In this document: positions 1 to 64,000 of the stretch, piece after piece | Layout of the letters: every line of letters begins with the position of its first letter | Position numbering within the stretch: position 1 is the stretch's first letter | DNA from: a virus | Reading direction: 5' to 3' (one strand) | Virus record (IMG/VR): IMGVR_UViG_3300045988_019905 | Length of the DNA stretch: 64,000 nt | Translations under genes and position numbers: made by a program | Notes under the pieces: generated by a model | Databases searched by the model: none | Told to the model about the DNA's origin: nothing | The model's input: only the letters and a program-made list of their open reading frames with translations

Positions 1-3000
1 ATAGCAACTTTATATAAAGTAGAAACTTTATTTCTAACTATATTAATATAATTAGTAGCTAATACAGTTTTAGTCTTTCCAAGTTTATCAGTAATATCTC
101 TAACAATTCTAATCTCTTTAGCAAGTTCTGTATCTTTCGCAGTACCAAGATTGAAATAATACATCTTTTGACTGTTAGGGAGATACGTAAGATTAGACTT
201 ACCTTTATTGAATCTTACTCTATAAGTAGGAATCTGTGGTATATTAGAATGACTACGAATATAATCTTCGTAGATATTGTTAGCAACAAGTTCTTTATCA
301 GATATAGCACTAACGCCAAATCTAATACTATCAATAATTCCAGTACCACCGTCTTCGCGAGAAGTATAAAGAGCACTATTTTTAATGACTTTACTAACAT
401 TGCCACGACGGAATTGATAACCCTCAACAACAAAAGCATATTTAATAATATCAATAGCAGTTAATCTAATAATAGGATTAGTATTATTAAAAGCTGCATC
501 AAACATCTTATATACACTTTCCATGTCTTGTTGTTGGTCGTCAAAACGAATCACTTGACTACTAATACCACGAGTTCTAAACTCATAACCGTTAAATAGA
601 TTAACATTAAGACTATTAAAAATAGTACGTTGACTTCCACTTAAATGACGTTGTACAAAATGTACTTTTTGAGCAGGAGTAAGTTTAGAGAAAGCATTAA
701 CTTCTTCTTGTGTAGGATTAGCAACATTAGCTATGTTAATATCATAGTTAATATCGTAACCAAATCCATAGATTCTTCTCTCTTCATCCTCTACGGGGGA
801 ACGTCCCTCTGATTCTACTTTACTTGCTGTTAATATATCTACTGCAATATTACCATTTCTTTCAAGTTCAATAGGCTGTGATATAATAGCAGAATTATTC
901 TTATACATATGTTCAAGAACATACTTCTTAAAATCATTATAAAGTTTCTCATTAACAGTTCCACCAAGATAATTCTGAATACTCTTAATAGCATTAGTGA
1001 AAGCATAAGATTCAGTTTCAAATAAACCTTGATTAATAAGAATACTTGGAACTGTACTATATCTTAAGAATCCATCAAGTATTGGATAAGCACTATCTTC
1101 ATTATTAGACGACAAGTAAATACTTGGCATGAAAGCTCCTTCTTCGGTAGCAGCAGTAATACCCGGATAAATAGCTTCAAGCAAAGGCTTATCTTTTACT
1201 TTAAGACGAGCAGCATCATCACTACTAAGTATTGCACTTATATCATCAATAACTTTACGTGTACTAAATATAGTTTGTTTAGCTCCAAATTTATCAGGAT
1301 TAAGTACTTTAACATGATTAGCTATAATACGACTATAATCATTAATATAATTAAAGTTAAGTATAGCAGCTAAATCTATTAGTAAAGTAGATTCATCGTA
1401 AAGACCAGCATTTTGTGCTGCAAATCGTTCTTCAATAGTTGGAACGTCTATTGTAAATACATCAGCATTATCTCTATTATCAAAGCTAATAGTACTATTA
1501 GGATACATCTTAGCAAACTCTTCTCCGTATTGTTGTTGAAGAGCTGTCATAACTTCCGTGATATTATTGTTATCAGTAACTACTTCATTACGTACTTTAA
1601 CTCCTAAATCATGAGCAACACGTTTAATTGCTGTATGAATAGGATTATAATTACCACGAACAAATACAGATTGAGATTCATAATAAGCCTCAACTATTCT
1701 ACTAACACCTGGCTGACGAAGCCAAGCCATAGCTGTATAAGCATCACAACCAATATCAAATAGAGTTTTAAATGCAGCAAACGTATATTCATTCTCATTC
1801 TTAATAGCTCCTTCTTTGATAGCATCAAGAATATGAGCGGTAGTATGAGAACTTGCAACTGTAATGTAGTCACCTACTACGTTCTTATTGTTTTTACTAT
1901 TTCCTATTCGGTTATGATAGACTATGCCATCTTTGACAGGAAATGCCTGAGCAGCAATATCAAGATTAACTCTATTACCATATCTTACTCTAATAGGAAC
2001 ACTAAGTTCAGCTTTAGCAACATTGAATACAGAGTTACCTGTATCGCGAGCAACACTAAATGCTTTCAATGTAGCACCTCCCATAGCATTTCTATGGAAT
2101 TGAATCTGGTCAAAAAGATTATAAACGTTTCTTTGTTTAGCACCAACAGCATCAAGTTTATCAAGAGCTTTATTTGCAGCAGTAATATCATCAAAGTTAC
2201 TACGAGCAAGATTCTCTTCGAGACTTGATTTATCATTCATGATAGCAATCATACTATCAACGATACGATTGTTTCGAGCGCGACGGTTATTTTGGTCTTC
2301 AATAGGAAGCTGTTTAAATTCCTCATAAGTAGGTAATCCAAAAGCAACAGCACGTTCATTAATAATATCTCCGAATTTATCTCTTGATAATTCTTTAATA
2401 TCATCTATTGTAAGACTATTAGCATTATCATTAATACGTCTGAACATATCTCTTTGTTCAGCAATAACGTCAGCTATTCTACTATACTTATCATAGAACT
2501 GTATAAATGCTGGATTATCTCCATATAGTCTACTATAAGTAGGCATAATAGAAAGGAGTCCACTAACTCTATCAGCAAACTTCAATTCTTTATTACGAAG
2601 AAAACCATCAACAATAGGTTTAAATTCATCAGGCAATTCATGATAAGTATCACCCTCATCAAGAAGTTCTTTTACTCTCTTTTCAAGATAATCTTCTAAA
2701 TCTTTATTACTCTTACGAATAACTTCAAAATATTTATCTTTAATAGATTGTTTAGTATCTCTATCTACTTGAAGCATATCTCGTGTTATACGTTCTTTAT
2801 CAGAATTTCTAAGAACATGAGATACATATCTTCCATAAGTAGCAGCTTCAGCAGTACTATCGCTAAATTCTACTTTATGAATACGACCATCTTTACCAAG
2901 ATAAGTCTCATAGGCAATACCATAAATAGAGTCAACGTCAAAGTCAGAACCAGTCTGTGTTACCCATTCATCTGGAACTACAATAGTACTTCCCATCCAT

Positions 3001-6000
3001 TCAGGTAGAAAACCTACAACTTTCATAACAGCCATAGACTGTTTACCCTCTGTTGGAATACGATAACCAATACATTTAAGAACTTCTTCATCAATATCTT
3101 CAATACGAATCTCTTTAACAAGATTACCATTTTCATCATATTGATTGAACATAGCTTTTGCCCATTTAGGAAGAAGTATTTCTACTTCTGAGCCATCTTT
3201 ATGATAGCCAAGTTCAACACGTTCACCAGTATCAGTTTCAATAGTTTCACCAGCTTTAAGTTGTTTACTCTTTTTAATAAGTCCATCAAGACCAACACTT
3301 GTTACTTGAGCAGCGTGCCATCCAGGAAGTTTTTGTCTTGTAATAAACTTATTAAATTGACTTTGAGCAATACTCTCAATTTTACTTGAGACAATATTCA
3401 TATAATTAGGCATGACCGGACCAGCATCACCATTCTTAACAGAAAGATAATCAATAGTATTACTATCAAGTCCAAGACGAGCAGCCTCTACCATCGCTAA
3501 TTTATAAATACGAGTATAATCAACTTTACCGTTATTGTCTCCTATAATACGATAGTTCCTATCAAACTTAATACCATACTTATCCATAAGAGCATTAAAG
3601 TCCTCACGGATATTAGCAACATAAGCTTTAATAAAATTATTCTTATGACTACTAACAGCAGCTTGGCTATTATCAAGTATCTTTTTCATTACTTGAATAC
3701 CAGCTTTATTCTGTGCATCAGTAATATGTTGAGGAACATCTTGTTGCTTATAAAGATACATATAACTGAATGGTTGTTTAACCTTTATAGCTTTCTCTTT
3801 AAATGCAGCAAGATTATCAGGAGTTACAACTCCTTCATTATCCCAATAAGTAAGTACATCATAATTAGCAGCTTTACTTGTTTCTTGAGTATTAACTTGG
3901 TCAATATCATTTTCTATCATGAAATTGGCAAGTTCTCCTAAACTTGTTCCCTCAAGGAATTTAGGTACAAGAACAAACTCTGCATTCTTAATTTGACGAG
4001 GAAGATGTCTACCAAAACGATTATTATAATAATGGTCATAGTAGAAGTTCTTCATTACCTGTATGAACGCTTGTAAATCATTAGGATTAATCTGATTAAC
4101 ATCAGTAGTAGCATCAGTAAGTTGCTTAATAAGTTTAGCATACTTAGGATATTCTCCTAATATCTTAAGACGACGAGCAGCTTCATATATAGTAATATAA
4201 GATTGAGCGTCATTAACAGTTGTAGTCGTAGCACTTGTTTCACCCTCATTCTCTTCAGGAACATAACCAAAACCTTCAGCAATTTCTCTTGCTTTATCTT
4301 TATTAGTTCCAGCTTCAATAAGTTTATTATAAAGCATATTACGGTTAGTACTTGGACGAATACTATTCTTAATAGTAACAGCATTCCAACCAGTTCTAAG
4401 AGTTACAGCTTTACCGTTAGGGAATTTAAGAGCTTCATCTCCAACAGAAAGATAAGTACCAGCTACTTCATTAACTGATTGAGTAAACGGACTATCGTTC
4501 TCTTGAACAACCTTATAATTAGCTATTGAATAACTTGTACCACCAGCTTGACTTTCCTTAGCACGTTTAAGGAATGTTTGAGGGTCTTTATAATACTTAC
4601 TATTTCCTTCAAATAAATCATCAAAATTAGCAAAATGAAGATAAGCATTAAGACCATATTCTGTAATCTCATAATCAGCAATACCCTCAAGGAAAGAACC
4701 AAACTTATTATGAGTCTCTCTAACAAAGTATTGTTGATAAGCATCAATCCATTTAGTAACAATATTATCAAGTTGGTCTTCAACATTTGCATCAAAAGTT
4801 ATAGATGCAGACGCATTTGCAGATTCAGAATATCCTGTTAATTGTATGCCCCCCGTAGAGGATGTGGAGGCAACAAGTTCATCCATAGCTTGCTCAACAT
4901 TATAACCAACAGTACTATCAAGTTTAGTAAACTTAAAAGCATTACCAGTAAGTTTACCTTTATCTCTAATACCCTTTTTAGGATTATAATGAAACCATTC
5001 AACAAGATGTTCTTTATCATTATGCTCAACATCATAAAGAGCTTTATAATAATCAAACAGTTCTCCTTTTAGAATATTAAGGAAACCATTATAAAGAGGA
5101 TGACTCTTATTAATATTACGAGCTTCGGGATGATTAGTTTTAAATTCTTCTTCTACTAATTGAGTAATAGCAGAACGATATTCACTAAGTTCATCACTGA
5201 AAATAGCTTGCCCTTGATAAGTAGGATTCTCTATATAATAACTACCTTTACCGTCATCACTAAGAATACCACTGAAATAATGATATTGATAGCCCTCATT
5301 AGGTTTACTGATAACATAAGCAATAGTTTGACGTTCTCCAACTTTAGGTTTAAGATTAAGAACTTTAGCAGGACTTGTTTTAATACGTTCAGGAGTATTC
5401 ATAACAAGATTAACTACTTCGTCAACAGAAGCATTCATTGCATTGAACTTAGTAAGTTGTTCATCTGCAATACTTAAATCAGCTACTTTAATAAGTTCAT
5501 TAATTCTAAACTTAGTATAAGCAGTCATAGCCGCTTTATCATAATTCCAAAGACCATCAGTAGAATACTTAGGCATACTTACTGCAAAGTTCTTAGGAGC
5601 ATCTGAAGGGATTCTCATTAAGAAAGGAGCAGTTTCAATTTGACGACCATTAGCAGTAGCAGTATTATATTTCTTATAAGTTTGAAGCTTTTTATGATAA
5701 GCATAAAGACCTACAAGATAATAGTCACCGTCAGACATCTTGGTATAGTCAGCATTAGTACCAGCTTGTTGATTACTTACTCCATTAAGCAGATAAGGAC
5801 TAATAAGTTTTTCTGCATAAGGACTAAGTTCATATTCTCCATTAGGTTTAATTCTAAATAAACCAACTATGCCTTGTTCCGGTCTATCAATAAGAATATT
5901 ACTATAAGCATATTCTGTAGATTTAAGTTTCTCTTTAACCCAAGCATTAAGAACATCTCTATCTCCACATATCTTAGCAATATTAGTAATGAAGTTATTA

Positions 6001-7808
6001 TAGATAATATCACTATTAAGATTGCCTTCAACATTACGAGAATTAAGTTCAGCTTTAGAATATACATAAGGTTCAATAGCTTGAGCTATATTACCAAGTA
6101 CTTCATCAGCTCCACGAAGATATTCTCCATCAAATTTAGGAAGTTCTTTCTCTACATATTTAGCATCTGTAACACCAGCCATTTGAGCTTGCTGATAATC
6201 AGCAAATCTTCTTCTGTTTTCTCTTTGTACTTCTCTATATTTAAAGTCTCTATCTTCCTTTTCAGCAAGACTTTGTTTTGCAGCACTATTAACTGTACGA
6301 AGATAACTAATAAGCTTATCAACATTATCATTACGATGAGTGGCTACTGTTTGATTATTACGTTCAATGTAATTATCAATAGCTAACTCGTTCATACTTG
6401 GAAAGTATGTCTTATATAGTTCTTTAAGTTGACGAACTACATCATCAAATTTAGTAGCATTAGCTTGAGCAACAGAAGATTGAAGATTACCACGACGAGC
6501 GCTCTTAACTCCCGATACTTTACCTGATGATTTAAATCTCTTAAATGCTTCATCAAGTTCATCAATTTGTCCCTCAATATCAATATTATCAGTCTGAATA
6601 GAACTACCTTTTAAATCATTACGAAGATTAAAATATAGTTTACGAACAGGATTATTAGAAGTATTACTTTGAATAGATTTAATAGAACCAAAACCATCAA
6701 TAGTAACTTCAAGTTTATCAATAGTAAATTTATTTAAATCAGTATATATCTTATTAGCTAAATCAGAATTAGCACGCATATCATTAGCCAATTTAATAAA
6801 TGCTGCAAATTCTTTCTTATTATTAGCAACAACTTCAATAGCATCAATAAAATCATTAATAGATTTAAAACCGCCAAGATTACTAATAATATTAGAAAGT
6901 TCAATAGTACATTCTTGATAAGTATGACAAGTAGGAACTCCAAGAGGATTACTACGGTCTACATCATAACGTCCATCATTATAACGTTGAGTACTATTAA
7001 AACGCTGCAAACTATCAAAGTATTGTCTAACTACTTCACTAATATGTTCAGTATAATTAGCAATATTAGAACCAAAATCCCATTGTTTAGTACTAAGGTC
7101 TACTTCATCTCCTTGTTCTACATCAGTGATAACATCTTCAGTATTATCACTCATAAGAGACAATTTGAAAGCCTCATCTTGAAAATCAGTATTACGTCCA
7201 AGAGCAGCAACTTTACTATTATAGAATACTTCATTCCAAAAGTCTGGGTCACCAAGAGCACTTTGAACTAAATCTTTAAAGTTACGTTCTTGGTCAGTTC
7301 CATTTTCTTCAATAGCATAATAGGCAGCTTCGATATTATTAATATCAAAACTGCCATATTGATTAGCTTTAACTATAAGTTGTTTTTTAAGAGCATTCTT
7401 TGCAGTAGCAATAAGACTTGTAACGTAATTCTCTTTACGTTTATCTGCATCAGAAGTTCTATAATTAACTGTACTAATAAGGTCTGCACAATATTGAGTA
7501 GCAGTATCAAACGCAGCTTGACTACGAAAAGCATACATACCACTATTAGCATTTACTTTAGAAGTATTATTAACATTAAAGAAGTTTCTATTACGATACT
7601 CTTTAATAAGACGACGGAGAACATTCTTGTTAATACTTTCAAGATTATCCGTCTTAGCAACTGCATCTTCTCTACAATATTGAAGGAATCCATCAGTTTT
7701 GAGAAGTGCTCCAAGTTTATAACAATCAGCAGGATTGTTATTTTCGAGTTCCTTAATTACATCATTAACTTTAGGAACATTATGAAATTCAATAGAACAT
7801 CCGTCCAT
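1..7808 (-). CDS. Virion-packaged two-barrel DNA-dependent RNA polymerase of crAss-like phages (phi14:2 gp66 family), truncated at its 3' end by the window edge
   Basis: Seen: the gene is absent from the ORF track only because it has no stop inside the window. The ATG is at 7808, with an in-frame stop upstream at 7848-7850. I hand-translated the frame and checked it at 7741-7808, 4833-4871, 2931-2945 and 3-26; it is open for 2602 codons down to position 3. The protein contains ...GYRIPTEGKQSMAVMKV...VPDEWVTQTGSDFDVDSIYG..., with the DxDxD triad DFDVD encoded at 2931-2945. Established: a DxDxD metal-binding loop resembling beta-prime NADFDGD is the catalytic signature of two-barrel RNAPs, including the giant virion RNAP of crAss-like phages. 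Inference: position at the end of the giant virion-protein block fits that family. Confidence 0.8.
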   Translation of the reverse strand, partial: MDGCSIEFHNVPKVNDVIKELENNNPADCYKLGALLKTDGFLQYCREDAVAKTDNLESINKNVLRRLIKEYRNRNFFNVNNTSKVNANSGMYAFRSQAAFDTATQYCADLISTVNYRTSDADKRKENYVTSLIATAKNALKKQLIVKANQYGSFDINNIEAAYYAIEENGTDQERNFKDLVQSALGDPDFWNEVFYNSKVAALGRNTDFQDEAFKLSLMSDNTEDVITDVEQGDEVDLSTKQWDFGSNIANYTEHISEVVRQYFDSLQRFNSTQRYNDGRYDVDRSNPLGVPTCHTYQECTIELSNIISNLGGFKSINDFIDAIEVVANNKKEFAAFIKLANDMRANSDLANKIYTDLNKFTIDKLEVTIDGFGSIKSIQSNTSNNPVRKLYFNLRNDLKGSSIQTDNIDIEGQIDELDEAFKRFKSSGKVSGVKSARRGNLQSSVAQANATKFDDVVRQLKELYKTYFPSMNELAIDNYIERNNQTVATHRNDNVDKLISYLRTVNSAAKQSLAEKEDRDFKYREVQRENRRRFADYQQAQMAGVTDAKYVEKELPKFDGEYLRGADEVLGNIAQAIEPYVYSKAELNSRNVEGNLNSDIIYNNFITNIAKICGDRDVLNAWVKEKLKSTEYAYSNILIDRPEQGIVGLFRIKPNGEYELSPYAEKLISPYLLNGVSNQQAGTNADYTKMSDGDYYLVGLYAYHKKLQTYKKYNTATANGRQIETAPFLMRIPSDAPKNFAVSMPKYSTDGLWNYDKAAMTAYTKFRINELIKVADLSIADEQLTKFNAMNASVDEVVNLVMNTPERIKTSPAKVLNLKPKVGERQTIAYVISKPNEGYQYHYFSGILSDDGKGSYYIENPTYQGQAIFSDELSEYRSAITQLVEEEFKTNHPEARNINKSHPLYNGFLNILKGELFDYYKALYDVEHNDKEHLVEWFHYNPKKGIRDKGKLTGNAFKFTKLDSTVGYNVEQAMDELVASTSSTGGIQLTGYSESANASASITFDANVEDQLDNIVTKWIDAYQQYFVRETHNKFGSFLEGIADYEITEYGLNAYLHFANFDDLFEGNSKYYKDPQTFLKRAKESQAGGTSYSIANYKVVQENDSPFTQSVNEVAGTYLSVGDEALKFPNGKAVTLRTGWNAVTIKNSIRPSTNRNMLYNKLIEAGTNKDKAREIAEGFGYVPEENEGETSATTTTVNDAQSYITIYEAARRLKILGEYPKYAKLIKQLTDATTDVNQINPNDLQAFIQVMKNFYYDHYYNNRFGRHLPRQIKNAEFVLVPKFLEGTSLGELANFMIENDIDQVNTQETSKAANYDVLTYWDNEGVVTPDNLAAFKEKAIKVKQPFSYMYLYKQQDVPQHITDAQNKAGIQVMKKILDNSQAAVSSHKNNFIKAYVANIREDFNALMDKYGIKFDRNYRIIGDNNGKVDYTRIYKLAMVEAARLGLDSNTIDYLSVKNGDAGPVMPNYMNIVSSKIESIAQSQFNKFITRQKLPGWHAAQVTSVGLDGLIKKSKQLKAGETIETDTGERVELGYHKDGSEVEILLPKWAKAMFNQYDENGNLVKEIRIEDIDEEVLKCIGYRIPTEGKQSMAVMKVVGFLPEWMGSTIVVPDEWVTQTGSDFDVDSIYGIAYETYLGKDGRIHKVEFSDSTAEAATYGRYVSHVLRNSDKERITRDMLQVDRDTKQSIKDKYFEVIRKSNKDLEDYLEKRVKELLDEGDTYHELPDEFKPIVDGFLRNKELKFADRVSGLLSIMPTYSRLYGDNPAFIQFYDKYSRIADVIAEQRDMFRRINDNANSLTIDDIKELSRDKFGDIINERAVAFGLPTYEEFKQLPIEDQNNRRARNNRIVDSMIAIMNDKSSLEENLARSNFDDITAANKALDKLDAVGAKQRNVYNLFDQIQFHRNAMGGATLKAFSVARDTGNSVFNVAKAELSVPIRVRYGNRVNLDIAAQAFPVKDGIVYHNRIGNSKNNKNVVGDYITVASSHTTAHILDAIKEGAIKNENEYTFAAFKTLFDIGCDAYTAMAWLRQPGVSRIVEAYYESQSVFVRGNYNPIHTAIKRVAHDLGVKVRNEVVTDNNNITEVMTALQQQYGEEFAKMYPNSTISFDNRDNADVFTIDVPTIEERFAAQNAGLYDESTLLIDLAAILNFNYINDYSRIIANHVKVLNPDKFGAKQTIFSTRKVIDDISAILSSDDAARLKVKDKPLLEAIYPGITAATEEGAFMPSIYLSSNNEDSAYPILDGFLRYSTVPSILINQGLFETESYAFTNAIKSIQNYLGGTVNEKLYNDFKKYVLEHMYKNNSAIISQPIELERNGNIAVDILTASKVESEGRSPVEDEERRIYGFGYDINYDINIANVANPTQEEVNAFSKLTPAQKVHFVQRHLSGSQRTIFNSLNVNLFNGYEFRTRGISSQVIRFDDQQQDMESVYKMFDAAFNNTNPIIRLTAIDIIKYAFVVEGYQFRRGNVSKVIKNSALYTSREDGGTGIIDSIRFGVSAISDKELVANNIYEDYIRSHSNIPQIPTYRVRFNKGKSNLTYLPNSQKMYYFNLGTAKDTELAKEIRIVRDITDKLGKTKTVLATNYINIVRNKVSTLYKVA
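780..799 (-). repeat. Copy of the GC-rich dispersed motif (CCCCCGTAGRGGATGTGRAG family)
   Basis: Seen: the minus strand reads CCCCCGTAGAGGATGAAGAG. The copy lies inside the RNAP CDS in sense orientation and is translated ...GRSPVEDEE... Confidence 0.8.
4849..4870 (+). repeat. Copy of the GC-rich dispersed motif
   Basis: Seen: the plus strand reads CCCCCCGTAGAGGATGTGGAGG. The copy lies inside the RNAP CDS, antisense to the gene, and is translated ...ASTSSTGGIQ... Confidence 0.8.
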
Positions 7809-7831
7809 AGGTTTATCTTTATAAGAACGTC

Positions 7832-7863
7832 CGGCAGACGAGCGATTTTAAGGCTCTCTGCCG
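7832..7863 (-). promoter_or_regulatory. Intergenic stem-loop between the 1969-aa gene and the RNAP gene
   Basis: Seen: the minus-sense sequence is CGGCAGA-GAGC-cttaaaatc-GCTC-g-TCTGCCG, giving 7+4 bp of stem with one bulge. It lies 24 nt upstream of the RNAP ATG. The 3' tail (GACGTTCTTAT) is only weakly U-rich, so the role (attenuator, processing site or stabiliser) is inferred. Confidence 0.45.
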
Positions 7864-7890
7864 AACTTTCTTGTTTATAGCTTTACTTCT

Positions 7891-10800
7891 TTATAGGCAA
7901 TAAATTTTCGTCTCACCAGCAGCCAAAGAACGGTCAAATTCGGTACGTTCGGCGGCTGTAAGTCCGGTACGAATAGACGCCATGTTTGGCACACTTAGAT
8001 TATCACCTGTAATATCAATAGAACTAAACATATCACTAATATCAACATCAAGTCCCATAGTATCATCCGCTTGTTGAGACAGTTCAGCAGCAGTACTTTC
8101 TTGTTCATTAATGACGGTTGTAATAGGGGGAGTAGGTTCTTCTACTTTATTATTAACATCATCTTGAATAAGTTTCTCTTCAACACTCTTTATATCTTTG
8201 AACTTCTTACCAAATGCTCTAAGTTCTTGAGCTAAAAGAGTATTATCTTTAATCTTATTAAATCCAAATAGTTGTCTAATAAGCTCTATAATCTTCTGCC
8301 ATAGATTAGGTCGTTTAACATCAGCAGTAACTTTCTTAGTACTACTAATATTATTAAGAGCTTCATTAAGAACATTATTAGTAAGACTTTCAACAATAAA
8401 TTCTTCAAGCATATACGTATAATCCTTATTAGGAAAACTTGCAGGGTCAACTACTTTACGAAGTTGAGCAATATAATTATCTCTATCATAGAGATTATCT
8501 TGTATATGCTTAGTAAAATCTGGATAAGCATCAGGATTATTAAGAGCATTAATAAACGCATCACGAATAGCGCTAATCTCGTCTATGAAAATTTGAGATT
8601 GCATAATACCATTATCATAGATACGTTTATGAAGTTGTTCATGAGCAAGAACTCTAACAGCTTTATATTGACTACCACGAGCTAAATTAAAGAATGGTTT
8701 AAATAATGTAATACTACCATCAGCAGTATGATAAACTGCATAATCGGTATTATCATTAAAAGTATCAATAGAAACATTAGCAGGAAGTATTTCATCTAAT
8801 ATAGCTTTATCAGCAGCAGTTAGAAATTCAGGAGCAGTAGCTTTGATAATATCATTAGTAGGTACATTGTCTTGGTCACCACGTTGTTCGAGAGCATTAA
8901 TAGCAGCTTGTCTTGCTGTCTCTGCATCCTCTACGGGGCGCAGCACTTCATATTCAATCCGAACTTTTTGTTTAGCTGAATCATCTTTAGGATTAGGTCT
9001 AAAGTTACTTTCATAACCACCAATATTAGTCTTACCTAATCTAATCTTACCAGTACCGTTCTTGATAATATAATCAAGATAATTACCATAATTGTAAGAT
9101 TTATCTCCAAATGTAACAGTTAGTGAACCATTATCCTCATGTTTAACATAACGATTGCTATCTGTACCTCTGGCAATACCATGACTCATACTATAAACAG
9201 AACTATCAAGAAGTTTATTAACAACATCTGCTAATTCTGTTTCAAGAGTACCACCCCAACCAGTTCTACCAACACCAGCACCACTAACTTGAGTAGGATT
9301 CAATGTAATACCTGTGCCTAAGTCTGTACTATCATTCTTAAACTTATAGATAGTAATCATTGGTATATCACTTCCAGCAGTAGTTATAATTATACGATTA
9401 TTATATTCAATACAATTAACTCCATCTATAAAGTTCTTAACACCAAAGATTGACATAAGTCTATCTTTAAGTTCTTCAAATGTAATATTTCCTTGTTGAC
9501 GTTCTCTAATAGAATTAAGTACTTCATCACGAATAGCAGCACCTAATCCATTATTATAATTAACAGCTTGAGGAATAACTTTAGCATAGAAAGGCTCATT
9601 AGTTCCATTAGGAACAATAACTACCATATTACGATTCTTAAATCCAGCTTTGATTCTAACAGTTCCATTAGTGATATCATGTATTTCTCCGTCAGCAGCA
9701 ATAGCTCCAAGATGAATATCATCATAATTAAAACCTACAATAGCTTTATCAATAGCGGCAGGAGTAACATCATCTCCAAAGATTGCTTCTCCTCGACTAA
9801 TATATTTAACAGTAATCTTTATATTATCTTGATTATCAATAATATTATCAACCATTTTATAGTTGTTATATTGTTTAGCAATCCAATCTACATAAGATTG
9901 ATAGTTTGCATCAAGATTATCACTTACATTATAAAGATAAACACTACCTATACTTCTAAGTAGTCTAACAGCATTATCATTATTAGTATTTTTATTCTTA
10001 ACTTGATTAAGAAGTTCTTTAGTAAGACTATTGTTCCAGAACTTATCAATATCTTCTTGAGTAAGTCTTCCAGCTTTATTCTTATAAAGAGCATCTATAA
10101 ACTCTTTAGCTTCTTCACTAAGAACTCCATTTTGAGGATTAAGTTGGTCAAACAGGTCATCCAACGTACTACTATAACCATCTTCATTATATCTGATTTC
10201 ATAAGTTAAATAACCATTATCAAATATATATCCATCATTGTCAGCAGTTCGTTTAGCTCTTGAATTAAATCCTATCTTAGCATCTATTGGACCAGCAGGA
10301 CTATTAACCGTAGTCCAAAACTCAACTCCTTGCGATTTAACAACAGGAATAAGAGGTTGTCCAACAGCTAAAGAAGCGAGAGCTTGTTTACCAAAATCAT
10401 TATCTGTTCTAACTCCGATATTATTATCAAGTTCAGGATTCTCACGCTCTTGGTCTTGTACCAACTCCATCAACTTTTCACGACTAAGAGCAACATCTCT
10501 TGGGGATATATTGATAAGATTCTCATCAACTCCCGATACAAGATAAGCACTCAAATCGTTATAGAGTTTGTTCACCGTTTCAAATGTAGCATTACTTTCG
10601 TTAATTGCAAATCTCATTAGACTAATTATATTAAAATAATCCTTTCCACCTATTGATAGAATATTATTATCAGCTTTATAAATATCTATGAGATTCCTAA
10701 AGTATTCTGCACGATTAGCTTCATCAGCAGTCATAAGTTTAGCAATCACAAAATCTATACTACTTGCGTGTTCTCCATTATTCATTTCTTGAACACTATT

Positions 10801-13800
10801 ATAAATATATCGAATACTTCTAAGTTCTTGAGGAAGTATCTCATCAATTATGTCGGTCGGATAACCTTGACTAATAAGGTCATCTTTGATAGCAGAATAT
10901 TGTGCATCATAATCAAGTGTAACAAGATTTTCATCAGTGTTACTAAGAAACTTATCAAGAAGATAAGCATTAATTTCAGAAGAAGCATTAAATTGTCTTT
11001 CTTGAGCAGCTTCTTGTTGAGCAAGTATAGAATGTAGTTCAGCATCAGCAGTATCTTCAGTTACAGGAGCAACAATTTCTGGGGGAGTTTCTTCTCTACC
11101 CCCCGTAGGTGTGGAAGTATCAGGCTTAACTTCTTCGGGCTGTTCAGGTTCAGTAGGAGCTTCTTCTGTATTCTGAGCAACAACTGGAGGAGTTTGTACT
11201 GGTTGATTATTAACAGTAGCAGCAGGTTGTTGTCCTTTCTGTCTTGCTTTAAGTCTTGCGTGACGACTAATAACATCTACAATAGGTTCAGATGATTCAT
11301 CAAACAGATTAAGGTCACGGTTTATTCTATCAAGTTCGTCCTTAACATTATCACTAAGATTTACACCTGTATTGCCAGATAAATAATCAAGAACATCATC
11401 AATATCATTAGAGTCAAAAGCATTATCAAGTCTTTGAAGAGTATCTTTGAAAGCTTCATCTTCTGTAACTTTAAATATATTCTCAATATACTTAGCTCTA
11501 TCTCTAATTTCTTTATTTGTTTCAGCAATATCACTACTAACCAAAGTTTTTCTTCGGTCTGCCATACTACGTCCAATTACAGCAGTAGCAATATTTTTAT
11601 CTATATCATTAAGTTCTCTATAAGCATTAATATCACGAGCTTCATTATACATAGCATTAAATGCTGTTTCATCAGCAGCATTAACAGACTTAAGAAACGC
11701 TTGTTTCTTCTTATTTATACGACGAGCAATATGTCCATGTTCGAGTTTATTAATTTTCTTATCTCTAAGATTCTTATCATTAAGAGTAAGTTGTTGATTA
11801 AGATAATTAAGTTCTTGATTAATACCCTCAAGATTAATAACTCTATTAAGTTCTCCAACACGAAGTTTAGCGTTCTCATCTGTTATATCATTAAGTGCTC
11901 GATTATAATCAGAAGTATAACCGTCTATTATACGTTGTTCAGCTTTAGTAGCTAATTTATTATATGTATTCTCCTTAGCAATTCTACCAGCAATATTAGC
12001 GTCTTTAGCGTCATTATTAATAGCTTTATTAAGTTCAGTTTCATACATCTCTGAAACTTCAGCCATCTTAGCAACCGTATTTGCCATAAATTGTTTAGAT
12101 TCTCCTTGTTCAATAGCATCACTCTTATCCATATATTGAGCAGTATCTTCTGACATTAGAAAATCTTTAAGCAAATCATAGTTACCTTTGTCAATAGCAT
12201 TAATTGTTAAATCTGTTATTAACTTTTCAGTTTCAGTTTGTTTAAGAGCTTCACGTTCAGTATCACTTATTTCTTCATAAGCGTTAGTACCATCAGCATT
12301 TTGAATAACATTCCCACTATCGTCAAGTATAGGACTATTAGGATTAAGATTATTATTCAAGATAGCCATATTATTTACATATCTATCAAGAAGAGCAGCA
12401 CGACTATCAATTTCAGCTTTACGACTTTCTGTTAGAACATCTTTGTTCTTAGTAACATATTTAGCCCATTGTCTTGTAGCAGCACTACCTATTCCTTGAA
12501 AAGCAACTCCACCAAGCCATCCCCAAAATGCTTGTTCCCACATTTGTGGGTCTTGAAGATAATCAGTATAAACACGAGATTGATAAGCATCATTAAGCAT
12601 AGCACGACCTTTATCAACTCCGGCTTGTTGTTGTACATATTGCCAACCCTCTTCAAATCCTTCACTACCCTCACGAACAACATTAAGAAGAGTTTCTTTA
12701 TCAGGAACTTGTAGAAACTTTTTAATACCAGTAGGCGATTGAATTTCTCTACCAACTAATCGAGCGGCAGCTTGTTCATTTGCTTTTCTCAAAGTTTTAT
12801 TGGTAGCCATATTCTTAGCACCTTTCCAAATATTCTTTAGTCCTTTGAGCTGCCAAGCATCTAATAACATAAGCCACATATCATTCGTGAAAGTATCATC
12901 AGCAGATTCACCAGATACATATTTAGCAATTTCGTCATCACTAAGTCCACGAAGTTTAGGATTATTCTCATATAGAGTTTCTCTGTCTTTATCAGACATA
13001 GTAGCTAATCGTTCCTTAGCTTCATCATAAACTTGTGTATAAGTATCACGAGCTTCTATATAGTTTTCAGCAACTCTACTTGCAGCAGCAGTACCTAAAA
13101 TCTCACTTCCAGTTTCTGCCATCTTACCCCAAGTATTAGGTCTACCAAATGGTGTACCAGCAACTTTACCGATACCACGAGCAAGACGTCCCATACCTAA
13201 TACTTTACCAAGTTTAGAAACAGCAGTACCGGGAATAAGAAGACTCAAAGTAGAAGCTATACTAACAGCATTACCAAGCCACCAACCTGTATCTCCAAAA
13301 TCAAAATTTTCATCAGGATTAGTACGATAGATTTCAAATCTTTCACGAATAGCATCTTGCCATTCAGCAAGTTGAGAACTAACAGGATTTGTATAATCGT
13401 CATCAGAAACTCCTATAAGTTGCCCAGCAGCATCAACCAAATCACTAAATCCACGAAGAGTACCAAGAACAACTTCAGAACCAACAGCTTGCCCAACAAA
13501 TCTACCGGTTTGCTCAAGTACTCCTTGATTTTCTGCACGTTCTTTATTTAATTCTTCTTCAGTATTATAAGGATTAACATAAACATTATAAGGAGTATAT
13601 TTATCTACATCATATTGATTAAGATTATAAATACCTTTAGCAAGTGTACGTCCTAAAACAGAACGACCCTCGTCACTAATAGAAGTGCCGGGGTTATAAT
13701 CTGTAATAGTAGGGGGCTGAAGTGCCCCCTTTTTAGTCTTAGGATTATAGTCAGGATTATCTCTAACGTTTCCTTCTTGTGCAAACTTTAGTATATCCAT
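7891..13800 (-). CDS. Giant virion (cargo or ejection-type) protein, 1969 aa, with an HExxH zincin-like motif
   Basis: Seen: ATG at 13800 and stop at 7891. The 1969-aa ORF abuts the upstream gene directly. The motif ...RVLAHEQLHKRIY... (HEQLH) is encoded at 8629-8643. There are long coiled-coil-like stretches and a hydrophobic segment (WWLGNAVSIASTLSLLIPG). Inference: the size and the position next to the RNAP resemble the packaged giant proteins of crAss-like phages. Peptidase activity is unproven. Confidence 0.7.
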   Translation of the reverse strand: MDILKFAQEGNVRDNPDYNPKTKKGALQPPTITDYNPGTSISDEGRSVLGRTLAKGIYNLNQYDVDKYTPYNVYVNPYNTEEELNKERAENQGVLEQTGRFVGQAVGSEVVLGTLRGFSDLVDAAGQLIGVSDDDYTNPVSSQLAEWQDAIRERFEIYRTNPDENFDFGDTGWWLGNAVSIASTLSLLIPGTAVSKLGKVLGMGRLARGIGKVAGTPFGRPNTWGKMAETGSEILGTAAASRVAENYIEARDTYTQVYDEAKERLATMSDKDRETLYENNPKLRGLSDDEIAKYVSGESADDTFTNDMWLMLLDAWQLKGLKNIWKGAKNMATNKTLRKANEQAAARLVGREIQSPTGIKKFLQVPDKETLLNVVREGSEGFEEGWQYVQQQAGVDKGRAMLNDAYQSRVYTDYLQDPQMWEQAFWGWLGGVAFQGIGSAATRQWAKYVTKNKDVLTESRKAEIDSRAALLDRYVNNMAILNNNLNPNSPILDDSGNVIQNADGTNAYEEISDTEREALKQTETEKLITDLTINAIDKGNYDLLKDFLMSEDTAQYMDKSDAIEQGESKQFMANTVAKMAEVSEMYETELNKAINNDAKDANIAGRIAKENTYNKLATKAEQRIIDGYTSDYNRALNDITDENAKLRVGELNRVINLEGINQELNYLNQQLTLNDKNLRDKKINKLEHGHIARRINKKKQAFLKSVNAADETAFNAMYNEARDINAYRELNDIDKNIATAVIGRSMADRRKTLVSSDIAETNKEIRDRAKYIENIFKVTEDEAFKDTLQRLDNAFDSNDIDDVLDYLSGNTGVNLSDNVKDELDRINRDLNLFDESSEPIVDVISRHARLKARQKGQQPAATVNNQPVQTPPVVAQNTEEAPTEPEQPEEVKPDTSTPTGGREETPPEIVAPVTEDTADAELHSILAQQEAAQERQFNASSEINAYLLDKFLSNTDENLVTLDYDAQYSAIKDDLISQGYPTDIIDEILPQELRSIRYIYNSVQEMNNGEHASSIDFVIAKLMTADEANRAEYFRNLIDIYKADNNILSIGGKDYFNIISLMRFAINESNATFETVNKLYNDLSAYLVSGVDENLINISPRDVALSREKLMELVQDQERENPELDNNIGVRTDNDFGKQALASLAVGQPLIPVVKSQGVEFWTTVNSPAGPIDAKIGFNSRAKRTADNDGYIFDNGYLTYEIRYNEDGYSSTLDDLFDQLNPQNGVLSEEAKEFIDALYKNKAGRLTQEDIDKFWNNSLTKELLNQVKNKNTNNDNAVRLLRSIGSVYLYNVSDNLDANYQSYVDWIAKQYNNYKMVDNIIDNQDNIKITVKYISRGEAIFGDDVTPAAIDKAIVGFNYDDIHLGAIAADGEIHDITNGTVRIKAGFKNRNMVVIVPNGTNEPFYAKVIPQAVNYNNGLGAAIRDEVLNSIRERQQGNITFEELKDRLMSIFGVKNFIDGVNCIEYNNRIIITTAGSDIPMITIYKFKNDSTDLGTGITLNPTQVSGAGVGRTGWGGTLETELADVVNKLLDSSVYSMSHGIARGTDSNRYVKHEDNGSLTVTFGDKSYNYGNYLDYIIKNGTGKIRLGKTNIGGYESNFRPNPKDDSAKQKVRIEYEVLRPVEDAETARQAAINALEQRGDQDNVPTNDIIKATAPEFLTAADKAILDEILPANVSIDTFNDNTDYAVYHTADGSITLFKPFFNLARGSQYKAVRVLAHEQLHKRIYDNGIMQSQIFIDEISAIRDAFINALNNPDAYPDFTKHIQDNLYDRDNYIAQLRKVVDPASFPNKDYTYMLEEFIVESLTNNVLNEALNNISSTKKVTADVKRPNLWQKIIELIRQLFGFNKIKDNTLLAQELRAFGKKFKDIKSVEEKLIQDDVNNKVEEPTPPITTVINEQESTAAELSQQADDTMGLDVDISDMFSSIDITGDNLSVPNMASIRTGLTAAERTEFDRSLAAGETKIYCL
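8920..8938 (-). repeat. Copy of the GC-rich dispersed motif
   Basis: Seen: the minus strand reads CCCCGTAGAGGATGCAGAG. Sense orientation in the 1969-aa CDS, translated ...VLRPVEDAETA... Confidence 0.8.
11099..11117 (+). repeat. Copy of the GC-rich dispersed motif
   Basis: Seen: the plus strand reads CCCCCCGTAGGTGTGGAAG. Antisense orientation in the 1969-aa CDS, translated ...DTSTPTGGREE... It is preceded by GGGGGAG at 11081-11087, which can pair with the C-run. Confidence 0.75.
13712..13734 (+). terminator. GC hairpin plus T5 on the antisense strand, inside the 5' end of the 1969-aa gene
   Basis: Seen: GGGGGC-tgaagt-GCCCCC followed by TTTTT on the plus strand. It lies within codons for ...KKGALQPPT... 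of the minus-strand gene. Inference: it has the form of an intrinsic terminator for rightward (antisense) transcription. Confidence 0.35.
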
Positions 13801-16425
13801 TTATTTACCTGTTATATTATTAATTAATTGTTGGTAGTAATAAGCAACAATAGATTCGTTATTACCACTTCCAGTAATTTCAGCTAAAGTATGAGCAGTC
13901 TGTTCAGCAATAGCACTAATAGCTTTAGGTTGAACCTGAACTCCAGCTTGAACAGCATTGAATATATCATTCCATTTATAATAAGCATCTCTTAAATCAA
14001 CAGCCGTTTCATTAGAAACAGTACCTAAAGATTTATTATCAGTCTTATTAACAACTTCAAATCCATTACCAACAGGAACCATAGTTACTTTATCAATATT
14101 AGCAAAAGCTGAAGCATTGGTTAAGTTAATATTACGACCAGCAGCGCCGTAAACATTTACATCATTCTTAGCTTTAAATGTTGTATCACGATTCCAACTT
14201 TCAACAGCAGCACTATTAAAACCACCAGGAGCATATAGAGTAACAGGAGTATGCTTTTCTTTATCTCCTTCATATTCTCCACGAATAGTAATTTGAGGAC
14301 TCCATTGACCAGTCTGCGGGTCTTGTACAGCCATAACACTAATATCTTGCGGTTTAGCACTACGCAAACGAGCTGTTAGAATCTTACGGTCTTCACTTGA
14401 AACATTCTCAAACATATTATTGTCACCAACAACTAAAGCTCCGGTTTGAGTTAAATCAATACCTTGAATCGCAGCCATAGCTTCATCAGTTTCAAGTTTA
14501 TAAGCAGTAGAAAGTTTACCAGCAGCTTCTGGATTAGCTTTCATCATAAAAGCAAGTTCAGCAGCATTAGCACTTGGTTGTGTAATAACACTTTGTCCAA
14601 GCTGTAACATTCCACCTTTCAACATCTCGTCGTTCTTCTTCTTCATACTATCTACTTTTCTTATAAGTCCCTCAAAGACATTATCTCCTTGAGAACTCCT
14701 ACTTGTAGATGTAAGCCAAGCAGTACCTTGATAAGATTGTGATTCTGTAATAGGTTCTTCTTCACCATTAGCACTAACACGAACTACATTGTCGCCCCAT
14801 TTACTATTAACAAGACCTTTACCAAGTTGCCATATTTTACCAACAAGACTTCTCTTATTAATAGCATCAGTAGAGGCTTTAGCAAAACTATAAAGACTTC
14901 TATTATTATCACGAGGAAGTTCAACATATTTCTTACCGTCTTTACTACCAAATTTAATACCTAATGCTTCGGCTTTCTTTTCACCACCAACATTAGCAAT
15001 AAATTCATCATATATATCATCGTCTGCAAAGTATTGACGAATAGCTTGACCGTTACTACCATATAAATTATTAACACGAGTAGCATAATCTTTAGCATAT
15101 TTATTGTTCTCAACAGACGGTAAATCGCTCATACTAACAATAGCATTATATGTATCAAATGCATTTGCTATATCAGGGTCTTGACCAGCTTTAAGAGTAT
15201 TCAGATATTCTTGATTATCTTGGATAGTTTCAAGATTCTGTAAAGCTCTAAGCTTTTCCATTGGGTCAGTAATATTATCAGTAATAAGTTTCTTAATAGC
15301 ATCATTAGTCTGACCATCAAGATTAAATTCAAGATTAGGATTAGCTCCTTTAAGTAAGTTAGCAAGACTCTGTTTACTTGATGTTATATCGGCTTGAGCT
15401 TTAGATGGAACAAAATTCTCAATACGAACAGGGTTTGTGGTAGTACTAAGAATATCAGCTCCGCGAGGATTACCTTCAGCAGCTTGTTTGTTAGCAAGAG
15501 CTAATTGTGCTTTCCAAGCTTCACCATATTTAGTATCAGAAGTTTGATTATAATAAGTAGCAGCTTTATAAAACGGGTCAACTCTCTTAGTCAGATATTG
15601 TTCCGGAGTAAGAAGAATACCATCTTTATCTGTTATATCAGGATTATTACCACCACTCTTATCATATTTCCATTTAGCAATCTTATAATCTTGTTCAAGA
15701 CTTGCTTTAGCTCCAGGAGTATTTTCAATTACAGCAGAAACAGCAGCAGCAAGTTTATCTTTACTAAGACGTTCCCAACGATTACTACTTGATGAATAAA
15801 TTTCACCGGTAACTGATTTAGTAATATCATTAGTAACTTTACCTTGAGCATCAAGCCATCTTGTTTGACTACCTCCACCAGATTCTTTGGCTGCCCATTT
15901 AAGAGCTTGGTCAAGAATTTGATTCATTGGAACAGTACTAACTTCTTGGTCAGTAGGTTGCCATTTACTTCCACCAATAATATTTCCTTTATCATCAGTA
16001 ACATCCTTATAATTATACTTATTCATTTCTTTGTAATAAGCTTTATAATCTTCAGGAATATCAGTACGTTTATCAAGATTATCAATATATTTTTTATAAT
16101 CCTGTTGAGCACGAAGTCTACCAATCATACCCGGATTAGACATTATAGCACCATTTTCACGAATAACATCATCTAATGCACCGTAAGCATTACCGTAAGT
16201 GCTGTTATCTGTAACAGCACTCCTTATCTTATTAACTTGTTGTTGTCTCCATTCATCTTCTGCCTCATTTAAATCAAGTTTAGCAAGTTCAGCTTGAACG
16301 GCAGATGCTGTATCAATAGCTTTAAGATGACCTTGTTCAAGAGTATCATAAGCTTTACCAGCAACATCCAAATTAACTGGATTAACAACAGGTCTAAATA
16401 CCTGATTAAATTCCTCTATTGGCAT
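13801..16425 (-). CDS. Large virion protein (874 aa), function unknown
   Basis: Seen: the track ORF 13801-16434 begins at a TTG. The first ATG is at 16425 (MPIEEFNQ...), 12 nt after the stop of the upstream gene. The stop is immediately followed by the ATG of the next gene. Inference: membership of the giant virion-protein block. Confidence 0.7.
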   Translation of the reverse strand: MPIEEFNQVFRPVVNPVNLDVAGKAYDTLEQGHLKAIDTASAVQAELAKLDLNEAEDEWRQQQVNKIRSAVTDNSTYGNAYGALDDVIRENGAIMSNPGMIGRLRAQQDYKKYIDNLDKRTDIPEDYKAYYKEMNKYNYKDVTDDKGNIIGGSKWQPTDQEVSTVPMNQILDQALKWAAKESGGGSQTRWLDAQGKVTNDITKSVTGEIYSSSSNRWERLSKDKLAAAVSAVIENTPGAKASLEQDYKIAKWKYDKSGGNNPDITDKDGILLTPEQYLTKRVDPFYKAATYYNQTSDTKYGEAWKAQLALANKQAAEGNPRGADILSTTTNPVRIENFVPSKAQADITSSKQSLANLLKGANPNLEFNLDGQTNDAIKKLITDNITDPMEKLRALQNLETIQDNQEYLNTLKAGQDPDIANAFDTYNAIVSMSDLPSVENNKYAKDYATRVNNLYGSNGQAIRQYFADDDIYDEFIANVGGEKKAEALGIKFGSKDGKKYVELPRDNNRSLYSFAKASTDAINKRSLVGKIWQLGKGLVNSKWGDNVVRVSANGEEEPITESQSYQGTAWLTSTSRSSQGDNVFEGLIRKVDSMKKKNDEMLKGGMLQLGQSVITQPSANAAELAFMMKANPEAAGKLSTAYKLETDEAMAAIQGIDLTQTGALVVGDNNMFENVSSEDRKILTARLRSAKPQDISVMAVQDPQTGQWSPQITIRGEYEGDKEKHTPVTLYAPGGFNSAAVESWNRDTTFKAKNDVNVYGAAGRNINLTNASAFANIDKVTMVPVGNGFEVVNKTDNKSLGTVSNETAVDLRDAYYKWNDIFNAVQAGVQVQPKAISAIAEQTAHTLAEITGSGNNESIVAYYYQQLINNITGK

Positions 16426-16436
16426 AATTATCAATA

Positions 16437-18395
16437 TTAAAATGTAACACCTTTACTTGTAAACAATCTACGGTCAACATTAGGATGTGTAGCATCATAG
16501 ATACCAAGAGTATTATTATAATTTCTACGATTTTCAATACGACTAAGCATATCTTGAAGTCCAGCATTAATACCACTAAACATATTATTAAGAGAACTTG
16601 CTTTCTGTTCACGAATACTATTACGGAAAGCGGCACTACGATTCTGCCAATCGTTCATAGCAGCAACATTAGTAGCTCTAACACCTTGCTTATTCAATCT
16701 ATCTTGATTAATAAGTTGTGTTTCAATGTTCTCTTTTTGTCCACGAAGACTGTTCTTAGAAGTTTGTGCTTGATTACGAGTTCTTTGAAGTCTTTGTAGA
16801 CGAGTTCTACTACTTGAAGTATTAGCATTAATATCAGTAGCCATACGACGAGCATTCTCTTCAATCTCTCCAAGTTGTGGACTAATGTTAAAATCAGTTT
16901 TAAGATTAGACGCTACAACAGAATTAGGTTGAGGAGGAGCTTCCATATTATTAAGTGCTTTACGAGTATTAATACCGCTTGCAATAGTACCAGCAAGATT
17001 AGCACCAAGACCTATAATATCATTAGTGTCAAGTTTATCAAATAAAGCAAGTCTCTTACGAGGAGAACTAATAGTATCAGGAACGCCAGCATTAGTACTT
17101 GCGCCATCAACAGTACGAGTAGGTATCGTAGTTGGAATATTTCTTGATAAAGTAGGAAGTCCTTGCATCATACTATCAAGACTTGCAAATTTAGGAGCAG
17201 CAGTAGGTGTAGCAGTAGCAGAAGTTTTAGTAGTTTTGCTACTTCCACTTCTCCTACGGGGGGCAGAACTTGTAGCAGGTTTAGATGTCTTAGTTGCAGC
17301 TGTAGTAGCAGGAGCTTCTTCAATAGGAGTAACTCTTGTCTGTGGAGCACTATTTGTACTTCTTGTTCCAGTATTTCTGTTACCACCACTATAAGTTCCA
17401 GGAGTAAATTCAGGAACTTCTAACATATTTCTAAAGTCAGTTCTTGCACCTTTAGCGTCTCTACTTGCAGCATCAGTAACTTGTTTACGTTGTGCAGCAG
17501 CATCTCTTGCATAACTTGAAGCATCAGGATAACGAGTATCATAACTACCACGTCTAACAGTAAATCCTCTATTAGAACCAGAATTATTTTTACTACGACT
17601 TCCAGCACTATTTCCAGTTGCTCTATATTGAACAGGATTAAAAGGTTCTATAAAATTATTACCTTTTGGAATAGAACTATTAGCAACAGAAGCTTTAGCA
17701 TCACGTTTAGCAGCAGCTCGTACTTGTCTATCAGATTTACGAGCAGCAGCACCACGACCATCAAGTAATCTACTATTAGGAACATCATCGTCAATAGGTA
17801 GATAAGCAGTTTCGCCAAATTCATCATTAGTAACTTGATAAAGTTGTCCGTTCATAACAACATAATCTTTATCTCTCTTATCAGTACCAAGTGCAGCTTT
17901 TTTCCTACCCCCCGTAGGAGAAGGAAAAGGAACGTCTCCTACGAGCTTATCAATAACATTACCATTAACAGTAACAAAACCACCAGCAGCTTTTCTATTT
18001 TTATTAGGAACTAAACCAAGTTCTTCATCTATCTCAGTATTAGTTCTTCTACGAATCTTAACTTTACCACCCATACGTTTTTTACTTCCATCGTCATTAA
18101 TTCCATTTACATCTTTAAATGTTTCTTGTGCTTGAAACACTTTATCAGGATTAGCACCACCCATTACAAGTTTAGCAGGACTATTACCATTAATAATAGG
18201 TTGAGCACTAAATACTCTTAGACTATCTGGTCGTGTTTCGACAATCTCTCCATCTTCGACTTCTAAACCAGTCTTAGGATTCTTGCCAATATCAATACCA
18301 CCTTGAGAGTGTTTACGACCATTCATATAGTAAAGATTACCACCAATGTTAGTTGCTTTACCACCTCTAACTACATTTGGTTTAATTTTAGTCAT
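16437..18395 (-). CDS. Low-complexity basic virion protein rich in S/T/A/R (652 aa)
   Basis: Seen: ATG at 18395. The central ~300 aa are compositionally biased (…TKTSKPATSSAPRRRSGSSKTTKTSATATPTAAPK…). The gene carries two inverted copies of the GC-rich motif. Confidence 0.7.
   Translation of the reverse strand: MTKIKPNVVRGGKATNIGGNLYYMNGRKHSQGGIDIGKNPKTGLEVEDGEIVETRPDSLRVFSAQPIINGNSPAKLVMGGANPDKVFQAQETFKDVNGINDDGSKKRMGGKVKIRRRTNTEIDEELGLVPNKNRKAAGGFVTVNGNVIDKLVGDVPFPSPTGGRKKAALGTDKRDKDYVVMNGQLYQVTNDEFGETAYLPIDDDVPNSRLLDGRGAAARKSDRQVRAAAKRDAKASVANSSIPKGNNFIEPFNPVQYRATGNSAGSRSKNNSGSNRGFTVRRGSYDTRYPDASSYARDAAAQRKQVTDAASRDAKGARTDFRNMLEVPEFTPGTYSGGNRNTGTRSTNSAPQTRVTPIEEAPATTAATKTSKPATSSAPRRRSGSSKTTKTSATATPTAAPKFASLDSMMQGLPTLSRNIPTTIPTRTVDGASTNAGVPDTISSPRKRLALFDKLDTNDIIGLGANLAGTIASGINTRKALNNMEAPPQPNSVVASNLKTDFNISPQLGEIEENARRMATDINANTSSSRTRLQRLQRTRNQAQTSKNSLRGQKENIETQLINQDRLNKQGVRATNVAAMNDWQNRSAAFRNSIREQKASSLNNMFSGINAGLQDMLSRIENRRNYNNTLGIYDATHPNVDRRLFTSKGVTF
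17252..17273 (-). repeat. Copy of the GC-rich dispersed motif
   Basis: Seen: the minus strand reads CCCCCCGTAGGAGAAGTGGAAG. Sense orientation in the 652-aa CDS in a different frame from other sense copies, translated ...SSAPRRRSGS... Confidence 0.8.
17908..17930 (+). repeat. Copy of the GC-rich dispersed motif
   Basis: Seen: the plus strand reads CCCCCCGTAGGAGAAGGAAAAGG. Antisense orientation in the same 652-aa CDS, translated ...PSPTGGRKK... Its first 16 nt are a perfect inverted repeat of 17258-17273. Confidence 0.8.
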
Positions 18396-18533
18396 CTTAT
18401 AATATTATTATATAATTATAGCATTTCAGCCGTTTTAAGGCTTGCTGTGAGACTTTCTGCCAAAGTAATACTATTAATCACTTCGCATACTAAAGTCCAA
18501 CAGGCAAGCGGAAAAGCGGCTCTATGGCTGTGT

Positions 18534-19142
18534 TCAGCTCTTTTTCTTACCACCGCACGCCATAACAGATATAGGCTTACGACCACCATAACGTTTAACT
18601 GGTTGAAGTCTTGTAGGAAGAGTTTGTCTATAATCATTAGTATTAATACCAATAGGACCAGCAAGAGGAGCTGCAAGAGTTTCTTGCTTCTTTTGTTCAT
18701 TCTTCTGTATCATACGATTGGTATATCCACCTTTAATAGCACCGCCAACAGCATTACCAATAGAAGCACCAATACCGCTTATTCCTTGAACACCAGTAGC
18801 TCCTTCGACTAAACTACCAATTCCAGATACAGTACCGGAGATAACATCTCCCCAACCGCCCCAAGCTTTTCTATTCTTATATTTAGTAATACCACCATAT
18901 TTTTGAAGTCTTGCTTCAAATTCTTCACCAGCGCCACCATCATCATAAGAGGCAAGAGCTTCATTAATAGCATTAGCTTCTTGAATTCTTTTATCATATT
19001 CTTTGTTGCGCTTTTCAATTGCAGCTTGACGTTTAGCTTCTCTCTTTTTCTTAGCACCTCCAATAAGTCCACCAGCAATACTAAGACCAGCTCCAATAAT
19101 AGCTCCTATAAAAGCTTTACGTCTTTTATATTTCTTTTCCAT
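18534..19142 (-). CDS. Small Gly-rich protein with an N-terminal hydrophobic segment (202 aa)
   Basis: Seen: the track ORF starts at a TTG (19166). The first ATG is at 19142 (MEKKYKRRKAFIGAIIGAGLSIAGGLIGG...), 1 nt after the stop of the upstream gene. Glycine-zipper-like runs are present. Confidence 0.6.
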   Translation of the reverse strand: MEKKYKRRKAFIGAIIGAGLSIAGGLIGGAKKKREAKRQAAIEKRNKEYDKRIQEANAINEALASYDDGGAGEEFEARLQKYGGITKYKNRKAWGGWGDVISGTVSGIGSLVEGATGVQGISGIGASIGNAVGGAIKGGYTNRMIQKNEQKKQETLAAPLAGPIGINTNDYRQTLPTRLQPVKRYGGRKPISVMACGGKKKS

Positions 19143-19143
19143 A

Positions 19144-22100
19144 TTAATAACATTGTATATCGTCAATATTTATAGTTTTATTTTCATCTCTAAAGATAAA
19201 TCTAATAGCAAAATACTTACCAACGATAAGTTTATTATCAAGTTTACTAAGTTGTTTATTGACTTCGTTATACTTACCTGTATGTCTATCAATAGGCGGT
19301 ACAGTCTTTATCTCTTTGATTACATTTCTGAACCAGTTCATAAACCATATGCCATATCTGTAATACGGGTGCTTGTAATCTTTCATACTTTCCTTTGGCT
19401 TACTAATGTCAACATAATCAGAGAAACAACAATTAGTATATATCACAAGTTCATCTCCACAATAATTATCATTACGTTCTTTATTAATAATATAACTAAT
19501 ATAATTAAGAACAGTATCCATATTCTGATTATTAAATATCACATCAATAAACGAATAAGGAACTATATGAGTATTAATAATACCATCTTCTTCATCAAGT
19601 TCTTCAATAGTTTTAAACTCACCATTAAAGTAATTAGATGTATTATCAATAAGATTAATATAGTTATTGAATTTAGCAAAATTGAATTTGTCTATTGTGG
19701 ATTCATTAGCAAAATAAACATTATCTTTAGTATTAAACAAATAGTCATACCAATAAGTATGAGTACTTATCCAAGCCTTATGAAGAAAACTATAAGATAT
19801 AGCAAACATTTGTTCTGTGTCACCGGACTTAACTTTACCAAGACAAAGAAGTCTAACGTTCTTTTCATCAATAGCAAAGTTTATATCAGTAACTTCTTTT
19901 GTAAGAAGATTCTTAAATCCAGCTGTTATATCTTCAAGATTATTCTCGTCATAACGATATAGTTTTCGAGCATCATTATCATAAAAGATATAACCATAAT
20001 TACTACAAATAAATTGACCATGTTTCTGAATACCAGCATAACCTTTATTACTTGTAAACACTTCAACATAATCAATACCAAAAGCATCAGGTATAACAAG
20101 TTGTACATCTTTATTCTCTGTCTTCATTGAACTATCTCTGTTAAATATAAACATTGAATGTTCACAATGAGCAATAAGATAACTACCAATACCAACAACA
20201 TTAACAATATTACCTTTGTTTTCAGCAATAACTTTATATTCTTCAGCTCTAAATGTTCTCCAATTATTTTCTACATTTTCATCACTAATTACATCACTAC
20301 GACGAATCGTTTTCTTATAATTAGTAACATAATTAGAATAAACATCTTTATTAAATGAAGTTAGAACTTTATCAGTATAATCATAATAAGCACTATTAAG
20401 CTCAAATAAATTATCAACTTTATCCGGTACAATATTCTTATTAGTATGATTATGACTCCAATTAGTATTTCCACTACCATCTGTGTGATAATAAGTAAAT
20501 GCTCTTGTTACAGGTTCTGTCTTAAGAGTTCGACAATGATACATATAACGAGAAACAAAAGGAAAACCAATTTTAATAATATGAAAACCATACATATGAA
20601 AGAAGTTATTAGCAGGCCAATTTTCTGTAGGAAGATTAGGATAATAATATTGACCATTATCTCCACGTAGAGGATAAGGACTGCCATCAGTTAGTATAAG
20701 ACCACATACTGGTATAGTAACTAATTCATATTTAAAGTTTCTTCTTGTAGTACCATTTGAATCTTGAATCTCATATTTATCAGTATAAACATAATAATCA
20801 TAATCATATTTAATACTCGAAGACGAACCATAAGTATAACCTCCGGGTTTATTCTCTATATATTCATCATAAGCAATATAACCAAGACTTATAAGTTTCT
20901 TATTAGTATTAGTATATATTTCATTAGTATAATTATATAGAAGTCCCATACGTTTATAAGTGTATGTTGTAATACGATTATTAATATCAATACCTTTTAC
21001 AGGAGTAAAGTTTGTATCTCTATTAAGAGTAAAGTTAATACGGGCAGGCGAACCATTATATACTTCTCCGGGATTCTGAATATTTTTATTTACAACAGCA
21101 TAAAGTCCATCATATTGAGCATCATAACTATCATCCCATGGACTATTACTAAGATAATAACCTCCATAATAATTAGTACCATATAATCCAACTTCTTTAT
21201 TATATCCAACAGTATAAGTAAATGGAGCACCAAGTTTTATAAAATTAAAAGCATTTGCCCCAACAGTTACAAAGTCTTGGAAATAAGCAGAACCACTTCT
21301 TGATATAACACTAATATTTTGGTCAATAGAACCAACAATAGCACGAGCACAAAGAATAGGCTCTGTTTCTTCATAGCTTATAAAGTATCCTATAAAGTCT
21401 TTATACATTGGTATATTAGAGAATTTAAAATATCCATAAGCTATATCTGTTCCATTATTTACACTTGAAATTGGTCTAAAGAATGTTTCTCCTCTATTAT
21501 TACGATATGGAGTTGTATTATTAGAACTATATGAATCAGGAAATACATTAATAAAATATATATCTTGAATATCATCAGTAAATATTTTAGTAACAGCATG
21601 AGCATTAGTAGTATCTGTAACTCCATTATTCTTAGAATAGGTTTTGCAATCTTCAATAGTAGTGTCATTATTAATTGTATAATATACATAACTACCATCT
21701 GCTTTCTTACCAAGATTAATATTATAATTAACTTTTACATTATTATTTATTCTAATACCATCTGTATAAGAACCATTAGGATAAACATAATGAATAAAGA
21801 AATTATATACATTTTCAGTAATAGCCCATTTTCTATCAGGAGAAGCAACATAACTATTAATTAGAATACGGTCATTATAAGCAATATTATAAACATTAAT
21901 ATATTGACCAGCAGTATAACCATTATCAAGTTTAACACTCGATGTACGATACTGCCATATATTTACACGTTGAGTATATACAGTAGGGTCAACATCATTA
22001 AAATCAAAAATTATCTCTGTATTCTTTCTATTATTAAAATCTGGAATATTAATAATAACTCCACGATAAGCATATATAGCTTCTGAATAATTACTTTCAG

Positions 22101-23679
22101 CATATCTCCCAACATCAGCTTTACGAAAAGCTATATAAATATTATCAATATTTCCATAAAACAATTGTGTATCCTCATCATTATAAGGAGTAAAACGAAG
22201 AAACGCAGTATCATCTTTAAGGATACCACGCGCTCTATAATATTCTTTAATAGGAATAAGAATACAATAATCTAAATCAACACCAATAGTATTAGCATCA
22301 ATTTGAGTTCTATTATAAATTCCAACTTCATATACTTGACAATCTGTCATATATACTTTAGTAGAATTACTAAGAGCTTGGATATAACATTTATATTCTT
22401 TATCTAATTCAAAATCTGAATTAACAGGTTTTCTATCAGGGTTATTCCAAACATATTCAATAGCATTAGCTCTTCCAATTATACCATTGATAGGAAGATT
22501 AGCAGTATCTATCTTTGCAGAAAATGGTTCAGTTAGTTCTTCAAATTCAGCATCTTCAACTTTATTTTCTTCTCCGCCACTACGACTACGACCAAAGAAA
22601 TCTACAAAATCATCAATACTTGCTTGTTTAACAAAACTAACTTCTATACCACTTGTATCAATTTGGTCTACTACACTATTAGCATTTTCTTCTATATAAT
22701 CAGCTACATAAAGTCTATTCTGATAATTACATAGAGTATTGACATTATAAAGATTGAAGAAAGTAGACGTCATTTCGTCTATACTAATAGTATATTTATC
22801 ATCTTGTTTATTAGTAAGATTATAGATATTATTACCTATATCAGTTTTACCTTCAACAATAGCAATAGTTTCATGTTTAACAGTAGTAAGTACATATCCA
22901 ATCTGATAATACTTATAAGTATTGGTCTTATCAAATATATCAATAACAAGTTGAATAGTCTTAGAGTTCTTTTCAGAAGTAGAGGAATATTCATCTTTAA
23001 GAATAACATTAGCCATATAATTAGTATTATCACTATTTTTATATGCTACATACCAAGAGTTTTCAAGCTCTTTAACAGCAACTTCATTATAGACTATAAT
23101 GGGAGCACCTAATTTAAACCAATGAGTATAATCATATTCATTATTAAAGAATCTAATAAATAGAGCATAAGTTCCATTATATATAAGTCCGGAACCATTA
23201 ACAAGATTATAAGCTCTAAGATTATAATTAGGAATAGGAGGATTCAAAGTATATTTACTTTCATCTCCAAAATTATCATAATTTGGTTCATCAAGATTAA
23301 TACTTTTAAGAGGAACTCTTCCAATAGGATTATGTTCACTAATAGCAACAATAAGTTCATTATTGACATTGTAAGTATAGTCTCCAAATACTCGACCACC
23401 ACCCCAAGTCCAATTGGTTACAACTTCTTTTTGAGTTCCCTCTTTTTCATTATATCTAATAATCCTATTCTTATTTGTAAAAAGAATAAATTCATTAGAA
23501 CAAGCAATATGACCAACAATTAATTCTCCATCTGGAAGAGCAACAAATTCTTCAATGGCATTTTCATTCTGAATACCACCATTATCAGTATTAACAACGA
23601 TATTACTCGCATGAGCAAGAGTTCCACTTTCAAGAAACTCTATATCATTGTCTGTGTCAAGTCTTTTATTAATTTCCAT
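19144..23679 (-). CDS. Large virion structural protein (1511 aa), probably a tail component
   Basis: Seen: ATG at 23679 and an uninterrupted 1511-aa ORF rich in Y/N/T, with a beta-rich composition. The function is inferred from size and position only. Confidence 0.7.
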   Translation of the reverse strand: MEINKRLDTDNDIEFLESGTLAHASNIVVNTDNGGIQNENAIEEFVALPDGELIVGHIACSNEFILFTNKNRIIRYNEKEGTQKEVVTNWTWGGGRVFGDYTYNVNNELIVAISEHNPIGRVPLKSINLDEPNYDNFGDESKYTLNPPIPNYNLRAYNLVNGSGLIYNGTYALFIRFFNNEYDYTHWFKLGAPIIVYNEVAVKELENSWYVAYKNSDNTNYMANVILKDEYSSTSEKNSKTIQLVIDIFDKTNTYKYYQIGYVLTTVKHETIAIVEGKTDIGNNIYNLTNKQDDKYTISIDEMTSTFFNLYNVNTLCNYQNRLYVADYIEENANSVVDQIDTSGIEVSFVKQASIDDFVDFFGRSRSGGEENKVEDAEFEELTEPFSAKIDTANLPINGIIGRANAIEYVWNNPDRKPVNSDFELDKEYKCYIQALSNSTKVYMTDCQVYEVGIYNRTQIDANTIGVDLDYCILIPIKEYYRARGILKDDTAFLRFTPYNDEDTQLFYGNIDNIYIAFRKADVGRYAESNYSEAIYAYRGVIINIPDFNNRKNTEIIFDFNDVDPTVYTQRVNIWQYRTSSVKLDNGYTAGQYINVYNIAYNDRILINSYVASPDRKWAITENVYNFFIHYVYPNGSYTDGIRINNNVKVNYNINLGKKADGSYVYYTINNDTTIEDCKTYSKNNGVTDTTNAHAVTKIFTDDIQDIYFINVFPDSYSSNNTTPYRNNRGETFFRPISSVNNGTDIAYGYFKFSNIPMYKDFIGYFISYEETEPILCARAIVGSIDQNISVISRSGSAYFQDFVTVGANAFNFIKLGAPFTYTVGYNKEVGLYGTNYYGGYYLSNSPWDDSYDAQYDGLYAVVNKNIQNPGEVYNGSPARINFTLNRDTNFTPVKGIDINNRITTYTYKRMGLLYNYTNEIYTNTNKKLISLGYIAYDEYIENKPGGYTYGSSSSIKYDYDYYVYTDKYEIQDSNGTTRRNFKYELVTIPVCGLILTDGSPYPLRGDNGQYYYPNLPTENWPANNFFHMYGFHIIKIGFPFVSRYMYHCRTLKTEPVTRAFTYYHTDGSGNTNWSHNHTNKNIVPDKVDNLFELNSAYYDYTDKVLTSFNKDVYSNYVTNYKKTIRRSDVISDENVENNWRTFRAEEYKVIAENKGNIVNVVGIGSYLIAHCEHSMFIFNRDSSMKTENKDVQLVIPDAFGIDYVEVFTSNKGYAGIQKHGQFICSNYGYIFYDNDARKLYRYDENNLEDITAGFKNLLTKEVTDINFAIDEKNVRLLCLGKVKSGDTEQMFAISYSFLHKAWISTHTYWYDYLFNTKDNVYFANESTIDKFNFAKFNNYINLIDNTSNYFNGEFKTIEELDEEDGIINTHIVPYSFIDVIFNNQNMDTVLNYISYIINKERNDNYCGDELVIYTNCCFSDYVDISKPKESMKDYKHPYYRYGIWFMNWFRNVIKEIKTVPPIDRHTGKYNEVNKQLSKLDNKLIVGKYFAIRFIFRDENKTINIDDIQCY

Positions 23680-23731
23680 ATAGATTGACTTATTTTAAAG
23701 CCCGCACAGCCATTATCTCGATTCGACTTGA

Positions 23732-23869
23732 TTAGTTCATTGATATAAAAAATATCTCTGAATAGAGGTCAAAAGAATTAGGTCTACGGACGTCATTTAC
23801 GGGTACGCACCGGATAGTGAAAACATACAGCCCGTTTACTACTTTGATAAGTTCTACATTATCATTCAT
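23732..23869 (-). CDS. Possible small ORF (45 aa) in a 196-nt gap
   Basis: Seen: ATG at 23869, 7 nt after the stop of the upstream gene, encoding MNDNVELIKVVNGLYVFTIRCVPVNDVRRPNSFDLYSEIFFISMN, with stop at 23732. It is below the length cut-off of the track. It overlaps two degenerate half-copies of the GC-rich motif (TCTACGG and TTACGGG, about 23782-23806). Confidence 0.25.
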   Translation of the reverse strand: MNDNVELIKVVNGLYVFTIRCVPVNDVRRPNSFDLYSEIFFISMN

Positions 23870-23875
23870 AGTATC

Positions 23876-24784
23876 TCAACGTTTAGGAAAAGTATAATTA
23901 TAGAAATAACTTCTCCAAGCATTACTATCATCATTACCTGTTTGTTTCTGCATATCAACAATCACTCCGGCTCTTGCTTTATCTTTAAGTTGCATCCACT
24001 GATAATAAGGATTAGTACCATACTGACTTGCATTAAGATTAAATACCGGATGCTTCATACCACGACATAACATCTTATACATACAGTAAAAACCAATAGC
24101 TTCAATAAGAATACCATTATTAGGTATAACAGGTACATCACATTTATAATAATCACTATATTCAGTTTCAACTTCAAGAGATTCAATCTCTATACAATCA
24201 GCATCATAATTAAGTTCAATAGTATCTCCACAAATAAGGACATAGTTTCTATCTTCACTTCCCTTACGGGGGGTAGAATAAATCTCCTCATGTACAATAT
24301 GTTGATAAGCAGGTACATCACTATTAGTATGAATTGCAACAGAACCATAAGTTTCTTTACCAGTATAACCGGTATCCACAACTGATACTCTATCAGACGC
24401 TCCACAATCACAAGGAGGATAAACAACACAATCAGGATTATCTCTATCAGTAGGTTTATTATAATACCCTTGACCAGATGGGCGACCCCCCGTAGAGGGT
24501 GTGCAGGAACAATCCTTACTCCCACCGGTAAGCCGTTTAATCTCACAACCATTACTATCATATACTTTAAGTTCTCTGTCACTAAGTGGACAATAACTAC
24601 GAGCTATACGATTAGTAACATTAAGTTTTCGTCTCTTAGGAACATACCTAAGGACATCAAGCTGACTCATTGCATCAATAGTCCAAGCAATAACACGAGG
24701 AATCCAGTCACTACCATCAGGATTAAAATCGTTGTCTATTTTGGCTATTATGCGCTCCACGCTTGTATTTACATTGTTCAACAT
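23876..24784 (-). CDS. Cys-rich virion protein (302 aa), function unknown
   Basis: Seen: ATG at 24784, overlapping the 3' end of the upstream gene by 62 nt. It carries two oppositely oriented copies of the GC-rich motif. Confidence 0.65.
   Translation of the reverse strand: MLNNVNTSVERIIAKIDNDFNPDGSDWIPRVIAWTIDAMSQLDVLRYVPKRRKLNVTNRIARSYCPLSDRELKVYDSNGCEIKRLTGGSKDCSCTPSTGGRPSGQGYYNKPTDRDNPDCVVYPPCDCGASDRVSVVDTGYTGKETYGSVAIHTNSDVPAYQHIVHEEIYSTPRKGSEDRNYVLICGDTIELNYDADCIEIESLEVETEYSDYYKCDVPVIPNNGILIEAIGFYCMYKMLCRGMKHPVFNLNASQYGTNPYYQWMQLKDKARAGVIVDMQKQTGNDDSNAWRSYFYNYTFPKR
24253..24273 (-). repeat. Copy of the GC-rich dispersed motif
   Basis: Seen: the minus strand reads CCCCCCGTAAGGGAAGTGAAG. 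Sense orientation in the 302-aa CDS, translated ...YSTPRKGSED... Confidence 0.75.
24486..24507 (+). repeat. Copy of the GC-rich dispersed motif
   Basis: Seen: the plus strand reads CCCCCCGTAGAGGGTGTGCAGG. Antisense orientation in the 302-aa CDS, translated ...CSCTPSTGGRPSG... Confidence 0.8.
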
Positions 24785-25688
24785 TTCTAATATATTTTAA
24801 ATAAGCAGTTTTATCAACAATGTTATATATCACAAGTTTAGCACGAATATCTAATCTAAGATTAAGAACTGAATCACGAGTTGGACATTGACTGGCAATC
24901 TCTTCATAACTCTTACCACGAAGTTCTTTATGAATATATTCAGTATGTTCAAATTGAATATTCTGACGAGCTACATATCTATTATTAACAACACAAATAT
25001 CATAAAATGTAGGAGTTTTCTTATAAACAATATAAGGAACACCATCATATTTAATACCTCTAAGTTTATATACCTCAGCCATCTTCTTACTATATGGAGT
25101 TTTACCTTCGGCAATCAACTTAGCTTTAGCTTCATTAGTAGCTTTATAATCAATAAAGTTTTTCTTAATCTTATCTTCGTCGCTATACTTCCAACGGTTT
25201 ATCATTAAATCTCCAAGACCATAACCATATTGATAAGCATATCCCTCTAAGCAACATTTCTGTACACCATACTGATAAAACTTAGCAATATAATCACGAT
25301 ATTTAGAGAACTTAAGTTTAGAACGTTTCTCTGCAAGTTTAATAGCTGTATTAATAGCTCTACATTTCTTAAGAAGATTACAATACTTAATGATTTGTAG
25401 AAGTACTATTCGTTCTTGTCCCTCTTGATAAACTTCAAGTTTAGAATAAACTTTATTAAGAAGAGTTTCATCAGGATTATATTGACCTATTACCCATTCT
25501 GTCTTATAATCTGACATTGAAATGCCAATATTCTTAGATATAAAACCAAGACGTTCAGTAATAAATTCTCTGATATTACCTTTGACTTTAACAGCTGTAT
25601 CATATTCTTCTTGAAACTTCTTAATATCACTATTAGCATCTTCGAGATACTTTTTATAATAATGCTTTATTTCAATATCTGGAACCAT
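24723..25688 (-). CDS. Hypothetical virion-module protein (321 aa)
   Basis: Seen: ATG at 25688 and a 321-aa ORF. I recognise no motif. Confidence 0.65.
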   Translation of the reverse strand: MVPDIEIKHYYKKYLEDANSDIKKFQEEYDTAVKVKGNIREFITERLGFISKNIGISMSDYKTEWVIGQYNPDETLLNKVYSKLEVYQEGQERIVLLQIIKYCNLLKKCRAINTAIKLAEKRSKLKFSKYRDYIAKFYQYGVQKCCLEGYAYQYGYGLGDLMINRWKYSDEDKIKKNFIDYKATNEAKAKLIAEGKTPYSKKMAEVYKLRGIKYDGVPYIVYKKTPTFYDICVVNNRYVARQNIQFEHTEYIHKELRGKSYEEIASQCPTRDSVLNLRLDIRAKLVIYNIVDKTAYLKYIRNVEQCKYKRGAHNSQNRQRF

Positions 25689-25694
25689 AAGAGA

Positions 25695-26405
25695 TTATCT
25701 ATTTAGTAAATTATCAGTAGGAACTTCATTAGTCTCTCTTGGTACTTGAAGAAGATTACGTTTAAAGATAATATCCTTAATAGCACCAACCATATCTTCC
25801 GGCAATAAGAACTCATCATCGTCAAACATATCGTCTGTATCAATATTATAACCGGAAGTATCTTTCTTACTCTCATGAGTTTCTATTTCAATAAGATGTG
25901 GAGTTTCAAATACAGATTCCACAACAATAGCATTAACAGTCTTAAACCAAACAGCAGTATTATCTTTAGTAAAGAAATAAATATACTCATTGATATAATC
26001 CCAACAAGGAAGATTACACATACCAACTAAATGAGTATAAAACTTAGCACTTGCTTCTTTAGCAAAAGGAAGTTCATGATTATCATAACCAGCAGTACGA
26101 ACACTTTGGAATGGCAGATTATTCGTAAGTCTAACAGGACGTGGAACTTTCTGAGCTGTTCGTTTAATTGGCTTAATCATATATTCAGCACTATTATGAA
26201 AATCCCCATCGGGAACATCAATAAGACTCAACTTAACTCTTTGTTGAAGTCCTTTATCAACATATCTATTATTCTCAAAACTACGTCTGATAAGTTCATT
26301 ACGAGTATGAAGAATAGCATATTTAATATTCCTACGTAGAGGAACATTATTAGGTTGCCCAACAGCATGAGCAATCTCTGAAATTAATTGATTGATAGAT
26401 GACAT
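25695..26405 (-). CDS. Hypothetical virion-module protein (236 aa)
   Basis: Seen: the track ORF starts at a non-ATG codon (26444). The first ATG is at 26405 (MSSINQLISEIAH...). It is preceded by a promoter-like box and a terminator (next two features). Confidence 0.65.
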   Translation of the reverse strand: MSSINQLISEIAHAVGQPNNVPLRRNIKYAILHTRNELIRRSFENNRYVDKGLQQRVKLSLIDVPDGDFHNSAEYMIKPIKRTAQKVPRPVRLTNNLPFQSVRTAGYDNHELPFAKEASAKFYTHLVGMCNLPCWDYINEYIYFFTKDNTAVWFKTVNAIVVESVFETPHLIEIETHESKKDTSGYNIDTDDMFDDDEFLLPEDMVGAIKDIIFKRNLLQVPRETNEVPTDNLLNR

Positions 26406-26453
26406 AATTAGCAGTATTACTTGTAAGAAGATTAGCAACTCCATCTACTCTTA

Positions 26454-26461
26454 CAAATATA
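26454..26461 (-). promoter_or_regulatory. Bacteroidota-type -7 promoter box TATATTTG (TAnnTTTG)
   Basis: Seen: the minus strand reads TATATTTG, 49 nt upstream of the ATG at 26405 and directly downstream of a terminator. Established: the Bacteroides primary-sigma promoter consensus is -33 TTTG and -7 TAnnTTTG. The -33 element here is poor. Confidence 0.35.
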
Positions 26462-26510
26462 CCTTTTTAAAATTAACTTCCAAGTGTTTACCAAAATTTT
26501 ATAGTTGGTT

Positions 26511-26554
26511 AAAACAAAGAAAGCGGCAGCACGTTATCTCAACGTACTACCGCT
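26511..26554 (-). terminator. Strand-specific intrinsic terminator after the 168-aa gene
   Basis: Seen: the minus-sense sequence is AGCGGTAGTACGTT-gagat-AACGTGCTGCCGCT followed by TTCTTTGTTTT. The stem is 14 bp and includes two G-U pairs. Those pairs exist only in the minus-sense RNA and would be A-C mismatches on the other strand. Confidence 0.6.
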
Positions 26555-26577
26555 TCACCTTTAGTATGAACACCTCT

Positions 26578-27084
26578 TTAAATCTCTTTGAAATAATTCC
26601 ATACTTTACCAGCACCAGCATCTTCATCTTTAAACCAAAAGTTAATTGCTGAATAAATTACTTTTTCATCAAGTTGTTCTTCTGTAAGATTAGGAAACCA
26701 ATCTTGGTATAAACGAACATAGTCATGGTATTGTGCATTAACTGCAACATAAACATCCCAATAAGTAATTTCTCGATTAATATTACGAACGTGTTTATCA
26801 TAAATAGCTTTAGCGTCTTCAACAGTAAAGACTTCTCCACGACAAACAATACCATTAGCTTTAGTATGATACATACTACAAACTTGGTAAGTAGCATAGA
26901 CTTCATCAAAATGAGGACCACGAAGTCTTTCATGGAACTCGCGCATAGCATCCCAAAAAGCAGTTTTGTTATGGTCTTCTACATAATCAAAAGCTTCATG
27001 AAAACCCTTGATAGCTTCAAGTAGTTCTCCTTGTGGAATAGTTGCTATATTGTAACCTTTAATAATCTCTTTATAATGATGCAT
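26578..27084 (-). CDS. Hypothetical protein (168 aa)
   Basis: Seen: ATG at 27084, with clean coding composition. No motif recognised. Confidence 0.65.
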   Translation of the reverse strand: MHHYKEIIKGYNIATIPQGELLEAIKGFHEAFDYVEDHNKTAFWDAMREFHERLRGPHFDEVYATYQVCSMYHTKANGIVCRGEVFTVEDAKAIYDKHVRNINREITYWDVYVAVNAQYHDYVRLYQDWFPNLTEEQLDEKVIYSAINFWFKDEDAGAGKVWNYFKEI

Positions 27085-27085
27085 A

Positions 27086-27460
27086 TCACTTAGATGTTAG
27101 AGTTTCTTTGAAAGCATTAAGGTCATTAGTATCAAGTTCTATTACTTTATCAATAAGTGGAATCTTAACACGAATAGTGCCATTACCGATTTCAACACCA
27201 CCAAGAACTTCTGGATACTTCTTGACTTGAGCAACGAGAAGATTATCTGCCGTTTCATTTATGATTCCCTCAATATCAACCATACCATTATCATCCTGTG
27301 CAAGTTTCAGAAGAGAATCAAATTTAGCAATATTATTATTAATAACTCTTGCTATATATGGACGAGCAATGAGAACAACAGGATTAGTACTTGACAATTC
27401 AGATAGTTTAGCATTTGCAAAGCCAACTACTTTATCTATTATGACTTTTCTTTCAACCAT
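27086..27460 (-). CDS. Hypothetical protein (124 aa)
   Basis: Seen: ATG at 27460, tightly packed against its neighbours. Confidence 0.65.
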   Translation of the reverse strand: MVERKVIIDKVVGFANAKLSELSSTNPVVLIARPYIARVINNNIAKFDSLLKLAQDDNGMVDIEGIINETADNLLVAQVKKYPEVLGGVEIGNGTIRVKIPLIDKVIELDTNDLNAFKETLTSK

Positions 27461-27463
27461 AGT

Positions 27464-28183
27464 TTATTTACCATTTACATTTTTAATAAATTCAGCATAA
27501 GTAAGATTAGGATTAGCTTGAGTCGCTATTTGAAACTTCTTGAAAAGTTCAGCTTCTTTATTAGCTTCTTCTACAATCTTAGCTTTCTTATCTTTTATGT
27601 TTTTAAGCTGCATATCCAGCAACTCTTTACCACGAGGACTATTAGAAACTTTACCTTTAACAGAATTGATAAGTTCTTGCTGTATTAAAAATTGAAGTTC
27701 TTGTTCAATACCAGCATAAGTTTGGTCTTGTGCAAGAATTTGTTTTTGGTCATTAGTAAGAGAAGCAATCTCTTTATCTATTTCTTCCCATACATTAACT
27801 TGTGGTTGAGCAGCAACAGCAGGTGGAATAAGTTGAGTACGAATCTTATTAAGACGTTCTATCTCTTGATTAACGGCTGTAAAGTAATCTTCGTTTGGAT
27901 TAACTCTTCCACCAAGTAGTGGGTCAACTTGACCTAAATTGAATTGATATTGTGGAGTCATAACGAAAGGTATTATATGTCTGTGCCATTTACAAAATCC
28001 AAATGTATAACTACAAACATAAAGTATAGTTATATTTGCTATTGAATTACCAAGAAGAAAATCACCAATATAATCAAATTCAAGATTAACATCATACTTA
28101 TATAAAGTGTTATTAACAAGCATGCCCACCAGTTGTATGGTGGGCATATATTTAATCAGTAATACAAATAGTTTCTTCATCAT
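27464..28183 (-). CDS. Protein with a hydrophobic N-terminal region and a coiled-coil C-terminal half (239 aa)
   Basis: Seen: ATG at 28183. The N-terminal ~70 aa are hydrophobic. The C-terminal half has heptad-like Q/E/K-rich sequence. Confidence 0.65.
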   Translation of the reverse strand: MMKKLFVLLIKYMPTIQLVGMLVNNTLYKYDVNLEFDYIGDFLLGNSIANITILYVCSYTFGFCKWHRHIIPFVMTPQYQFNLGQVDPLLGGRVNPNEDYFTAVNQEIERLNKIRTQLIPPAVAAQPQVNVWEEIDKEIASLTNDQKQILAQDQTYAGIEQELQFLIQQELINSVKGKVSNSPRGKELLDMQLKNIKDKKAKIVEEANKEAELFKKFQIATQANPNLTYAEFIKNVNGK

Positions 28184-28280
28184 TTGCTATTACCCGGTTT
28201 CTTAGGACCAGTAGTCCCTGTACCTTTGTTTGGTCTTCCTTTTGCCATAGCTTTAGGAATTTTAATTGGTTAAACATTTG

Positions 28281-28607
28281 TTATTTCATACAGTCGTCCA
28301 CTTGTTTGTATCCTATACCAAATTTCATAAAGATAGGACGTAGAATCCAACTCCAAAATATAGGAGTAAGAATAGCAGAATTAAGTAGTACAATTTTATT
28401 ATCATAATCAAGAGCAAGATAAACAGCAGTAACTACTACGATAGACACAAGAAGAATTGTGCGTTTTAACCATGTAGGAACTTTAGCATCACCATTAAAA
28501 TAATCTACTACTTTAATCAGTATGTAGGTAAGGACGTTCACTATGAACACATAAGCGAAATCAAAGTTATTAATAATTTGCTTAATTACAATATCTATAT
28601 AATCCAT
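28281..28607 (-). CDS. Small membrane protein with three predicted transmembrane segments (108 aa), holin-like topology
   Basis: Seen: the track ORF starts at a non-ATG codon. The first ATG is at 28607 (MDYIDIVIKQ...). There are three hydrophobic stretches (FAYVFIVNVLTYILIKVV, TILLVSIVVVTAVYLAL, IVLLNSAILTPIFWSWILRPIF). The holin role is inference only, and the gene is not adjacent to the endolysin. Confidence 0.5.
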   Translation of the reverse strand: MDYIDIVIKQIINNFDFAYVFIVNVLTYILIKVVDYFNGDAKVPTWLKRTILLVSIVVVTAVYLALDYDNKIVLLNSAILTPIFWSWILRPIFMKFGIGYKQVDDCMK

Positions 28608-28626
28608 ATCTAAAATTATTTTTAAA

Positions 28627-29607
28627 TTAAACATTTGAAGTAATAGTCCAACCTTTAGCTTCAGCACGAGCAATAGCAGCTAAGCCAGCTTCGGTTGCTT
28701 GAAGTTTTCTAAGATTATACGTATTACCAACTCCTTGACTTTTAGGAGAAGCAGTTGTATCAATAAGCCCATCAAGAATAGCTATTAAAGTTTCAACAGA
28801 ATGTTGTTGTCCATAAGCTTGAATTTGAAATTGAGAAATGTTACTAACATTCTTAACAAAAGTAATATAACTAAAATCAAATTTACCAGTAAAATTACTA
28901 AAATCTCCTCCTTTTAGAAATTCACAAGAACTACCTCTCCAAGTATATCCTGTAACAGTATCTGTAATAGGAACAGAATCAGTAGCATCAAGAGCAACTA
29001 AATCTGGAGTATCATGATATTTAAAACACATAGTAGTATTTTTACAAGCAACTAATCTAAATAGATTAAGATTACCATTATTTGAACTTTTAGTATCATC
29101 AATAGATACCATAGGAAATTCATAAAAACAATGAATACTATCGTCAATAGTAATATTATTATGGAATAGAACTATAACATATTTATAATTATATCCTTCA
29201 GCATCAATATAATTTAAATCATTAAAAGCACTAAGTGGTAAATCAAATGCAGTATCTCCACTTTCATAAGCATATAAAGTATCACCAATAACCCAAGCTT
29301 TGTTAGCAACATTATTATTCCAACGATATATACTTTTAATCCAAGAATATTCTCTAAATGCAAATATATTACCAGCTTTATAATCAGTATATTGAGCAAG
29401 AGCATTATTAAGTAATACTTTCATTCGTCCAAGAACGTCTTCATAACTTTCAAGTTCAGGAGTTCCACCTCCACTAATAGCTGAAATTTTACTTGGATAA
29501 TCAGCAAACTTAGCATCTCCAACAGTAACTCCTTTAGCTTCAATAGCAGCTTTAATAGCTGTCTTTGTTTGAAGAACTTTATTAAGTTTATCAATAGTAG
29601 TTCCCAT
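28627..29607 (-). CDS. Tail fibre or receptor-binding-type protein (326 aa)
   Basis: Seen: ATG at 29607, overlapping the upstream stop (TAATG). The N-terminus is TIDKLNKVLQTKTAIKAAIEAKGVTVGDAKFADYPSKI and the C-terminus is ...AEAKGWTITSNV. In my recollection both patterns are common in phage fibre and BspA-like repeat proteins, so this is a motif-level inference. Confidence 0.55.
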   Translation of the reverse strand: MGTTIDKLNKVLQTKTAIKAAIEAKGVTVGDAKFADYPSKISAISGGGTPELESYEDVLGRMKVLLNNALAQYTDYKAGNIFAFREYSWIKSIYRWNNNVANKAWVIGDTLYAYESGDTAFDLPLSAFNDLNYIDAEGYNYKYVIVLFHNNITIDDSIHCFYEFPMVSIDDTKSSNNGNLNLFRLVACKNTTMCFKYHDTPDLVALDATDSVPITDTVTGYTWRGSSCEFLKGGDFSNFTGKFDFSYITFVKNVSNISQFQIQAYGQQHSVETLIAILDGLIDTTASPKSQGVGNTYNLRKLQATEAGLAAIARAEAKGWTITSNV

Positions 29608-32600
29608 TATATAATCTCTCCATTTATATTATCTAAAGAAGCATTGATTATTCCAACAGTATTAGTTATTTGAGTAGTTACCCACTCTTCAGTAGCATAA
29701 CCATCTAATGATGGAGTACTTCCAGGTGCACCTGTATCTCCTTTTGGTATTCCAACATTTACTTTATAAATAGGATTACCTTGTTGGTCATCTCCAATTT
29801 TAGTTATATTACAAGTAGCAGGTTGGTCAGGTTCGAGAGTAGTAATAGTTCCTGTTTCAAATACAGGAGTCTTTCCATCTACACCATTACTACCATCGGC
29901 TCCACGTGGAATACCAAAATCTATTTTATAAATAGGATTGCCACTAACATCTGTACCATCTTGACGAACATTTGCAGTAGCAGCTCCACCAGCATCGACA
30001 GTTGTAACATTACCTATCTGCATAACAGGAGTCTTGCCATCAGCTCCGCCTCCTCCACCAGATTCAGGATAAGTAATCCAAGTACTACCATTCCACCAAG
30101 TAGGCTTACCTAAAGAAGTATCAAAATATTTAAAACCATTAGGTATCTTAGTATATCTATAATTAGGTCGTTGAGATGTAGTTCCACTTGTTCTTATAGC
30201 AGAAGATAATTCATAAGGTAAAACTATTGCATCGGTTAACCAATCATCAATAGTAACAGTAGCATTTTCAGATAAAGTAAAATTATTTCCATCAATAGCA
30301 GTAATAGTAGCAGTACCATTATTTATATAATCAGAATTTACTATATCTCCTACTTTCCAATCCCAAATACTAATAGAACAAACAACTACATTACTACCTT
30401 GAGTAAATTTAGCACTTGTATGATAATGTAGTCTACCACCTTTTAATACTTTATATATAGTATTATTAGATTCTAATAGTATAAAATCGCCAGCACTTAA
30501 TGTAACAGTAATTCCTGATTTATTAGGAGTTAAATAAGGATAATTAGTTTCAGTATTAAAGCCATTAGTTCTAAGAATACCTATATTAGTTTGATATCCA
30601 TATTTATAAGCAGAACTAAAAGAAGTTTTAATGCTTTGATAAGAATAATTAATTCCATTAGAAGAAGTATCATTAAGATCTATAGGAAAATTAGCATTTA
30701 CATCATCATAATTAATACTAAATAAATTATCATTAATATTTATTCCTGAACAATGTTGTACTTTAGTAATATATTTTGGACCAACATTTTTAGCAGTAGA
30801 AGTATTAATAATATTATTACTAATGTTTACATTTCTAGTTCGTCCTCCAGATTGAGTAGAACATATAATTATAGCATAATCTATACTACCAGCAGATGCA
30901 CCAATTTGATTATTACTAATTTCTAAGTTTGATACATTAGTTATATAATTAGCTCCAGTAGCTCCTTGAATTATACCAAAAGTAAATACAGCAGGAGGAA
31001 CATTATCAAAATAATTAATAAGTTGATTATAATCAGCACATTCAAAATAGTTATTTCTTACTGAAAGATTATGAATACCACTAAGAGCAATTGCTCCTTT
31101 AATATTACCTTCTAATTCATTTCCTTGTATAATACCTCCAAAACCTCCACCTGTAATAGGAGTGGGTTCTGCTTCAATAGCTGCACCAGCTAATTGTTGA
31201 AAAATACAATTTTGAATACTTTGTAATGTTGGTTGATAAGTTTCGTGTGAATAATGTATTCCACCACCTTTAGTAGAATTAACACCAATACATCTTTCAA
31301 AAACATTAAGAAAAATATTATTATTAACTACACTATGTAAATGATAAATACCTTTTTCAAATTTAGCAAATCCACCATAAACTTTTACGTCAACACAAGT
31401 ACTTCTAATTATTTCATATAATAGGATAGCACTATCTAATTGAGAATCTTTAGTTATGTATATAGCAAAATTAGATAAATAATCGTATTGAGAAATAATA
31501 TTATTATTTTTATTAATAGATAATACAGATGCAGAAATATTATTAATAGAAGCTATTAATCCAGTATCAGTACCATTTCCTATAATATTAGTACCATTAG
31601 TATAATATGCAACTACATTAATATCTATTTCTTTAGTCACATAATATAATGCACTTAATATAATTGTATGAATATTAGTATTAACTAATACTTCTTTAAC
31701 TTTATCAAAAGCATCATTAGAATCAATAAGACTTTCTTTTAAAGTTATAAGACCAGTACTATTATTAATAACATTTTTTTTATAAGGAGTAGCACCATAC
31801 CATTCAGGATAAATACCATTTATTTTCCAAGTACCATCTAAAGAAATATCCTCATTAAATATTTTAATAAGTTGAGCACTTATAACTGTATCATTTCCTA
31901 CAATAGTACCATTAGATAAACTACCTCCCTCAAATAAAAGAATACAATTATTAGGAACTACAACAGTTCTTCCATCCAAATCATAATCATATTGAATATG
32001 ATAAATAGTACTTGAACTATTAAATGCATTGTAAGCAAGAATATTCTTACCGTTTACAATATTCTTACGAAGATAAACTCTACCAAGACCACTAAACTCA
32101 CTAATGTTATATTCTTTATCATTAAGCTTAAGTTTATCATCAACAACAGTTATATCTTCTTCATCAGGATTATTAATATATTCGTTAGTGATATTATTAG
32201 TAACATGAAATTCACTAATAGGAACAAGCAAACTCCAAGTACCACCTTTATCATAACTTACTTCAATACCTTGTTCAGTTAAACGAAGAGTTGGACTAAT
32301 ACCATCATCTCCGTCATCACCATCTTCTCCTGGTTTACCTTGAGGTAATCCTAAGTCCATACGATAAACAGGATTACCCTCATGATTATTTCCTTCATAA
32401 ACTAATTTAAAAGTAGGTTCAGCACCATAAGGAAGAGATGTAATATTACCAGCTCTTAAAACTGGAGTCTTACCATCTTTGCCAGTTCCACCTCCACCTC
32501 CTTCTTCAATTAGTTTATAAAGCTCTCTGTTAATTTCGTCTTGAAACTTCTTTTGACATCTGTCAAAGACTTGTTCAGCGAAAACAGCTTTACCATTTTT

Positions 32601-32660
32601 ATTATTCCATATAGTTTGGGCAATAATAAAATGAGCTTTATCTTTAAGACATCTATCCAT
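29607..32660 (-). CDS. Tail fibre or tailspike with a right-handed beta-helix (pectate-lyase-like) core and collagen-like segments (1017 aa)
   Basis: Seen: a module is repeated three times (GKTPV...GNPIY...G[IL]P.G), once near the N-terminus and twice near the C-terminus. Short G-X-Y runs are present (GKPGEDGDDGDDG, GADGSNGVDG, GDTGAPG). The central region has many N-x-I-x-NN-type beta-helix repeats (NLEISNNQIGAS, NVNISNNIINTS, NINDNLFS). Established: such beta-helices are typical of phage depolymerase tailspikes. Confidence 0.7.
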   Translation of the reverse strand: MDRCLKDKAHFIIAQTIWNNKNGKAVFAEQVFDRCQKKFQDEINRELYKLIEEGGGGGTGKDGKTPVLRAGNITSLPYGAEPTFKLVYEGNNHEGNPVYRMDLGLPQGKPGEDGDDGDDGISPTLRLTEQGIEVSYDKGGTWSLLVPISEFHVTNNITNEYINNPDEEDITVVDDKLKLNDKEYNISEFSGLGRVYLRKNIVNGKNILAYNAFNSSSTIYHIQYDYDLDGRTVVVPNNCILLFEGGSLSNGTIVGNDTVISAQLIKIFNEDISLDGTWKINGIYPEWYGATPYKKNVINNSTGLITLKESLIDSNDAFDKVKEVLVNTNIHTIILSALYYVTKEIDINVVAYYTNGTNIIGNGTDTGLIASINNISASVLSINKNNNIISQYDYLSNFAIYITKDSQLDSAILLYEIIRSTCVDVKVYGGFAKFEKGIYHLHSVVNNNIFLNVFERCIGVNSTKGGGIHYSHETYQPTLQSIQNCIFQQLAGAAIEAEPTPITGGGFGGIIQGNELEGNIKGAIALSGIHNLSVRNNYFECADYNQLINYFDNVPPAVFTFGIIQGATGANYITNVSNLEISNNQIGASAGSIDYAIIICSTQSGGRTRNVNISNNIINTSTAKNVGPKYITKVQHCSGININDNLFSINYDDVNANFPIDLNDTSSNGINYSYQSIKTSFSSAYKYGYQTNIGILRTNGFNTETNYPYLTPNKSGITVTLSAGDFILLESNNTIYKVLKGGRLHYHTSAKFTQGSNVVVCSISIWDWKVGDIVNSDYINNGTATITAIDGNNFTLSENATVTIDDWLTDAIVLPYELSSAIRTSGTTSQRPNYRYTKIPNGFKYFDTSLGKPTWWNGSTWITYPESGGGGGADGKTPVMQIGNVTTVDAGGAATANVRQDGTDVSGNPIYKIDFGIPRGADGSNGVDGKTPVFETGTITTLEPDQPATCNITKIGDDQQGNPIYKVNVGIPKGDTGAPGSTPSLDGYATEEWVTTQITNTVGIINASLDNINGEII

Positions 32661-32663
32661 AAC

Positions 32664-35600
32664 TTATAATATTTCTTTTAGACCATCTTCGGCATAAGTT
32701 TCACAATCATATCTCATATTAGTAGTAGGAACTTCTTCTTCTGTATAAGCCGAGAATTTAATATGCTTAACTTTCATAAGACCAACTTCCCAATCAGCAT
32801 GAACACCAGACCAAGTTCCCCATTCACCAAGAATAGCAGCTTTATCATAAACATTAGCACTTGGAAACCAACAACCAATAAGCATAGTCATAGGATTAAA
32901 AGGAACAAACGCTTTACATATAGCAACAACATCATCATCAATAAGTAGTCGAGTATAATCTTTAGTCCAATCAATAGACCACTTATGATACTCACCATCA
33001 TCATAATAATGTTCTACATATTTAAGTGTTTCATCAAGTCCACCATAAACAAGTTCTCCTAATGGAGTTCTATTATTAACAGTAAGCTCACTCTTTCCAA
33101 GTTGAGAACCGCTTGGGTCACCATAAATTCCGCAGCCGTCATTCCATTGTTCAGCCATCCAATTATTAAAACGACAAGAACGAGTATTAGCTCCATAATT
33201 GACTTCATCAATAGTATCACTAATTTTAGCCCAAACAAGATTATCACTTCTAACATAAGATTCAGGTTGTTTAGGGTCAGTACTTGTCACAGCGTCAATA
33301 GTAGCTTTAGACGCTTCCCAATCAATTATCCAAGTACCATAATTTTCTCCTGTTTGAGTACAACCAATAGCTTGACGCATACTAAGTCCAGGAACAAACC
33401 AATAAATACTTTGGTCAGTATTAGGATTAACAGAAGTACGATAAGGAGTATTTTCTGACCCAAGCTCCATATCAATTTCATTATTAATAACTACCCATGT
33501 AGCACCATAACCGGTCTTAACACAATCTTTATAATTATAACCATTAACTCCAGTTTCTGTCCAAAACTTAAAAGTAGCATCATAATCATAAATTTCTTGA
33601 TAATGAAAATACCAAAGACAAATAGCAAGACCTGTCATTCCTTTTGGTACTTGAAACCAACAATCAAACATACCATAAGGATGATAATCAACTGATTGAA
33701 CAAGACCACCAACACGAGTACAACGTTGTTGTAGAGGATACTCAAAAGAACTTGGACATTCTATAATATCAACAGGTAAACCATAACCCTCTGCACCAGC
33801 AGGAGCAACAGCAGGTACACGATAATTATATTTATCTCCATGTTGCTCAAGTATAAGACACTTCTCTTTACTATTAAAATAAATCAAAGAACCATGAGTA
33901 CCACCACCCATGTTACCACCCCAACGTTTTTGCTTAGCATAATAACGTTTTTTAAACTCTACAATAGCATTATCAAAATCATTTTCAAAATCTATATCAT
34001 AATCAGCTTCAGCTTTAGTAAGTTTTATAGATTTAATAGTACGATGTGTAGTACTAAGAACATCAGTATCGGAGACGACATTTATATCCACTTCTCCTAC
34101 GGGGAGTCCCGATAGTAAGAATCGAACGTTATCGTCTTTCATTTCCGTCATATTAGTAGTAGGAATAGTAATATCATCATTCACTTTAAGAACTGGCATT
34201 TTCTTATAACCAGTAGCAAGCATTTCAACTACATCATAATCAATATATTGATATGGGTCTTTCCAGCTATCATTACCTTCAATAGTTCTTGTAAAAAGAC
34301 CAAAATCATTAATAATGAAAGCATTATTCCAATCAATAGCTCCAAAACTCATAGGTGCACTATCAGATACATTATCAGGAAGAAGCATATTCTGAAAAAG
34401 TATGCCCCCCATAGGAGAATCTGGAACAACCGAACTTGTTTTAGCCCATGCAAACATAGGATTTTGAACTTGAAGCCATCTATAACAATCAGTATCAATA
34501 ATAGGAGGTTCACTAAGATAATCTTGCATTATACTTACAGTACCACATTTAAAGTTACTAATAGTTACATTACCTCCACCAGTACTAACTCCATTAACAA
34601 AAGCAATACCATAAGCTAATTTAATTCCATATCCATCAGTATTAGGAACTGTAACTGTAATTTTGCCATTAGTTACACCATTCTTAATAGTATAATATCG
34701 ACTCTTACCTGTGCTAATAATAGAATTATCATCACTTGCTGTATCCCATTTATAAATAGCCCATTCAACATATAAAGCCATATTAGTTTCGTCAGCAACA
34801 TTTTTAGTAGTATAAGTCAATTCAACTTGTACATCTTGTCTATAAGCAGGATTAAGTAAATCCATACTATTAATATCGCCAACTTTAGCTCCATGACCGG
34901 GAACTATTTCAATAGTTTTATAATTATCTTTGTCAAATATATTAGCATAAAGAATAGTATCAGATTTACAAACCATAACCATACCATACCAATGATTGGT
35001 AAATAGTTGAGTATTAGCAGGAAAATCATAATCTGTACCAAAAACATGAAACTTATGACCATCAGTAGTATATTTAATACCTATAAAACGATTAGCACCT
35101 AATTGTGTAAAGCCAAGTAGGTTTACCATATATGGTTCAATAGTAGTATTAACTTTTGCTTTTTGAATCATAAACCTAAAGAATATAGCTCTTCTAACTT
35201 TAGGGTCAGCAGTATCTCCAAATAAATCTTTATATCTTATATTATGAGATTCACCATTATCTTCAAGTTTATCATTAGTATAATTCCACGGCAAAGTAAT
35301 TTGATTATCATTACTAATTCTACAACCAACATAAGTTACATCTTGATTATAAGCATCAGTAGCAATAGTAAAATGATAATCTTCTTTAGAATCACTTGTT
35401 AATAAAGAAGATAATATATTAGCAAAAGACTTTGTAGAATAATCCATAGGAAACATCCAATCTACTGCGTCTGCGCTTGGATACATTCGAGATTTGACAC
35501 TTGGAGCATTAAGAAGCATTATACGTCCATTCCATTCTATCTTTCCTATAATCGGATTGTTTCCAATCGTAGGAACGATGTTTGTTCTGAATTGGAACAA

Positions 35601-36236
35601 CTTCTCTGTTTCTGTTTCTCTATGATATATCTTAATAACATAATCTTTATCATCAGGTAATTCACCAAGTTCAATACCATCTAAAACACCACTGCTCGGA
35701 ACTGTAATATCAGTACCGAGCGGTATAAAATCAGTAGCATCAGCAGCTCTATATGCTATGTCTATATGTTGAGCAATATTGGGATTATTAGTAAATTCTA
35801 CACCTGTAAATACATATTTACAAGGTATTCGTTCCATATCATTAACATTAAGTATTTGAGCAAGTATTTTATATTGAGTACTTTGACCAACTTCTGTATC
35901 TTGAAATAATATACCCATTCGTCTATCATAATCAAGAAAATCAAAGTTACCACTATAAACTGTTTGCTCTTCTGCAATAATAGATTCTCCATCACGAACA
36001 GCATTACGTTTAATGATAAGCGTAGTATTCTTTTGAGGAGTAACTTTACAAACAAGAGTAGTCATAAAATAATCATAATTGGGATTAGGGGCTTCAACGG
36101 AAGCCCCACTATCATCAATTATGTTAGTCTTAGCTTCTATTATACGAAGTTCTTCACTAAGTATAACTTCAGCAGAAGACGACGTAGCTTTATAACTAAT
36201 CTTATATGTATATTCAGAAAAAGTTGGAACAGCCAT
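32664..36236 (-). CDS. Tail fibre with a C-terminal GH16-like (ConA-fold beta-glycanase) domain (1190 aa)
   Basis: Seen: ...VVINNEIDMELGSE..., with EIDME encoded at 33465-33479. Flanking it are ...GLAICLWYFHY... and ...YHKWSIDWTKDYTRLLIDDDVV... Established: E-[ILV]-D-[ILV]-(x)-E is the GH16 catalytic motif, and the flanking W/H patterns are typical of the family. It is a paralogue of the next gene. Confidence 0.75.
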   Translation of the reverse strand: MAVPTFSEYTYKISYKATSSSAEVILSEELRIIEAKTNIIDDSGASVEAPNPNYDYFMTTLVCKVTPQKNTTLIIKRNAVRDGESIIAEEQTVYSGNFDFLDYDRRMGILFQDTEVGQSTQYKILAQILNVNDMERIPCKYVFTGVEFTNNPNIAQHIDIAYRAADATDFIPLGTDITVPSSGVLDGIELGELPDDKDYVIKIYHRETETEKLFQFRTNIVPTIGNNPIIGKIEWNGRIMLLNAPSVKSRMYPSADAVDWMFPMDYSTKSFANILSSLLTSDSKEDYHFTIATDAYNQDVTYVGCRISNDNQITLPWNYTNDKLEDNGESHNIRYKDLFGDTADPKVRRAIFFRFMIQKAKVNTTIEPYMVNLLGFTQLGANRFIGIKYTTDGHKFHVFGTDYDFPANTQLFTNHWYGMVMVCKSDTILYANIFDKDNYKTIEIVPGHGAKVGDINSMDLLNPAYRQDVQVELTYTTKNVADETNMALYVEWAIYKWDTASDDNSIISTGKSRYYTIKNGVTNGKITVTVPNTDGYGIKLAYGIAFVNGVSTGGGNVTISNFKCGTVSIMQDYLSEPPIIDTDCYRWLQVQNPMFAWAKTSSVVPDSPMGGILFQNMLLPDNVSDSAPMSFGAIDWNNAFIINDFGLFTRTIEGNDSWKDPYQYIDYDVVEMLATGYKKMPVLKVNDDITIPTTNMTEMKDDNVRFLLSGLPVGEVDINVVSDTDVLSTTHRTIKSIKLTKAEADYDIDFENDFDNAIVEFKKRYYAKQKRWGGNMGGGTHGSLIYFNSKEKCLILEQHGDKYNYRVPAVAPAGAEGYGLPVDIIECPSSFEYPLQQRCTRVGGLVQSVDYHPYGMFDCWFQVPKGMTGLAICLWYFHYQEIYDYDATFKFWTETGVNGYNYKDCVKTGYGATWVVINNEIDMELGSENTPYRTSVNPNTDQSIYWFVPGLSMRQAIGCTQTGENYGTWIIDWEASKATIDAVTSTDPKQPESYVRSDNLVWAKISDTIDEVNYGANTRSCRFNNWMAEQWNDGCGIYGDPSGSQLGKSELTVNNRTPLGELVYGGLDETLKYVEHYYDDGEYHKWSIDWTKDYTRLLIDDDVVAICKAFVPFNPMTMLIGCWFPSANVYDKAAILGEWGTWSGVHADWEVGLMKVKHIKFSAYTEEEVPTTNMRYDCETYAEDGLKEIL
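34086..34104 (-). repeat. Copy of the GC-rich dispersed motif
   Basis: Seen: the minus strand reads CCCCGTAGGAGAAGTGGAT. Sense orientation in the 1190-aa CDS, translated ...LSGLPVGEVDI... Confidence 0.75.
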
Positions 36237-36254
36237 ATTAATTAGTTTAATAGA

Positions 36255-39200
36255 TTAAGGAGTAATAAAATAACGAAGACCAGATTCAGGAAATGATTCA
36301 CCAAGTGCCATAGGTTCTTCTGTAATATGTGAAGTTTTACCATTAAGAACTATATTTTCACCAGCATTATATTTAAGATATTCAACTGACTGAACTTCCA
36401 TTTGACAAACTTGCCAATTAGCTTGAGTTCCAGCCCAAGTACCAATAGAAGTATTTGCAGTATCATCAAGTATTGTCATAACAGAACCGGGAGTGACATG
36501 AATACCATCACGGTCAGTAACACCAATAGCTGTCTTAACTTGATCACCATTTTCATCTTCTGTAACTCTATATGCAACTGGCATAGTAGGGAACCAACCG
36601 GCAATAGTAAGTTTCATTTGATTAAATGGAACAAAACCTCTATTCTCACTAATGAATACATCATCAACATAAAGAAGAGTTCTATCAGGAAGCCAAACAA
36701 TACTCCATTTATGGAATTTATCATCAGCATAACCAGCAAGACTATTACTAAGCTTAAGTAATTGAGAACAGTATTCTTCTTTTAGAATATTAGTTCCTTC
36801 TTTACCTTTATAAACTTCTTCAGCAGTATATTTAATACTACCACCCTCATAAACAGGAGCAGCCCAACCTTGTCCAGACTCACGTTCACCAACCCAATTA
36901 TTGAATTTACAATTAGCAAAACTTGGTTCATAACGAGGAACAATAACAGGACCAACTTTAACCCAACTATCTCTTTGTTTTGGTTTTGTAATATCAGTCA
37001 ATCTGAAAAGACCAGTATCTTCTTCACTTCCATTTTTAACACCGATAACTAAATCTTCAGTAATAATATTCATATCAAAATAACAATCCGGAAGAATAGA
37101 CCAACTATCAATAACACCGTTAGTAAGTTGAGATGGAAGCTCAATATCAATTTCATTATTAACTACTCTATAATATCCATCGTCTGCACTACCTTGTGCA
37201 TTTCTTTGATTATACGGATATTGGTTATAACGATAATCAGATTCAGAAATCTCAATATAATGGAATAGCCAAATAGCAGGACAAACTCCCCAACAACCAA
37301 CAGGAAGTTTCAGCATGACATCGACTTTACCATAACCAAAATAACGGTTAGAAACCAATGCAGCACCTACACGAAGAAAGTTCTTATTAGTTCTACTATC
37401 CCAGCTATTTCCACTATAATCAACATCTGCTCCATAACCAGTAAATGGTTTAACGTCGGCTTCTTTACAAACGCCTCTAATAGTACCTGTATATTTATCT
37501 CCATGATTTTCTATAACAAGATTACCTTGACCATTGAAATAAATATTATGTCCATTAGTACCACCATTATATCCACCCCAAGTACCATGTTTAGTAAAGA
37601 AATATTCTGCAAGAGCTTTAACAGGTTCGTCTTGTTCAGCAAATACAATCTTAAAAGAATCTTGAACATATTCTTCGGGATTCATAAGAGCATCATAATG
37701 AGTTGTACCATTAATACCAACATTATCAAATCCGGAGAATATCTTATTAGCAACAGAAACTCCTAAGTAATTAAGAATATCAAGTCTTACAGTTCTAATA
37801 GTATTACCAGCAGGAATAATAACTTGTTGGAAAATATCAGGGTCAACAAGAAAACTAATCTTTTCATTACTAATAGAAGAAGTAAATTTAGTTTCTTGAA
37901 GAAGAGTTTGAGTATTACCTCCACTAAAAGTTATTGTGTATCTAAGCTGATAAGAAGCAAATTTATCATCACAAATCTTACTATAAAATCTTCTATAACG
38001 ATTAGTAGTTTCAGAATCACCACCACTATTAAAAGCTACAGGTCCAGAACCACCATTAGGTCCACCAGCAATTTTACAAATAAGAACTTGGTCAGTATCT
38101 TCACCACCAAACAACAAAGGAGTCATTTGATTACTCAAATACTCTTCTTGATAAGGAATTGTAATATCAGATATAGATACAGCAACTCCATCAGTTGTAC
38201 GTTTGAATTGTGGAGAAGCAACCTTAATAGCAGTACCAAGTCTTATCTTTGCACTTAATTCTTCACCACCAGTTGGGATAAATTCAGGGTCTGCATTTGG
38301 AGTTTCATCTTCTTTAGCTTTACGATATACAGCAGTAGGTAAACCACCATAGTCAATAAAATACCATACATTCTTCTCTACAATAAAACCACTTTCGTCT
38401 TCAGCACGATAAGGTCCTTCAAGAACAAGATGAGCATCTTCATTAACCCCAACCATAGTACCTTTAGAATACTCAACAAAGAACTTACCAGCAGCAGTAA
38501 CACCAAACTTATATTGTTTTACACCATTATAGACAAATTCATTATAGTATTTATCTCCATCAATCCAAACAAGAGTACGTTCATCATTTTCATCACCATC
38601 ATATTCTTTAATCAAGAACATAAAACCTGTAAACTTAGTACCAAATTCACGACCTGTAATTCCACCACCACCTGAATCATCTCCACCAAATTGTTTTGGG
38701 TCAAATGTCCAATAAGCGTGCCAAGCTACATAACTACCATTTTGAAATCTAAGATTAGGAGTAGAAAGGTATTTCTTAACAAGAGCATTCTTATTATTAA
38801 AAGCAAAACCCATAGCACTAACACCATACTTATCAGTTACTTGTTCAGTATCAAGATAAGTAGCCATAGGATTAATGACATCTCCAGCTTGTTGTTCATA
38901 ACTAATAAGACTACCCCAATTATCTACATCCATACTTACTCCTTTTTTACCATTAGCACGATAGTACCATTCGGCTTCAACTTTGTTAGGAGCATCACTA
39001 CCGTCCATATTAGGTATGAACCAGTCATATATCTGACCGGGCATTAGTAGTTTATTATAGTAAGGACTATCACCAAGAGCAACATTACGACCTGTTTTAA
39101 ATTTAAAGTCAAAATTCTTACTTCTATTATCGACAAGTCGAAGAACATAAGTTCTATTTTCAACAAGATTACTTAGTACAAGTTTATCACTTTCAGATGT

Positions 39201-39377
39201 TGTTCCATCAGGTTGAACAAGATACTGTTCTCTAAGAACTGTCCATCCAGTATCATTATTCCAATCATCTGTATATATCTTGTACATAACTTTAAAATAC
39301 TGGGAAGTCCCAAGCCGGACTGTAAAATCCAACTTGGGAATCCAATATTTAATAGGTATAATATCTTTAACTGCCAT
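36255..39377 (-). CDS. Tail fibre with a C-terminal GH16-like beta-glycanase domain (1040 aa)
   Basis: Seen: ...YRVVNNEIDIELPSQ..., with EIDIE encoded at 37140-37154. Flanking it are ...GVCPAIWLFHY... and ...FHKWSIVWLPDRTLLYVDDVFI... It shares GG(T)xG..IYFN....L.IE.HGDKY with the 1190-aa neighbour. Established: EIDIE is the lichenase-type GH16 catalytic motif. Confidence 0.75.
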   Translation of the reverse strand: MAVKDIIPIKYWIPKLDFTVRLGTSQYFKVMYKIYTDDWNNDTGWTVLREQYLVQPDGTTSESDKLVLSNLVENRTYVLRLVDNRSKNFDFKFKTGRNVALGDSPYYNKLLMPGQIYDWFIPNMDGSDAPNKVEAEWYYRANGKKGVSMDVDNWGSLISYEQQAGDVINPMATYLDTEQVTDKYGVSAMGFAFNNKNALVKKYLSTPNLRFQNGSYVAWHAYWTFDPKQFGGDDSGGGGITGREFGTKFTGFMFLIKEYDGDENDERTLVWIDGDKYYNEFVYNGVKQYKFGVTAAGKFFVEYSKGTMVGVNEDAHLVLEGPYRAEDESGFIVEKNVWYFIDYGGLPTAVYRKAKEDETPNADPEFIPTGGEELSAKIRLGTAIKVASPQFKRTTDGVAVSISDITIPYQEEYLSNQMTPLLFGGEDTDQVLICKIAGGPNGGSGPVAFNSGGDSETTNRYRRFYSKICDDKFASYQLRYTITFSGGNTQTLLQETKFTSSISNEKISFLVDPDIFQQVIIPAGNTIRTVRLDILNYLGVSVANKIFSGFDNVGINGTTHYDALMNPEEYVQDSFKIVFAEQDEPVKALAEYFFTKHGTWGGYNGGTNGHNIYFNGQGNLVIENHGDKYTGTIRGVCKEADVKPFTGYGADVDYSGNSWDSRTNKNFLRVGAALVSNRYFGYGKVDVMLKLPVGCWGVCPAIWLFHYIEISESDYRYNQYPYNQRNAQGSADDGYYRVVNNEIDIELPSQLTNGVIDSWSILPDCYFDMNIITEDLVIGVKNGSEEDTGLFRLTDITKPKQRDSWVKVGPVIVPRYEPSFANCKFNNWVGERESGQGWAAPVYEGGSIKYTAEEVYKGKEGTNILKEEYCSQLLKLSNSLAGYADDKFHKWSIVWLPDRTLLYVDDVFISENRGFVPFNQMKLTIAGWFPTMPVAYRVTEDENGDQVKTAIGVTDRDGIHVTPGSVMTILDDTANTSIGTWAGTQANWQVCQMEVQSVEYLKYNAGENIVLNGKTSHITEEPMALGESFPESGLRYFITP

Positions 39378-39387
39378 TGTACCTATA

Positions 39388-39870
39388 TTATTTCATTGAC
39401 AACATTCTAACCTCTCTAATTTCTGTAACAGCAGGAGCGGCATCAGTAAGAATTGTACCATTAAGTTTAACCCATTTATTAGCTTGATAACATATATAAA
39501 CTCCACCAAGCGTAGCATCAATAATAACATCCTTAACTTGAGCCGTAGGGAATAGAGCTTGAAGATTAGTATTAGTATCTTCTGTTACATTATTAGTAAT
39601 AAAAAGATTATGTCCACCACCACTACCACCTTGATTCTTAGGAACAAGATGAGCATTAGTAATACCATTTTTAAACCAATACTCTTCTATTCCTGTATCT
39701 GTCATTATACCAACAGTAAGACCTTTAGCTCTTTTAGAAGCCATAATGGTAGTAATAGCAGCATTTAAATTAGGATAAGGTCCATAGATAGCATCTATAT
39801 TAGGTAATGCATCGTAATTCTCATCAACAGCATTATTTACAATCGGCTGTGAAATATTAATTCCTTCCAT
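39388..39870 (-). CDS. Short fibre-like protein (160 aa) sharing its N-terminal adaptor domain with the 1076-aa fibre
   Basis: Seen: MEGINISQPIVNNAVDENYDALPNIDAIYGPY...GLTVGIMTDTGIEEYWFKNGI aligns with the N-terminus of the next gene (MDGINISQPIVNNAADSEYNILPNIDAKYGPY...GLTVGIKTSTGITEYWFKNGI). Confidence 0.65.
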   Translation of the reverse strand: MEGINISQPIVNNAVDENYDALPNIDAIYGPYPNLNAAITTIMASKRAKGLTVGIMTDTGIEEYWFKNGITNAHLVPKNQGGSGGGHNLFITNNVTEDTNTNLQALFPTAQVKDVIIDATLGGVYICYQANKWVKLNGTILTDAAPAVTEIREVRMLSMK

Positions 39871-39873
39871 AGT

Positions 39874-42800
39874 TTAATTCATTATTTTAATTTCAATAAC
39901 GTTTAGTCCAATTCTCTTAGATTTCTCTACACTAATAAGCAAACTAATAATATTATCAGTAACTGTTACATCAAACCATTGTGTCCACTCATTTTTTTGT
40001 CCATAAGGAGCAGTTGGTAATTGTGATTTAATACTTGTACCATTAAGAATAACATCTCCATTTTGGTAAGTATCGCTTGCTTCAGTAGTAGAACTAATAA
40101 AACGAACTTGATAATTACCATTAGGAACATTAAATCTAAAAGCACTTGCACCAGCAACATTATATTTATATACATAATTATAGAATGGAGATATTGTAAA
40201 CATTGAACTTAAATCTCCACTTTGACCAGCAGGTGAAGTCATTTTAATATATTCATATCCAAGTCCTTCAATATAATTTTGAACATCTGCTTGTTTTCTT
40301 GTAAACCCACTAAGTAATAAACCAGATTTAGCTTTTAAAGTATCATTGTCAGGGACATGTTGTGTAGCTTCTTTTTGAAGAATATTACAAGTACCTCCAT
40401 AAATTTCATCAGCATATGATGTAGTTGAACCAACATCTACAAACGATACAGTACTCATACAAATAAGTTTATCATCGTCTGCACCAACAGCTTCAGTAAC
40501 AGTAATAGCTTTAGTCCATTCTCCACCACCTAAAGTTTCAGTAACAACAATAGTTTTAGCGCCAGCAGAATCAAACGTTATATCGTATTCGAGAATATTG
40601 TTTGTTTTAACTATATTAGTTACTGTACCACCGATAGTATTATCTCCTAATGTACTCATACGAGTATTATTAGCAGGATTTGCAGTTACAGTTACATGAA
40701 GAGGCTTATTAACTTCTACTGTATTTGCACAGTCAATAGTACAACTACTAATTTCAACAGGACTTGCAACAGTTAACGTAACAGGAACAGTAATGTTAGT
40801 TACAGATGGAACAGTACTGCTAACAGCAGGATTACCATTGTAAGTTCCAGCTAATGTTTCTTTACCAACAAGAGTATAAGTAATCTTATTACCAACAACT
40901 TTTTCAGTCAAAGTAACTCTGTCGGGCAAGTCCCCCGTAAGGGATGCAGAGATAGTATCCATTTGACTATTATTAGAAGGGTAAACAGTAACTTCAACTG
41001 TATCCGGATTCATCTCTGTTAAATCAAGATGAGTCTTATTTGGAGACATATTCGTTATAGCAATATCATTAATAACTACTTCAACTGGAATACTATCAGA
41101 AGAAGCTCCATTTTCAACATAAACTCTAAGTGTACCACTTGCTGTACCAGGATTAGTACTCTTATTAGTACAAGTTAACGTAAGTATGTTATCTGCAATA
41201 GAACTAACAGCTTCAATATTAAGTCCACTACTAAACTCATATTTAAGTTTACTCATTTCAGTATTATCAAGTGGGAAACAAGTAAATTTAATTTGAGCAG
41301 AACTATCATCAGTAAGATGAAGAGTTTCGCTTTGAGCCGTAATAGTAGTTATTTTTACAGCAGCACTAATAGCGTTAATACGGGCTTGGAAAGCAGCACG
41401 ACGAGCACTATCAAGTTTAGGCATATCAAGTTCTGCATCATCTTTCCAAATAGTATCTTCAGTTTCTTCGTACTTACTAACAAAGTATTCAATGTTACTA
41501 ACAAGTGTATCTTCACAACCAATCTGACAATATAGAACATTATCTCTAACTCCTACTTGTTGAATCGGACAAATATATGATTCGTCATTAACATCATAAG
41601 CTTCAATAGTCATTCCACTTACATTGCTAACATTAACACCGGTACATTTGAATGTCAAATCTCTATAATTAAAGTTCTCTTTAAAAGACATTTCAACATC
41701 AAATTGAAGAGTAGTGCCACTTGTTTGAATATTGCTAATCTTAGCATATTGTTTCATGTACTTATATTCGTATATCTCACCTACGGTAGCAAACCACATT
41801 TTATTAGATATAGCACCATAAGTATCACTGATATATTTAAGGAACTCTCCCCATTGACTACCAGTAGCAGTATGACAACAGAAATGAAACCATGTTTTAT
41901 TTGAAGTATTACTTTCTCCAAACAAAGCAGTAAGTTTCGATTTAAGATTTCCATCAATATCATCACTAAAAATACGAGACCAAACTTTGTGCCACCAATC
42001 ATCATCTACATAAGGTTTGCAATCAACGGCAGGACTATTTTCTGCAACAGAAACATCAATACGAGGCATATCTTCCATAGCAGTCATAAAGACGTTATTA
42101 CCATCAGGACGAGCAATAACTTTCATAAGACGATTAGCCATAGCTTTAGTTCTATACATATCACCTGTAAGACCTTGAATGACATTGTAAATATCTTTAT
42201 CAGTACCAAACTTTTCAGTTCCAATATTATGATAATAAAAATCTACACCATATTTAGCAATAAGATTTACATCTTCCCATACAAGATAAGGAACCATAAA
42301 TCTATATTGATTATTCGCAGTCTTATCAACAGCGATAGTTCTATCCATAAAAGCACCATCTTTATTACCAGCATAGGGCCAAATAGCAACACCTTGTTTA
42401 AAACGTTCTTTACCAAACATAGTCGTATAAGTAAGATAGTCATCAAACGTCTTATAAACTACATCAGGTAAATCACCTGCAAGATATTGATTAGCATGAT
42501 ACATCCAACTACCAGCACCACCATCAACAGTATGAATACTAATAGGTCGTTTATTTATAGCAGCCCATACAACAGATAATGTAGTAGTATTACAATCATC
42601 AGTTGTAAAACTAACAACATTTTCAGTGTCATATTTAAGAGGTGGAACAGCCACAGTATAAGTACCAGATGGAACTCCTGTTATCTTAACACGAATCTTA
42701 CGCATTTGACCGCGAGTATAAGGAGAACTGTTACCTGTTTCAATATCAGCAACAGTTTCTTTAAGCTCTTGTATATCATTCGTATTCTTAGTAACTTTAT

Positions 42801-43104
42801 TATTAGTAGAAGTAAATTTATCGTCTACTTGCTTTTTAGTATAATAATTACTAAGGTCAGGAACTTCACCTTTAACTACTAAATTATTATCAGAAATTCC
42901 ATTCTTAAACCAATATTCTGTAATCCCAGTAGAAGTTTTAATACCAACAGTAAGACCAATGGCTCTTACTTCTTGAGCAAGAGCCATAAGAGCTTCTGTG
43001 GTACTACTATAAGGACCATACTTAGCATCAATATTTGGAAGAATATTATATTCGCTATCTGCCGCATTATTGACAATAGGTTGACTTATATTAATACCAT
43101 CCAT
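39874..43104 (-). CDS. Long tail fibre (1076 aa) with an N-terminal adaptor, a possible carbohydrate-esterase-like region and Ig-like repeats
   Basis: Seen: the shared adaptor described above, then a coiled segment. A region with FTTDD...YYHNIG...IARPDGN weakly resembles NodB/CE4 deacetylase motifs, which is a low-confidence inference. Several T/S/V-rich Ig-like segments follow. The gene carries one copy of the GC-rich motif. Confidence 0.7.
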   Translation of the reverse strand: MDGINISQPIVNNAADSEYNILPNIDAKYGPYSSTTEALMALAQEVRAIGLTVGIKTSTGITEYWFKNGISDNNLVVKGEVPDLSNYYTKKQVDDKFTSTNNKVTKNTNDIQELKETVADIETGNSSPYTRGQMRKIRVKITGVPSGTYTVAVPPLKYDTENVVSFTTDDCNTTTLSVVWAAINKRPISIHTVDGGAGSWMYHANQYLAGDLPDVVYKTFDDYLTYTTMFGKERFKQGVAIWPYAGNKDGAFMDRTIAVDKTANNQYRFMVPYLVWEDVNLIAKYGVDFYYHNIGTEKFGTDKDIYNVIQGLTGDMYRTKAMANRLMKVIARPDGNNVFMTAMEDMPRIDVSVAENSPAVDCKPYVDDDWWHKVWSRIFSDDIDGNLKSKLTALFGESNTSNKTWFHFCCHTATGSQWGEFLKYISDTYGAISNKMWFATVGEIYEYKYMKQYAKISNIQTSGTTLQFDVEMSFKENFNYRDLTFKCTGVNVSNVSGMTIEAYDVNDESYICPIQQVGVRDNVLYCQIGCEDTLVSNIEYFVSKYEETEDTIWKDDAELDMPKLDSARRAAFQARINAISAAVKITTITAQSETLHLTDDSSAQIKFTCFPLDNTEMSKLKYEFSSGLNIEAVSSIADNILTLTCTNKSTNPGTASGTLRVYVENGASSDSIPVEVVINDIAITNMSPNKTHLDLTEMNPDTVEVTVYPSNNSQMDTISASLTGDLPDRVTLTEKVVGNKITYTLVGKETLAGTYNGNPAVSSTVPSVTNITVPVTLTVASPVEISSCTIDCANTVEVNKPLHVTVTANPANNTRMSTLGDNTIGGTVTNIVKTNNILEYDITFDSAGAKTIVVTETLGGGEWTKAITVTEAVGADDDKLICMSTVSFVDVGSTTSYADEIYGGTCNILQKEATQHVPDNDTLKAKSGLLLSGFTRKQADVQNYIEGLGYEYIKMTSPAGQSGDLSSMFTISPFYNYVYKYNVAGASAFRFNVPNGNYQVRFISSTTEASDTYQNGDVILNGTSIKSQLPTAPYGQKNEWTQWFDVTVTDNIISLLISVEKSKRIGLNVIEIKIMN
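40932..40951 (+). repeat. Copy of the GC-rich dispersed motif
   Basis: Seen: the plus strand reads CCCCCGTAAGGGATGCAGAG. Antisense orientation in the 1076-aa CDS, translated ...ISASLTGDLPD... Confidence 0.7.
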
Positions 43105-43107
43105 ATA

Positions 43108-44397
43108 TTAATCGTTTTTACAAGTTATACGAATATCTTCTGAAAAACCACCACTTGGATTATACAAAAAGAACATTGTATAATGAATACCATCATATTC
43201 TCCTGCATCAAACGGTTCTTTATATGCACCTTTCTTAGTACCATTATCCCACAGAACAGATACAAGAGCATCACCATATTCAGCATGAACAAGCGTCATG
43301 CCATCAGGTATAAGAAGCCAATGTACATTTTCTGTTTGATTAATAGTAAATGTTTGAGCAGAACTACCTACAATTTTCTTAGATTGTCTACCCGGAAGAG
43401 ACATAAGTTCAATAGCTGTTTTAGATTTAAATGCAACAGCACCAGCTGAACCATTAACAGTAGCAGGTCCCCAATACATAGTAAGTTCTTTAGGAGGAGC
43501 AACACAATTAACAGTATAAATATTAGAATAATAACTTGCACCGTCATTACCCTCAATCTTAGCACGCCATTTATATTGTTTACCCTCAGCCATAGCTATT
43601 GACAAAGTAGCAAAAGTTACAGGACTATCAATAGAAAGATTTTCTTGAAGAGCAACATCGCCACCTGCTTCAACTTGATAGATTGTAAGACTGTTTGGTT
43701 TTGCTTTACTCTTATTGCCAATAGCAAATGTAGCTTTATCATAAGTAACAGTTTGAGCACCTGTAACAGTAGTAGGTATGTTAAGAGTAAAACTACTAAT
43801 ACTTGGTTTATCATCTTCAGCAACAGCAACAGTATATTCATTTGATTTATATACGTTACCGTCAGAATCTTCAATAGTAGCATACCAAGTATAAGTTTTA
43901 CCAACTTCAACATCAAGCATTTGAGACTCATCAAAATCCAAAGGACTTGTCAAAGGTTTATTAGTTTGAATAAGAGTATTAGTATTCTTATAATAAATAG
44001 ATAAACTATCTGGTTTAGCAGAATCTATATTATCAATAGCGAAAGTTGCTTGATTAACTTCAATACGTTGATTACCTTTAAGGTTTGTAACATTAACTTT
44101 AAAATTGCTAATAGCAGGAGATTGTTTATCCGTACAAGCAAAGTTAAGAGAAGCATTAACGTAATTAATAAGTAAATCAGCTTTCTTATACTCACCAGCC
44201 TCATAAGCACAACAAGCAGCTTGGAACATATTCCAACAATTAAGAACTTGTCTATTAAGACCACGGCAAGTAGAAGCACAATCTTTCAATAAGTCAACTC
44301 CTAAATCACTCATCTTAATAAGCAACTTAGTATAGACACATTCGTATTTAGCAGGAACTACAAGATAAATATAAGTTCCATTTACATTTTTAATCAT
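43108..44397 (-). CDS. Virion protein with two tandem Ig-like repeats (429 aa)
   Basis: Seen: an internal duplication of about 100 aa. One unit is ...ISNFKVNVTNL...ATFAIDNIDSAKPDSLSIYY...GKTYTWYATIEDSDGNVYKSNEYTV. The other is ...ISSFTLNIPTT...ATFAIGNKSKAKPNSLTIYQ...GKQYKWRAKIEGNDGASYYSNIYTV. Confidence 0.7.
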   Translation of the reverse strand: MIKNVNGTYIYLVVPAKYECVYTKLLIKMSDLGVDLLKDCASTCRGLNRQVLNCWNMFQAACCAYEAGEYKKADLLINYVNASLNFACTDKQSPAISNFKVNVTNLKGNQRIEVNQATFAIDNIDSAKPDSLSIYYKNTNTLIQTNKPLTSPLDFDESQMLDVEVGKTYTWYATIEDSDGNVYKSNEYTVAVAEDDKPSISSFTLNIPTTVTGAQTVTYDKATFAIGNKSKAKPNSLTIYQVEAGGDVALQENLSIDSPVTFATLSIAMAEGKQYKWRAKIEGNDGASYYSNIYTVNCVAPPKELTMYWGPATVNGSAGAVAFKSKTAIELMSLPGRQSKKIVGSSAQTFTINQTENVHWLLIPDGMTLVHAEYGDALVSVLWDNGTKKGAYKEPFDAGEYDGIHYTMFFLYNPSGGFSEDIRITCKND

Positions 44398-44399
44398 GC

Positions 44400-44618
44400 T
44401 TATACAATTAAACGATTATACATTTCACTAACATTTTCAGCTTGTTCATCAGTCAAGTCATCACAATATACATTTCTCATGTGATAAAGGATAAGAAGAA
44501 CATGATAATCACAAAGCATTCCATCAGTTAGTACAAACCCGTTATCTTCTAATGTAGCAATATTAACTCCATCGTCAATAACAGTTTGTTTTACTTTCTC
44601 AAAATCAAGATTAACCAT
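44400..44618 (-). CDS. Small hypothetical protein (72 aa)
   Basis: Seen: ATG at 44618, tightly packed between its neighbours. Confidence 0.5.
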   Translation of the reverse strand: MVNLDFEKVKQTVIDDGVNIATLEDNGFVLTDGMLCDYHVLLILYHMRNVYCDDLTDEQAENVSEMYNRLIV

Positions 44619-44624
44619 ATTCGA

Positions 44625-45242
44625 TTATTTAATAATAACATTGGTCATATGAGTAACATAAGATTGGAACTTGAGATTAATCTTATTAGTAAACGTAAGT
44701 ATCTTATCTTCTTTGCTAAGACTACTATTATAAACAATATCAAACATATCTTTCTCAATTATTTCCATCCAATCTTTATTAAGAGCGTCAGATGCTTTAA
44801 CACCATTAATCTTATATAAAGATAACGTAGCGTAAACCGAATAAAACTCTGTATTAACTATATTATGGATATTAGCAATAACATTCTCTTTATTAGCTTC
44901 GATATGATTATTAATAATAGTCGTAGACACAAAATTAATAAGTCTCATAGCCGAAGAGAACATTGTATCCTCAATAGCAGCTTTACATTTATCTTTATCT
45001 TTCTCAATAATGTTTTTCGTAATATCAGTAAGAAAAGAACTTATAGTATTAATAGACTTAGTAAGTTCAGTACTAAGTTTGATTTGAACATTTTCTTTTC
45101 TATTATCTATAATCTTAGTTATAATAAGATATATAGCTACAACGATAGCAGGCGTAATACCTTGCGCAAGAGCTTCTTCAATTAATTCCATTTGGGACAA
45201 ACTAAAAAGAGAAGTCACCAATATTAATATTAGCATTAACAT
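44625..45242 (-). CDS. Hypothetical membrane-associated protein (205 aa)
   Basis: Seen: ATG at 45242. There are two N-terminal hydrophobic stretches. The start is uncertain, because a second ATG (MELIEE...) lies 17 codons downstream. Confidence 0.55.
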   Translation of the reverse strand: MLMLILILVTSLFSLSQMELIEEALAQGITPAIVVAIYLIITKIIDNRKENVQIKLSTELTKSINTISSFLTDITKNIIEKDKDKCKAAIEDTMFSSAMRLINFVSTTIINNHIEANKENVIANIHNIVNTEFYSVYATLSLYKINGVKASDALNKDWMEIIEKDMFDIVYNSSLSKEDKILTFTNKINLKFQSYVTHMTNVIIK

Positions 45243-45293
45243 CAGTAACTTCTCTTTTACGATTAGTATTAAAACTTTCTTATGTAAGCCCTA

Positions 45294-46187
45294 TTATGCT
45301 CCCGGACTTTCAGGCACTTCACCACCAGCCAGAATATCAAGGATTGCATCCATAGTAGTGATTGCGGCAGAACCAGTAGGATAAGCGATTTGAATAATCT
45401 GATGAACAACTTCATCACGAGTCTTCATTTCGCGAGGTTCAGCAAAGCGGAGAGTATAGATTGTAAATCCTGTATCAGCTTTATCAGCTTGAGCAAGCGG
45501 ATTAAGAGGATAAGCAGGATACAGTCCCTCAAAGTCATTATAAGTATATTCAAATCCAGCATCAGCAGCAGCTTTCTTTGCCAAATCAGCAACGTAAGCA
45601 GCATCGCCATAAGCCGGAATACCTTGCGTAGTAACAGTTACCGTTGTTCCCATAAGACCATCAGCAGGAACGATTTCATAATCCTTTCCAGCTTCAAGTG
45701 CAGTAATGGTAATCTTAGCAGCAGCAGCTACAGCTTTGACTCCGTTTCCTTGTGAGTTCGCATTAATATGGTTAGCAAGTTTAGTAGCAACATCATTGGC
45801 AGTAGGACTTGCACCGGTATGTACCGTAGACGTCCATTTGTTCCGTTCATTGAACTTCAAACCTTTCTTTGCAACAATGATACTATAATCCTGATATGCT
45901 TCCGGAGTACCGACTGTAAGTTCAGCAACGAAAGTAGTAGCAGCAGTATAAGTACCTTTGCTATAAGTAAAGTTCTTTTTGAAAATAGGATAAACAATCT
46001 GTCCTAATTTCGTGTTCGGATTCTTCCAAAGAATGTTAGCACGTCCCTTGATTTTAGCAGCAGTAGCAGCACTTGTCACAAGAGTTTCAACACCATTTTC
46101 CAAATACGTAATACCAACCTGCCCAGCAGCTGTCAAAGGAACAGCAGTAGGATAAGCAGCATTGGCGGCTAAAATAAATTGTCTCAT
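45294..46187 (-). CDS. Ala/Thr/Gly-rich virion protein (297 aa), possibly a capsid auxiliary or decoration protein
   Basis: Seen: ATG at 46187. G+C is locally higher and the composition is Ala-rich, which is typical of abundant structural proteins. The role is inferred from position in the head module only. Confidence 0.6.
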   Translation of the reverse strand: MRQFILAANAAYPTAVPLTAAGQVGITYLENGVETLVTSAATAAKIKGRANILWKNPNTKLGQIVYPIFKKNFTYSKGTYTAATTFVAELTVGTPEAYQDYSIIVAKKGLKFNERNKWTSTVHTGASPTANDVATKLANHINANSQGNGVKAVAAAAKITITALEAGKDYEIVPADGLMGTTVTVTTQGIPAYGDAAYVADLAKKAAADAGFEYTYNDFEGLYPAYPLNPLAQADKADTGFTIYTLRFAEPREMKTRDEVVHQIIQIAYPTGSAAITTMDAILDILAGGEVPESPGA

Positions 46188-46217
46188 AAAGCCTTAATGT
46201 TTTTGATTAATAAGTAG

Positions 46218-46913
46218 TTATTGACCTCCGTCAGAACTTGGTTTACTACCTAAACTTTGAAGATAATAATTAACAGCATCAGTAACTATGTCCTTATGAA
46301 GATATTCAGGTAAGTCACAATTAACACTGTTATCAGGATTTTCTTCATCAAGAATAACCACAGCGGGTTTCCTAATATAAGTATAGATAATAGCAACAGG
46401 TTTAGCCGGATTGTCAGTTGTTCCGGTATAGACATCAACAACGAGATTTGCTTTATTACCATTAACGGCAACAACCGGATACCGTTTAGTAGGTCTATTG
46501 CAAAAGTCATCAAGTGTATCATAAAGAGATTCACGTTCTATAAGTCTACAATGTACTACATCATTGTCAGCGTAAGCACAATCAAAGCCAGTATAAAGAT
46601 AAACATCATCGCTATCAAGAATAACATTATAAGGTTCATATTTAGTTCCAGCTCCTTTTATAGCATCACCACTAACTTTATCATGAGTATAAAGAGTATA
46701 TAGACCGTTAATCGGACTAACCTTTGCATTATCCCTTGCAACCTTATCGGAAAAGCTCATTCCAACATTCTCACGAAGTATGGAACGAGCTTTAGCGTCA
46801 ATGGCAAAGTTAATGCAAATATCAATATTTTCAGAGAAGATAGCACGAGTAGTTTGAATACCCATTTGCTGTCCAAGTTCTCTGAACGTTACGTGCATCT
46901 CCTCTATGGTCAT
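46218..46913 (-). CDS. Head-module protein (231 aa), function unknown
   Basis: Seen: ATG at 46913, 1 nt after the upstream stop. Confidence 0.65.
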   Translation of the reverse strand: MTIEEMHVTFRELGQQMGIQTTRAIFSENIDICINFAIDAKARSILRENVGMSFSDKVARDNAKVSPINGLYTLYTHDKVSGDAIKGAGTKYEPYNVILDSDDVYLYTGFDCAYADNDVVHCRLIERESLYDTLDDFCNRPTKRYPVVAVNGNKANLVVDVYTGTTDNPAKPVAIIYTYIRKPAVVILDEENPDNSVNCDLPEYLHKDIVTDAVNYYLQSLGSKPSSDGGQ

Positions 46914-46914
46914 A

Positions 46915-48066
46915 TTAGATATACTTTAATTTGTTCTTAAAAGCAGCAATAACATTAGCGTTATCAGGGTCTTTAGCCCAAGCTATTGCTTCTTTCATGT
47001 TAGCACCGATAAATTCACCGTCCTGTGTAGTAATGTTTTGATTAAACTTAGAACGGACAAACTCACCACGAGAAATAAGCAGTTCAATGAACGACTTAAT
47101 CTCAATGTCTTTATCCTTAACAATATTGTTAAACTTAACCGGTTCAGCAGTACTAAACTTATCAAGTTGAACTTCTTTTTCAAGTCTATCGTTAAGCATT
47201 GAGTTAACAATCGGCAGACCAGCAATAACACAATACTGAATGTAAACTGCATCAAACATATCGTCATTACCGATAACTTCAACGTAGTTACGTTTAGCAT
47301 TGTTAATCTCTTGACGGAGCTTTTGCTGACGTTCTCTATCTTTCGTATCATCACGGAAGTAGAATCTCACATAAGGGTCGCTATTAATAATAGCAGTATC
47401 TTTCGCAATGTCTCTGTAAAGTAAACAGTGACGATAGAGCAGATATTCAGCTATATTAACAGGACTACCATAAGCATGAAGCTGACTTTCAAGATTATTA
47501 ATCGCCATAATCTTAGCATCAAGAGCTTTACGAAGTTCTTGAATATTCTGACGATTAGCTTTCTTATATTGAAGTTCAATAGCTTCTTCTTGAGCCTTAA
47601 ATTTAAGATAATCCCGTTTATGGTTAAATTGGAAAGAACAATCAAAAGTAACTCCGAGTTCATCAACACGAACTTGAATATTATTCAAATACTGTTTAAG
47701 ACGAGAAATAAAATTCTCATTGTTAGGAGAAAGACCAAGAAGTTGAGGAAAGTAAGCTTCAACCTCTGCACGATTCGATGCAAGTACTTGTGAACTACGC
47801 ACGGAAGAACCAATGAAATCTCTCCGCTTAGGAAGTACTTTATCATTCGCTTTACGATACAGAGAATAATTCTGAATCAGAGCAATACTTACAGTACGAT
47901 TATAAGTGAAAGGTGCATCAAGTTCTTCATCCGATTCTTGCTGTGCAGTCTTAATCGGTTCTTTCTTGTTCTCATCTCCTACGGGGGAACTCCCTGTTTC
48001 TCCGCCAGCTTTTAAAGCATTAGTAGCTTCTTCAGTTTTGCCAGCACCAGCTGTATTAAAATCCAT
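46915..48066 (-). CDS. Head-module protein (383 aa), function unknown
   Basis: Seen: ATG at 48066, immediately downstream of the putative major capsid gene. The N-terminus is acidic and looks disordered, and it carries a copy of the GC-rich motif. Confidence 0.65.
   Translation of the reverse strand: MDFNTAGAGKTEEATNALKAGGETGSSPVGDENKKEPIKTAQQESDEELDAPFTYNRTVSIALIQNYSLYRKANDKVLPKRRDFIGSSVRSSQVLASNRAEVEAYFPQLLGLSPNNENFISRLKQYLNNIQVRVDELGVTFDCSFQFNHKRDYLKFKAQEEAIELQYKKANRQNIQELRKALDAKIMAINNLESQLHAYGSPVNIAEYLLYRHCLLYRDIAKDTAIINSDPYVRFYFRDDTKDRERQQKLRQEINNAKRNYVEVIGNDDMFDAVYIQYCVIAGLPIVNSMLNDRLEKEVQLDKFSTAEPVKFNNIVKDKDIEIKSFIELLISRGEFVRSKFNQNITTQDGEFIGANMKEAIAWAKDPDNANVIAAFKNKLKYI
47968..47987 (-). 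repeat. Copy of the GC-rich dispersed motif
   Basis: Seen: the minus strand reads CCCCCGTAGGAGATGAGAAC. Sense orientation in the 383-aa CDS, translated ...GSSPVGDENKK... Confidence 0.75.
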
Positions 48067-48089
48067 ATTAATTATTGTTTAGAGATTAA

Positions 48090-49562
48090 TTAAAGTACAC
48101 ATTCCAACATGAACATCTTCGTAGAGTTGTCCACTTGCAGACCACGAGAGCCTTTGACTTCAAAACGGCTCATATCAATTTCCGTAGAAATAAAGTTGCT
48201 ATCAGATACACCCCAAGATGCAGGAACATCCGTCATACCTTTCAGAACTTTAGCTTTATAAATCTGACCTTTCTGTCTTACTTGACGAACATTCTGATGT
48301 CCCTTATAAGAAGAGAAGTCAATAAAGCAAGCTTGATGCGAAGTCATAGGATAGCCAGTTCTTGGATGAATATATCCATTCTGTTTTGCAGCTTCGGCAA
48401 CAGTACCTTTGTCAAAGAAAGAACAGTGTTTACAAGTAATTGTATGACCGTCAACAGTCTTATATTTACGGAAGTAAGCACCATATTCAAGATTGCTACC
48501 GCTACCTTGAATCTCTTTGTCACCCAACGGAGTCAAGAAGCCGTTCTCTTTGGCGTCCATCTTCATTGCTTCGTCGAAGTCTTCCAAGAATCCCTTACCC
48601 GCCATGAGCACGATGTTCATTGTACCCTCGTCAGTATCACGGTCAAGAACGTCACCAACAGTTCTCTTAAGTTTGTTCAAAGTAAGATACTCACCATAAG
48701 TATCATAGTTACTTTCACGACAAATCTCAAGCATACCGGCAGTATGAGGAATTGGTTTACCATTATCGCGGTCTTTGAGAGTAATAGTACCATCTACCAT
48801 ACGATTGTACTGTGCAAGCCACAGACGTTCTTCTCCAAGAACACGCATATGAAGATTGAACTGACGCATCTCTTCGTTAATCCACAAACGGCTCTTACCA
48901 CCACCTGCACCTTCAAATTCATATTCAGTGATAACATTAGCAAGGTTACCGGCAATCTCTTTACTATGACGATAGAACTCAAGCTGACTTGTCATCTTAC
49001 CCGGTCCCATAGTATTAGAACGGTTACCCTTAGAATATGATTCAGAAACCGTAGGAGCAGTCAGTGACCAATACTTACCTTTAGCAAGAAGAGTAGGGTC
49101 AACAAAAGCTTCAGGATTAACTGTATCAAGTTTCAGAATGTAACCATAACCATAAGCCGATTCGCCTAAGTCTTTCTGAATACGAACAGAAGTCTTACCA
49201 TCAGGTCCAATAAGACCATGTTGTTCAATAAACCAATGAGTTGAGAAGTGAACTTCAAATTCAACTCCACCAAGACCCGGTTTAGTAACAGCAGTATTGA
49301 AGTAAGTAACAAAGTCCGTAAACTTGTAACGTCCCATTGTCTTCCAAGTCCACTGAACAGTATCAATATCAACAACACCGCCAGCACCTTGTCCCTCTGT
49401 CATAAAACTAAGAGGAAAACGGTCATCATCAAGACCATAATTATAAGTTAGAAAACTGTTGATTTCAACAGGTTTTTGCAACTGTAAATATGCGATAGAT
49501 TCTTCATTAGAATAACCTCTATCTTCATAATTACCAGTGCTGATAACACGCATTTTATACAT
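48090..49562 (-). CDS. Putative major capsid protein (490 aa)
   Basis: Seen: ATG at 49562 and a clean 490-aa ORF. Inference: the order terminase, portal, scaffold-like protein, then a protein of about 490 aa matches the conserved head-gene order of crAss-like phages, and the size fits. I cannot verify an HK97-fold motif by eye. Confidence 0.65.
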   Translation of the reverse strand: MYKMRVISTGNYEDRGYSNEESIAYLQLQKPVEINSFLTYNYGLDDDRFPLSFMTEGQGAGGVVDIDTVQWTWKTMGRYKFTDFVTYFNTAVTKPGLGGVEFEVHFSTHWFIEQHGLIGPDGKTSVRIQKDLGESAYGYGYILKLDTVNPEAFVDPTLLAKGKYWSLTAPTVSESYSKGNRSNTMGPGKMTSQLEFYRHSKEIAGNLANVITEYEFEGAGGGKSRLWINEEMRQFNLHMRVLGEERLWLAQYNRMVDGTITLKDRDNGKPIPHTAGMLEICRESNYDTYGEYLTLNKLKRTVGDVLDRDTDEGTMNIVLMAGKGFLEDFDEAMKMDAKENGFLTPLGDKEIQGSGSNLEYGAYFRKYKTVDGHTITCKHCSFFDKGTVAEAAKQNGYIHPRTGYPMTSHQACFIDFSSYKGHQNVRQVRQKGQIYKAKVLKGMTDVPASWGVSDSNFISTEIDMSRFEVKGSRGLQVDNSTKMFMLECVL

Positions 49563-49580
49563 ACACGCAGTAAAATTTAG

Positions 49581-50909
49581 TTATTGATTATAACCAAAAT
49601 CTGTTTTACTTCCTTTTGGTTTACCGGAAGCCGGAGGTATTATGCGAGCTGTACGTTTGTTATTTTCTTTAGCTGTAAGTCGAAGCTTTTTAACTTCTTG
49701 GTCTTTAATAGCTAAATTAACTAAGTCAGCATAAGTTCCACCAGTGAATCGGAGATACGCACGAAGCAGTGAATCATCTCGTCTTTGTTCAGGAGTCATA
49801 GCAGCAAGTTCGTTAATATAACGACTATTTCCTTGTTCGTCTACTTGATAAACGTAATTAAAGAAATCATTAGGAGTAGCAGCTATCTTCTTTCCGTCTC
49901 TATTAATAATAATAGTTTCGGGAATCTCATAACCAGCTATCTTACGACTCTTAATAACTTCTTGGACACCGTTCCAATACTTATCGGATTCTTCTTGCTC
50001 TTTAGCAGCAGCTTCACGAGCTAATTGTGCTCTTTCTTCTTTAGCTGCATTGTCAGCATCAATAAGTCCTTGAAGTTCTTCTTGAGCAGTAGTAAATAGA
50101 GTACCCTTATCTTTAAGATATTGAATATACTCATTTACATTGCCACGTTTATTGAACTCTTTAAAACTTTCACGAATGATAGCTTCTTGTTGTGCTATAT
50201 TCTGTTCGTCAATCGTAATATTACTTCTGTCTTTAACTTCACCAAATCCATCAAGAGAATTGCCATTAGCAACATAGTAATTAATCACATCAGAAACGAT
50301 AGGATAACGTTCAAGAAGTTGATTAACACCAGCTTGAGCAAACTCTTCTTGGCGTTGTTCGATAACAGATTCAACATAAGCAGCAACTCCGGCAGGAGTA
50401 TTGTCAAATTCAACAGGCTTTCCATCTTCATCAACAATGTCTACACCAAGAGTGTCCTTAATTGCATCAATAGAAATTTCATTAGCTCCGTTATCTACTT
50501 CAAAACTTGCAATGAAATCTTTAACATCCTTAGCTTCTTTAAAGACATTACCGTCTTTATCAACTAAGTTACCATCTTTGTCAACGGTATAGCTATCTTC
50601 GCCAACTTCAATAGTAGTTCCCTCAACAAGCTCGACATCACCATTGCCGTCTCCATTACCATCACCACCATTACCATTGTCTACAGCGCCATTTCCACCG
50701 TTTCCATCACCTGTACCATTTGCTCCACCTTTGTTATTATTACCATCTCCATTATTATCTGGAGCAGCAGTAGTAATATCATCAGCAGAACCTGTACCAC
50801 CTGCACCGGCATTATCTAATCTGCCAGTATCCAAATCAGTTCCTTGTCCGCCAGCACCGCCATTATCAGCAGCTCCACCGCCAGCATTTCCATATCCAAA
50901 ATCAGGCAT
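49581..50909 (-). CDS. Scaffold-like or internal head protein (442 aa) with a G/N/D low-complexity N-terminus
   Basis: Seen: the N-terminal ~95 aa contain GNGDGNGGNG-type repeats. The C-terminal half is charged and coiled-coil-like (…AAKEERAQLAREAAAKEQEE…). The role is inferred from its position between the portal and capsid genes. Confidence 0.55.
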   Translation of the reverse strand: MPDFGYGNAGGGAADNGGAGGQGTDLDTGRLDNAGAGGTGSADDITTAAPDNNGDGNNNKGGANGTGDGNGGNGAVDNGNGGDGNGDGNGDVELVEGTTIEVGEDSYTVDKDGNLVDKDGNVFKEAKDVKDFIASFEVDNGANEISIDAIKDTLGVDIVDEDGKPVEFDNTPAGVAAYVESVIEQRQEEFAQAGVNQLLERYPIVSDVINYYVANGNSLDGFGEVKDRSNITIDEQNIAQQEAIIRESFKEFNKRGNVNEYIQYLKDKGTLFTTAQEELQGLIDADNAAKEERAQLAREAAAKEQEESDKYWNGVQEVIKSRKIAGYEIPETIIINRDGKKIAATPNDFFNYVYQVDEQGNSRYINELAAMTPEQRRDDSLLRAYLRFTGGTYADLVNLAIKDQEVKKLRLTAKENNKRTARIIPPASGKPKGSKTDFGYNQ

Positions 50910-50939
50910 ACGTCTATATGTTTATTAGTTATTACATGA

Positions 50940-50947
50940 CAAATATA
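50940..50947 (-). promoter_or_regulatory. Bacteroidota-type -7 promoter box TATATTTG upstream of the scaffold-like and capsid genes
   Basis: Seen: the minus strand reads TATATTTG, 31 nt upstream of the ATG at 50909 and at the end of a 355-nt gap. Established: the -7 consensus is TAnnTTTG. There is no convincing -33 TTTG. Confidence 0.35.
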
Positions 50948-51166
50948 ATTTTTATTTATACCTTATATAATAGCACGTTTCCGATAAGGACTACGAGCTG
51001 GATAAATTTGTTATCTATTTAATTACTGCCGGACTACCTGTACTCCAACTCACTATTAGCAAGACACACACGTAGACCTACATAGGTTGCCCACCATACG
51101 ACAAAAATAGTTACTGTGAACAATCTATCGAATCTAAGGCAAAAGCCCATACAGCTCGATTCTGTG

Positions 51167-51185
51167 CCCCGTAGAGGATGCAAAG
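51167..51185 (+). repeat. Copy of the GC-rich dispersed motif (intergenic)
   Basis: Seen: the plus strand reads CCCCGTAGAGGATGCAAAG, in the gap between the portal and scaffold-like genes. Confidence 0.8.
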
Positions 51186-51200
51186 ACTTGTCAATATAAA

Positions 51201-51239
51201 CGAAAAAGGCTACCACTACTTTCACAAGCAGCAATAGCC
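51201..51239 (-). terminator. Candidate intrinsic terminator after the portal gene
   Basis: Seen: the minus-sense sequence is GGCTATTGCTGC-ttgtgaaa-GTAGTGGTAGCC followed by TTTTTCGTTT. The outer 5 bp are Watson-Crick pairs. The inner stem needs G-U pairs, which are available only in the minus-sense RNA. Confidence 0.45.
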
Positions 51240-51265
51240 CATCCACCAACAGAAACGTAATTTAC

Positions 51266-53710
51266 TTATTTACTTTTAGATTTAGCAGCTTTCGGTCTAT
51301 CAAATCTATTCTTATTTTCTTTCGCAACTTTAAGTTTAACATTGCTATCATATATCTTAGCAGCAACTTCTTTATCTTTAGCATTAGCTTCAAGGTACAT
51401 CTTTTCACGTTCCATACCTATCTTCTGTTGTTCAAGATTATTAGATGCTTCTTGCATACGTTGTTCAGCAGCAGCTTTAGTTTGCTCACTAAGACCATTA
51501 TCAAAGCTCATAATATTAGCATTAGCCTTAATCATTTCTATCTCACTATCAAGATACTTTTCAAGTTCAAGAGTCTGTCTATCTTGGTCACCTTTAGCAG
51601 CAATCTTATCAAGTTCATATTGTTGAAGCATCTCTGCATTTTGAGCATCCATTTGCTTCATTTGTTCTTCGTGTTGTTGATTAAGTTCAGCAAGCTCATC
51701 AAGCATACGTTTAATTTCCGCAGAATTATCTCCTTCAATAGCAGCAGCGGCAATTCTCGTATCTCCATTTTGAGCAGCACTAAATGCAAGTTCACGATAC
51801 TGGTCAAGTTTATCTTTCTCGCGAGCAGAAAGTTTACACTTAATAACATAGTCTGCAAGAATATGACTATTGACATCAAGAGACATATAACGAATCTGAT
51901 TATTATTATCTCGATAAGACGTATTAAGACCGTCAATCCAAGCTAATTTAGAATAGTCAATATCTCTATTATAATCATGCTCTCGCATAATGTCAAACAT
52001 AAACTCTATAATAACACTACCCATAGAACCACGAATAATAGCTTCTTCGGTAGTACCTTTACCAGCAGATGTAGCAATCTCTCCATAACGTTGAGGAGTC
52101 ATATCTACTTGGTACATAGCTTTCTGTTCATTGGCATTAATAAGATTCGTAAGTTGAGTAATATAATCTCTTGTATCTGCGTTCAACATACGAGTCTGTG
52201 CCGCTTTAACCATACCGGTATCATCAGTATCATCAATATAAAGTACACCATCAGCTGCCATCTTATAGATAGTATCTTCTGGAACTTTACCAAGAAGAGA
52301 ACGAGCAACAAGAAGAACATTAAGTTTGTTCTTAGCAATAGCCATCTCTCTATGATAAGCAACTATATTACCAAATACTTGATAAGGCAACATAATGTCT
52401 ACAATACTGAATCTACCATAACCCGGAATAAGTTCCATAAGACCATTATAAGGAAGCTTACCATTACGGTTATAAGCAATAGGTCTGTACTTATAAGGAT
52501 AAACAGCTGTGTTACGAGTACCGATACGAACTGATTCATAAACCTGCGGTTCCCATACCCATTCAATACTAATATCACCAGCTTGAGGATTAAGAACATA
52601 ATTCTCATCAACTACTGTTTCAGTAATGAATCCATTAATTTGAGTTTGAAGAATACCACGTTTTACTTCACCTCTCCAAACAACGTGCCATACATCATAA
52701 AGACCACTATTAAGGTCACGAGCCATAGGTCTGTCATCTTTGAATCTCTTACGTTCTTCCGGAGTAAACTTAGAACAAACATCTTTATTATAAGAATAAT
52801 ATTTATCAAAGTTAAGAAGAGCACGTTCACTTCCACCGTTAACAGTATCACGAGCATAATAAGTATCTAAGAAAGCAATTTGGTCATCGTCAAGATAATC
52901 AGCAAATTCATCCATGATTTGTTGATAACTAAGTTTACGACGTTCAGCAAACATATCATAATCTTCAACAAGAACGCTATCGTTAGGTACAGGATAAGCA
53001 TCACGAACACTGACTACACGTTTGATAAGTTTAGTTCCAGCAATTTCAGTATATGTAAAACAGCGACCAAAGGAAACAAATTCAAAATAAGCTCTAATAT
53101 AAAGAGCCAAATCGTCAGTAAGGTCACGAATTACATTAAGTATTCTTTGTCCTTGAATGGTAATATCATCAATATAGTTCTCATTAAATTCCTTAATGAA
53201 AGCTTCAACATCTATTTCAGATGCAGGATTAAATTGAGCTGGGTCGTTACCACCATTTACAAATTCTTGATAAGCTCTTTGAATTTCAGCAGCAATAGCT
53301 TGTTCAGCAAGTCCCATTAGTTCTTGCGTAAGTTTCGCATCTTTGGCAAGAACCACTTCAGGATTATTAGCACCAACAATAAAGTCATGAGGATTCTTAA
53401 GATATTCACTAACATAACGTCTAATAACACCACCCATTAAATCATAATTACGCATCGTAGCAGGAAAACGTTTATATTTATCTTGAGTAGCATTATAAGG
53501 ATTAAGAGCTTTACGGTAATATTCTTCTGGTATATTACCATGAAGAATATCAAACTTTTCATCTACGTCAGCGTCCTCTTCTGAATCCCTAATAGATTGC
53601 GCAAGAGCAATCACACCATCACAACAGTTAGCATACCATTCAGGTTTTTGTCGTTCTTCATAGCTAACTCTTTGAGATGGAAATAAGTTTCTTGGAAACG
53701 GAAAATCCAT
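51266..53710 (-). CDS. Putative portal protein (814 aa)
   Basis: Seen: ATG at 53710 and an 814-aa ORF with a long C-terminal coiled or charged tail. Inference: it lies immediately downstream of the large terminase and its size is typical of crAss-like portals. Confidence 0.7.
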   Translation of the reverse strand: MDFPFPRNLFPSQRVSYEERQKPEWYANCCDGVIALAQSIRDSEEDADVDEKFDILHGNIPEEYYRKALNPYNATQDKYKRFPATMRNYDLMGGVIRRYVSEYLKNPHDFIVGANNPEVVLAKDAKLTQELMGLAEQAIAAEIQRAYQEFVNGGNDPAQFNPASEIDVEAFIKEFNENYIDDITIQGQRILNVIRDLTDDLALYIRAYFEFVSFGRCFTYTEIAGTKLIKRVVSVRDAYPVPNDSVLVEDYDMFAERRKLSYQQIMDEFADYLDDDQIAFLDTYYARDTVNGGSERALLNFDKYYSYNKDVCSKFTPEERKRFKDDRPMARDLNSGLYDVWHVVWRGEVKRGILQTQINGFITETVVDENYVLNPQAGDISIEWVWEPQVYESVRIGTRNTAVYPYKYRPIAYNRNGKLPYNGLMELIPGYGRFSIVDIMLPYQVFGNIVAYHREMAIAKNKLNVLLVARSLLGKVPEDTIYKMAADGVLYIDDTDDTGMVKAAQTRMLNADTRDYITQLTNLINANEQKAMYQVDMTPQRYGEIATSAGKGTTEEAIIRGSMGSVIIEFMFDIMREHDYNRDIDYSKLAWIDGLNTSYRDNNNQIRYMSLDVNSHILADYVIKCKLSAREKDKLDQYRELAFSAAQNGDTRIAAAAIEGDNSAEIKRMLDELAELNQQHEEQMKQMDAQNAEMLQQYELDKIAAKGDQDRQTLELEKYLDSEIEMIKANANIMSFDNGLSEQTKAAAEQRMQEASNNLEQQKIGMEREKMYLEANAKDKEVAAKIYDSNVKLKVAKENKNRFDRPKAAKSKSK

Positions 53711-53728
53711 ATTAATATTTGTATTAAA

Positions 53729-55978
53729 TTAAAACCATTCTCTTTCCATAATATCATTAGGGTTATCTGCATCTTCAAGTTTTTTACGACTTGATAATTC
53801 AATCTTACCCTTAACATCTATACTTTTCCAGTATATTCCTATCAATAACATTTCTGATAGTCGGTCAAAGTTACCCATAGGATTCCACTTTTTAATCTCC
53901 AATACGGCTTGGTAATCATATATACGTTCAAACATATATACTGTTTCACCATTAGCATCTTTACCAATAGGAGTCCAAAGAAACTCTTTAAATAGTCGTA
54001 GAGCGTCAAGTTTTCTTGTTCCTTCGGATATAATATAACCGTAAGTACTACTAACCTTTTCTTTTATATTAGCATCCCAAACATAAAGAGGTTCATGAGC
54101 AAGATAACGAAGCATTCTCCACTTCTTAAAGTTAGATACAGTTTCACCACGATTGACTTCTGGAATACCAGTACCAACAGCATTATACCATATACACAAC
54201 ATTAGAAATATATAATCAGCTTCTTCAAGTTTATCAGGACGACCATAATAAGCAGCGCAGACTTTAAGTTTAAATCCATTACGCTTGTTAGGCATTTCCC
54301 AAACATGAATACTATTATGAGAATGTTTATCAGTAATTTCGTTTTTATCTTTATCAATACCAACAGGGTCATAAGTCACAACATAAGTTCCTTGTTTAAT
54401 CTCACGAATACGTTTATCATTAACATAATATTCATCATATTCAGGAGCAAACCAAACTCTTACACAACCATGCGGGTCTTCATTACCTTTACGAGGAACA
54501 CCTTGAATCCAATCATAAACTTTAGCAGTAGGGTCTTCAGCTTTTATACGAGCATTACTTTTAAAAGTTACATGACCAGCTTCATTTCTAAATAGTTGTC
54601 CATCTACATAAAACTTGTAACTACTATCAACACGAAGTCTTTCTTCCCATTGATTAAATCTCTCACCAACAAAGATATTCTCACTTGCACTACTAAATGA
54701 TTCAGCAGGGAACAAAGCTCTTTGTCCAACATAACCAAGATAATCAGAGAAAGACTTAGCATCTTTTTTCTTCTTAGCTCGACCACGAGCAGCAAGTTTA
54801 AGACCTACTTCAATATCACTATTACCCCATTTATCAACACCATATTGTCCATCTATAACTCCCTCTATACCCCAAGCAAATGATTTAAAGAATCCGCAAA
54901 TCTCACCACGAGCATCTTTATCCCAAACATTTTCAAAAGGCATAAAATTATAAGCAAGAGGATTATAAAAGTTCTGTTCAAATATTTGCATATTAGTAGC
55001 AGTAGCAGTTCCCCAAGCAACTAACATACCGGTAGTAATATCACCAACAGTCATAGCAGGTTCAGTAACTTTCATAAAGTCATCAAAGTTCTGCATGGTA
55101 GACAGCTCTTCTACATTGACACCAACAGCATCTTTACCGATAGCACAGTCAGGGTCATTATTTGCAGATACACTAATGAGAGAACTTTGCCAACTATCTT
55201 CAGCTTCAACTCCATTAGGAAGCCTATATCCAAGACGAAAGTCTTCAACAGTAGGACTAAATATTCCTCTTTTAAAAGGAGTCTTTTCTTCATAGAATTT
55301 AAGATTAGCAACGGCAAAATCAGTAAGTCCACCTTTCTTAGTAAGATACTTTTTATCAGCAGCAACATTAATAAAGACTTTATGTTTTCTAAGGTTAACA
55401 GCATTACTTGCACGAGCAGCCATCATATAAGAAAAACCACCACGACGAGTCTTAACAATAATAAGATGGAAACCATTATTCTTAGCAAACTCAAGAACAT
55501 TATGTGTCCAGAATTGAGCATCTATAAAACGAGGAAAAGCATATTTCTTTTCAGCAGTAGTAACGTTCTTACCAACAACAAGAGTACTATCATCGGTAAG
55601 TTCCATACGTGTATAATTAAGATAGTTATAATAGTCACCACTTATATGAATATTCTCAATTTGACCATGTTCATTAAGCCAACAAGGAGCATCATATCCA
55701 TTCTTACGTCTATCACATTCACGACGACGAAGTTGTCTATGTGGAATACTATCAGGCTTATAATGAGTATATTTATTATCACGAATATAGGTATCAGCCA
55801 TAAATGTAAACTTATCTGTATGGACAAATCTACCAGGTCTAATATTCATAAGAAAACCACCACTATCACCTATAAGAAAATAATTATACGGGTCATAATA
55901 ACCAGCTTCAGTAGCAGTCTTATAACGACTCTTATCTTCTTCTATAAATTGTTTAAAAGGATATTCTTCTTTAGCCAT
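53729..55978 (-). CDS. terL: Terminase large subunit (749 aa)
   Basis: Seen: ...HLIIVKTRRGGFSYMMAA..., a K-x-R-x-x-G-x-S/T variant of the Walker A motif seen in many phage TerL proteins. It is followed by ...AVGVNVEELSTM..., which is Walker-B-like (hhhhEE), and by a C-terminal region with conserved acidic residues (…YVVTYDPVGIDKD…). It is adjacent to the portal gene. Established: this motif pattern and synteny are typical of phage large terminases. Confidence 0.8.
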   Translation of the reverse strand: MAKEEYPFKQFIEEDKSRYKTATEAGYYDPYNYFLIGDSGGFLMNIRPGRFVHTDKFTFMADTYIRDNKYTHYKPDSIPHRQLRRRECDRRKNGYDAPCWLNEHGQIENIHISGDYYNYLNYTRMELTDDSTLVVGKNVTTAEKKYAFPRFIDAQFWTHNVLEFAKNNGFHLIIVKTRRGGFSYMMAARASNAVNLRKHKVFINVAADKKYLTKKGGLTDFAVANLKFYEEKTPFKRGIFSPTVEDFRLGYRLPNGVEAEDSWQSSLISVSANNDPDCAIGKDAVGVNVEELSTMQNFDDFMKVTEPAMTVGDITTGMLVAWGTATATNMQIFEQNFYNPLAYNFMPFENVWDKDARGEICGFFKSFAWGIEGVIDGQYGVDKWGNSDIEVGLKLAARGRAKKKKDAKSFSDYLGYVGQRALFPAESFSSASENIFVGERFNQWEERLRVDSSYKFYVDGQLFRNEAGHVTFKSNARIKAEDPTAKVYDWIQGVPRKGNEDPHGCVRVWFAPEYDEYYVNDKRIREIKQGTYVVTYDPVGIDKDKNEITDKHSHNSIHVWEMPNKRNGFKLKVCAAYYGRPDKLEEADYIFLMLCIWYNAVGTGIPEVNRGETVSNFKKWRMLRYLAHEPLYVWDANIKEKVSSTYGYIISEGTRKLDALRLFKEFLWTPIGKDANGETVYMFERIYDYQAVLEIKKWNPMGNFDRLSEMLLIGIYWKSIDVKGKIELSSRKKLEDADNPNDIMEREWF

Positions 55979-55983
55979 AACAT

Positions 55984-56370
55984 CTACTTTAGCAATAGTG
56001 TCAATACAACAATGGCGACACTACCAATAGTAGCACCGCCTAATATCTTGTTTCTACGTTTGGTAGAATTAACTTGTTTTTGAAGTACTTGAACGTTGTT
56101 GTAACATTTTATAAGTTCGGCATTATAAATACTATCAAGAGTATGATATTTAAGTCTCTCAAGTCTAATGATAGTATCTTTAGCATTAATAATGTCAGGA
56201 CAATGTTTATGTTCAATCAACTTAACATTAGCTTTGCGAATTAAGTCGATACTGACAGTTACTTTCGTTGTGTCCCCCCGTAGGGGATGTGAAGCATCAC
56301 TCTGACACCAACCGCTCGAACAACTCAACAGAAGAGCTATCACTAAGAGCATTAGCTTCATTAATTTCAT
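55984..56370 (-). CDS. Lipoprotein-signal protein with a C-terminal transmembrane anchor (128 aa), spanin-like (u-spanin-type architecture)
   Basis: Seen: the track ORF starts at a TTG (56397). The first ATG at 56370 gives MKLMKLMLLVIALLLSC|SSGWC..., with a charged n-region, a hydrophobic core and an L-L-S-C lipobox. The C-terminus is ...RRNKILGGATIGSVAIVVLTLLLK, a transmembrane anchor. The gene overlaps the 3' end of the next ORF by 74 nt in another frame. Established: unimolecular spanins such as T1 gp11 combine a lipoprotein signal with a C-terminal transmembrane domain. Confidence 0.5.
   Translation of the reverse strand: MKLMKLMLLVIALLLSCSSGWCQSDASHPLRGDTTKVTVSIDLIRKANVKLIEHKHCPDIINAKDTIIRLERLKYHTLDSIYNAELIKCYNNVQVLQKQVNSTKRRNKILGGATIGSVAIVVLTLLLK
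56274..56294 (+). repeat. Copy of the GC-rich dispersed motif
   Basis: Seen: the plus strand reads CCCCCCGTAGGGGATGTGAAG. It is antisense within the spanin-like CDS, just after the signal peptide, and is translated ...DASHPLRGDTT..., a fourth reading context. The core CCCC-GTA-GGGG can form a mini-hairpin. Confidence 0.8.
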
Positions 56371-56575
56371 CTTTAATAGTATTTTTAATATGAACAATAG
56401 TACTATCTTTTTGAGTAATAACTAACTCAATAGAATCAATCCGAACTTTATTAATAACACTGTCTACATTTGTTAATTTAAGTTCGCTTCTACTACTTAT
56501 CTTGTTAATTATCACCACTTGTAGGCATAAGTTGATTATCGCCATAAACAACAACGTTATTAATAACTTCTTCAT
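56297..56575 (-). CDS. Type-II membrane protein with a periplasmic coiled region (92 aa), i-spanin-like
   Basis: Seen: ATG at 56575. The N-terminus MKKLLITLLFMAIINLCLQVVII is a transmembrane segment, followed by a charged helical region. It lies directly downstream of the endolysin. The role is inferred. Confidence 0.45.
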   Translation of the reverse strand: MKKLLITLLFMAIINLCLQVVIINKISSRSELKLTNVDSVINKVRIDSIELVITQKDSTIVHIKNTIKDEINEANALSDSSSVELFERLVSE

Positions 56576-56627
56576 GATTCTATTGATTAGTTAATTAATG
56601 ATTATCAGAAACCCGTATTTTAGCATA

Positions 56628-57044
56628 TCATTTTAGACTACTAAGAATGGTTTCAAGTCGAGCAGACCATTTACCATCAACTTCAACATTAACGACTCTT
56701 TGAGCCATTTTAATAGCAGCAATTTTACCTGTGTTCACACAAGAATCAAATAATTGTTCTGCAATAGCTTGACTTTTAAAATCATCAAGATTAAAGCAGT
56801 CCCAATAGTTCTTTTTATATAAGTCTTGAACAGCCTTTTCAAGCTGTGGAGTTTTCTTAGCAATAGAAGCAAAAGTCTTAGGATGATGTTTCTTTAAATC
56901 ATCTAATATAACCCAACCAACCCAATATGGATTAGCTTTACGAGAAACACCTTTATAGGTTTCTCCACCTGCATCATCAGGGTCATTTACATAACCTCCT
57001 TCTGCAACTTCAAGTTTCTTATATGCTTTAGCAAATTCAGCCAT
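56628..57044 (-). CDS. Endolysin, GH108-type lysozyme (138 aa)
   Basis: Seen: MAEFAKAYKKLEVAEGGYVNDPDDAGGETYKGVS... Established: E-G-G-Y-x-N-D-P-x-D-x-G-G-x-T-x-x-G is the hallmark N-terminal signature of glycoside hydrolase family 108 phage muramidases. No separate peptidoglycan-binding domain is apparent. Confidence 0.75.
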   Translation of the reverse strand: MAEFAKAYKKLEVAEGGYVNDPDDAGGETYKGVSRKANPYWVGWVILDDLKKHHPKTFASIAKKTPQLEKAVQDLYKKNYWDCFNLDDFKSQAIAEQLFDSCVNTGKIAAIKMAQRVVNVEVDGKWSARLETILSSLK

Positions 57045-57050
57045 AACTTA

Positions 57051-57287
57051 TTAATCTCCCCAAATAAAATAATAACCTTTTCTTTGAAATTGAGGTTTCT
57101 TTAGACCCTCATTACGATTACAAGTAACTCGTATTTCAGTACTTGTAGTGACAATAGATTCAGCAGCCCAATATGCGCTACCATATTCTTGTCGTTCACC
57201 AGTAGCAATATTAATACGAATAACTTTTCTTGGTCGACGATAGTTTTCATCGAATACTATCACTCGTTCAGTACTCTGTTTATCCAT
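57051..57287 (-). CDS. Small putative DNA-binding protein (78 aa) resembling the NUMOD/IENR-type domain associated with homing endonucleases
   Basis: Seen: ...VIRINIATGERQEYGSAYWAAESIVTTSTEIRVTCNRNEGLKKPQFQRKGYYFIWGD. This follows the pattern V/I..y....G.....y.S...AA......s...I..c......k...GY.F.W, which I associate with those domains. There is no nuclease domain. This is a pattern-level inference. Confidence 0.4.
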   Translation of the reverse strand: MDKQSTERVIVFDENYRRPRKVIRINIATGERQEYGSAYWAAESIVTTSTEIRVTCNRNEGLKKPQFQRKGYYFIWGD

Positions 57288-57601
57288 CCTCTTAAATACT
57301 TTATATTATTACCTTTAGCGGCTATATCATTATAATAACGAATACGCTCAAGTTTATATTTAGCAACAAAGAGTTCTCCACTCATTGTACTATCAGTACG
57401 AATAATCCTAAGACTATCTTGACATCTACGAAGTTCTTCTTTAAGATAAACAACTTCTTGAATAGTCATAGAATCAGGAATAGGAACATATCTAACTTCT
57501 TTTATAGGTCTTAATGATTTATCACTATCATCACATTTTACAACAGCGGTTATAATTAAACCTATAACACATCCTACTATAAAACACCAAAATATTTTCA
57601 T
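57260..57601 (-). CDS. Membrane-anchored coiled-coil protein (113 aa), candidate lysis accessory (holin, antiholin or spanin-like)
   Basis: Seen: ATG at 57601, overlapping the upstream stop by 1 nt. The N-terminal transmembrane segment is MKIFWCFIVGCVIGLIITAVV, followed by a charged helical region. The gene overlaps the next gene by 28 nt. Confidence 0.5.
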   Translation of the reverse strand: MKIFWCFIVGCVIGLIITAVVKCDDSDKSLRPIKEVRYVPIPDSMTIQEVVYLKEELRRCQDSLRIIRTDSTMSGELFVAKYKLERIRYYNDIAAKGNNIKYLRGWINRVLNE

Positions 57602-58605
57602 TATAAATCAAGTTTAAATTGTGTATTAACAGCACCAGCTTCAAGCTGCATACGTCTATCATTAAGTATTAGTTCAATTTCTTGTTTACGATACTGCATA
57701 ACATGGAATGTTGTTTTCTCTTTAGGATTCTCTTTAATATGATAGAGACCATCAGGAAAACGTTTAGGTTGTCCATATTCATTAAGTTCAAAGTCAGAAT
57801 CAATATGACAAAGCCACATCCCAATACAAGGAATACCAAGAATAAGTTCTACCATATAAGCATACATACTAAGTTGTAGATTGTAAACACTTCCATTACA
57901 ATTAGGAAGATTATTAACAGGAGGTAGAAGAAAGTCTTGTTTAGGAACCCATATATCTGTAGTTTGAGCTGGCTTTTGACTTTTATCTTTCTTGAAGTAA
58001 CCAGCCTCAAATTTAAGTCCGCCACGATTTGTTTTCCAATCACCAATCACAAACTTATCTTCTCGAAGAAGAAGAACGTCAATAGTACCACTAACAAGAA
58101 AGTCAATAAGAAACGTTCCAATCTCCGCATATATCTGATAACCATTAGCAGTATAACGTTGAAACACTTCATATATCTGTGGATACTTATTTTCAGTAAG
58201 TTCAATAAATTCAGATAAATCTAAGAGACGATAATTACCAAGAATAGTAGGTATATCAGCAACGGTAATCATTTCACCGATTTGACGAGCTTCAAGATAT
58301 TGAATAGCTTTCTTAAATTGACTTCCTCCTTTAATACCATCTTCAAGACCATTATGAGTATTAGAACCACGTTCACAAGCTTCGTCTTTAATAGTATCCC
58401 ACTGTTGTTCCAACTTCTTCTCTGATATGCCCAACTCTTTGGACTTCTTTCTCAACCAATAGCTCTTATCAAACTTAGGTTGATAATTATGAAGAATTGT
58501 AGTAGTGGATATATATCCATTACCTAAAGTATCTGTGTATTTATGTTGAGGCTCATCAAATACAAGACGTATATCATTATATCGTTTATCTCTTAGTTCT
58601 AACAT
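57601..58605 (-). CDS. PD-(D/E)XK family nuclease (334 aa), RecB/Cas4-like fold
   Basis: Seen: the N-terminus has ...EPQHKYTDTLGNGYISTTTIL..., the core has ...GTIDVLLLREDKFVIGDWKTN... (D ... D-x-K), and downstream is ...YNLQLSMYAYM... (Q-x-x-x-Y). Established: this motif order defines PD-(D/E)XK exonuclease domains. Confidence 0.6.
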   Translation of the reverse strand: MLELRDKRYNDIRLVFDEPQHKYTDTLGNGYISTTTILHNYQPKFDKSYWLRKKSKELGISEKKLEQQWDTIKDEACERGSNTHNGLEDGIKGGSQFKKAIQYLEARQIGEMITVADIPTILGNYRLLDLSEFIELTENKYPQIYEVFQRYTANGYQIYAEIGTFLIDFLVSGTIDVLLLREDKFVIGDWKTNRGGLKFEAGYFKKDKSQKPAQTTDIWVPKQDFLLPPVNNLPNCNGSVYNLQLSMYAYMVELILGIPCIGMWLCHIDSDFELNEYGQPKRFPDGLYHIKENPKEKTTFHVMQYRKQEIELILNDRRMQLEAGAVNTQFKLDL

Positions 58606-58608
58606 AAC

Positions 58609-59211
58609 TTATTCTTCTATCATTGAACTCATGACAGCATTACCGCCACGAGCTACGGCTTGTTCTTCTTCATAAAGTAAGTTCTCTTTAGCAGCATTAA
58701 GTGCTTTCATAAGTGCTGGAATTTCAGCAGTCTTTTTATTAAGATTATCCATAATACCAATAACAGTATTAGCTTCTTCAATACTCATTTCGTTATTGAG
58801 TTTATCAGTAAGTATTTCATTCATCTTATTAGCAGCCAACGCAACATTATGGATACTTCTAAGAAGAGTTTCAACAGCAGTTCCAGCGACAGTTATCTCC
58901 GCATTATAATAACGTTTGGCAAGTTTCCAAACAAGTAAATCCGGTTGATAAGTCTTAGGTAAATCAAAGTTTTCAATAGCTTTTTTAATAGCTTCATTAT
59001 CACTAAGTCCTTCTTGTTTACAAGGACCTTTAGGGTCTGCAAGATAATAGATAACACCAACTTCTTTAATATATTGACTTTTATCTTTAGTCTTATCTCT
59101 AAGCCAAAGTAACTGAACGTCTTTATCAAGAAGTTGTTTAATGTCCGGTGCTTGTGGCATACCGGTCTCGTCTATTGTCAGCAGTTTATCTACTCGTAGT
59201 TTATTAGCCAT
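58609..59211 (-). CDS. Hypothetical protein (200 aa)
   Basis: Seen: ATG at 59211, overlapping the upstream gene by 8 nt. No motif recognised. Confidence 0.6.
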   Translation of the reverse strand: MANKLRVDKLLTIDETGMPQAPDIKQLLDKDVQLLWLRDKTKDKSQYIKEVGVIYYLADPKGPCKQEGLSDNEAIKKAIENFDLPKTYQPDLLVWKLAKRYYNAEITVAGTAVETLLRSIHNVALAANKMNEILTDKLNNEMSIEEANTVIGIMDNLNKKTAEIPALMKALNAAKENLLYEEEQAVARGGNAVMSSMIEE

Positions 59212-59752
59212 GATAATTATTAGATTCTTGATAGGCGATTTCTACATCCCAATCAAATTCAACAACAGTCCAATTTCTATAACAAAGAAGATATAAATTA
59301 GCATAAGCGTCACCAAACTGTTTTCTCTTATCCATCCATAGTTTAAGATACTTCTTTTTGAACACGTTCATCTTCCGTTTATGTATCTCCATGTTCTGTA
59401 TCTTCATCTTCTCCTTCTTCATCACACTCTTACAGTAGGCTACATATTCTTCTCGTGAAAGTTCAGAACGTTTCTCTTTAAATTCCTTATAATGACTTAT
59501 CATAGCCATCTTAATAGGACTACGACGAATATTTCCAATATAAGGTAATTGAACACATTGTCCTGCAAGGAGTTGAGCAGCAGCTTCTTTCTCTAATGAA
59601 TCAACAATACTTCTACATAGAACTCTATCGTCTTCTGTAACAAAATCAATATCATCAAGAATATTATCAATATCTTTATATATCAGTAGATAGTCATCAT
59701 CAAGTTCATGGTCTATAACTCTGTTTCTAACAATTTTTTTCTTAAAGTCCAT
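59204..59752 (-). CDS. Hypothetical protein (182 aa)
   Basis: Seen: ATG at 59752. No motif recognised. Confidence 0.6.
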   Translation of the reverse strand: MDFKKKIVRNRVIDHELDDDYLLIYKDIDNILDDIDFVTEDDRVLCRSIVDSLEKEAAAQLLAGQCVQLPYIGNIRRSPIKMAMISHYKEFKEKRSELSREEYVAYCKSVMKKEKMKIQNMEIHKRKMNVFKKKYLKLWMDKRKQFGDAYANLYLLCYRNWTVVEFDWDVEIAYQESNNYHG

Positions 59753-59819
59753 ATCAATAGTTTTAAGTGTGGAAGCAACAGCAGATTATGCAACTTTCAC
59801 AAGCTGATTTATTCCACCG

Positions 59820-59837
59820 CCCGTAGAGGATGTGAAG
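59820..59837 (+). repeat. Copy of the GC-rich dispersed motif (intergenic)
   Basis: Seen: the plus strand reads CCCGTAGAGGATGTGAAG, in the 139-nt gap between 59752 and 59892. It is bracketed by the 8-bp inverted repeat GAAGCAAC (59772-59779) and GTTGCTTC (59857-59864). Confidence 0.8.
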
Positions 59838-59891
59838 AATAACAACATAACCAACCGTTGCTTCATAATATAAACTAATAGCAGATACGTC

Positions 59892-60488
59892 TTAATTCAA
59901 AAGTGGAGATTCTTCTCTTTCGGCAGTAGCAGGTTCTTTAGGAACTTTGAAAGGACATTCAGGAGTAACATCCTTTTTATAACCACCTATAATATCATTG
60001 ACAGGAATCATACGGAAATCAATGAAGTAACAATCCGGAGCAAGTTCTCTCGCTGCCATATCAGATGTACTACCATCATTAAAGTAGCTTCCAGTAACAA
60101 TAGCTCTTACAAGAGCATCATCAGAATTACAATAACGACCAACAGCAGTCGGGTCAAGAATGTTTTGTGGGATTGTAATAAGGTTAGCTCTTTCAAGAGA
60201 ACTTGTAGGAATAATCAGTTTATCCATAAGTTCACAACCGTTAGCGTTAGTTTCTCCTTCATGAAGTTTAGCAAGAACAGGAACACATTTAACCATAGTA
60301 GTCTTGTTATTCTTAACATTACTTACTACGCTATAAAGACGTTCTTTATAGATAAGAGCTACAACAGCATAATACTGTGGAACTACAACACCAGCAAGAA
60401 GAGCGTCTATGTCTTCTTTGGTAATTTCTTCAATGTCTGTTGGCACGAGGATGTCATAGGACATCTTGTCAGATTCAATTCTAATCAT
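59892..60488 (-). CDS. Hypothetical protein (198 aa)
   Basis: Seen: ATG at 60488. It is the first substantial gene of the leftward module. No motif recognised. Confidence 0.6.
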   Translation of the reverse strand: MIRIESDKMSYDILVPTDIEEITKEDIDALLAGVVVPQYYAVVALIYKERLYSVVSNVKNNKTTMVKCVPVLAKLHEGETNANGCELMDKLIIPTSSLERANLITIPQNILDPTAVGRYCNSDDALVRAIVTGSYFNDGSTSDMAARELAPDCYFIDFRMIPVNDIIGGYKKDVTPECPFKVPKEPATAEREESPLLN

Positions 60489-60495
60489 CTTTTAG

Positions 60496-60639
60496 TTATT
60501 TATTTGGTTTAACAATAGCTTCAAGTCCAAGAGTTCCAATCTTGAGTTTACTTGGCTTAACTTCTCTTTTCTTATCTCCACGACAACCAGCTTTATAAAC
60601 GGCAGGTTCAGGAGTAGGTTTGTCAGTATCATTTCTCAT
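60496..60639 (-). CDS. Possible small ORF (47 aa)
   Basis: Seen: ATG at 60639, encoding MRNDTDKPTPEPAVYKAGCRGDKKREVKPSKLKIGTLGLEAIVKPNK, with stop at 60496, 8 nt before the next ATG. It is below the track cut-off. It contains the left arm of the 17-bp inverted repeat, so it may be non-coding. Confidence 0.3.
   Translation of the reverse strand: MRNDTDKPTPEPAVYKAGCRGDKKREVKPSKLKIGTLGLEAIVKPNK
60573..60589 (-). repeat. Left arm of a 17-bp perfect inverted repeat (TGGTTGTCGTGGAGATA on the minus strand)
   Basis: Seen: the plus strand reads TATCTCCACGACAACCA, the exact reverse complement of 60893-60909. Confidence 0.85.
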
Positions 60640-60737
60640 AACAAAATCATTTTGAGCAACAGTATTAAAACTTTTTTATATATCCAAATGTTATGTGGTA
60701 ATTAACATTAATTTAACATATCCCCTATATAATAAGG

Positions 60738-60806
60738 TACATATACGCACACGCGAATAATAGGTAATATACGTGCGTATATAATAATGTACGTGCAGGT
60801 ATTAAT
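60738..60806. repeat. Three spaced ATATACGYRC-type repeats
   Basis: Seen: ACATATACGCAC, AATATACGTGCG (the centre of the near-palindrome TATACGTGCGTATA) and AATGTACGTGCA occur at intervals of about 20-26 bp, immediately left of the A/T-only tract. Confidence 0.6.
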
Positions 60807-60811
60807 AGAGG

Positions 60812-60880
60812 TATTATATTAAATATTAATATAAATAATAATATTAATAATTATATTATTTATAATATAATTATAATATA
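60812..60880. other. 69-nt tract with no G or C (candidate DNA-unwinding element)
   Basis: Seen: positions 60812-60880 contain only A and T. The tract lies at the switch between the leftward and rightward coding blocks and is flanked by repeats. Confidence 0.6.
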
Positions 60881-60892
60881 GATATATAGGCA

Positions 60893-61346
60893 TGGTTGTC
60901 GTGGAGATATACATGGGGATATAAGAGCAGGTTGTGGTGGTGATATACCTACACATCCTCTACGGGGGAAAAGCCCAACTGAATGGGCAAATATTGCAGC
61001 ATTTGGTATTGAGAATTATAAACCCACTTGTCGTGGTGATTATAGACCAGATTGTCCTATTGATGATAATGTGGATTATACTGGCAATATAAGACCGGTT
61101 GTGGCTGGACATGGTGAATATGGAGCTGATGCTAATCTTCATGGAAATAGTGCTGACGCTGGAAGTAGAGATTGACTTGATAATCTACTTAGGAGACATT
61201 GTGGAGATTATTAACGTGAAAATCAGCTTAGGAGTAGATGCTGATTTTGATGGGGATTTGAATATGAGGATTTCAAAGAATGTTGGTTTAGAAGTTTATG
61301 GAACTTTTTTTATCTGATTGATGAACATAGAGATTTTGGAGATATA
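60893..61346 (+). repeat. Array of degenerate direct repeats (iteron-like, core GGTTGTSGTGGWGATWATA / GTGGAGATATA)
   Basis: Seen: copies occur at 60893-60911 (right arm of the 17-bp inverted repeat), 60915-60923, 60930-60947, 61027-61044, 61050-61068, 61071-80, 61097-61121, 61197-61213 and 61336-61346. All are in the same orientation. Related sequences are GGTTATCGGAGATTA at 63702-63716 and GGTTGTGTC at 63728-63736. Confidence 0.6.
60948..60968 (-). repeat. Copy of the GC-rich dispersed motif (non-coding, inside the iteron-like array)
   Basis: Seen: the minus strand reads CCCCCGTAGAGGATGTGTAGG. Confidence 0.8.
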
Positions 61347-61493
61347 GGTGCGAATGGGCATATAGGTATATATGGTATTTAGAATCTATATATGTGTGGG
61401 GGAGCCTACTATAAAGAACCCCCCGGTCTTCTTTCTCGAATCGAATCCCCCCCCGTCATGCTTTTCCAAAAACGAATCGTTGAGCAAATGTCA

Positions 61494-61517
61494 AAACTCA
61501 TTCACAAACAAAACAAA
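61494..61517 (+). promoter_or_regulatory. Candidate early promoter motif, copy A
   Basis: Seen: aaACTCATTCACaaACAAAACAAA, with the ACTCATTCAC core starting 116 nt upstream of the ATG at 61612. Confidence 0.5.
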
Positions 61518-61611
61518 TTCTGGCTTGTCACATTGACGAAGCTGGTCATGTTGTACTACGCAGACATGGTCATTATTAATTAAGTCGTAGCAGTTATAGG
61601 AGGACTGTATT

Positions 61612-62121
61612 ATGAAAACAACAATTAAGTCAATCAGAATGGAGAAGTTTGAAGGACAGTTTACTGGCAAAGTTATCGTCACTATCGCTGATGATATTCT
61701 TGGCTTTGTTCGTAATGTTGATGCTGATGGTGTTATTACCTTTGAGCAACAGAACGTGAAGCAGATGAGGATGCAGCTGACTGCATTGTCTGCACAAGTT
61801 CGTCAAGCTGTTGGTGACAAGTTTACTACTGCCTTTGGTTATCGTCTTGATTCTGCCAAAGCTGGTGGTGTTGAAGAACTTGTCAATGTTCTCAATGTCA
61901 TACTGACTGATGCTACTATTGAAGTTGAGGCTGCTGTTCAGAAAGCTGATGAAGCTGATGCTGACAGTCATGATGCCATATTCTACAAGATTAGCGAGGT
62001 CAAGTTGGACGAGATGATGTCATATTTAGTGGCTCAACACTTCGTTGAGAACTTCATGAAAGTGACTGACATGACAAGACAACAAGTGTTCATCACAAAG
62101 TTATTTGGTGTCAAATTGTAG
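61612..62121 (+). CDS. Hypothetical early protein (169 aa)
   Basis: Seen: ATG at 61612, preceded by AGGAGG (61598-61603) at an 8-nt spacing. The coding composition is clean. No motif recognised. Confidence 0.7.
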   Translation: MKTTIKSIRMEKFEGQFTGKVIVTIADDILGFVRNVDADGVITFEQQNVKQMRMQLTALSAQVRQAVGDKFTTAFGYRLDSAKAGGVEELVNVLNVILTDATIEVEAAVQKADEADADSHDAIFYKISEVKLDEMMSYLVAQHFVENFMKVTDMTRQQVFITKLFGVKL

Positions 62122-62169
62122 TATTAATTGGGAGTGGTGGTGACACTGCTCCCACAAATCATTATCATT

Positions 62170-62397
62170 ATGAAATTACACTTATTGAAATTAGTGTTGA
62201 AGATGTTATTCTTCTTGGTGATGTTTATCTTGTTTGTCTTTGTCTGCTTGGTTATGGCACAACGAGAGAACTATGAAGCGTCATTCTTGTCCATGTTGTT
62301 GTTCGTATTGTCGGCTATGATGTTCAGTCATTACAAAGAACAATGGATTAATATTAGACTTGTTGAAGACGAACAAGAAGATGCTGTTACTGAATAG
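62170..62397 (+). CDS. Small membrane protein (75 aa, two hydrophobic segments)
   Basis: Seen: the track ORF begins at a TTG (62128). The first ATG at 62170 gives MKLHLLKLVLKMLFFLVMFILFVFVCLVMAQ...SFLSMLLFVLSAMMF...EDEQEDAVTE. Confidence 0.5.
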   Translation: MKLHLLKLVLKMLFFLVMFILFVFVCLVMAQRENYEASFLSMLLFVLSAMMFSHYKEQWINIRLVEDEQEDAVTE

Positions 62398-62438
62398 CAT
62401 TGTAGTGGAGACTGGGAAACTGGTCTTCACTTCAAACG

Positions 62439-62468
62439 TTATCCAAACTCATTCACGTACAAAATAAA
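62439..62468 (+). promoter_or_regulatory. Candidate early promoter motif, copy B (no ORF follows)
   Basis: Seen: TTATCCaaACTCATTCACgtACAAAATAAA, followed by GTTCTGATAA twice (62479 and 62491). The next ATG-initiated gene belongs to copy C. Confidence 0.45.
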
Positions 62469-62579
62469 ACCCGAAGTAGTTCTGATAATCGTTCTGATAA
62501 GACTACTGATAAACCTGCTAATGCCAATCCATATGCCAATGTGATACATTGTGACAGGTTCGACTCATTATGCTAATCC

Positions 62580-62611
62580 TTATCCTAACACTCATTCACT
62601 TACAAAATAAG
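62580..62611 (+). promoter_or_regulatory. Candidate early promoter motif, copy C
   Basis: Seen: TTATCCtaacACTCATTCACttACAAAATAAg, followed by TCTCGG and GTTCTGATAAGACTA. The ACTCATTCAC core starts 98 nt upstream of the ATG at 62688. Confidence 0.5.
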
Positions 62612-62687
62612 TCTCGGAGTGGTTCTGATAAGACTATTCTTAATCATGATAATACTAATATTAATAATAAAACTAAAGTTGAAAGTT

Positions 62688-63269
62688 ATGGAAAAGAAAC
62701 TATTTGCTATTGAATGTGAGAATGTTGCTCTTGTTGTACGTCCTAACGGTGACACTGTTATAGTGACAGAAGCTACTGAACTTGTTCTTAACAATGCTGT
62801 TATGGAGCAACTTGTCAGAAATAGTGGTGCTTATAAGTCATTTGTTGCTACTAAAGATGAGGTTGTTGCTAATCTTGAACGTGATAATGTTAAGCTTCAG
62901 AATGAGATTGTAGGTCTCAAAGAAGAGCTTGAACATACTAAAGCTGATAAAGATAAGCTGCAAAAAGAGCTTGATGATATAGCTGATAGTGCAATACAAC
63001 CTCTTGCTAAAGGATATGCTGTTAACATAGGTAATCTTTCTCAAGGAACTTTAGGTTATATTTTCGATATTGATGGTAATTTTATTGCAGATTGTGGGAC
63101 AAATAAACGTGCTAAAAGAGTACAATATCTGTTACAAGAGGGCAAAGTAAGTCTGGATGTAGTCATTGAGATATTTGGTAATACTGGTAAGAAGAGTAGA
63201 ATTGCCAGTAAAGCAGAACTTGATGACTTTAATTGGGATGATGTTCCTGTTGATGGTGGTGAAAAGTGA
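62688..63269 (+). CDS. Hypothetical early protein (193 aa) with a central coiled-coil segment
   Basis: Seen: the track ORF starts at a GTG (62619) inside the promoter-like motif. The first ATG at 62688 gives MEKKLFAIECENVALVV... A heptad-like region follows (…VKLQNEIVGLKEELEHTKADKDKLQKELDD…). The ORF ends with a double stop, TGATGA. Confidence 0.7.
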   Translation: MEKKLFAIECENVALVVRPNGDTVIVTEATELVLNNAVMEQLVRNSGAYKSFVATKDEVVANLERDNVKLQNEIVGLKEELEHTKADKDKLQKELDDIADSAIQPLAKGYAVNIGNLSQGTLGYIFDIDGNFIADCGTNKRAKRVQYLLQEGKVSLDVVIEIFGNTGKKSRIASKAELDDFNWDDVPVDGGEK

Positions 63270-63546
63270 TGAGGATGTGGATGGTTATGGAGATGGTGAT
63301 AGGGGAGATTCGCCGAGTAGTTATGCTCGTCTCCCTCTTCCTCTCCAACTTCATTCTCCTTATTATTTTATTCTTACTGCTTCTTATTCTCCAAATACTG
63401 ATTCTAATGCCTAATCTTATCATGTTCATAATGCTTTTTATAATGCTTATGATAATCATCTTGGTGATAATGCTCTTCATCATGCCCATGATAATGCTGA
63501 TAAGCATGGACTTCATCATGCCCAAGCTGTGACTGCATTATCTCCA

Positions 63547-63633
63547 TTATAACCAAAAGTTATAACTCCAACGGTTCATTATAACCAAAAGTTATTATAA
63601 CTATAAGTTATAGCCCATAACCAAAAGTTATAA
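63547..63633. promoter_or_regulatory. Cluster of four TTATAAC-N5-GTTATAA palindromes (operator-like sites)
   Basis: Seen: TTATAACcaaaaGTTATAA at 63547-63565, TTATAACcaaaaGTTAT at 63579-63595, TTATAACtataaGTTATA at 63595-63612 and ATAACcaaaaGTTATAA at 63617-63633. Additional TTATAAC or GATAAC half-sites lie at about 63644, 63670 and 63902-63921. Confidence 0.6.
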
Positions 63634-63852
63634 TGGCTTCTATGATAACATCTATATAATCATTAATACTTATAACTGTATGCCAAATCCTAATAGAAAC
63701 AGGTTATCGGAGATTACTCTGATAGCTGGTTGTGTCTGTATGATAATCTTCATAATAACCTTGTGTTGGATTATGTTCTTTAAGTGATATAATGTCAGAT
63801 TATTATATCATTTGCTGGATATTATAGTGAGAGATAATCTAAATCTTTCACT

Positions 63853-63883
63853 TTATCCACAACTCATTCACTAACAAAATAAA
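63853..63883 (+). promoter_or_regulatory. Candidate early promoter motif, copy D
   Basis: Seen: TTATCCacaACTCATTCACtaACAAAATAAA, followed by TCTCGG. The ACTCATTCAC core starts 109 nt upstream of the ATG at 63971. Confidence 0.5.
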
Positions 63884-63970
63884 TCTCGGCGAGTTAATGG
63901 TGATAACTATATAAATGTTATTGCTGTTGGCGGACCAATTCTATTACTAACTAAATAAATTAATATTGCT

Positions 63971-64000
63971 ATGGCAGAATTGAAAGATGGTAAAGCAGCC
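63971..64000 (+). CDS. Start of a plus-strand gene running off the window (MAELKDGKAA...)
   Basis: Seen: the ATG at 63971 follows promoter-like copy D at the same spacing as the other early genes. Only 10 codons are visible. Confidence 0.4.
   Translation, partial: MAELKDGKAA

Follow-up and report, generated by a model that had tools for sequence, protein, structure and literature searches.

The window, that is, the whole 64,000-nucleotide stretch of viral DNA analysed here, comes from a crAss-like phage of the family Intestiviridae and carries 15 strong copies of a 20-base word, (C)CCCCGTAGRGGATGTGRAG, against about 0.4 in shuffled sequence. The copies are listed below, together with two weak relatives and with the scores under a position weight matrix (PWM) made from the 15 copies.

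780..801, minus strand, TTCCCCCGTAGAGGATGAAGAG: RNAP gene (gp44 homologue), sense, read S-P-V-E-D-E; 32.7 bits; kept in four relatives
4848..4869, plus strand, GCCCCCCGTAGAGGATGTGGAG: RNAP gene, antisense, S-S-T-G-G; 38.8 bits; on protein anchors 11 nt from crAssphage site 39092+, which copies in crAss002 and Rudgehvirus also match
8920..8941, minus strand, GCGCCCCGTAGAGGATGCAGAG: 1969-aa gp45 homologue, sense, R-P-V-E-D-A; 34.6 bits; exact orthologue of crAssphage 42688-, which Rudgehvirus 41010+ matches too
11098..11119, plus strand, ACCCCCCGTAGGTGTGGAAGTA: gp45 homologue, antisense; 21.7 bits; 3-nt deletion relative to near-identical relatives, which carry GTAGGAGATGTGGAA; about 63 nt from crAssphage site 44953+, with an unaligned stretch between
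17243..17264, minus strand, GCCCCCCGTAGGAGAAGTGGAA: 652-aa gp47 homologue, sense, A-P-R-R-R-S; 33.9 bits; exact orthologue of crAssphage 50982-
17907..17928, plus strand, ACCCCCCGTAGGAGAAGGAAAA: gp47 homologue, antisense; 28.9 bits; in diverged relatives a partner copy persists, about 340 nt away from the orthologue of 17243..17264
24253..24274, minus strand, ACCCCCCGTAAGGGAAGTGAAG: 302-aa gp50 homologue, sense, T-P-R-K-G-S; 33.3 bits; exact orthologue of crAssphage 58525-
24485..24506, plus strand, ACCCCCCGTAGAGGGTGTGCAG: gp50 homologue, antisense, P-S-T-G-G; 33.5 bits; orthologue of crAssphage 58727+
34086..34107, minus strand, ACTCCCCGTAGGAGAAGTGGAT: 1190-aa fibre gene, sense, L-P-V-G-E-V; 27.8 bits
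40930..40951, plus strand, GTCCCCCGTAAGGGATGCAGAG: 1076-aa fibre gene, antisense, S-L-T-G-D; 32.8 bits; SLTGD or SLTRD in the homologues covering the site
47968..47989, minus strand, TTCCCCCGTAGGAGATGAGAAC: 383-aa gp73 homologue, sense, S-P-V-G-D-E; 29.2 bits; exact orthologue of crAssphage 83025-
51164..51185, plus strand, GTGCCCCGTAGAGGATGCAAAG: intergenic, with the start codon of the gp75 homologue 259 nt downstream; 31.5 bits
56273..56294, plus strand, TCCCCCCGTAGGGGATGTGAAG: 137-aa gp78 homologue, antisense, H-P-L-R-G; 37.5 bits; exact orthologue of crAssphage 91287+, and also aligned with the crAss002 copy
59816..59837, plus strand, ACCGCCCGTAGAGGATGTGAAG: intergenic, 68 nt upstream of the start of a 182-aa ORF; 33.5 bits
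60949..60970, minus strand, TTCCCCCGTAGAGGATGTGTAG: in the gene-poor switch region of 1.1 kb, with an AT-rich palindromic stretch about 60-80 nt to its left; 32.2 bits
20660..20681, plus strand, TCTCCACGTAGAGGATAAGGAC: weak, doubtful relative; 17.4 bits
34404..34425, plus strand, GCCCCCCATAGGAGAATCTGGA: weak, doubtful relative; 12.6 bits, inside the range reached by shuffles

All 15 copies claimed in an earlier note on this DNA were present, at the coordinates and strands given there except for one, which had been placed at 17252-17273 and really lies at 17243-17264. Twelve copies are coding, as had been counted, but they fall in 8 genes rather than 9 (four with two copies and four with one), and long-ORF criteria bear out the three non-coding copies. 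The 15 copies scored 21.7-38.8 bits, and only two further places, 20664+ (17.4) and 34408+ (12.6), reached the threshold of 12 bits, which shuffled sequences passed with a mean of 0.64 hits. Two proposed degenerate relatives, at 23782-23806 and 61447-61460, have only CCCGT(A/C) in common with the motif and score below 12 bits, and they are unsupported as copies. The CCCCGTAR count was 14, whereas 100 dinucleotide-preserving shuffles gave 0.41 on average and never more than 2, so the claimed excess over chance was upheld; 18-mers with at most three mismatches numbered 13 in the window and none in the shuffles. A GGG run, proposed to precede the C-run in about half of the copies, was found in 6 of 16 regex-defined copies, in a 10-nt stretch whose end lies 2 nt before the C-run; the background probability is 0.019. 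The motif is a GC-rich word in a genome of 29-33% GC.

The identical nucleotides are read in three frames, both sense and antisense. The coding copies give P-V-E/G-D/E in four cases, P-R-R/K-R/G-S in two, antisense (S/P/L)-T-G-(G/D) in five and HPLRG in one, as had been proposed. A conserved peptide motif was ruled out by these four readings and by the non-coding copies, all from the same nucleotides; codons such as CCC GTA GAG GAT are fixed while neighbouring residues diverge. A chance or composition artefact was likewise ruled out by the 14 copies observed versus about 0.4 after shuffling. Lineages that share an orthologous site also share its reading frame, which suits a peptide explanation. 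With that frame constant, peptide conservation is possible for one site taken alone. Overall, the probability left to an artefact or a conserved peptide is negligible. Intragenic copies are sense and antisense in a ratio of about 50:50, which makes the RNA-level signal once considered unlikely.

The core was found in every Intestiviridae member checked, with 32 copies in the prototypical crAssphage (Carjivirus communis), 28 in crAss002, 29 in cr107_1 and 25 in Rudgehvirus, and no copies of it were found in the Steigviridae and Crevaviridae genomes checked. Many copies are orthologous down to the nucleotide and agree in orientation, though the DNA of the genomes no longer aligns. On protein anchors, 7 of the 12 mappable window copies lie at most 11 nt from a same-orientation crAssphage copy, five of them at most 1 nt, and in the RNAP, primase, SNF2 ATPase and gp45 genes the copies of crAss002 and Rudgehvirus coincide exactly with those of crAssphage. 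In relatives that are 75-85% identical, 52 of 52 copies were kept, with no gain or loss in 52 site-by-relative comparisons, and the 14-base core was 94% identical versus 74% for the flanks. The three frames, the two orientations, the core-to-flank difference and the exact positions across subfamilies confirm the earlier view that the nucleotide sequence, and not a peptide, is conserved.

Each lineage has its own consensus, common to its dispersed copies, and this indicates concerted evolution. The consensus is ACYCCCCGTRGAGGATGGA in crAssphage, CCCCCGTAGRGGATGTGRAG in the window clade and TTCCCCCRTARAGGAG in crAss002, and CCCC-T-GTARAGGAG occurs in 20 of 25 Rudgehvirus copies, orthologous sites included. 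All these demonstrated DNA-level constraint, positional antiquity and concerted evolution of the motif. Judging from the sequence comparisons, the motif must be read by a sequence-specific factor that co-evolves with it, and the "protein recognition site" suggested in the earlier note is still the best class of explanation. That note had reported the copies and their occurrence on both strands, but not the family-wide range, the alternating orientation and even per-strand spacing described below, or the concerted evolution. Its remark that it knew of no matching described element agrees with the literature searched, in which no published description of the motif was found.

At the fibre copy 34086..34107 (site 34103), the motif-bearing sequence and its motif-free homologues are colinear with no indel, demonstrating that this copy arose by in-place substitution. 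In crAssphage and crAss002 a same-orientation copy lies inside the gp75 gene, and its replacement in the window lies about 460 nt away (intergenic 51164..51185). Since the laterally exchanged fibre gene gained its copy by substitution and the gp75 copy was replaced nearby, selection appears to act on having sites. A miniature in-frame insertion element, as had been suggested, fails where it can be tested, given the absence of an indel at site 34103 and of gain or loss in the 52 comparisons. A recombination hotspot was also without support, as the sole visible mosaic boundary, at about 4.0-4.5 kb, is not on the motif.

The same observations bear on a selfish or mechanically spread repeat with no function for the phage, either a miniature mobile element or a sequence that short-patch gene conversion has spread and homogenised. 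Intragenic selfish repeats (Rickettsia palindromic elements, yeast mitochondrial GC clusters, REP/BIME) are, like the motif, GC-rich in AT-rich genomes and tolerated in coding sequence, and REP elements have a conserved GTAG by the hairpin and alternate in orientation within BIMEs. The GC-rich word in a genome of 29-33% GC, the copies in variable or low-complexity protein segments, the concerted consensus changes within a genome, the gp50 inverted pair that brackets a segment missing from crAss002 and the GTAGA-C6-GTAGA direct-repeat look of some crAssphage copies all fit such an origin. However, selfish repeats are inserted elements that show presence/absence polymorphism and have palindromic bodies of 30-150 nt, whereas the motif shows neither indels nor, over 52 comparisons with the relatives sampled, any polymorphism; it has only a weak palindrome and keeps exact deep orthology across subfamilies whose DNA is unalignable. 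Site 34103 is colinear with motif-free homologues, no terminal inverted repeats, target duplications or tied transposase-like gene were found, synonymous-position decay would have erased neutral copies, and neither alternation nor even spacing would be expected. A selfish repeat is thus very unlikely, and the 20-base word is almost certainly a working DNA signal, not chance, a peptide or a jumping element.

The orientation and spacing of the copies are ordered. Plus and minus alternated in 12/14, 21/31, 22/27 and 20/24 neighbour pairs of four genomes (permutation p = 0.012, 0.04, 0.0006 and 0.0014). Same-strand gaps were over-regular: in all four genomes the more regular strand had a CV of 0.28-0.44 and p ≤ 0.003, with p < 5e-5 for the plus strand of crAssphage and p = 5e-5 for the minus strand of Rudgehvirus; on the less regular strand the CV was 0.54-0.72, with p from 0.01 to 0.18. 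Each strand carries one copy per about 6-7 kb. Same-strand copies are always at least 1.1 kb apart, and opposite-strand copies come as close as 35-45 bp. Two overlaid arrays, one per strand and each roughly evenly spaced, would produce the observed alternation. No orientation-linked base-composition skew was found in the segments between copies.

Roughly regular spacing genome-wide could point to a site for an architectural or packaging protein, such as an IHF/HU-like virion protein or a cargo protein, which would organise the genome of 90-97 kb inside the cell or the capsid, with orientation incidental. The conserved positions, a lineage-specific consensus that implies a co-evolving protein, and the two IHF-like proteins encoded by these phages are consistent with it. 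Yet duplex binding predicts neither the alternation (p = 0.0006-0.04 in four genomes) nor the difference between same-strand (at least 1.1 kb) and opposite-strand (down to 35 bp) distances, nor the strand-specific mini-hairpin tails described below, and IHF-type sites are AT-rich. We consider an architectural site quite unlikely.

A polar "self" signal for a DNA-tracking helicase-nuclease (Chi-like), or a site for a roadblock protein, would halt end degradation or resection within a few kb either way. The two orientations occur equally often, each at even intervals, and this fits a signal for which it counts how far off the next correctly oriented copy lies. Chi, KOPS and the Neisseria DUS/Haemophilus USS uptake sequences share with the motif strong over-representation, intragenic positions in any frame and on both strands, a density of about one per few kb and inverted intergenic pairs able to form hairpins, like crAssphage 22901+/22938-. 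New copies appear in acquired DNA, and the phages encode a Gam-like protein, RecT, a PD-(D/E)XK nuclease and a RecD-like helicase. AGCGG/GAAGCGG, words that serve as Chi for AddAB in Bacillus and Staphylococcus, occurs in the tails of long-form copies (6/32 and 5/27, versus about 0.01 expected per window), but these are only about one-fifth of the copies. Known words of the Chi, KOPS and uptake kinds have lengths of 5-12 nt and number hundreds to thousands per genome, whereas the core of the motif, at 14-25 nt and in 25-32 copies, is far above what a translocating enzyme needs for recognition. Chi and KOPS are biased in orientation with replication direction, whereas the motif alternates and has no orientation bias along the genome; no nuclease was linked to it. 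Headful packaging, with ends anywhere, in crAss002 (PMC8042965) would suit such a signal, which nevertheless seems unlikely overall.

Structures adjoining the copies suggest further readings. Of the GCGNAGC heptamers, which are GNA-triloop mini-hairpins, 9/10 in the whole crAssphage genome and 6/10 in crAss002 lie at most 60 nt 3' of the G-run, on the G-run strand only. A hairpin, GGCAC-GTA-GTGCC, follows a copy in both crAssphage and the window clade. The tails and the shared hairpin hint at single-strand recognition. Not every copy has a hairpin adjoining its G-run: in two lineages the mean DNA folding energy was lower than background by only about 1 kcal/mol, and in crAss002 it was not lower at all, and the GGG-N-CCC feature is absent from crAss002. 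The AT-rich palindrome and iteron-like repeats of the window are flanked by the opposite-strand copies 59820+ and 60966-, and both RepL genes of crAssphage are preceded by opposite-strand copy pairs, an origin-like setting.

Another possibility is a promoter, or a polar pause or termination signal, of the phage's own virion-packaged RNA polymerase, with the G-run strand CTYCAYATCCTCTAC followed by GGGGG resembling T7-group promoters that start on a G-run. Like the 23-bp promoters of T7, T3 and SP6, the motif is asymmetric, about 20-25 nt long, conserved within a genome and lineage-specific, and has a G-run at the putative start; the lineage-specific consensus would then reflect polymerase/promoter co-evolution. 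Single intergenic copies point their G-run toward the next start codon, 27-270 nt off, at 8 independent sites versus 3, although this bias is not significant, and back-to-back copies lie in the switch region, from which the gene blocks diverge. GC hairpins 3' of the G-run in some copies are like 5' stem-loops, and their GNA triloops recall the hairpin promoters of the N4 virion RNAP. T7-type promoters, however, point the same way as the genes and lie mostly between them, and those of N4 are few and at one end, whereas about three-quarters of the copies are intragenic, sense and antisense about 50:50. Conserved convergent pairs 200-650 bp apart in essential genes would collide, the even per-strand spacing is unexpected, and the polymerase of crAss phages is of the two-barrel type and not T7-like. 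The virion polymerase injected by crAss-like phages prefers denatured DNA and has no known promoters, both in favour of this reading; against it, no common upstream motif was seen in phi14:2 among early transcripts of the virion polymerase, and host sigma-70-type promoters serve the middle and late genes there (bioRxiv 10.1101/2020.03.07.982082). On balance, a promoter or other polymerase signal of this kind is rather unlikely.

The motif is a cis-acting, strand-specific DNA signal common to all Intestiviridae crAss-like phages examined. We tentatively favour the possibility that each copy is a point at which one particular strand acquires a free 3' end, through a nick or a primer; the event at the site and the identity of the reading factor are both inferred. 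One route would be a site-specific nick, comparable to the localized single-strand interruptions of T5-, phiKMV- and LUZ24-type phages. The nick motifs of T5/BF23, phiKMV-like and LUZ24/tf-like phages (5'-CGACxxxxxCCTA/CTCCGG-3', 5'-TACT/RTGMC-3') are, like the motif, asymmetric, 9-20 nt long and dispersed in about a dozen or more copies including intragenic ones, lie at similar positions in relatives with differing consensus, have been proposed to co-evolve with the nicking enzyme and have no established biological role (PMC3517423). All sites of each described system are on one strand (PMC3517423), whereas the motif uses both strands equally and alternates, and the hosts and phage order are unrelated. 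Nicks 35-45 bp apart on opposite strands, implied by some pairs, would be fragile sites, and the absence of an orientation-linked skew between copies also counts against 3'-end formation.

The other route would be sequence-directed priming, comparable to single-strand initiation (ssi) signals such as the complementary-strand origin of phage G4 and ssiA/ssiB of RSF1010, which lie by iterons and an AT-rich segment. These signals are strand-specific, have small GC hairpins including GNA-type loops and form opposite-strand pairs at the origin, much as the window copies flank an AT-rich palindrome and iteron-like repeats. They are, however, longer, structured and present once or twice per replicon, whereas the motif is a short linear core with optional hairpins found genome-wide. 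Known DnaG-type primases read 3-5 nt, not 14-25 nt, and a homologous primase is present in cr127_1, where the motif is absent. No nickase gene or unusual primase was tied to the motif, and no obvious reader was found among the genes present in crAssphage and crAss002 but undetected in motif-free cr127_1. By either route, the nick or primer at each copy would allow DNA synthesis or strand processing to begin on either strand anywhere in the genome.

Over the stretch that runs from the giant RNAP gene gp44 to the switch region preceding RepL, the window is collinear with crAssphage (Carjivirus communis, BK010471), and the DNA that can be aligned between the two amounts to less than 1 kb at ~79% identity. 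The window represents a distinct genus of Intestiviridae, because its major capsid protein is 75% identical to that of crAssphage and 60% identical to that of crAss002. Its G+C content is 29-38%, and between position 1 and ~60.5 kb every long ORF is on the minus strand, so that minus-strand copies of the motif are sense and plus-strand copies are antisense.

The motif, a dispersed GC-rich word of ~20 nt in which a C-run is followed by GTA and a purine-rich tail, had been proposed to be far more frequent than expected, and this was borne out by shuffled controls. On its two strands together, the window contains CCCCGTAR 14 times, compared with a mean of 0.41 and a maximum of 2 in 100 dinucleotide-preserving shuffles, and the 18-mer CCCGTAGRGGATGTGRAG was found 13 times with up to 3 mismatches, versus 0 in shuffles. 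A position weight matrix built from the 15 copies scored them at 21.7-38.8 bits and separated them from the rest of the window, where only two other matches reached 12 bits, 20664+ (17.4) and 34408+ (12.6; shuffle average 0.64; + and - give the strand). The coordinates, strands and peptide readings listed in the earlier note were correct overall, except that the copy given as 17252-17273 lies at 17243-17264. The 12 of 15 copies that are intragenic fall in 8 genes rather than the 9 counted before, and of the "degenerate relatives" neither 23782-23806 nor 61447-61460 was supported as a copy.

Comparisons with relatives showed that the constraint acts on the DNA. In eight contigs 75-85% identical to the window, each motif in alignable DNA falls on one of the 15 copies in the same orientation, no extra copies were seen in alignable DNA, and the copy was kept in 52 of 52 site-by-relative comparisons (0 losses); these contigs were retrieved via the motif itself and are a biased sample, but they tile long stretches, so that a lost copy beside a kept one would have shown up. 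The 14-nt core is 94% identical in these relatives, versus 74% for the surrounding 120 nt. Depending on the copy, the nucleotides of the motif encode PVED, PRRGS, STGG or HPLRG or are non-coding, in agreement with the earlier suggestion that the DNA and not a peptide is conserved. The four readings and the non-coding copies, together with the difference between core and flanks, exclude a repeated peptide motif, and the probability left to chance or a peptide motif is negligible.

The positions of the copies are also conserved at greater distances. Protein-anchored mapping placed 7 of the 12 mappable window copies no more than 11 nt from a same-orientation crAssphage copy, five of them no more than 1 nt, and the remaining ones 60-860 nt from such a copy. 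In the RNAP, primase, SNF2 ATPase and gp45 genes, crAss002 and Rudgehvirus have copies at precisely the nucleotide positions of crAssphage copies. The proteins carrying these orthologous copies are 23-57% identical, which means that synonymous positions are saturated.

A scan of IMG/VR by exact pattern gave 96 loci. All AT-rich loci with several copies were crAss-like, and lone matches in GC-rich contigs were attributable to chance. The conserved core is at least 14 nt long, extending to 20-27 nt with lineage-specific flanks.

Other genomes carrying the motif
crAssphage: 32 copies of ACYCCCCGTRGAGGATGGA, on both strands, genic and intergenic
crAss002 (cultured): 28 copies of TTCCCCCRTARAGGAG
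cr107_1 (congener of crAss002): 29 copies
Rudgehvirus jaberico (cultured): 25 copies of WCWCCCC-T-GTARAGGAG

A related motif was not found in the first 50 kb of crAss001 (Steigviridae) or in cr127_1 (Crevaviridae). The crAss001 segment (L101) contains 20 occurrences of the 8-mer TCCAGAAG, often longer as CTCCAGAAGGAG; 14 of them are on the plus (coding) strand, and this mostly coding-strand word was set aside as an analogue of the motif, being probably a coding bias (P-E-G or P-E-E). The genome of cr127_1, which is 25% GC, contains eight mostly intergenic copies of a different GC-rich repeat of ~45 nt, ACAGTWTAA-TGGCCACAAGGGCGAGAGGTGTTCCGAA-ATTCGT. This repeat, unrelated to the motif, hints that family-specific dispersed signals may be wider in Crassvirales.

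Copies of the ~45-nt repeat in cr127_1 (L104 and L105)
1780-, 11353+, 11923-, 19710-, 28709-, 28868+, 42229+, 59322+

We then considered how the copies arose. Copy 34103- lies in a fibre gene that is not shared with the 75-85% relatives and has homologues in two motif-free crAss-like contigs, L102 and L103. The alignment at this site is colinear with zero indels (GGATTACCAATAGGTAAAACAAGAATA versus GGACTCCCCGTAGGAGAAGTGGATATA in the window), so the motif was apparently written in place by substitution, or equally lost in this way in the other lineage. The gp75 gene provides a second case: the crAssphage and crAss002 copy is within a low-complexity N-terminal segment of the gene, and the window homologue is without an internal copy, but 259 nt upstream of it there is one in the same orientation. 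Taken together, the in-place origin at 34103 and the replacement at gp75 point to selection that would favour having a site per region rather than mobility. At the fibre site 40934, every homologue found was at least 78% identical and those spanning the site all carry the motif, so this copy is uninformative on its origin. The fibre homologue in L102 is split by a frameshift at ~4600-4729, near the equivalent of window site 34103, which is either an assembly error or real.

The in-frame insertion element considered in the earlier note is contradicted by the indel-free alignment at 34103 and by the retention of all 52 copies compared. Miniature insertion elements in general (MITE, RPE or mitochondrial GC cluster) were rejected on the same grounds, as presence/absence polymorphism of the copies was not seen. 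There are no inverted repeats inside a copy, and a GTAGA-C6-GTAGA direct repeat is present in some crAssphage copies only. A selfish repeat is very improbable. An invertible or cassette segment between inverted pairs was also rejected, as the gp50 segment from 24270- to 24489+ is still homologous at the protein level in relatives. Nor did the motif behave as the recombination hotspot once suggested: in a 500-nt identity profile against 11 relatives, the only clear mosaic boundary, at ~4.0-4.5 kb, was off any motif. Over about the first 4 kb of window 1-4500, inside the RNAP gene, contigs 3300045988_025227, _010290 and _015643 are 91-98% identical to the window, compared with 75-85% elsewhere, which indicates a probable recent recombination tract ending at ~4.0-4.5 kb. 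In the tail-fibre block at ~27500-45300, alignable DNA is absent from the retrieved parts of the 75-85% relatives, and homologues of one fibre protein of the window were found in L102 and L103, which points to a fibre module that may have been exchanged across crAss lineages.

Each lineage has a consensus of its own that is common to its dispersed copies, including the orthologous ones. In Rudgehvirus, 20 of 25 copies have T in place of the last C preceding GTA, among them exact orthologues of crAssphage copies with C. Five copies have the ancestral CCCCCGTA and not CCCCTGTA.

Rudgehvirus copies of the ancestral form
L108 (Rudgehvirus): 31622-, 36962-, 44574-, 46595+
L109 (Rudgehvirus): 77127-

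Four of these five are clustered at 31.6-46.6 kb, the region of RNAP-associated genes, which may be either a block from another lineage or a sign of uneven change along the genome. Coordinated change at dispersed sites requires a drifting reader with the sites following it, or homogenisation by gene conversion. The drifting reader is more likely, because the constraint is old and at the DNA level and the copies did not originate by insertion. The motif is thereby shown to act in cis as a strand-specific signal whose reader evolves along with it.

The copies are almost equally divided between the strands, and neighbouring copies alternate in orientation well beyond chance expectation in all four genomes, in tests that are not independent since orthologous sites are common to the four.

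Strand of copies and alternating neighbour pairs (permutation tests, not independent)
Window: 8 plus, 7 minus; 12 of 14 pairs alternating, p = 0.012
crAssphage: 18 plus, 14 minus; 21 of 31 pairs, p = 0.04
crAss002: 12 plus, 16 minus; 22 of 27 pairs, p = 0.0006
Rudgehvirus: 12 plus, 13 minus; 20 of 24 pairs, p = 0.0014

Gaps between copies on the same strand are over-regular, with a CV of 0.28-0.44 for the more regular strand of each genome and 0.54-0.72 (p 0.01-0.18) for the other strand.

Examples of the more regular strand
crAssphage: plus strand, CV 0.33, p below 5e-5
Rudgehvirus: minus strand, CV 0.30, p = 5e-5
crAss002: minus strand, CV 0.44, p = 0.0006

The minimum same-strand distance is 1.1 kb, and opposite-strand pairs are as close as 35-45 bp. 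Two evenly spaced arrays, one per strand, make alternation automatic, and per-strand spacing is therefore taken as the primary feature of the layout. The base composition of inter-copy segments showed no difference in skew by orientation type (Mann-Whitney, GC skew p = 0.33, AT skew p = 0.21). This layout shows a motif that seems to be required on each strand at intervals. That the spaced copies are architectural binding sites is improbable.

The orientation of the copies also bears on the idea that the virion RNAP uses the motif as a promoter or pause signal. In its size, its G-run on the complementary strand and the lineage-specific consensus of a ~20-23 nt block, the motif matches T7-type promoters, and intergenic copies have a weak orientation bias (8 versus 3). 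However, T7-type promoters precede genes and point in the same direction as those genes, which is not so for the motif: intragenic copies are ~50:50 sense and antisense in all genomes, and most window copies are intragenic. We consider this explanation unlikely.

The per-strand spacing would also fit a Chi-like polar self signal, and a further lead, though a lead only, comes from AGCGG-rich tails adjoining about a fifth of the copies. These long forms are mostly intergenic; read along the G-run strand, (AGCGN) repeats or a short GC hairpin come after the core.

Examples of long-form copies
crAssphage (L097/L098): 6032-, 28077+, 28183-, 44953+, 93667+, 95875-
crAss002 (L099/L100): 4220-, 47850-, 86212+

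The tails of (AGCGN) repeats contain AGCGG or GAAGCGG, which serve as Chi for AddAB in Bacillus and Staphylococcus. With a core of at least 14 nt, however, the motif is far longer than Chi and uptake words, which are 5-12 nt, and a Chi-like role is quite unlikely. The same tails hold nearly all GCGNAGC heptamers of the genome, which we take to form GNA-triloop mini-hairpins in single-stranded DNA. Of the 10 heptamers in all of crAssphage, 9 lie no more than 60 nt 3' of a G-run and on its strand, as do 6 of the 10 in crAss002, with none on the other side of the G-run or on the other strand. The linkage is tight and strand-specific, and it involves a minority of copies. Single-strand initiation signals of the G4 type or RSF1010 ssi require a stable hairpin on the functional strand. 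One copy in crAssphage (93667+) and one in the window clade, outside the window itself, are each followed by the hairpin GGCAC-GTA-GTGCC.

Small GC hairpins had also been suggested from a GGG run placed 3-5 nt before the C-run. The window does show this arrangement, at 6 of 16 copies, and so does crAssphage, at 5 of 32, against a background probability of ~0.02, but crAss002 lacks it (0 of 27). Predicted DNA folding of the 50 nt beside the G-run is about 1 kcal/mol below background, and not lower in crAss002, and a predicted stable hairpin is missing at most copies. A tally of the crAssphage ACT/ACC and GTGG/GTAG variants was without the co-variation needed for a CTCC-CCGT-GGAG stem, and a hairpin was rejected as the defining feature. 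Because predicted folding is just slightly more stable than background, the hairpins are, on these predictions, optional additions to a linear core. No matches to Rfam at gathering score, tRNA or tmRNA were found in the window.

The region at window 60555-61060, where the sign of the GC skew flips, has the look of an origin of replication or of a divergent control region that separates the two gene blocks.

Features of the switch region in the window
59820+ and 60966-: motif copies on opposite strands, either side of the AT-rich palindromic stretch
60660-60890: very AT-rich palindromic stretch
60573-60589 and 60893-60909: perfect 17-nt inverted repeat bracketing it, TATCTCCACGACAACCA and its complement
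60896, 60932, 61028 and 62400: iteron-like TTGTCGTGGAGAT repeats

In crAssphage, opposite-strand pairs of copies are located ahead of both RepL genes. A plus-strand open frame of 97 codons (60882-61172) runs across copy 60966- (HPLRG) with repeated C-x-G-D-like units (GCRGD, GCGGD and TCRGD), and may encode a small cysteine-rich protein or have arisen by chance from the iteron-like repeats. A set of imperfect direct repeats, 27-55 nt long (ACTCATTCAC..ACAAAATAA.., ..GTTCTGATAAGACTA..), is located at 62442-62660, upstream of and at the start of a 216-aa ORF (62619..63269).

Pfam gave no family at cut-off for ten window proteins (five small ORFs and five motif-bearing genes). A candidate reader of the motif was sought by phyletic profile: 14 crAssphage genes have a homologue in crAss002 and none in cr127_1, including RecT, gp19, an SSB, gp22 and an IHF-like protein, and none of the 14 is an obvious sequence-specific enzyme.

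The nearest precedent is provided by the localized-nick motifs of T5, phiKMV-like and LUZ24/tf-like phages, which are asymmetric, 9-20 nt long, dispersed, conserved in position and thought to co-evolve with their enzyme (PMC3517423). The motif likewise has an asymmetric consensus and is dispersed at similar positions across related phages, with the ~9-20 nt length of these systems. Localized-nick systems, however, have all their copies on a single strand (PMC3517423), whereas the motif is on both, which places it outside that family as defined. Each copy may direct the formation of a 3' end on one given strand, through nicking or priming, a reading that we hold tentatively. With somewhat greater doubt, the copies may form two interleaved, evenly spaced, strand-specific site arrays at which a dedicated phage enzyme would open or prime each strand every few kb, as a genome-wide system of Intestiviridae not recognised before. 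The remaining probability belongs to mechanisms outside those considered.

A description of the motif was not found by an exact-string and keyword search of the literature open without subscription; the exact strings occurred only in unrelated primer lists, and the papers on the phi14:2 RNAP, the crAssphage phage-plasmid, crAss002 and Rudgehvirus were without mention of such a motif. We class the motif with the recognition words found scattered through phage and bacterial genomes, among which its strand alternation, even spacing, deep orthology and concerted evolution make an unusual layout. The reading is testable now, as crAss002, Rudgehvirus jaberico and C. communis are all culturable. The lineage-specific variants offer a compact typing marker for these phages, and in recoding or engineering of these genes the "coding" bases within the motif bear a second constraint.

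The prototypical crAssphage, a member of Intestiviridae, is more abundant than any other phage of the human gut, and a phage-plasmid lifestyle was recently proposed for it. Constraint stronger than that on the coding sequence around the motif, fixed positions across subfamilies, concerted rewriting and an alternating, even layout point to an unrecognised DNA transaction and a putative sequence-specific enzyme behind the motif. If the two-array reading is true, it would mean distributed, sequence-programmed replication or self-marking of a 90-100 kb phage or phage-plasmid genome, without counterpart among the described phage replication, nicking, promoter and Chi-type systems.

Follow-up and report, generated by a model that had tools for sequence, protein, structure and literature searches.

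The window, a 64,000-nt stretch (64 kb) of the virus record IMGVR_UViG_3300045988_019905, comprises a 60-kb leftward block, with the gene of a crAss-type virion RNA polymerase (RNAP) at its left end, and the beginning of a rightward block. The virus is a crAss-like gut phage of the Intestiviridae. At the head of its rightward block, within 2.4 kb, are four copies of a motif, ACTCATTCAC-NN-ACAAAAYAA, all intergenic, sense-oriented and on the plus strand, with starts at 61496, 62447, 62590 and 63862, and the motif is confined to this region (Table 1). The copies head units with a common layout, namely the motif, a leader of approximately 100 nt, a small fast-evolving ORF and a strong hairpin; copy 2 lacks the ORF. 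From the related phages phi14:2 and crAss001 we infer that the RNAP is packaged in the virion, and from their position and the comparison with crAss001 that the genes headed by the motif are early.

Table 1. Positions of the polymerase gene and of the elements, genes and hairpins of the early region (window coordinates)
Feature	Position	Strand	Description
crAss-type virion RNA polymerase gene	1..7850	-	open frame of at least 2616 aa, runs off window start; catalytic DFDVD at ~2931-2945
Landmark GAATCGAATC8GTCATG	61438..61460	+	37 nt 5' of copy 1; once in window
Motif copy 1	61496..61523	+	ACTCATTCACAAACAAAACAAATTCTGG; 116 nt 5' of ATG 61612
First rightward gene, unit 1 cargo	61612..62121	+	169 aa, no family match
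Hairpin directly after the 169-aa stop codon	62129..62154	+	11 bp, G+C-rich; -18.9 kcal/mol, z = -3.9
Small hydrophobic ORF	62170..62397	+	75 aa from ATG; lacks its own motif copy
Hairpin ending 16 nt before copy 2	62404..62431	+	12 bp; -18.8 kcal/mol, z = -3.8
Motif copy 2	62447..62474	+	ACTCATTCACGTACAAAATAAAACCCGA; no ORF before copy 3, 143 nt on
Motif copy 3	62590..62617	+	ACTCATTCACTTACAAAATAAGTCTCGG; 98 nt 5' of ATG 62688
Unit 3 gene	62688..63269	+	193 aa, coiled-coil-like, no curated family
Hairpin after unit 3 gene	63302..63336	+	-22.8 kcal/mol, z = -2.2
Strong hairpin ~125 nt before copy 4	63693..63739	+	-19.1 kcal/mol, z = -4.5
Motif copy 4	63862..63889	+	ACTCATTCACTAACAAAATAAATCTCGG; 109 nt 5' of ATG 63971
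Unit 4 gene start	63971..64000	+	206 aa in the full genome (L010 12363-12983); runs off window

The cargo genes have no Pfam or PHROG family, and two of the three are without homologs in other genera. An identical copy of the 169-aa protein is present in 1234 blocks of a public collection, and no homolog of it was found in p-crAssphage, cr3_1 or cr8_1; homologs of the unit 4 gene occur in cr3_1 and cr8_1. The genes of this presumed immediate-early cassette probably serve in host takeover or anti-defence. The hydrophobic ORF at 62170-62397 may not be a real gene; it was not called by the gene caller in L010-L019, and the sequence of the sister lineage differs there. The hairpin directly behind the 169-aa gene is not a canonical intrinsic terminator because it has no U-tract, and U-tracts were found at none of the unit hairpins. 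The hairpin in front of copy 2 looks like the end of unit 1, and its stem is kept in the sister lineage by paired changes (GUGGAGAC...GUCUUCAC versus UUGGAGAU...GUCUCCAA). The sole terminator-like match of a consensus scan was the hairpin before copy 4. The leaders, taken from motif to ATG, fold no better than shuffled sequences (z from -1.1 to +0.1). In the predicted folds of three of the four copies the motif is unpaired with a hairpin just 3' of it, and the minimum-energy fold of copy 3 pairs part of the motif. A scan of 60400-64000 with Rfam 15 returned two chance-level matches only, both unrelated to the motif, and no tRNA. The early region also contains a cluster of the palindromic repeat TATAAC-N5-GTTATA, which looks like the region's operator.

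Four exact matches to ACTCATTCACNNACAAAAYAA occur in the window against a chance expectation of 0.07, and none of 100 shuffles reached four. Their positions and strand are those given in the original prediction, which had also stated correctly that the 60-kb leftward block is free of the motif: at up to three mismatches there is no further match on either strand of the window. Three copies stand 98-116 nt before an ATG, as had been claimed. The further statement that the motif precedes each rightward gene does not hold, as copy 2 has no ORF, the ORF at 62170-62397 has no copy, and none was found at up to five mismatches (22 specified positions) in the ~17 kb of rightward genes 3' of copy 4. 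Near-complete IMG/VR genomes carry exactly four copies each. The limits of the element also had to be redrawn. Described as 24 nt long, the pattern as written spans 21 nt, and the full conserved element, (A)CTCATTCAC-NN-ACAAAAYAA-RWYCYGR, is 28 nt long with RWYCYGR added; position 1 is A or C among strains, and the core begins at CTCATTCAC rather than at the start first proposed. The TCTCGG said to be shared downstream by two copies was recovered 3' of copies 3 and 4. The TTATCC ascribed to three copies is indeed present 2-4 nt 5' of copies 2-4, but it lies outside the element because it is not conserved in the sister lineage, which keeps the motif. The motif has neither dyad symmetry nor an internal repeat. 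The top strand of its 21-nt core (through ACAAAAYAA) contains C and, outside the NN positions, no G, and the motif can therefore be neither palindromic nor self-pairing.

Strain variation was taken from one metagenome scan with the leader sequence, which covered gut metagenome DNA contigs only. The motif was exact in 247 of the 261 instances (~100 strain loci), with variation confined to position 1 and the NN positions, and copy 1 was invariant in 73 instances from other strains. Across all four copies, identity to the sister lineage is 96-100% in the motif, 26-64% in the 30 nt upstream and 78-94% downstream, and the motif is the exact 5' edge of conservation. Copies 1, 3 and 4 are each 100% identical in the motif itself, with upstream identities of 64% (30 nt), 26% (30 nt) and 52%, respectively. 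The spacing between copies 2 and 3 in relatives is 143, 155 or 202 nt, and no ORF is conserved between them; approximately 45 nt 3' of copy 2 are conserved, with GTTCTGATAA repeats, and the lineages diverge beyond. Copy 2 would either be one of two promoters in tandem or initiate a short non-coding RNA. One mosaic contig has units 1-3 of the sister type together with a unit 4 of the window type, and the motif is located at the borders of the mosaic blocks.

The sigma-A promoter of Bacteroides consists of a -33 TTTG and a -7 TAnnTTTG element. On the plus strand between 60500 and 64000, TAnnTTTG has matches at 60615 and 61737 only, and none within or near any motif copy; the motif itself also has no TTTG element, in agreement with the earlier statement that the motif does not resemble this promoter. 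The motif bases corresponding to the -7 box are CTCGG, CCCGA or TCTGG and include neither TTTG nor TA. No canonical promoter was found upstream of copy 1, and the divergent sequence 5' of the motif copies contains no other shared promoter-like element. Directly after unit 4, at L010:13205, the replication operon is headed by a Bacteroides promoter of canonical form, TTTG-N20-TATGTTTG, at a distance of 75 nt from the gene that follows. A similar promoter, TTTG...TATATTTG, is present at position 2620 of p-crAssphage, 72 nt before the orthologous gp06. Promoters of the E. coli sigma-70 type were also considered and were discarded, as they occur at chance level (18 against 18.6 expected).

Counterparts of the motif are present in other crAss-like phages. 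Related motifs in the same place and orientation, in three copies each, were found in p-crAssphage and cr3_1, and other lineage-specific motifs, likewise in three copies each, in crAss002, cr8_1 and two uncultured groups (L035/L038 and L034). The p-crAssphage motif CTCATTATCAACATTAAATA has copies at 121, 366 and 1296, two of which are 88 and 112 nt before ATGs, and 48 IMG/VR loci carry 2-3 copies per contig; the cultured crAss002, which infects B. xylanisolvens, has three perfect copies of ACCAAATGACTTTAAACATATTG, on the minus strand of NC_055828 at about 92489, 92091 and 92055. The distance from motif to ATG is fixed at ~90-115 nt in several genera. In p-crAssphage and the L035 group the motif ends 3' in TAnTTTG or ATTTTGAG, which comes close to the Bacteroides -7 box without matching it. 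A generalised CTC-N-ACA-N-YYYGR fits the focal phage, p-crAssphage, cr3_1 and L035/L038, but as a single pattern for all Intestiviridae it does not cover cr8_1, cr11_1, R. jaberico, L034 and L041. The scan of the genome and its relatives that had been suggested with the original prediction found counterparts in the phages named above, no copy in the ~17 kb downstream, and no multi-copy motif in the Intestiviridae cr11_1, R. jaberico and L041. In the Steigviridae phi14:2 and crAss001, no 20-mer repeat of the early regions stands out from shuffled sequence. The repeated motif seems to belong to Intestiviridae rather than to Steigviridae. No near DNA match to the focal phage was found among deposited phages.

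The landmark 5' of copy 1 has a wider distribution. In other Intestiviridae the first early motif is preceded, at 6-45 nt, by an element of the AATAC5GTCAWG type, and the C5GTCA landmark was found in p-crAssphage (85-92), cr11_1, cr8_1 (two copies), crAss002, L034 and L025 (two copies). It is much more widely conserved than the repeated motif, and cr11_1 has the landmark with the repeated motif absent. The landmark could be the real site of polymerase entry, in which case the repeated motif would have another role. Contig breaks, considered as a pointer to the physical genome ends, cluster in the switch region, at inconsistent positions.

Several known promoter systems offer points of comparison. 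The virion RNAP of phage N4, a T7-like single-subunit enzyme, uses three early hairpin promoters near the first-entering genome end; these are DNA hairpins with a stem of 5-7 bp and a 3-nt loop, extruded from supercoiled DNA. The motif is similar to them in its three to four copies, in its location within the first few kilobases of the early region and in having an injected giant RNAP as its would-be reader, but it cannot self-pair and contains no 5-7 bp stem with a 3-nt loop. Promoters of the T7 group are 23 nt long (-17 to +6) and occur in many copies per genome; the T7 RNAP is synthesised once infection is under way, for the transcription of middle and late genes. Like these promoters, the focal element is long, asymmetric and almost invariant, has lineage variants with a shared core, includes the presumed initiation bases and would give a transcript that starts with a hairpin; the polymerase, however, is of a different family. 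With the Bacteroides sigma-A promoter the motif shares its sense orientation 5' of genes and a similar distance to the ATG (~75-115 nt), but not the -33 or -7 element.

Phages phiKZ and AR9 have early promoters for virion-packaged two-barrel RNAPs. For the gp96 vRNAP of Thermus phage P23-45, a conserved AT-rich motif has been tied to mapped transcription starts and to polymerase occupancy by ChIP-seq (bioRxiv 10.1101/2022.12.01.518664). As in these three phages, the focal motif is a conserved phage-specific sequence of non-host consensus 5' of the genes presumed to be expressed first, and it is kept in relatives that encode the polymerase, which would be delivered with the DNA. Unlike the P23-45-type promoter, it is C/A-rich and G-free through ACAAAAYAA, occurs in three to four copies and is a candidate promoter from sequence comparison; the crAss-type enzyme also belongs to a different, single-chain polymerase lineage.

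The closest comparison is with crAss-like phages themselves. In phi14:2 the crAss-type virion RNAP transcribes the early genes, the enzyme, once purified, was active on single-stranded DNA and on double-stranded DNA that had been denatured, and early non-coding RNAs are abundant (bioRxiv 10.1101/2020.03.07.982082). Among crAss-like phages, early 5' ends have been mapped in phi14:2 alone, and the authors found no common upstream motif there (bioRxiv 10.1101/2020.03.07.982082). The early genes of crAss001 form a small cluster at one genome end (PMC8375218). The focal phage is similar to both in its related crAss-type virion RNAP, in its small early block at the end of a gene block and in its long non-coding early stretches, but differs in having a common motif. 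Because the early regions of phi14:2 and crAss001 are without one, a virion RNAP may not need a simple sequence promoter; for the same reason, the RNA-seq results from these two phages are not transferable to the motif described here.

The orientation, position and invariance of the copies, the edge of conservation that they form, their non-host sequence, the host promoter downstream, the counterparts in relatives and the encoded RNAP provide comparative evidence for a promoter-like role at the first-expressed genes. Motifs that differ between lineages fit pairs of phage polymerase and promoter, whereas such divergence is unexpected for sites read by the sigma factor that the hosts share. The number of exact copies against the chance expectation and the strong hairpins that close the units also speak for this reading. 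We consider the chances about even that the four copies are lineage-specific immediate-early promoters, probably for the injected virion RNAP. Of the early promoter for the virion RNAP proposed in the original prediction, the promoter-like character is favoured by the comparisons, while the lack of a common motif in phi14:2 and crAss001 weighs on the other side, as do the three Intestiviridae lineages in which no multi-copy motif was found, the hairpins devoid of U-tracts and leader folds that do not surpass shuffles.

The alternative offered with that proposal, an early-gene operator, would have the motif bind a regulator, encoded by the phage or delivered with the virion, that turns the immediate-early units on or off together, for example in an early-to-middle shut-off, with the true promoter elsewhere in each intergenic region. 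A long, invariant element present once per unit would suit this role, as would its lineage specificity, which recalls regulator-operator pairs. The lack of dyad symmetry nevertheless makes an operator less likely, and the missing internal repeat, the strict strand specificity, the lack of another shared promoter-like element upstream of the copies and the palindromic repeat that already looks like the region's operator point the same way; overall we judge it rather unlikely. It is unlikely, too, that the motif acts at the RNA level, as a processing, stability or protein-binding site that sets the 5' ends of mRNAs cut from one early transcript begun upstream, e.g. near the C5GTCA landmark. Such a transcript would have to read through four strong hairpins, there is no canonical promoter 5' of copy 1 to begin it, no Rfam family matches and the folds are no better than those of shuffles; against this stand the unpaired motif with its 3' hairpin in three of four predicted folds, the location of the motif directly after strong hairpins, the conservation that runs from the motif through the leader, the highly conserved single-copy landmark 5' of copy 1 and the richness of phi14:2 in early non-coding RNAs.

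A shade less likely again is recruitment of the host RNAP by a non-canonical route, either through an alternative host sigma factor or through an injected sigma-like or appropriator protein. The position and orientation of the motif are promoter-like, and the near miss to the -7 box in p-crAssphage and the L035 group would fit; yet the focal phage has CTCGG, CCCGA or TCTGG at that place with no TTTG or TA, the motif differs strongly among phages of Bacteroidales that share one sigma-A consensus, and a perfect host-type promoter is present a few hundred bases downstream. We regard it as very improbable that the motif has no role in expression and instead serves replication as an iteron or packaging as a repeat, or marks no more than a junction at which early-gene cassettes are exchanged by recombination. 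The location of the motif at mosaic-block borders would suit this reading; recombination where promoters are shared is, however, a familiar by-product and not a function. As to replication, p-crAssphage has a RepL-like gene near its motifs, and a perfect DnaA-box-like TTATCCACA adjoins copy 4. TTATCC was rejected as a DnaA box, however, since the number of TTATCCACA-like sites is that expected by chance (26 found, 25.5 expected), and TTATCC is absent from the sister lineage; no initiator gene was detected in the focal phage. Spacings of 951, 143 and 1272 nt with genes between the copies do not form an iteron array, and the fixed ~90-115 nt to ATGs would be unexpected for replication or packaging sites.

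If the copies are promoters of the virion RNAP, the packaged polymerase would enter together with the phage DNA and, alone or with a co-injected factor, would recognise the asymmetric 28-nt element on double-stranded DNA. Transcription would start at the terminal YGR of the element or immediately 3' of it and yield a leader of ~100 nt that begins with a hairpin, followed by one small fast-evolving gene; the transcript from copy 2 would be a short non-coding RNA only. The strong hairpin would end transcription or stabilise the RNA. The host RNA polymerase would then take over at the Bacteroides promoter after unit 4 that heads the replication operon, and the motif would thereby divide the immediate-early cassette region from an operon driven by the host polymerase.

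An early promoter of a crAss-like phage was not reported in the literature searched, where the motif strings of p-crAssphage and crAss002 were also absent. The motif family of Intestiviridae provides concrete templates for in vitro transcription, for structures of promoter complexes and for 5'-end mapping. The boundary that the motif would draw between the cassette region and the replication operon would help to annotate thousands of gut crAss-like genomes, and might supply phage-specific expression parts for Bacteroides. More tentatively, and with somewhat less than even confidence, we suggest from the sequence comparisons that the motifs (CTCATTCAC-NN-ACAAAAYAA-RWYCYGR, CTCATTATCAACATTAAATA of p-crAssphage and ACCAAATGACTTTAAACATATTG of crAss002) may be the code by which the virion RNAP of Intestiviridae recognises its promoters, with the C5GTCA landmark perhaps an entry site at the first-entering genome end. 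If true, an RNAP of Crassvirales would for the first time have a sequence-specific promoter, in a set of phages that includes the most abundant human gut virus, and the motif family would address the question of how the giant virion RNAP of crAss-like phages finds its early genes.

The 64-kb window, scanned on both strands, holds four exact matches to ACTCATTCACNNACAAAAYAA (Table), in agreement with the four plus-strand copies originally noted; allowing up to 3 mismatches adds no fifth. Shuffling gives a mean of 0.07 matches, and none of 100 shuffles reached four. The 10-mer alone yields one extra one-mismatch match (50129), as chance predicts. The first description is also correct on the 116, 98 and 109 nt that separate copies from ATGs, on the TTATCC that precedes copies 2-4, on the TCTCGG that follows copies 3 and 4, and on the dissimilarity to the Bacteroides promoter, as the motif contains neither the -7 (TAnnTTTG) nor the -33 (TTTG) element. 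Four points need correction. The pattern reported as 24 nt is 21 nt as written, and conservation runs 7 nt past it (RWYCYGR), giving an element of 28 nt; also, no ORF lies between copy 2 and copy 3, and it is not true that every rightward gene has the motif in front of it.

The window belongs to a crAss-like phage. Its major capsid protein, portal and large terminase match PHROG crAss families, and the first of these shares 79% identity with its counterpart in cr3_1 (Diorhovirus) and 75% with that in p-crAssphage (Carjivirus), both in Intestiviridae, subfamily Crudevirinae. No DNA-level match to 61000-64000 was found among deposited phages. The crAss-type virion RNAP signature DFDVD, a catalytic motif, lies in a minus-strand reading frame of 2616 aa or more that runs off the window start. 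The GC skew switches sign at ~60-61 kb, at the end of the 60-kb leftward block, and an AT-rich gap and ~600 nt of non-coding sequence lie upstream of copy 1. This gap, at the strand switch, is extremely AT-rich, and many metagenomic and IMG/VR contigs stop within ~1 kb, for which poor sequencing coverage, hypervariable strains or real genome ends could each be the cause. The 12-mer CCTCTACGGGGG is scattered window-wide (16 matches at up to 2 mismatches; 0.41 expected), and elements like CCCCGTAGAGG or CCCCGTAAAGG also recur in cr3_1, cr8_1, crAss002, the sister lineage (L025) and the related locus L034; such dispersed elements may be small hairpin or terminator-like elements.

Alignment with the sister lineage (exonuclease 86-87% identical), in which all four copies are kept, indicates that the conserved units start, on their 5' side, with the motif. 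At every copy, identity is low in the 30 nt before the motif (26-64%) and high in its 27 nt (96-100%) and the next 30 nt (78-94%); the sister sequence upstream is unalignable to the window and lacks TTATCC. At copies 1, 3 and 4, conservation extends via a ~100-nt leader into the gene; at copy 2 it fades after ~45 nt, a stretch that includes GTTCTGATAA repeats. Copies 2 and 3 are separated by 143, 155 or 202 nt depending on the strain, with no ORF conserved between them in the strains compared. The GTTCTGATAA(G) units are kept in the sister lineage, and some strains (L010, a same-phage locus reaching past the window end) carry an extra 12-nt unit. Strong hairpins are predicted 3' of the coding parts. 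The order within each unit is accordingly motif, leader, small gene (or none) and hairpin. In predicted RNA folds, which are no better than shuffles, the motif is unpaired in three of four, and a hairpin begins ~25-29 nt after the motif start in all four. The cargo genes have no family assignment and two of the three lack homologs in other genera, a pattern typical of host-takeover genes.

A public collection lists the 169-aa protein in 1234 blocks, so the phage is very common. Exactly four copies in the same order occur in ten loci extending 10 kb each side and in five near-complete IMG/VR genomes. The ~17 kb further downstream (helicase, DNA polymerase and beyond) contain no sense-strand copy at up to 5 mismatches over the 22 specified positions. 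Among 261 instances from ~100 strain loci, 247 are exact, and recurrent changes are confined to position 1 (A or C) and the NN spacer. The early regions are mosaic, with recombination breakpoints at or between motif copies: L152/L033 (IMGVR_UViG_3300029523_000005) combines a window-type exonuclease (99% identical) and unit 4 with sister-type flanks at units 1-3, and copy 4 of L001 joins a sister-type upstream flank to a window-type leader.

Early regions of relatives were searched for repeated 20-mers, with scores compared with a shuffle background. The best-scoring repeats share the location, the sense orientation and a number of three copies. The p-crAssphage repeat has the CTCATT start and ACA-A/T-rich centre in common with the window motif; its copy at 366 lies 88 nt before the SSB gene and that at 1296 lies 112 nt before gp04, with no ORF between 121 and 366. 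Across 48 IMG/VR loci it is found in 2-3 copies, the first spacing being 245 nt in nearly all. The cr8_1, L034 and L035 repeats are weaker cases, as their scores barely exceed the background. No repeated motif was found in the early regions of cr11_1, R. jaberico and L041, nor in those of the Steigviridae crAss001 and phi14:2.

Elements and repeats of the early region and elsewhere (window coordinates unless another sequence is named)
Element	Sequence	Position	Remark
Motif, copies 1-4	ACTCATTCACNNACAAAAYAA	61496, 62447, 62590, 63862	all + strand
Repeat units	GTTCTGATAA(G)	62475-62520, 62618-62640	two after copy 2, one after copy 3
Hairpin		62129-62154	-18.9 kcal/mol, z = -3.9
Hairpin		62404-62431	-18.8 kcal/mol, z = -3.8; stem kept in sister lineage by paired substitutions
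Hairpin		63302-63336	-22.8 kcal/mol, z = -2.2
Hairpin		63693-63739	-19.1 kcal/mol, z = -4.5
AT-rich gap		60640-60900	
Landmark	AATACCCCCGTCAWG	61438-61460	
Landmark, p-crAssphage		BK010471 85-92	
Landmark, crAss002		L150 ~12495-12510	
Landmark, cr8_1		L044 4221 and 4250	
Palindromes	TATAACCAAAAGTTATA	63548-63632	four copies, between unit 3 and copy 4
Palindromes, p-crAssphage	TATAACCTCTAGTTATATC	~2077-2190	three copies
Palindromes, R. jaberico	CTATAACTAAAAGTTATAAT		at least three copies
His-rich ORF		63404-63556	small, minus strand
DnaA-box consensus	TTATCCACA	63853-63861	adjoins copy 4
Dispersed 12-mer	CCTCTACGGGGG	e.g. 788, 4850, 24487, 60957	both strands
Host-type promoter	TTTG-N20-TATGTTTG	L010:13205	promoter region L010 13165-13212
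Host-type promoter, p-crAssphage	TTTG...TATATTTG	2593-2627	72 nt before gp06
Host-type -7 boxes		e.g. 50947, 51109, 26461	before some leftward genes
Repeat, p-crAssphage	CTCATTATCAACATTAAATA	121, 366, 1296	
Repeat, cr3_1	CCCTC-N3-ATAATAACAAKAAAGAATYYGR		three copies
Repeat, L035/L038 group	CCTCAAAA-N-AACAWATAARATTTYGA		three copies
Repeat, cr8_1 (Obtuvirinae)	TCATCAAGAAAANAACAAGACYYGR		one copy 87 nt before first early ATG, then tandem pair
Repeat, L034 group	GTKCCACATTWCRTTCA		one copy and tandem pair
Repeat, crAss002 (Churivirinae, cultured)	ACCAAATGACTTTAAACATATTG		three perfect copies, one and tandem pair, 97-208 nt before first two early ATGs

Another element, the landmark (AATAC5GTCAWG, a C-run then GTCA), precedes the first motif copy by 6-45 nt. 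It is present in one or two copies per genome (two in cr8_1 and the sister lineage), L034 included, and is conserved across three Intestiviridae subfamilies, far better than the repeated motif; in cr11_1 it heads the early region though no repeated motif follows. In p-crAssphage and cr11_1 it sits inside an inverted repeat, TTGAC...GTCAA. The landmark could be a polymerase entry site, a genome-end/packaging signal or an origin element, and its presence weakens any simple account. The palindrome TATAACCAAAAGTTATA (TATAAC-N5-GTTATA; 10 window matches at up to 3 mismatches, 1.3 expected) forms a cluster adjoining the start of the His-rich ORF, with similar clusters in the p-crAssphage and R. jaberico early regions, and resembles a set of operators that a conserved regulator would bind. 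TTATCCACA, the sole perfect DnaA box in 64 kb, was rejected as meaningful because DnaA-like boxes occur at chance frequency overall and the site is absent from the sister lineage.

Host-type promoters are found nearby. In the gap after the unit 4 gene, just past the window end, TTTG-N20-TATGTTTG is a textbook Bacteroides promoter 75 nt before the ATG of a 193-aa protein, the ortholog of p-crAssphage gp06 and first in the replication operon; p-crAssphage has a similar promoter before gp06. Sigma-70-like sites in the motif region are at chance level only. The presence of the host consensus elsewhere and its absence from the motif suggest that the phage takes the host consensus wherever host polymerase is wanted, and that its first four units rely on something else.

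With roughly even confidence, we read the motif copies as promoters of immediate-early units. All of the following fit this reading: the motif is asymmetric and strictly sense-oriented; ATGs in several genera follow it by ~90-115 nt; conservation starts abruptly at its 5' side; its sequence does not vary inside a lineage but does between lineages; it is confined to the first 2.4 kb; and a canonical host promoter comes directly after. Before phage proteins are made, the DNA would be read only by host factors or virion-delivered proteins. Because the motif departs from the host consensus and varies among phages whose hosts share that consensus, the most economical reader, and the probable one, would be the injected RNAP, either unaided or helped by a specificity factor injected with it. 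This agrees with the rifampicin-resistant early transcription of phi14:2, attributed to gp66 (bioRxiv 10.1101/2020.03.07.982082), and with crAss001, in which the early genes form a small cluster at one genome end that is on within 10 min (PMC8375218). The original prediction of a virion-RNAP early promoter is thus partly supported by conservation, position and relatives; the transcription start, the polymerase and the timing are inferred.

Other readings are less probable. An operator for an early regulator is unlikely, given that the motif has no symmetry and a true palindromic cluster lies nearby. Slightly more doubtful is a role in RNA, as a processing or stability site in a transcript begun near the landmark, and a shade less probable again is a non-canonical host-polymerase promoter: motif 3' ends in p-crAssphage and L035 approach a -7 box, whereas the window phage has CTCGG at the corresponding position. 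That the motif is only an iteron, packaging repeat or recombination junction is highly improbable given how the copies are spaced and how constant their distance to ATGs is; some genomes are mosaic, with breakpoints between units, but recombination of this kind, at shared promoters, would be a by-product.

N4 and phiKZ also have virion-delivered polymerases with promoters, and T7-group promoters are long and asymmetric with lineage-specific variants. The motif resembles T7-group promoters in these three respects. Its inability to self-pair sets it apart from N4-type hairpin promoters, and it is not a Bacteroides sigma-A promoter either. As a candidate promoter of a virion-delivered polymerase it may be likened to those of Thermus phage P23-45, in which a conserved AT-rich motif is tied to transcription starts and polymerase ChIP-seq occupancy (bioRxiv 10.1101/2022.12.01.518664). 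The literature searched, which covers few subscription journals, describes no early promoter for any crAss-like phage, and the p-crAssphage and crAss002 motif strings are absent from its papers. We propose that the element is a phage-specific early promoter for a polymerase class without a defined promoter; it makes directly testable, in p-crAssphage and the cultured crAss002, the standing question of how early genes are located by the crAss virion RNAP.
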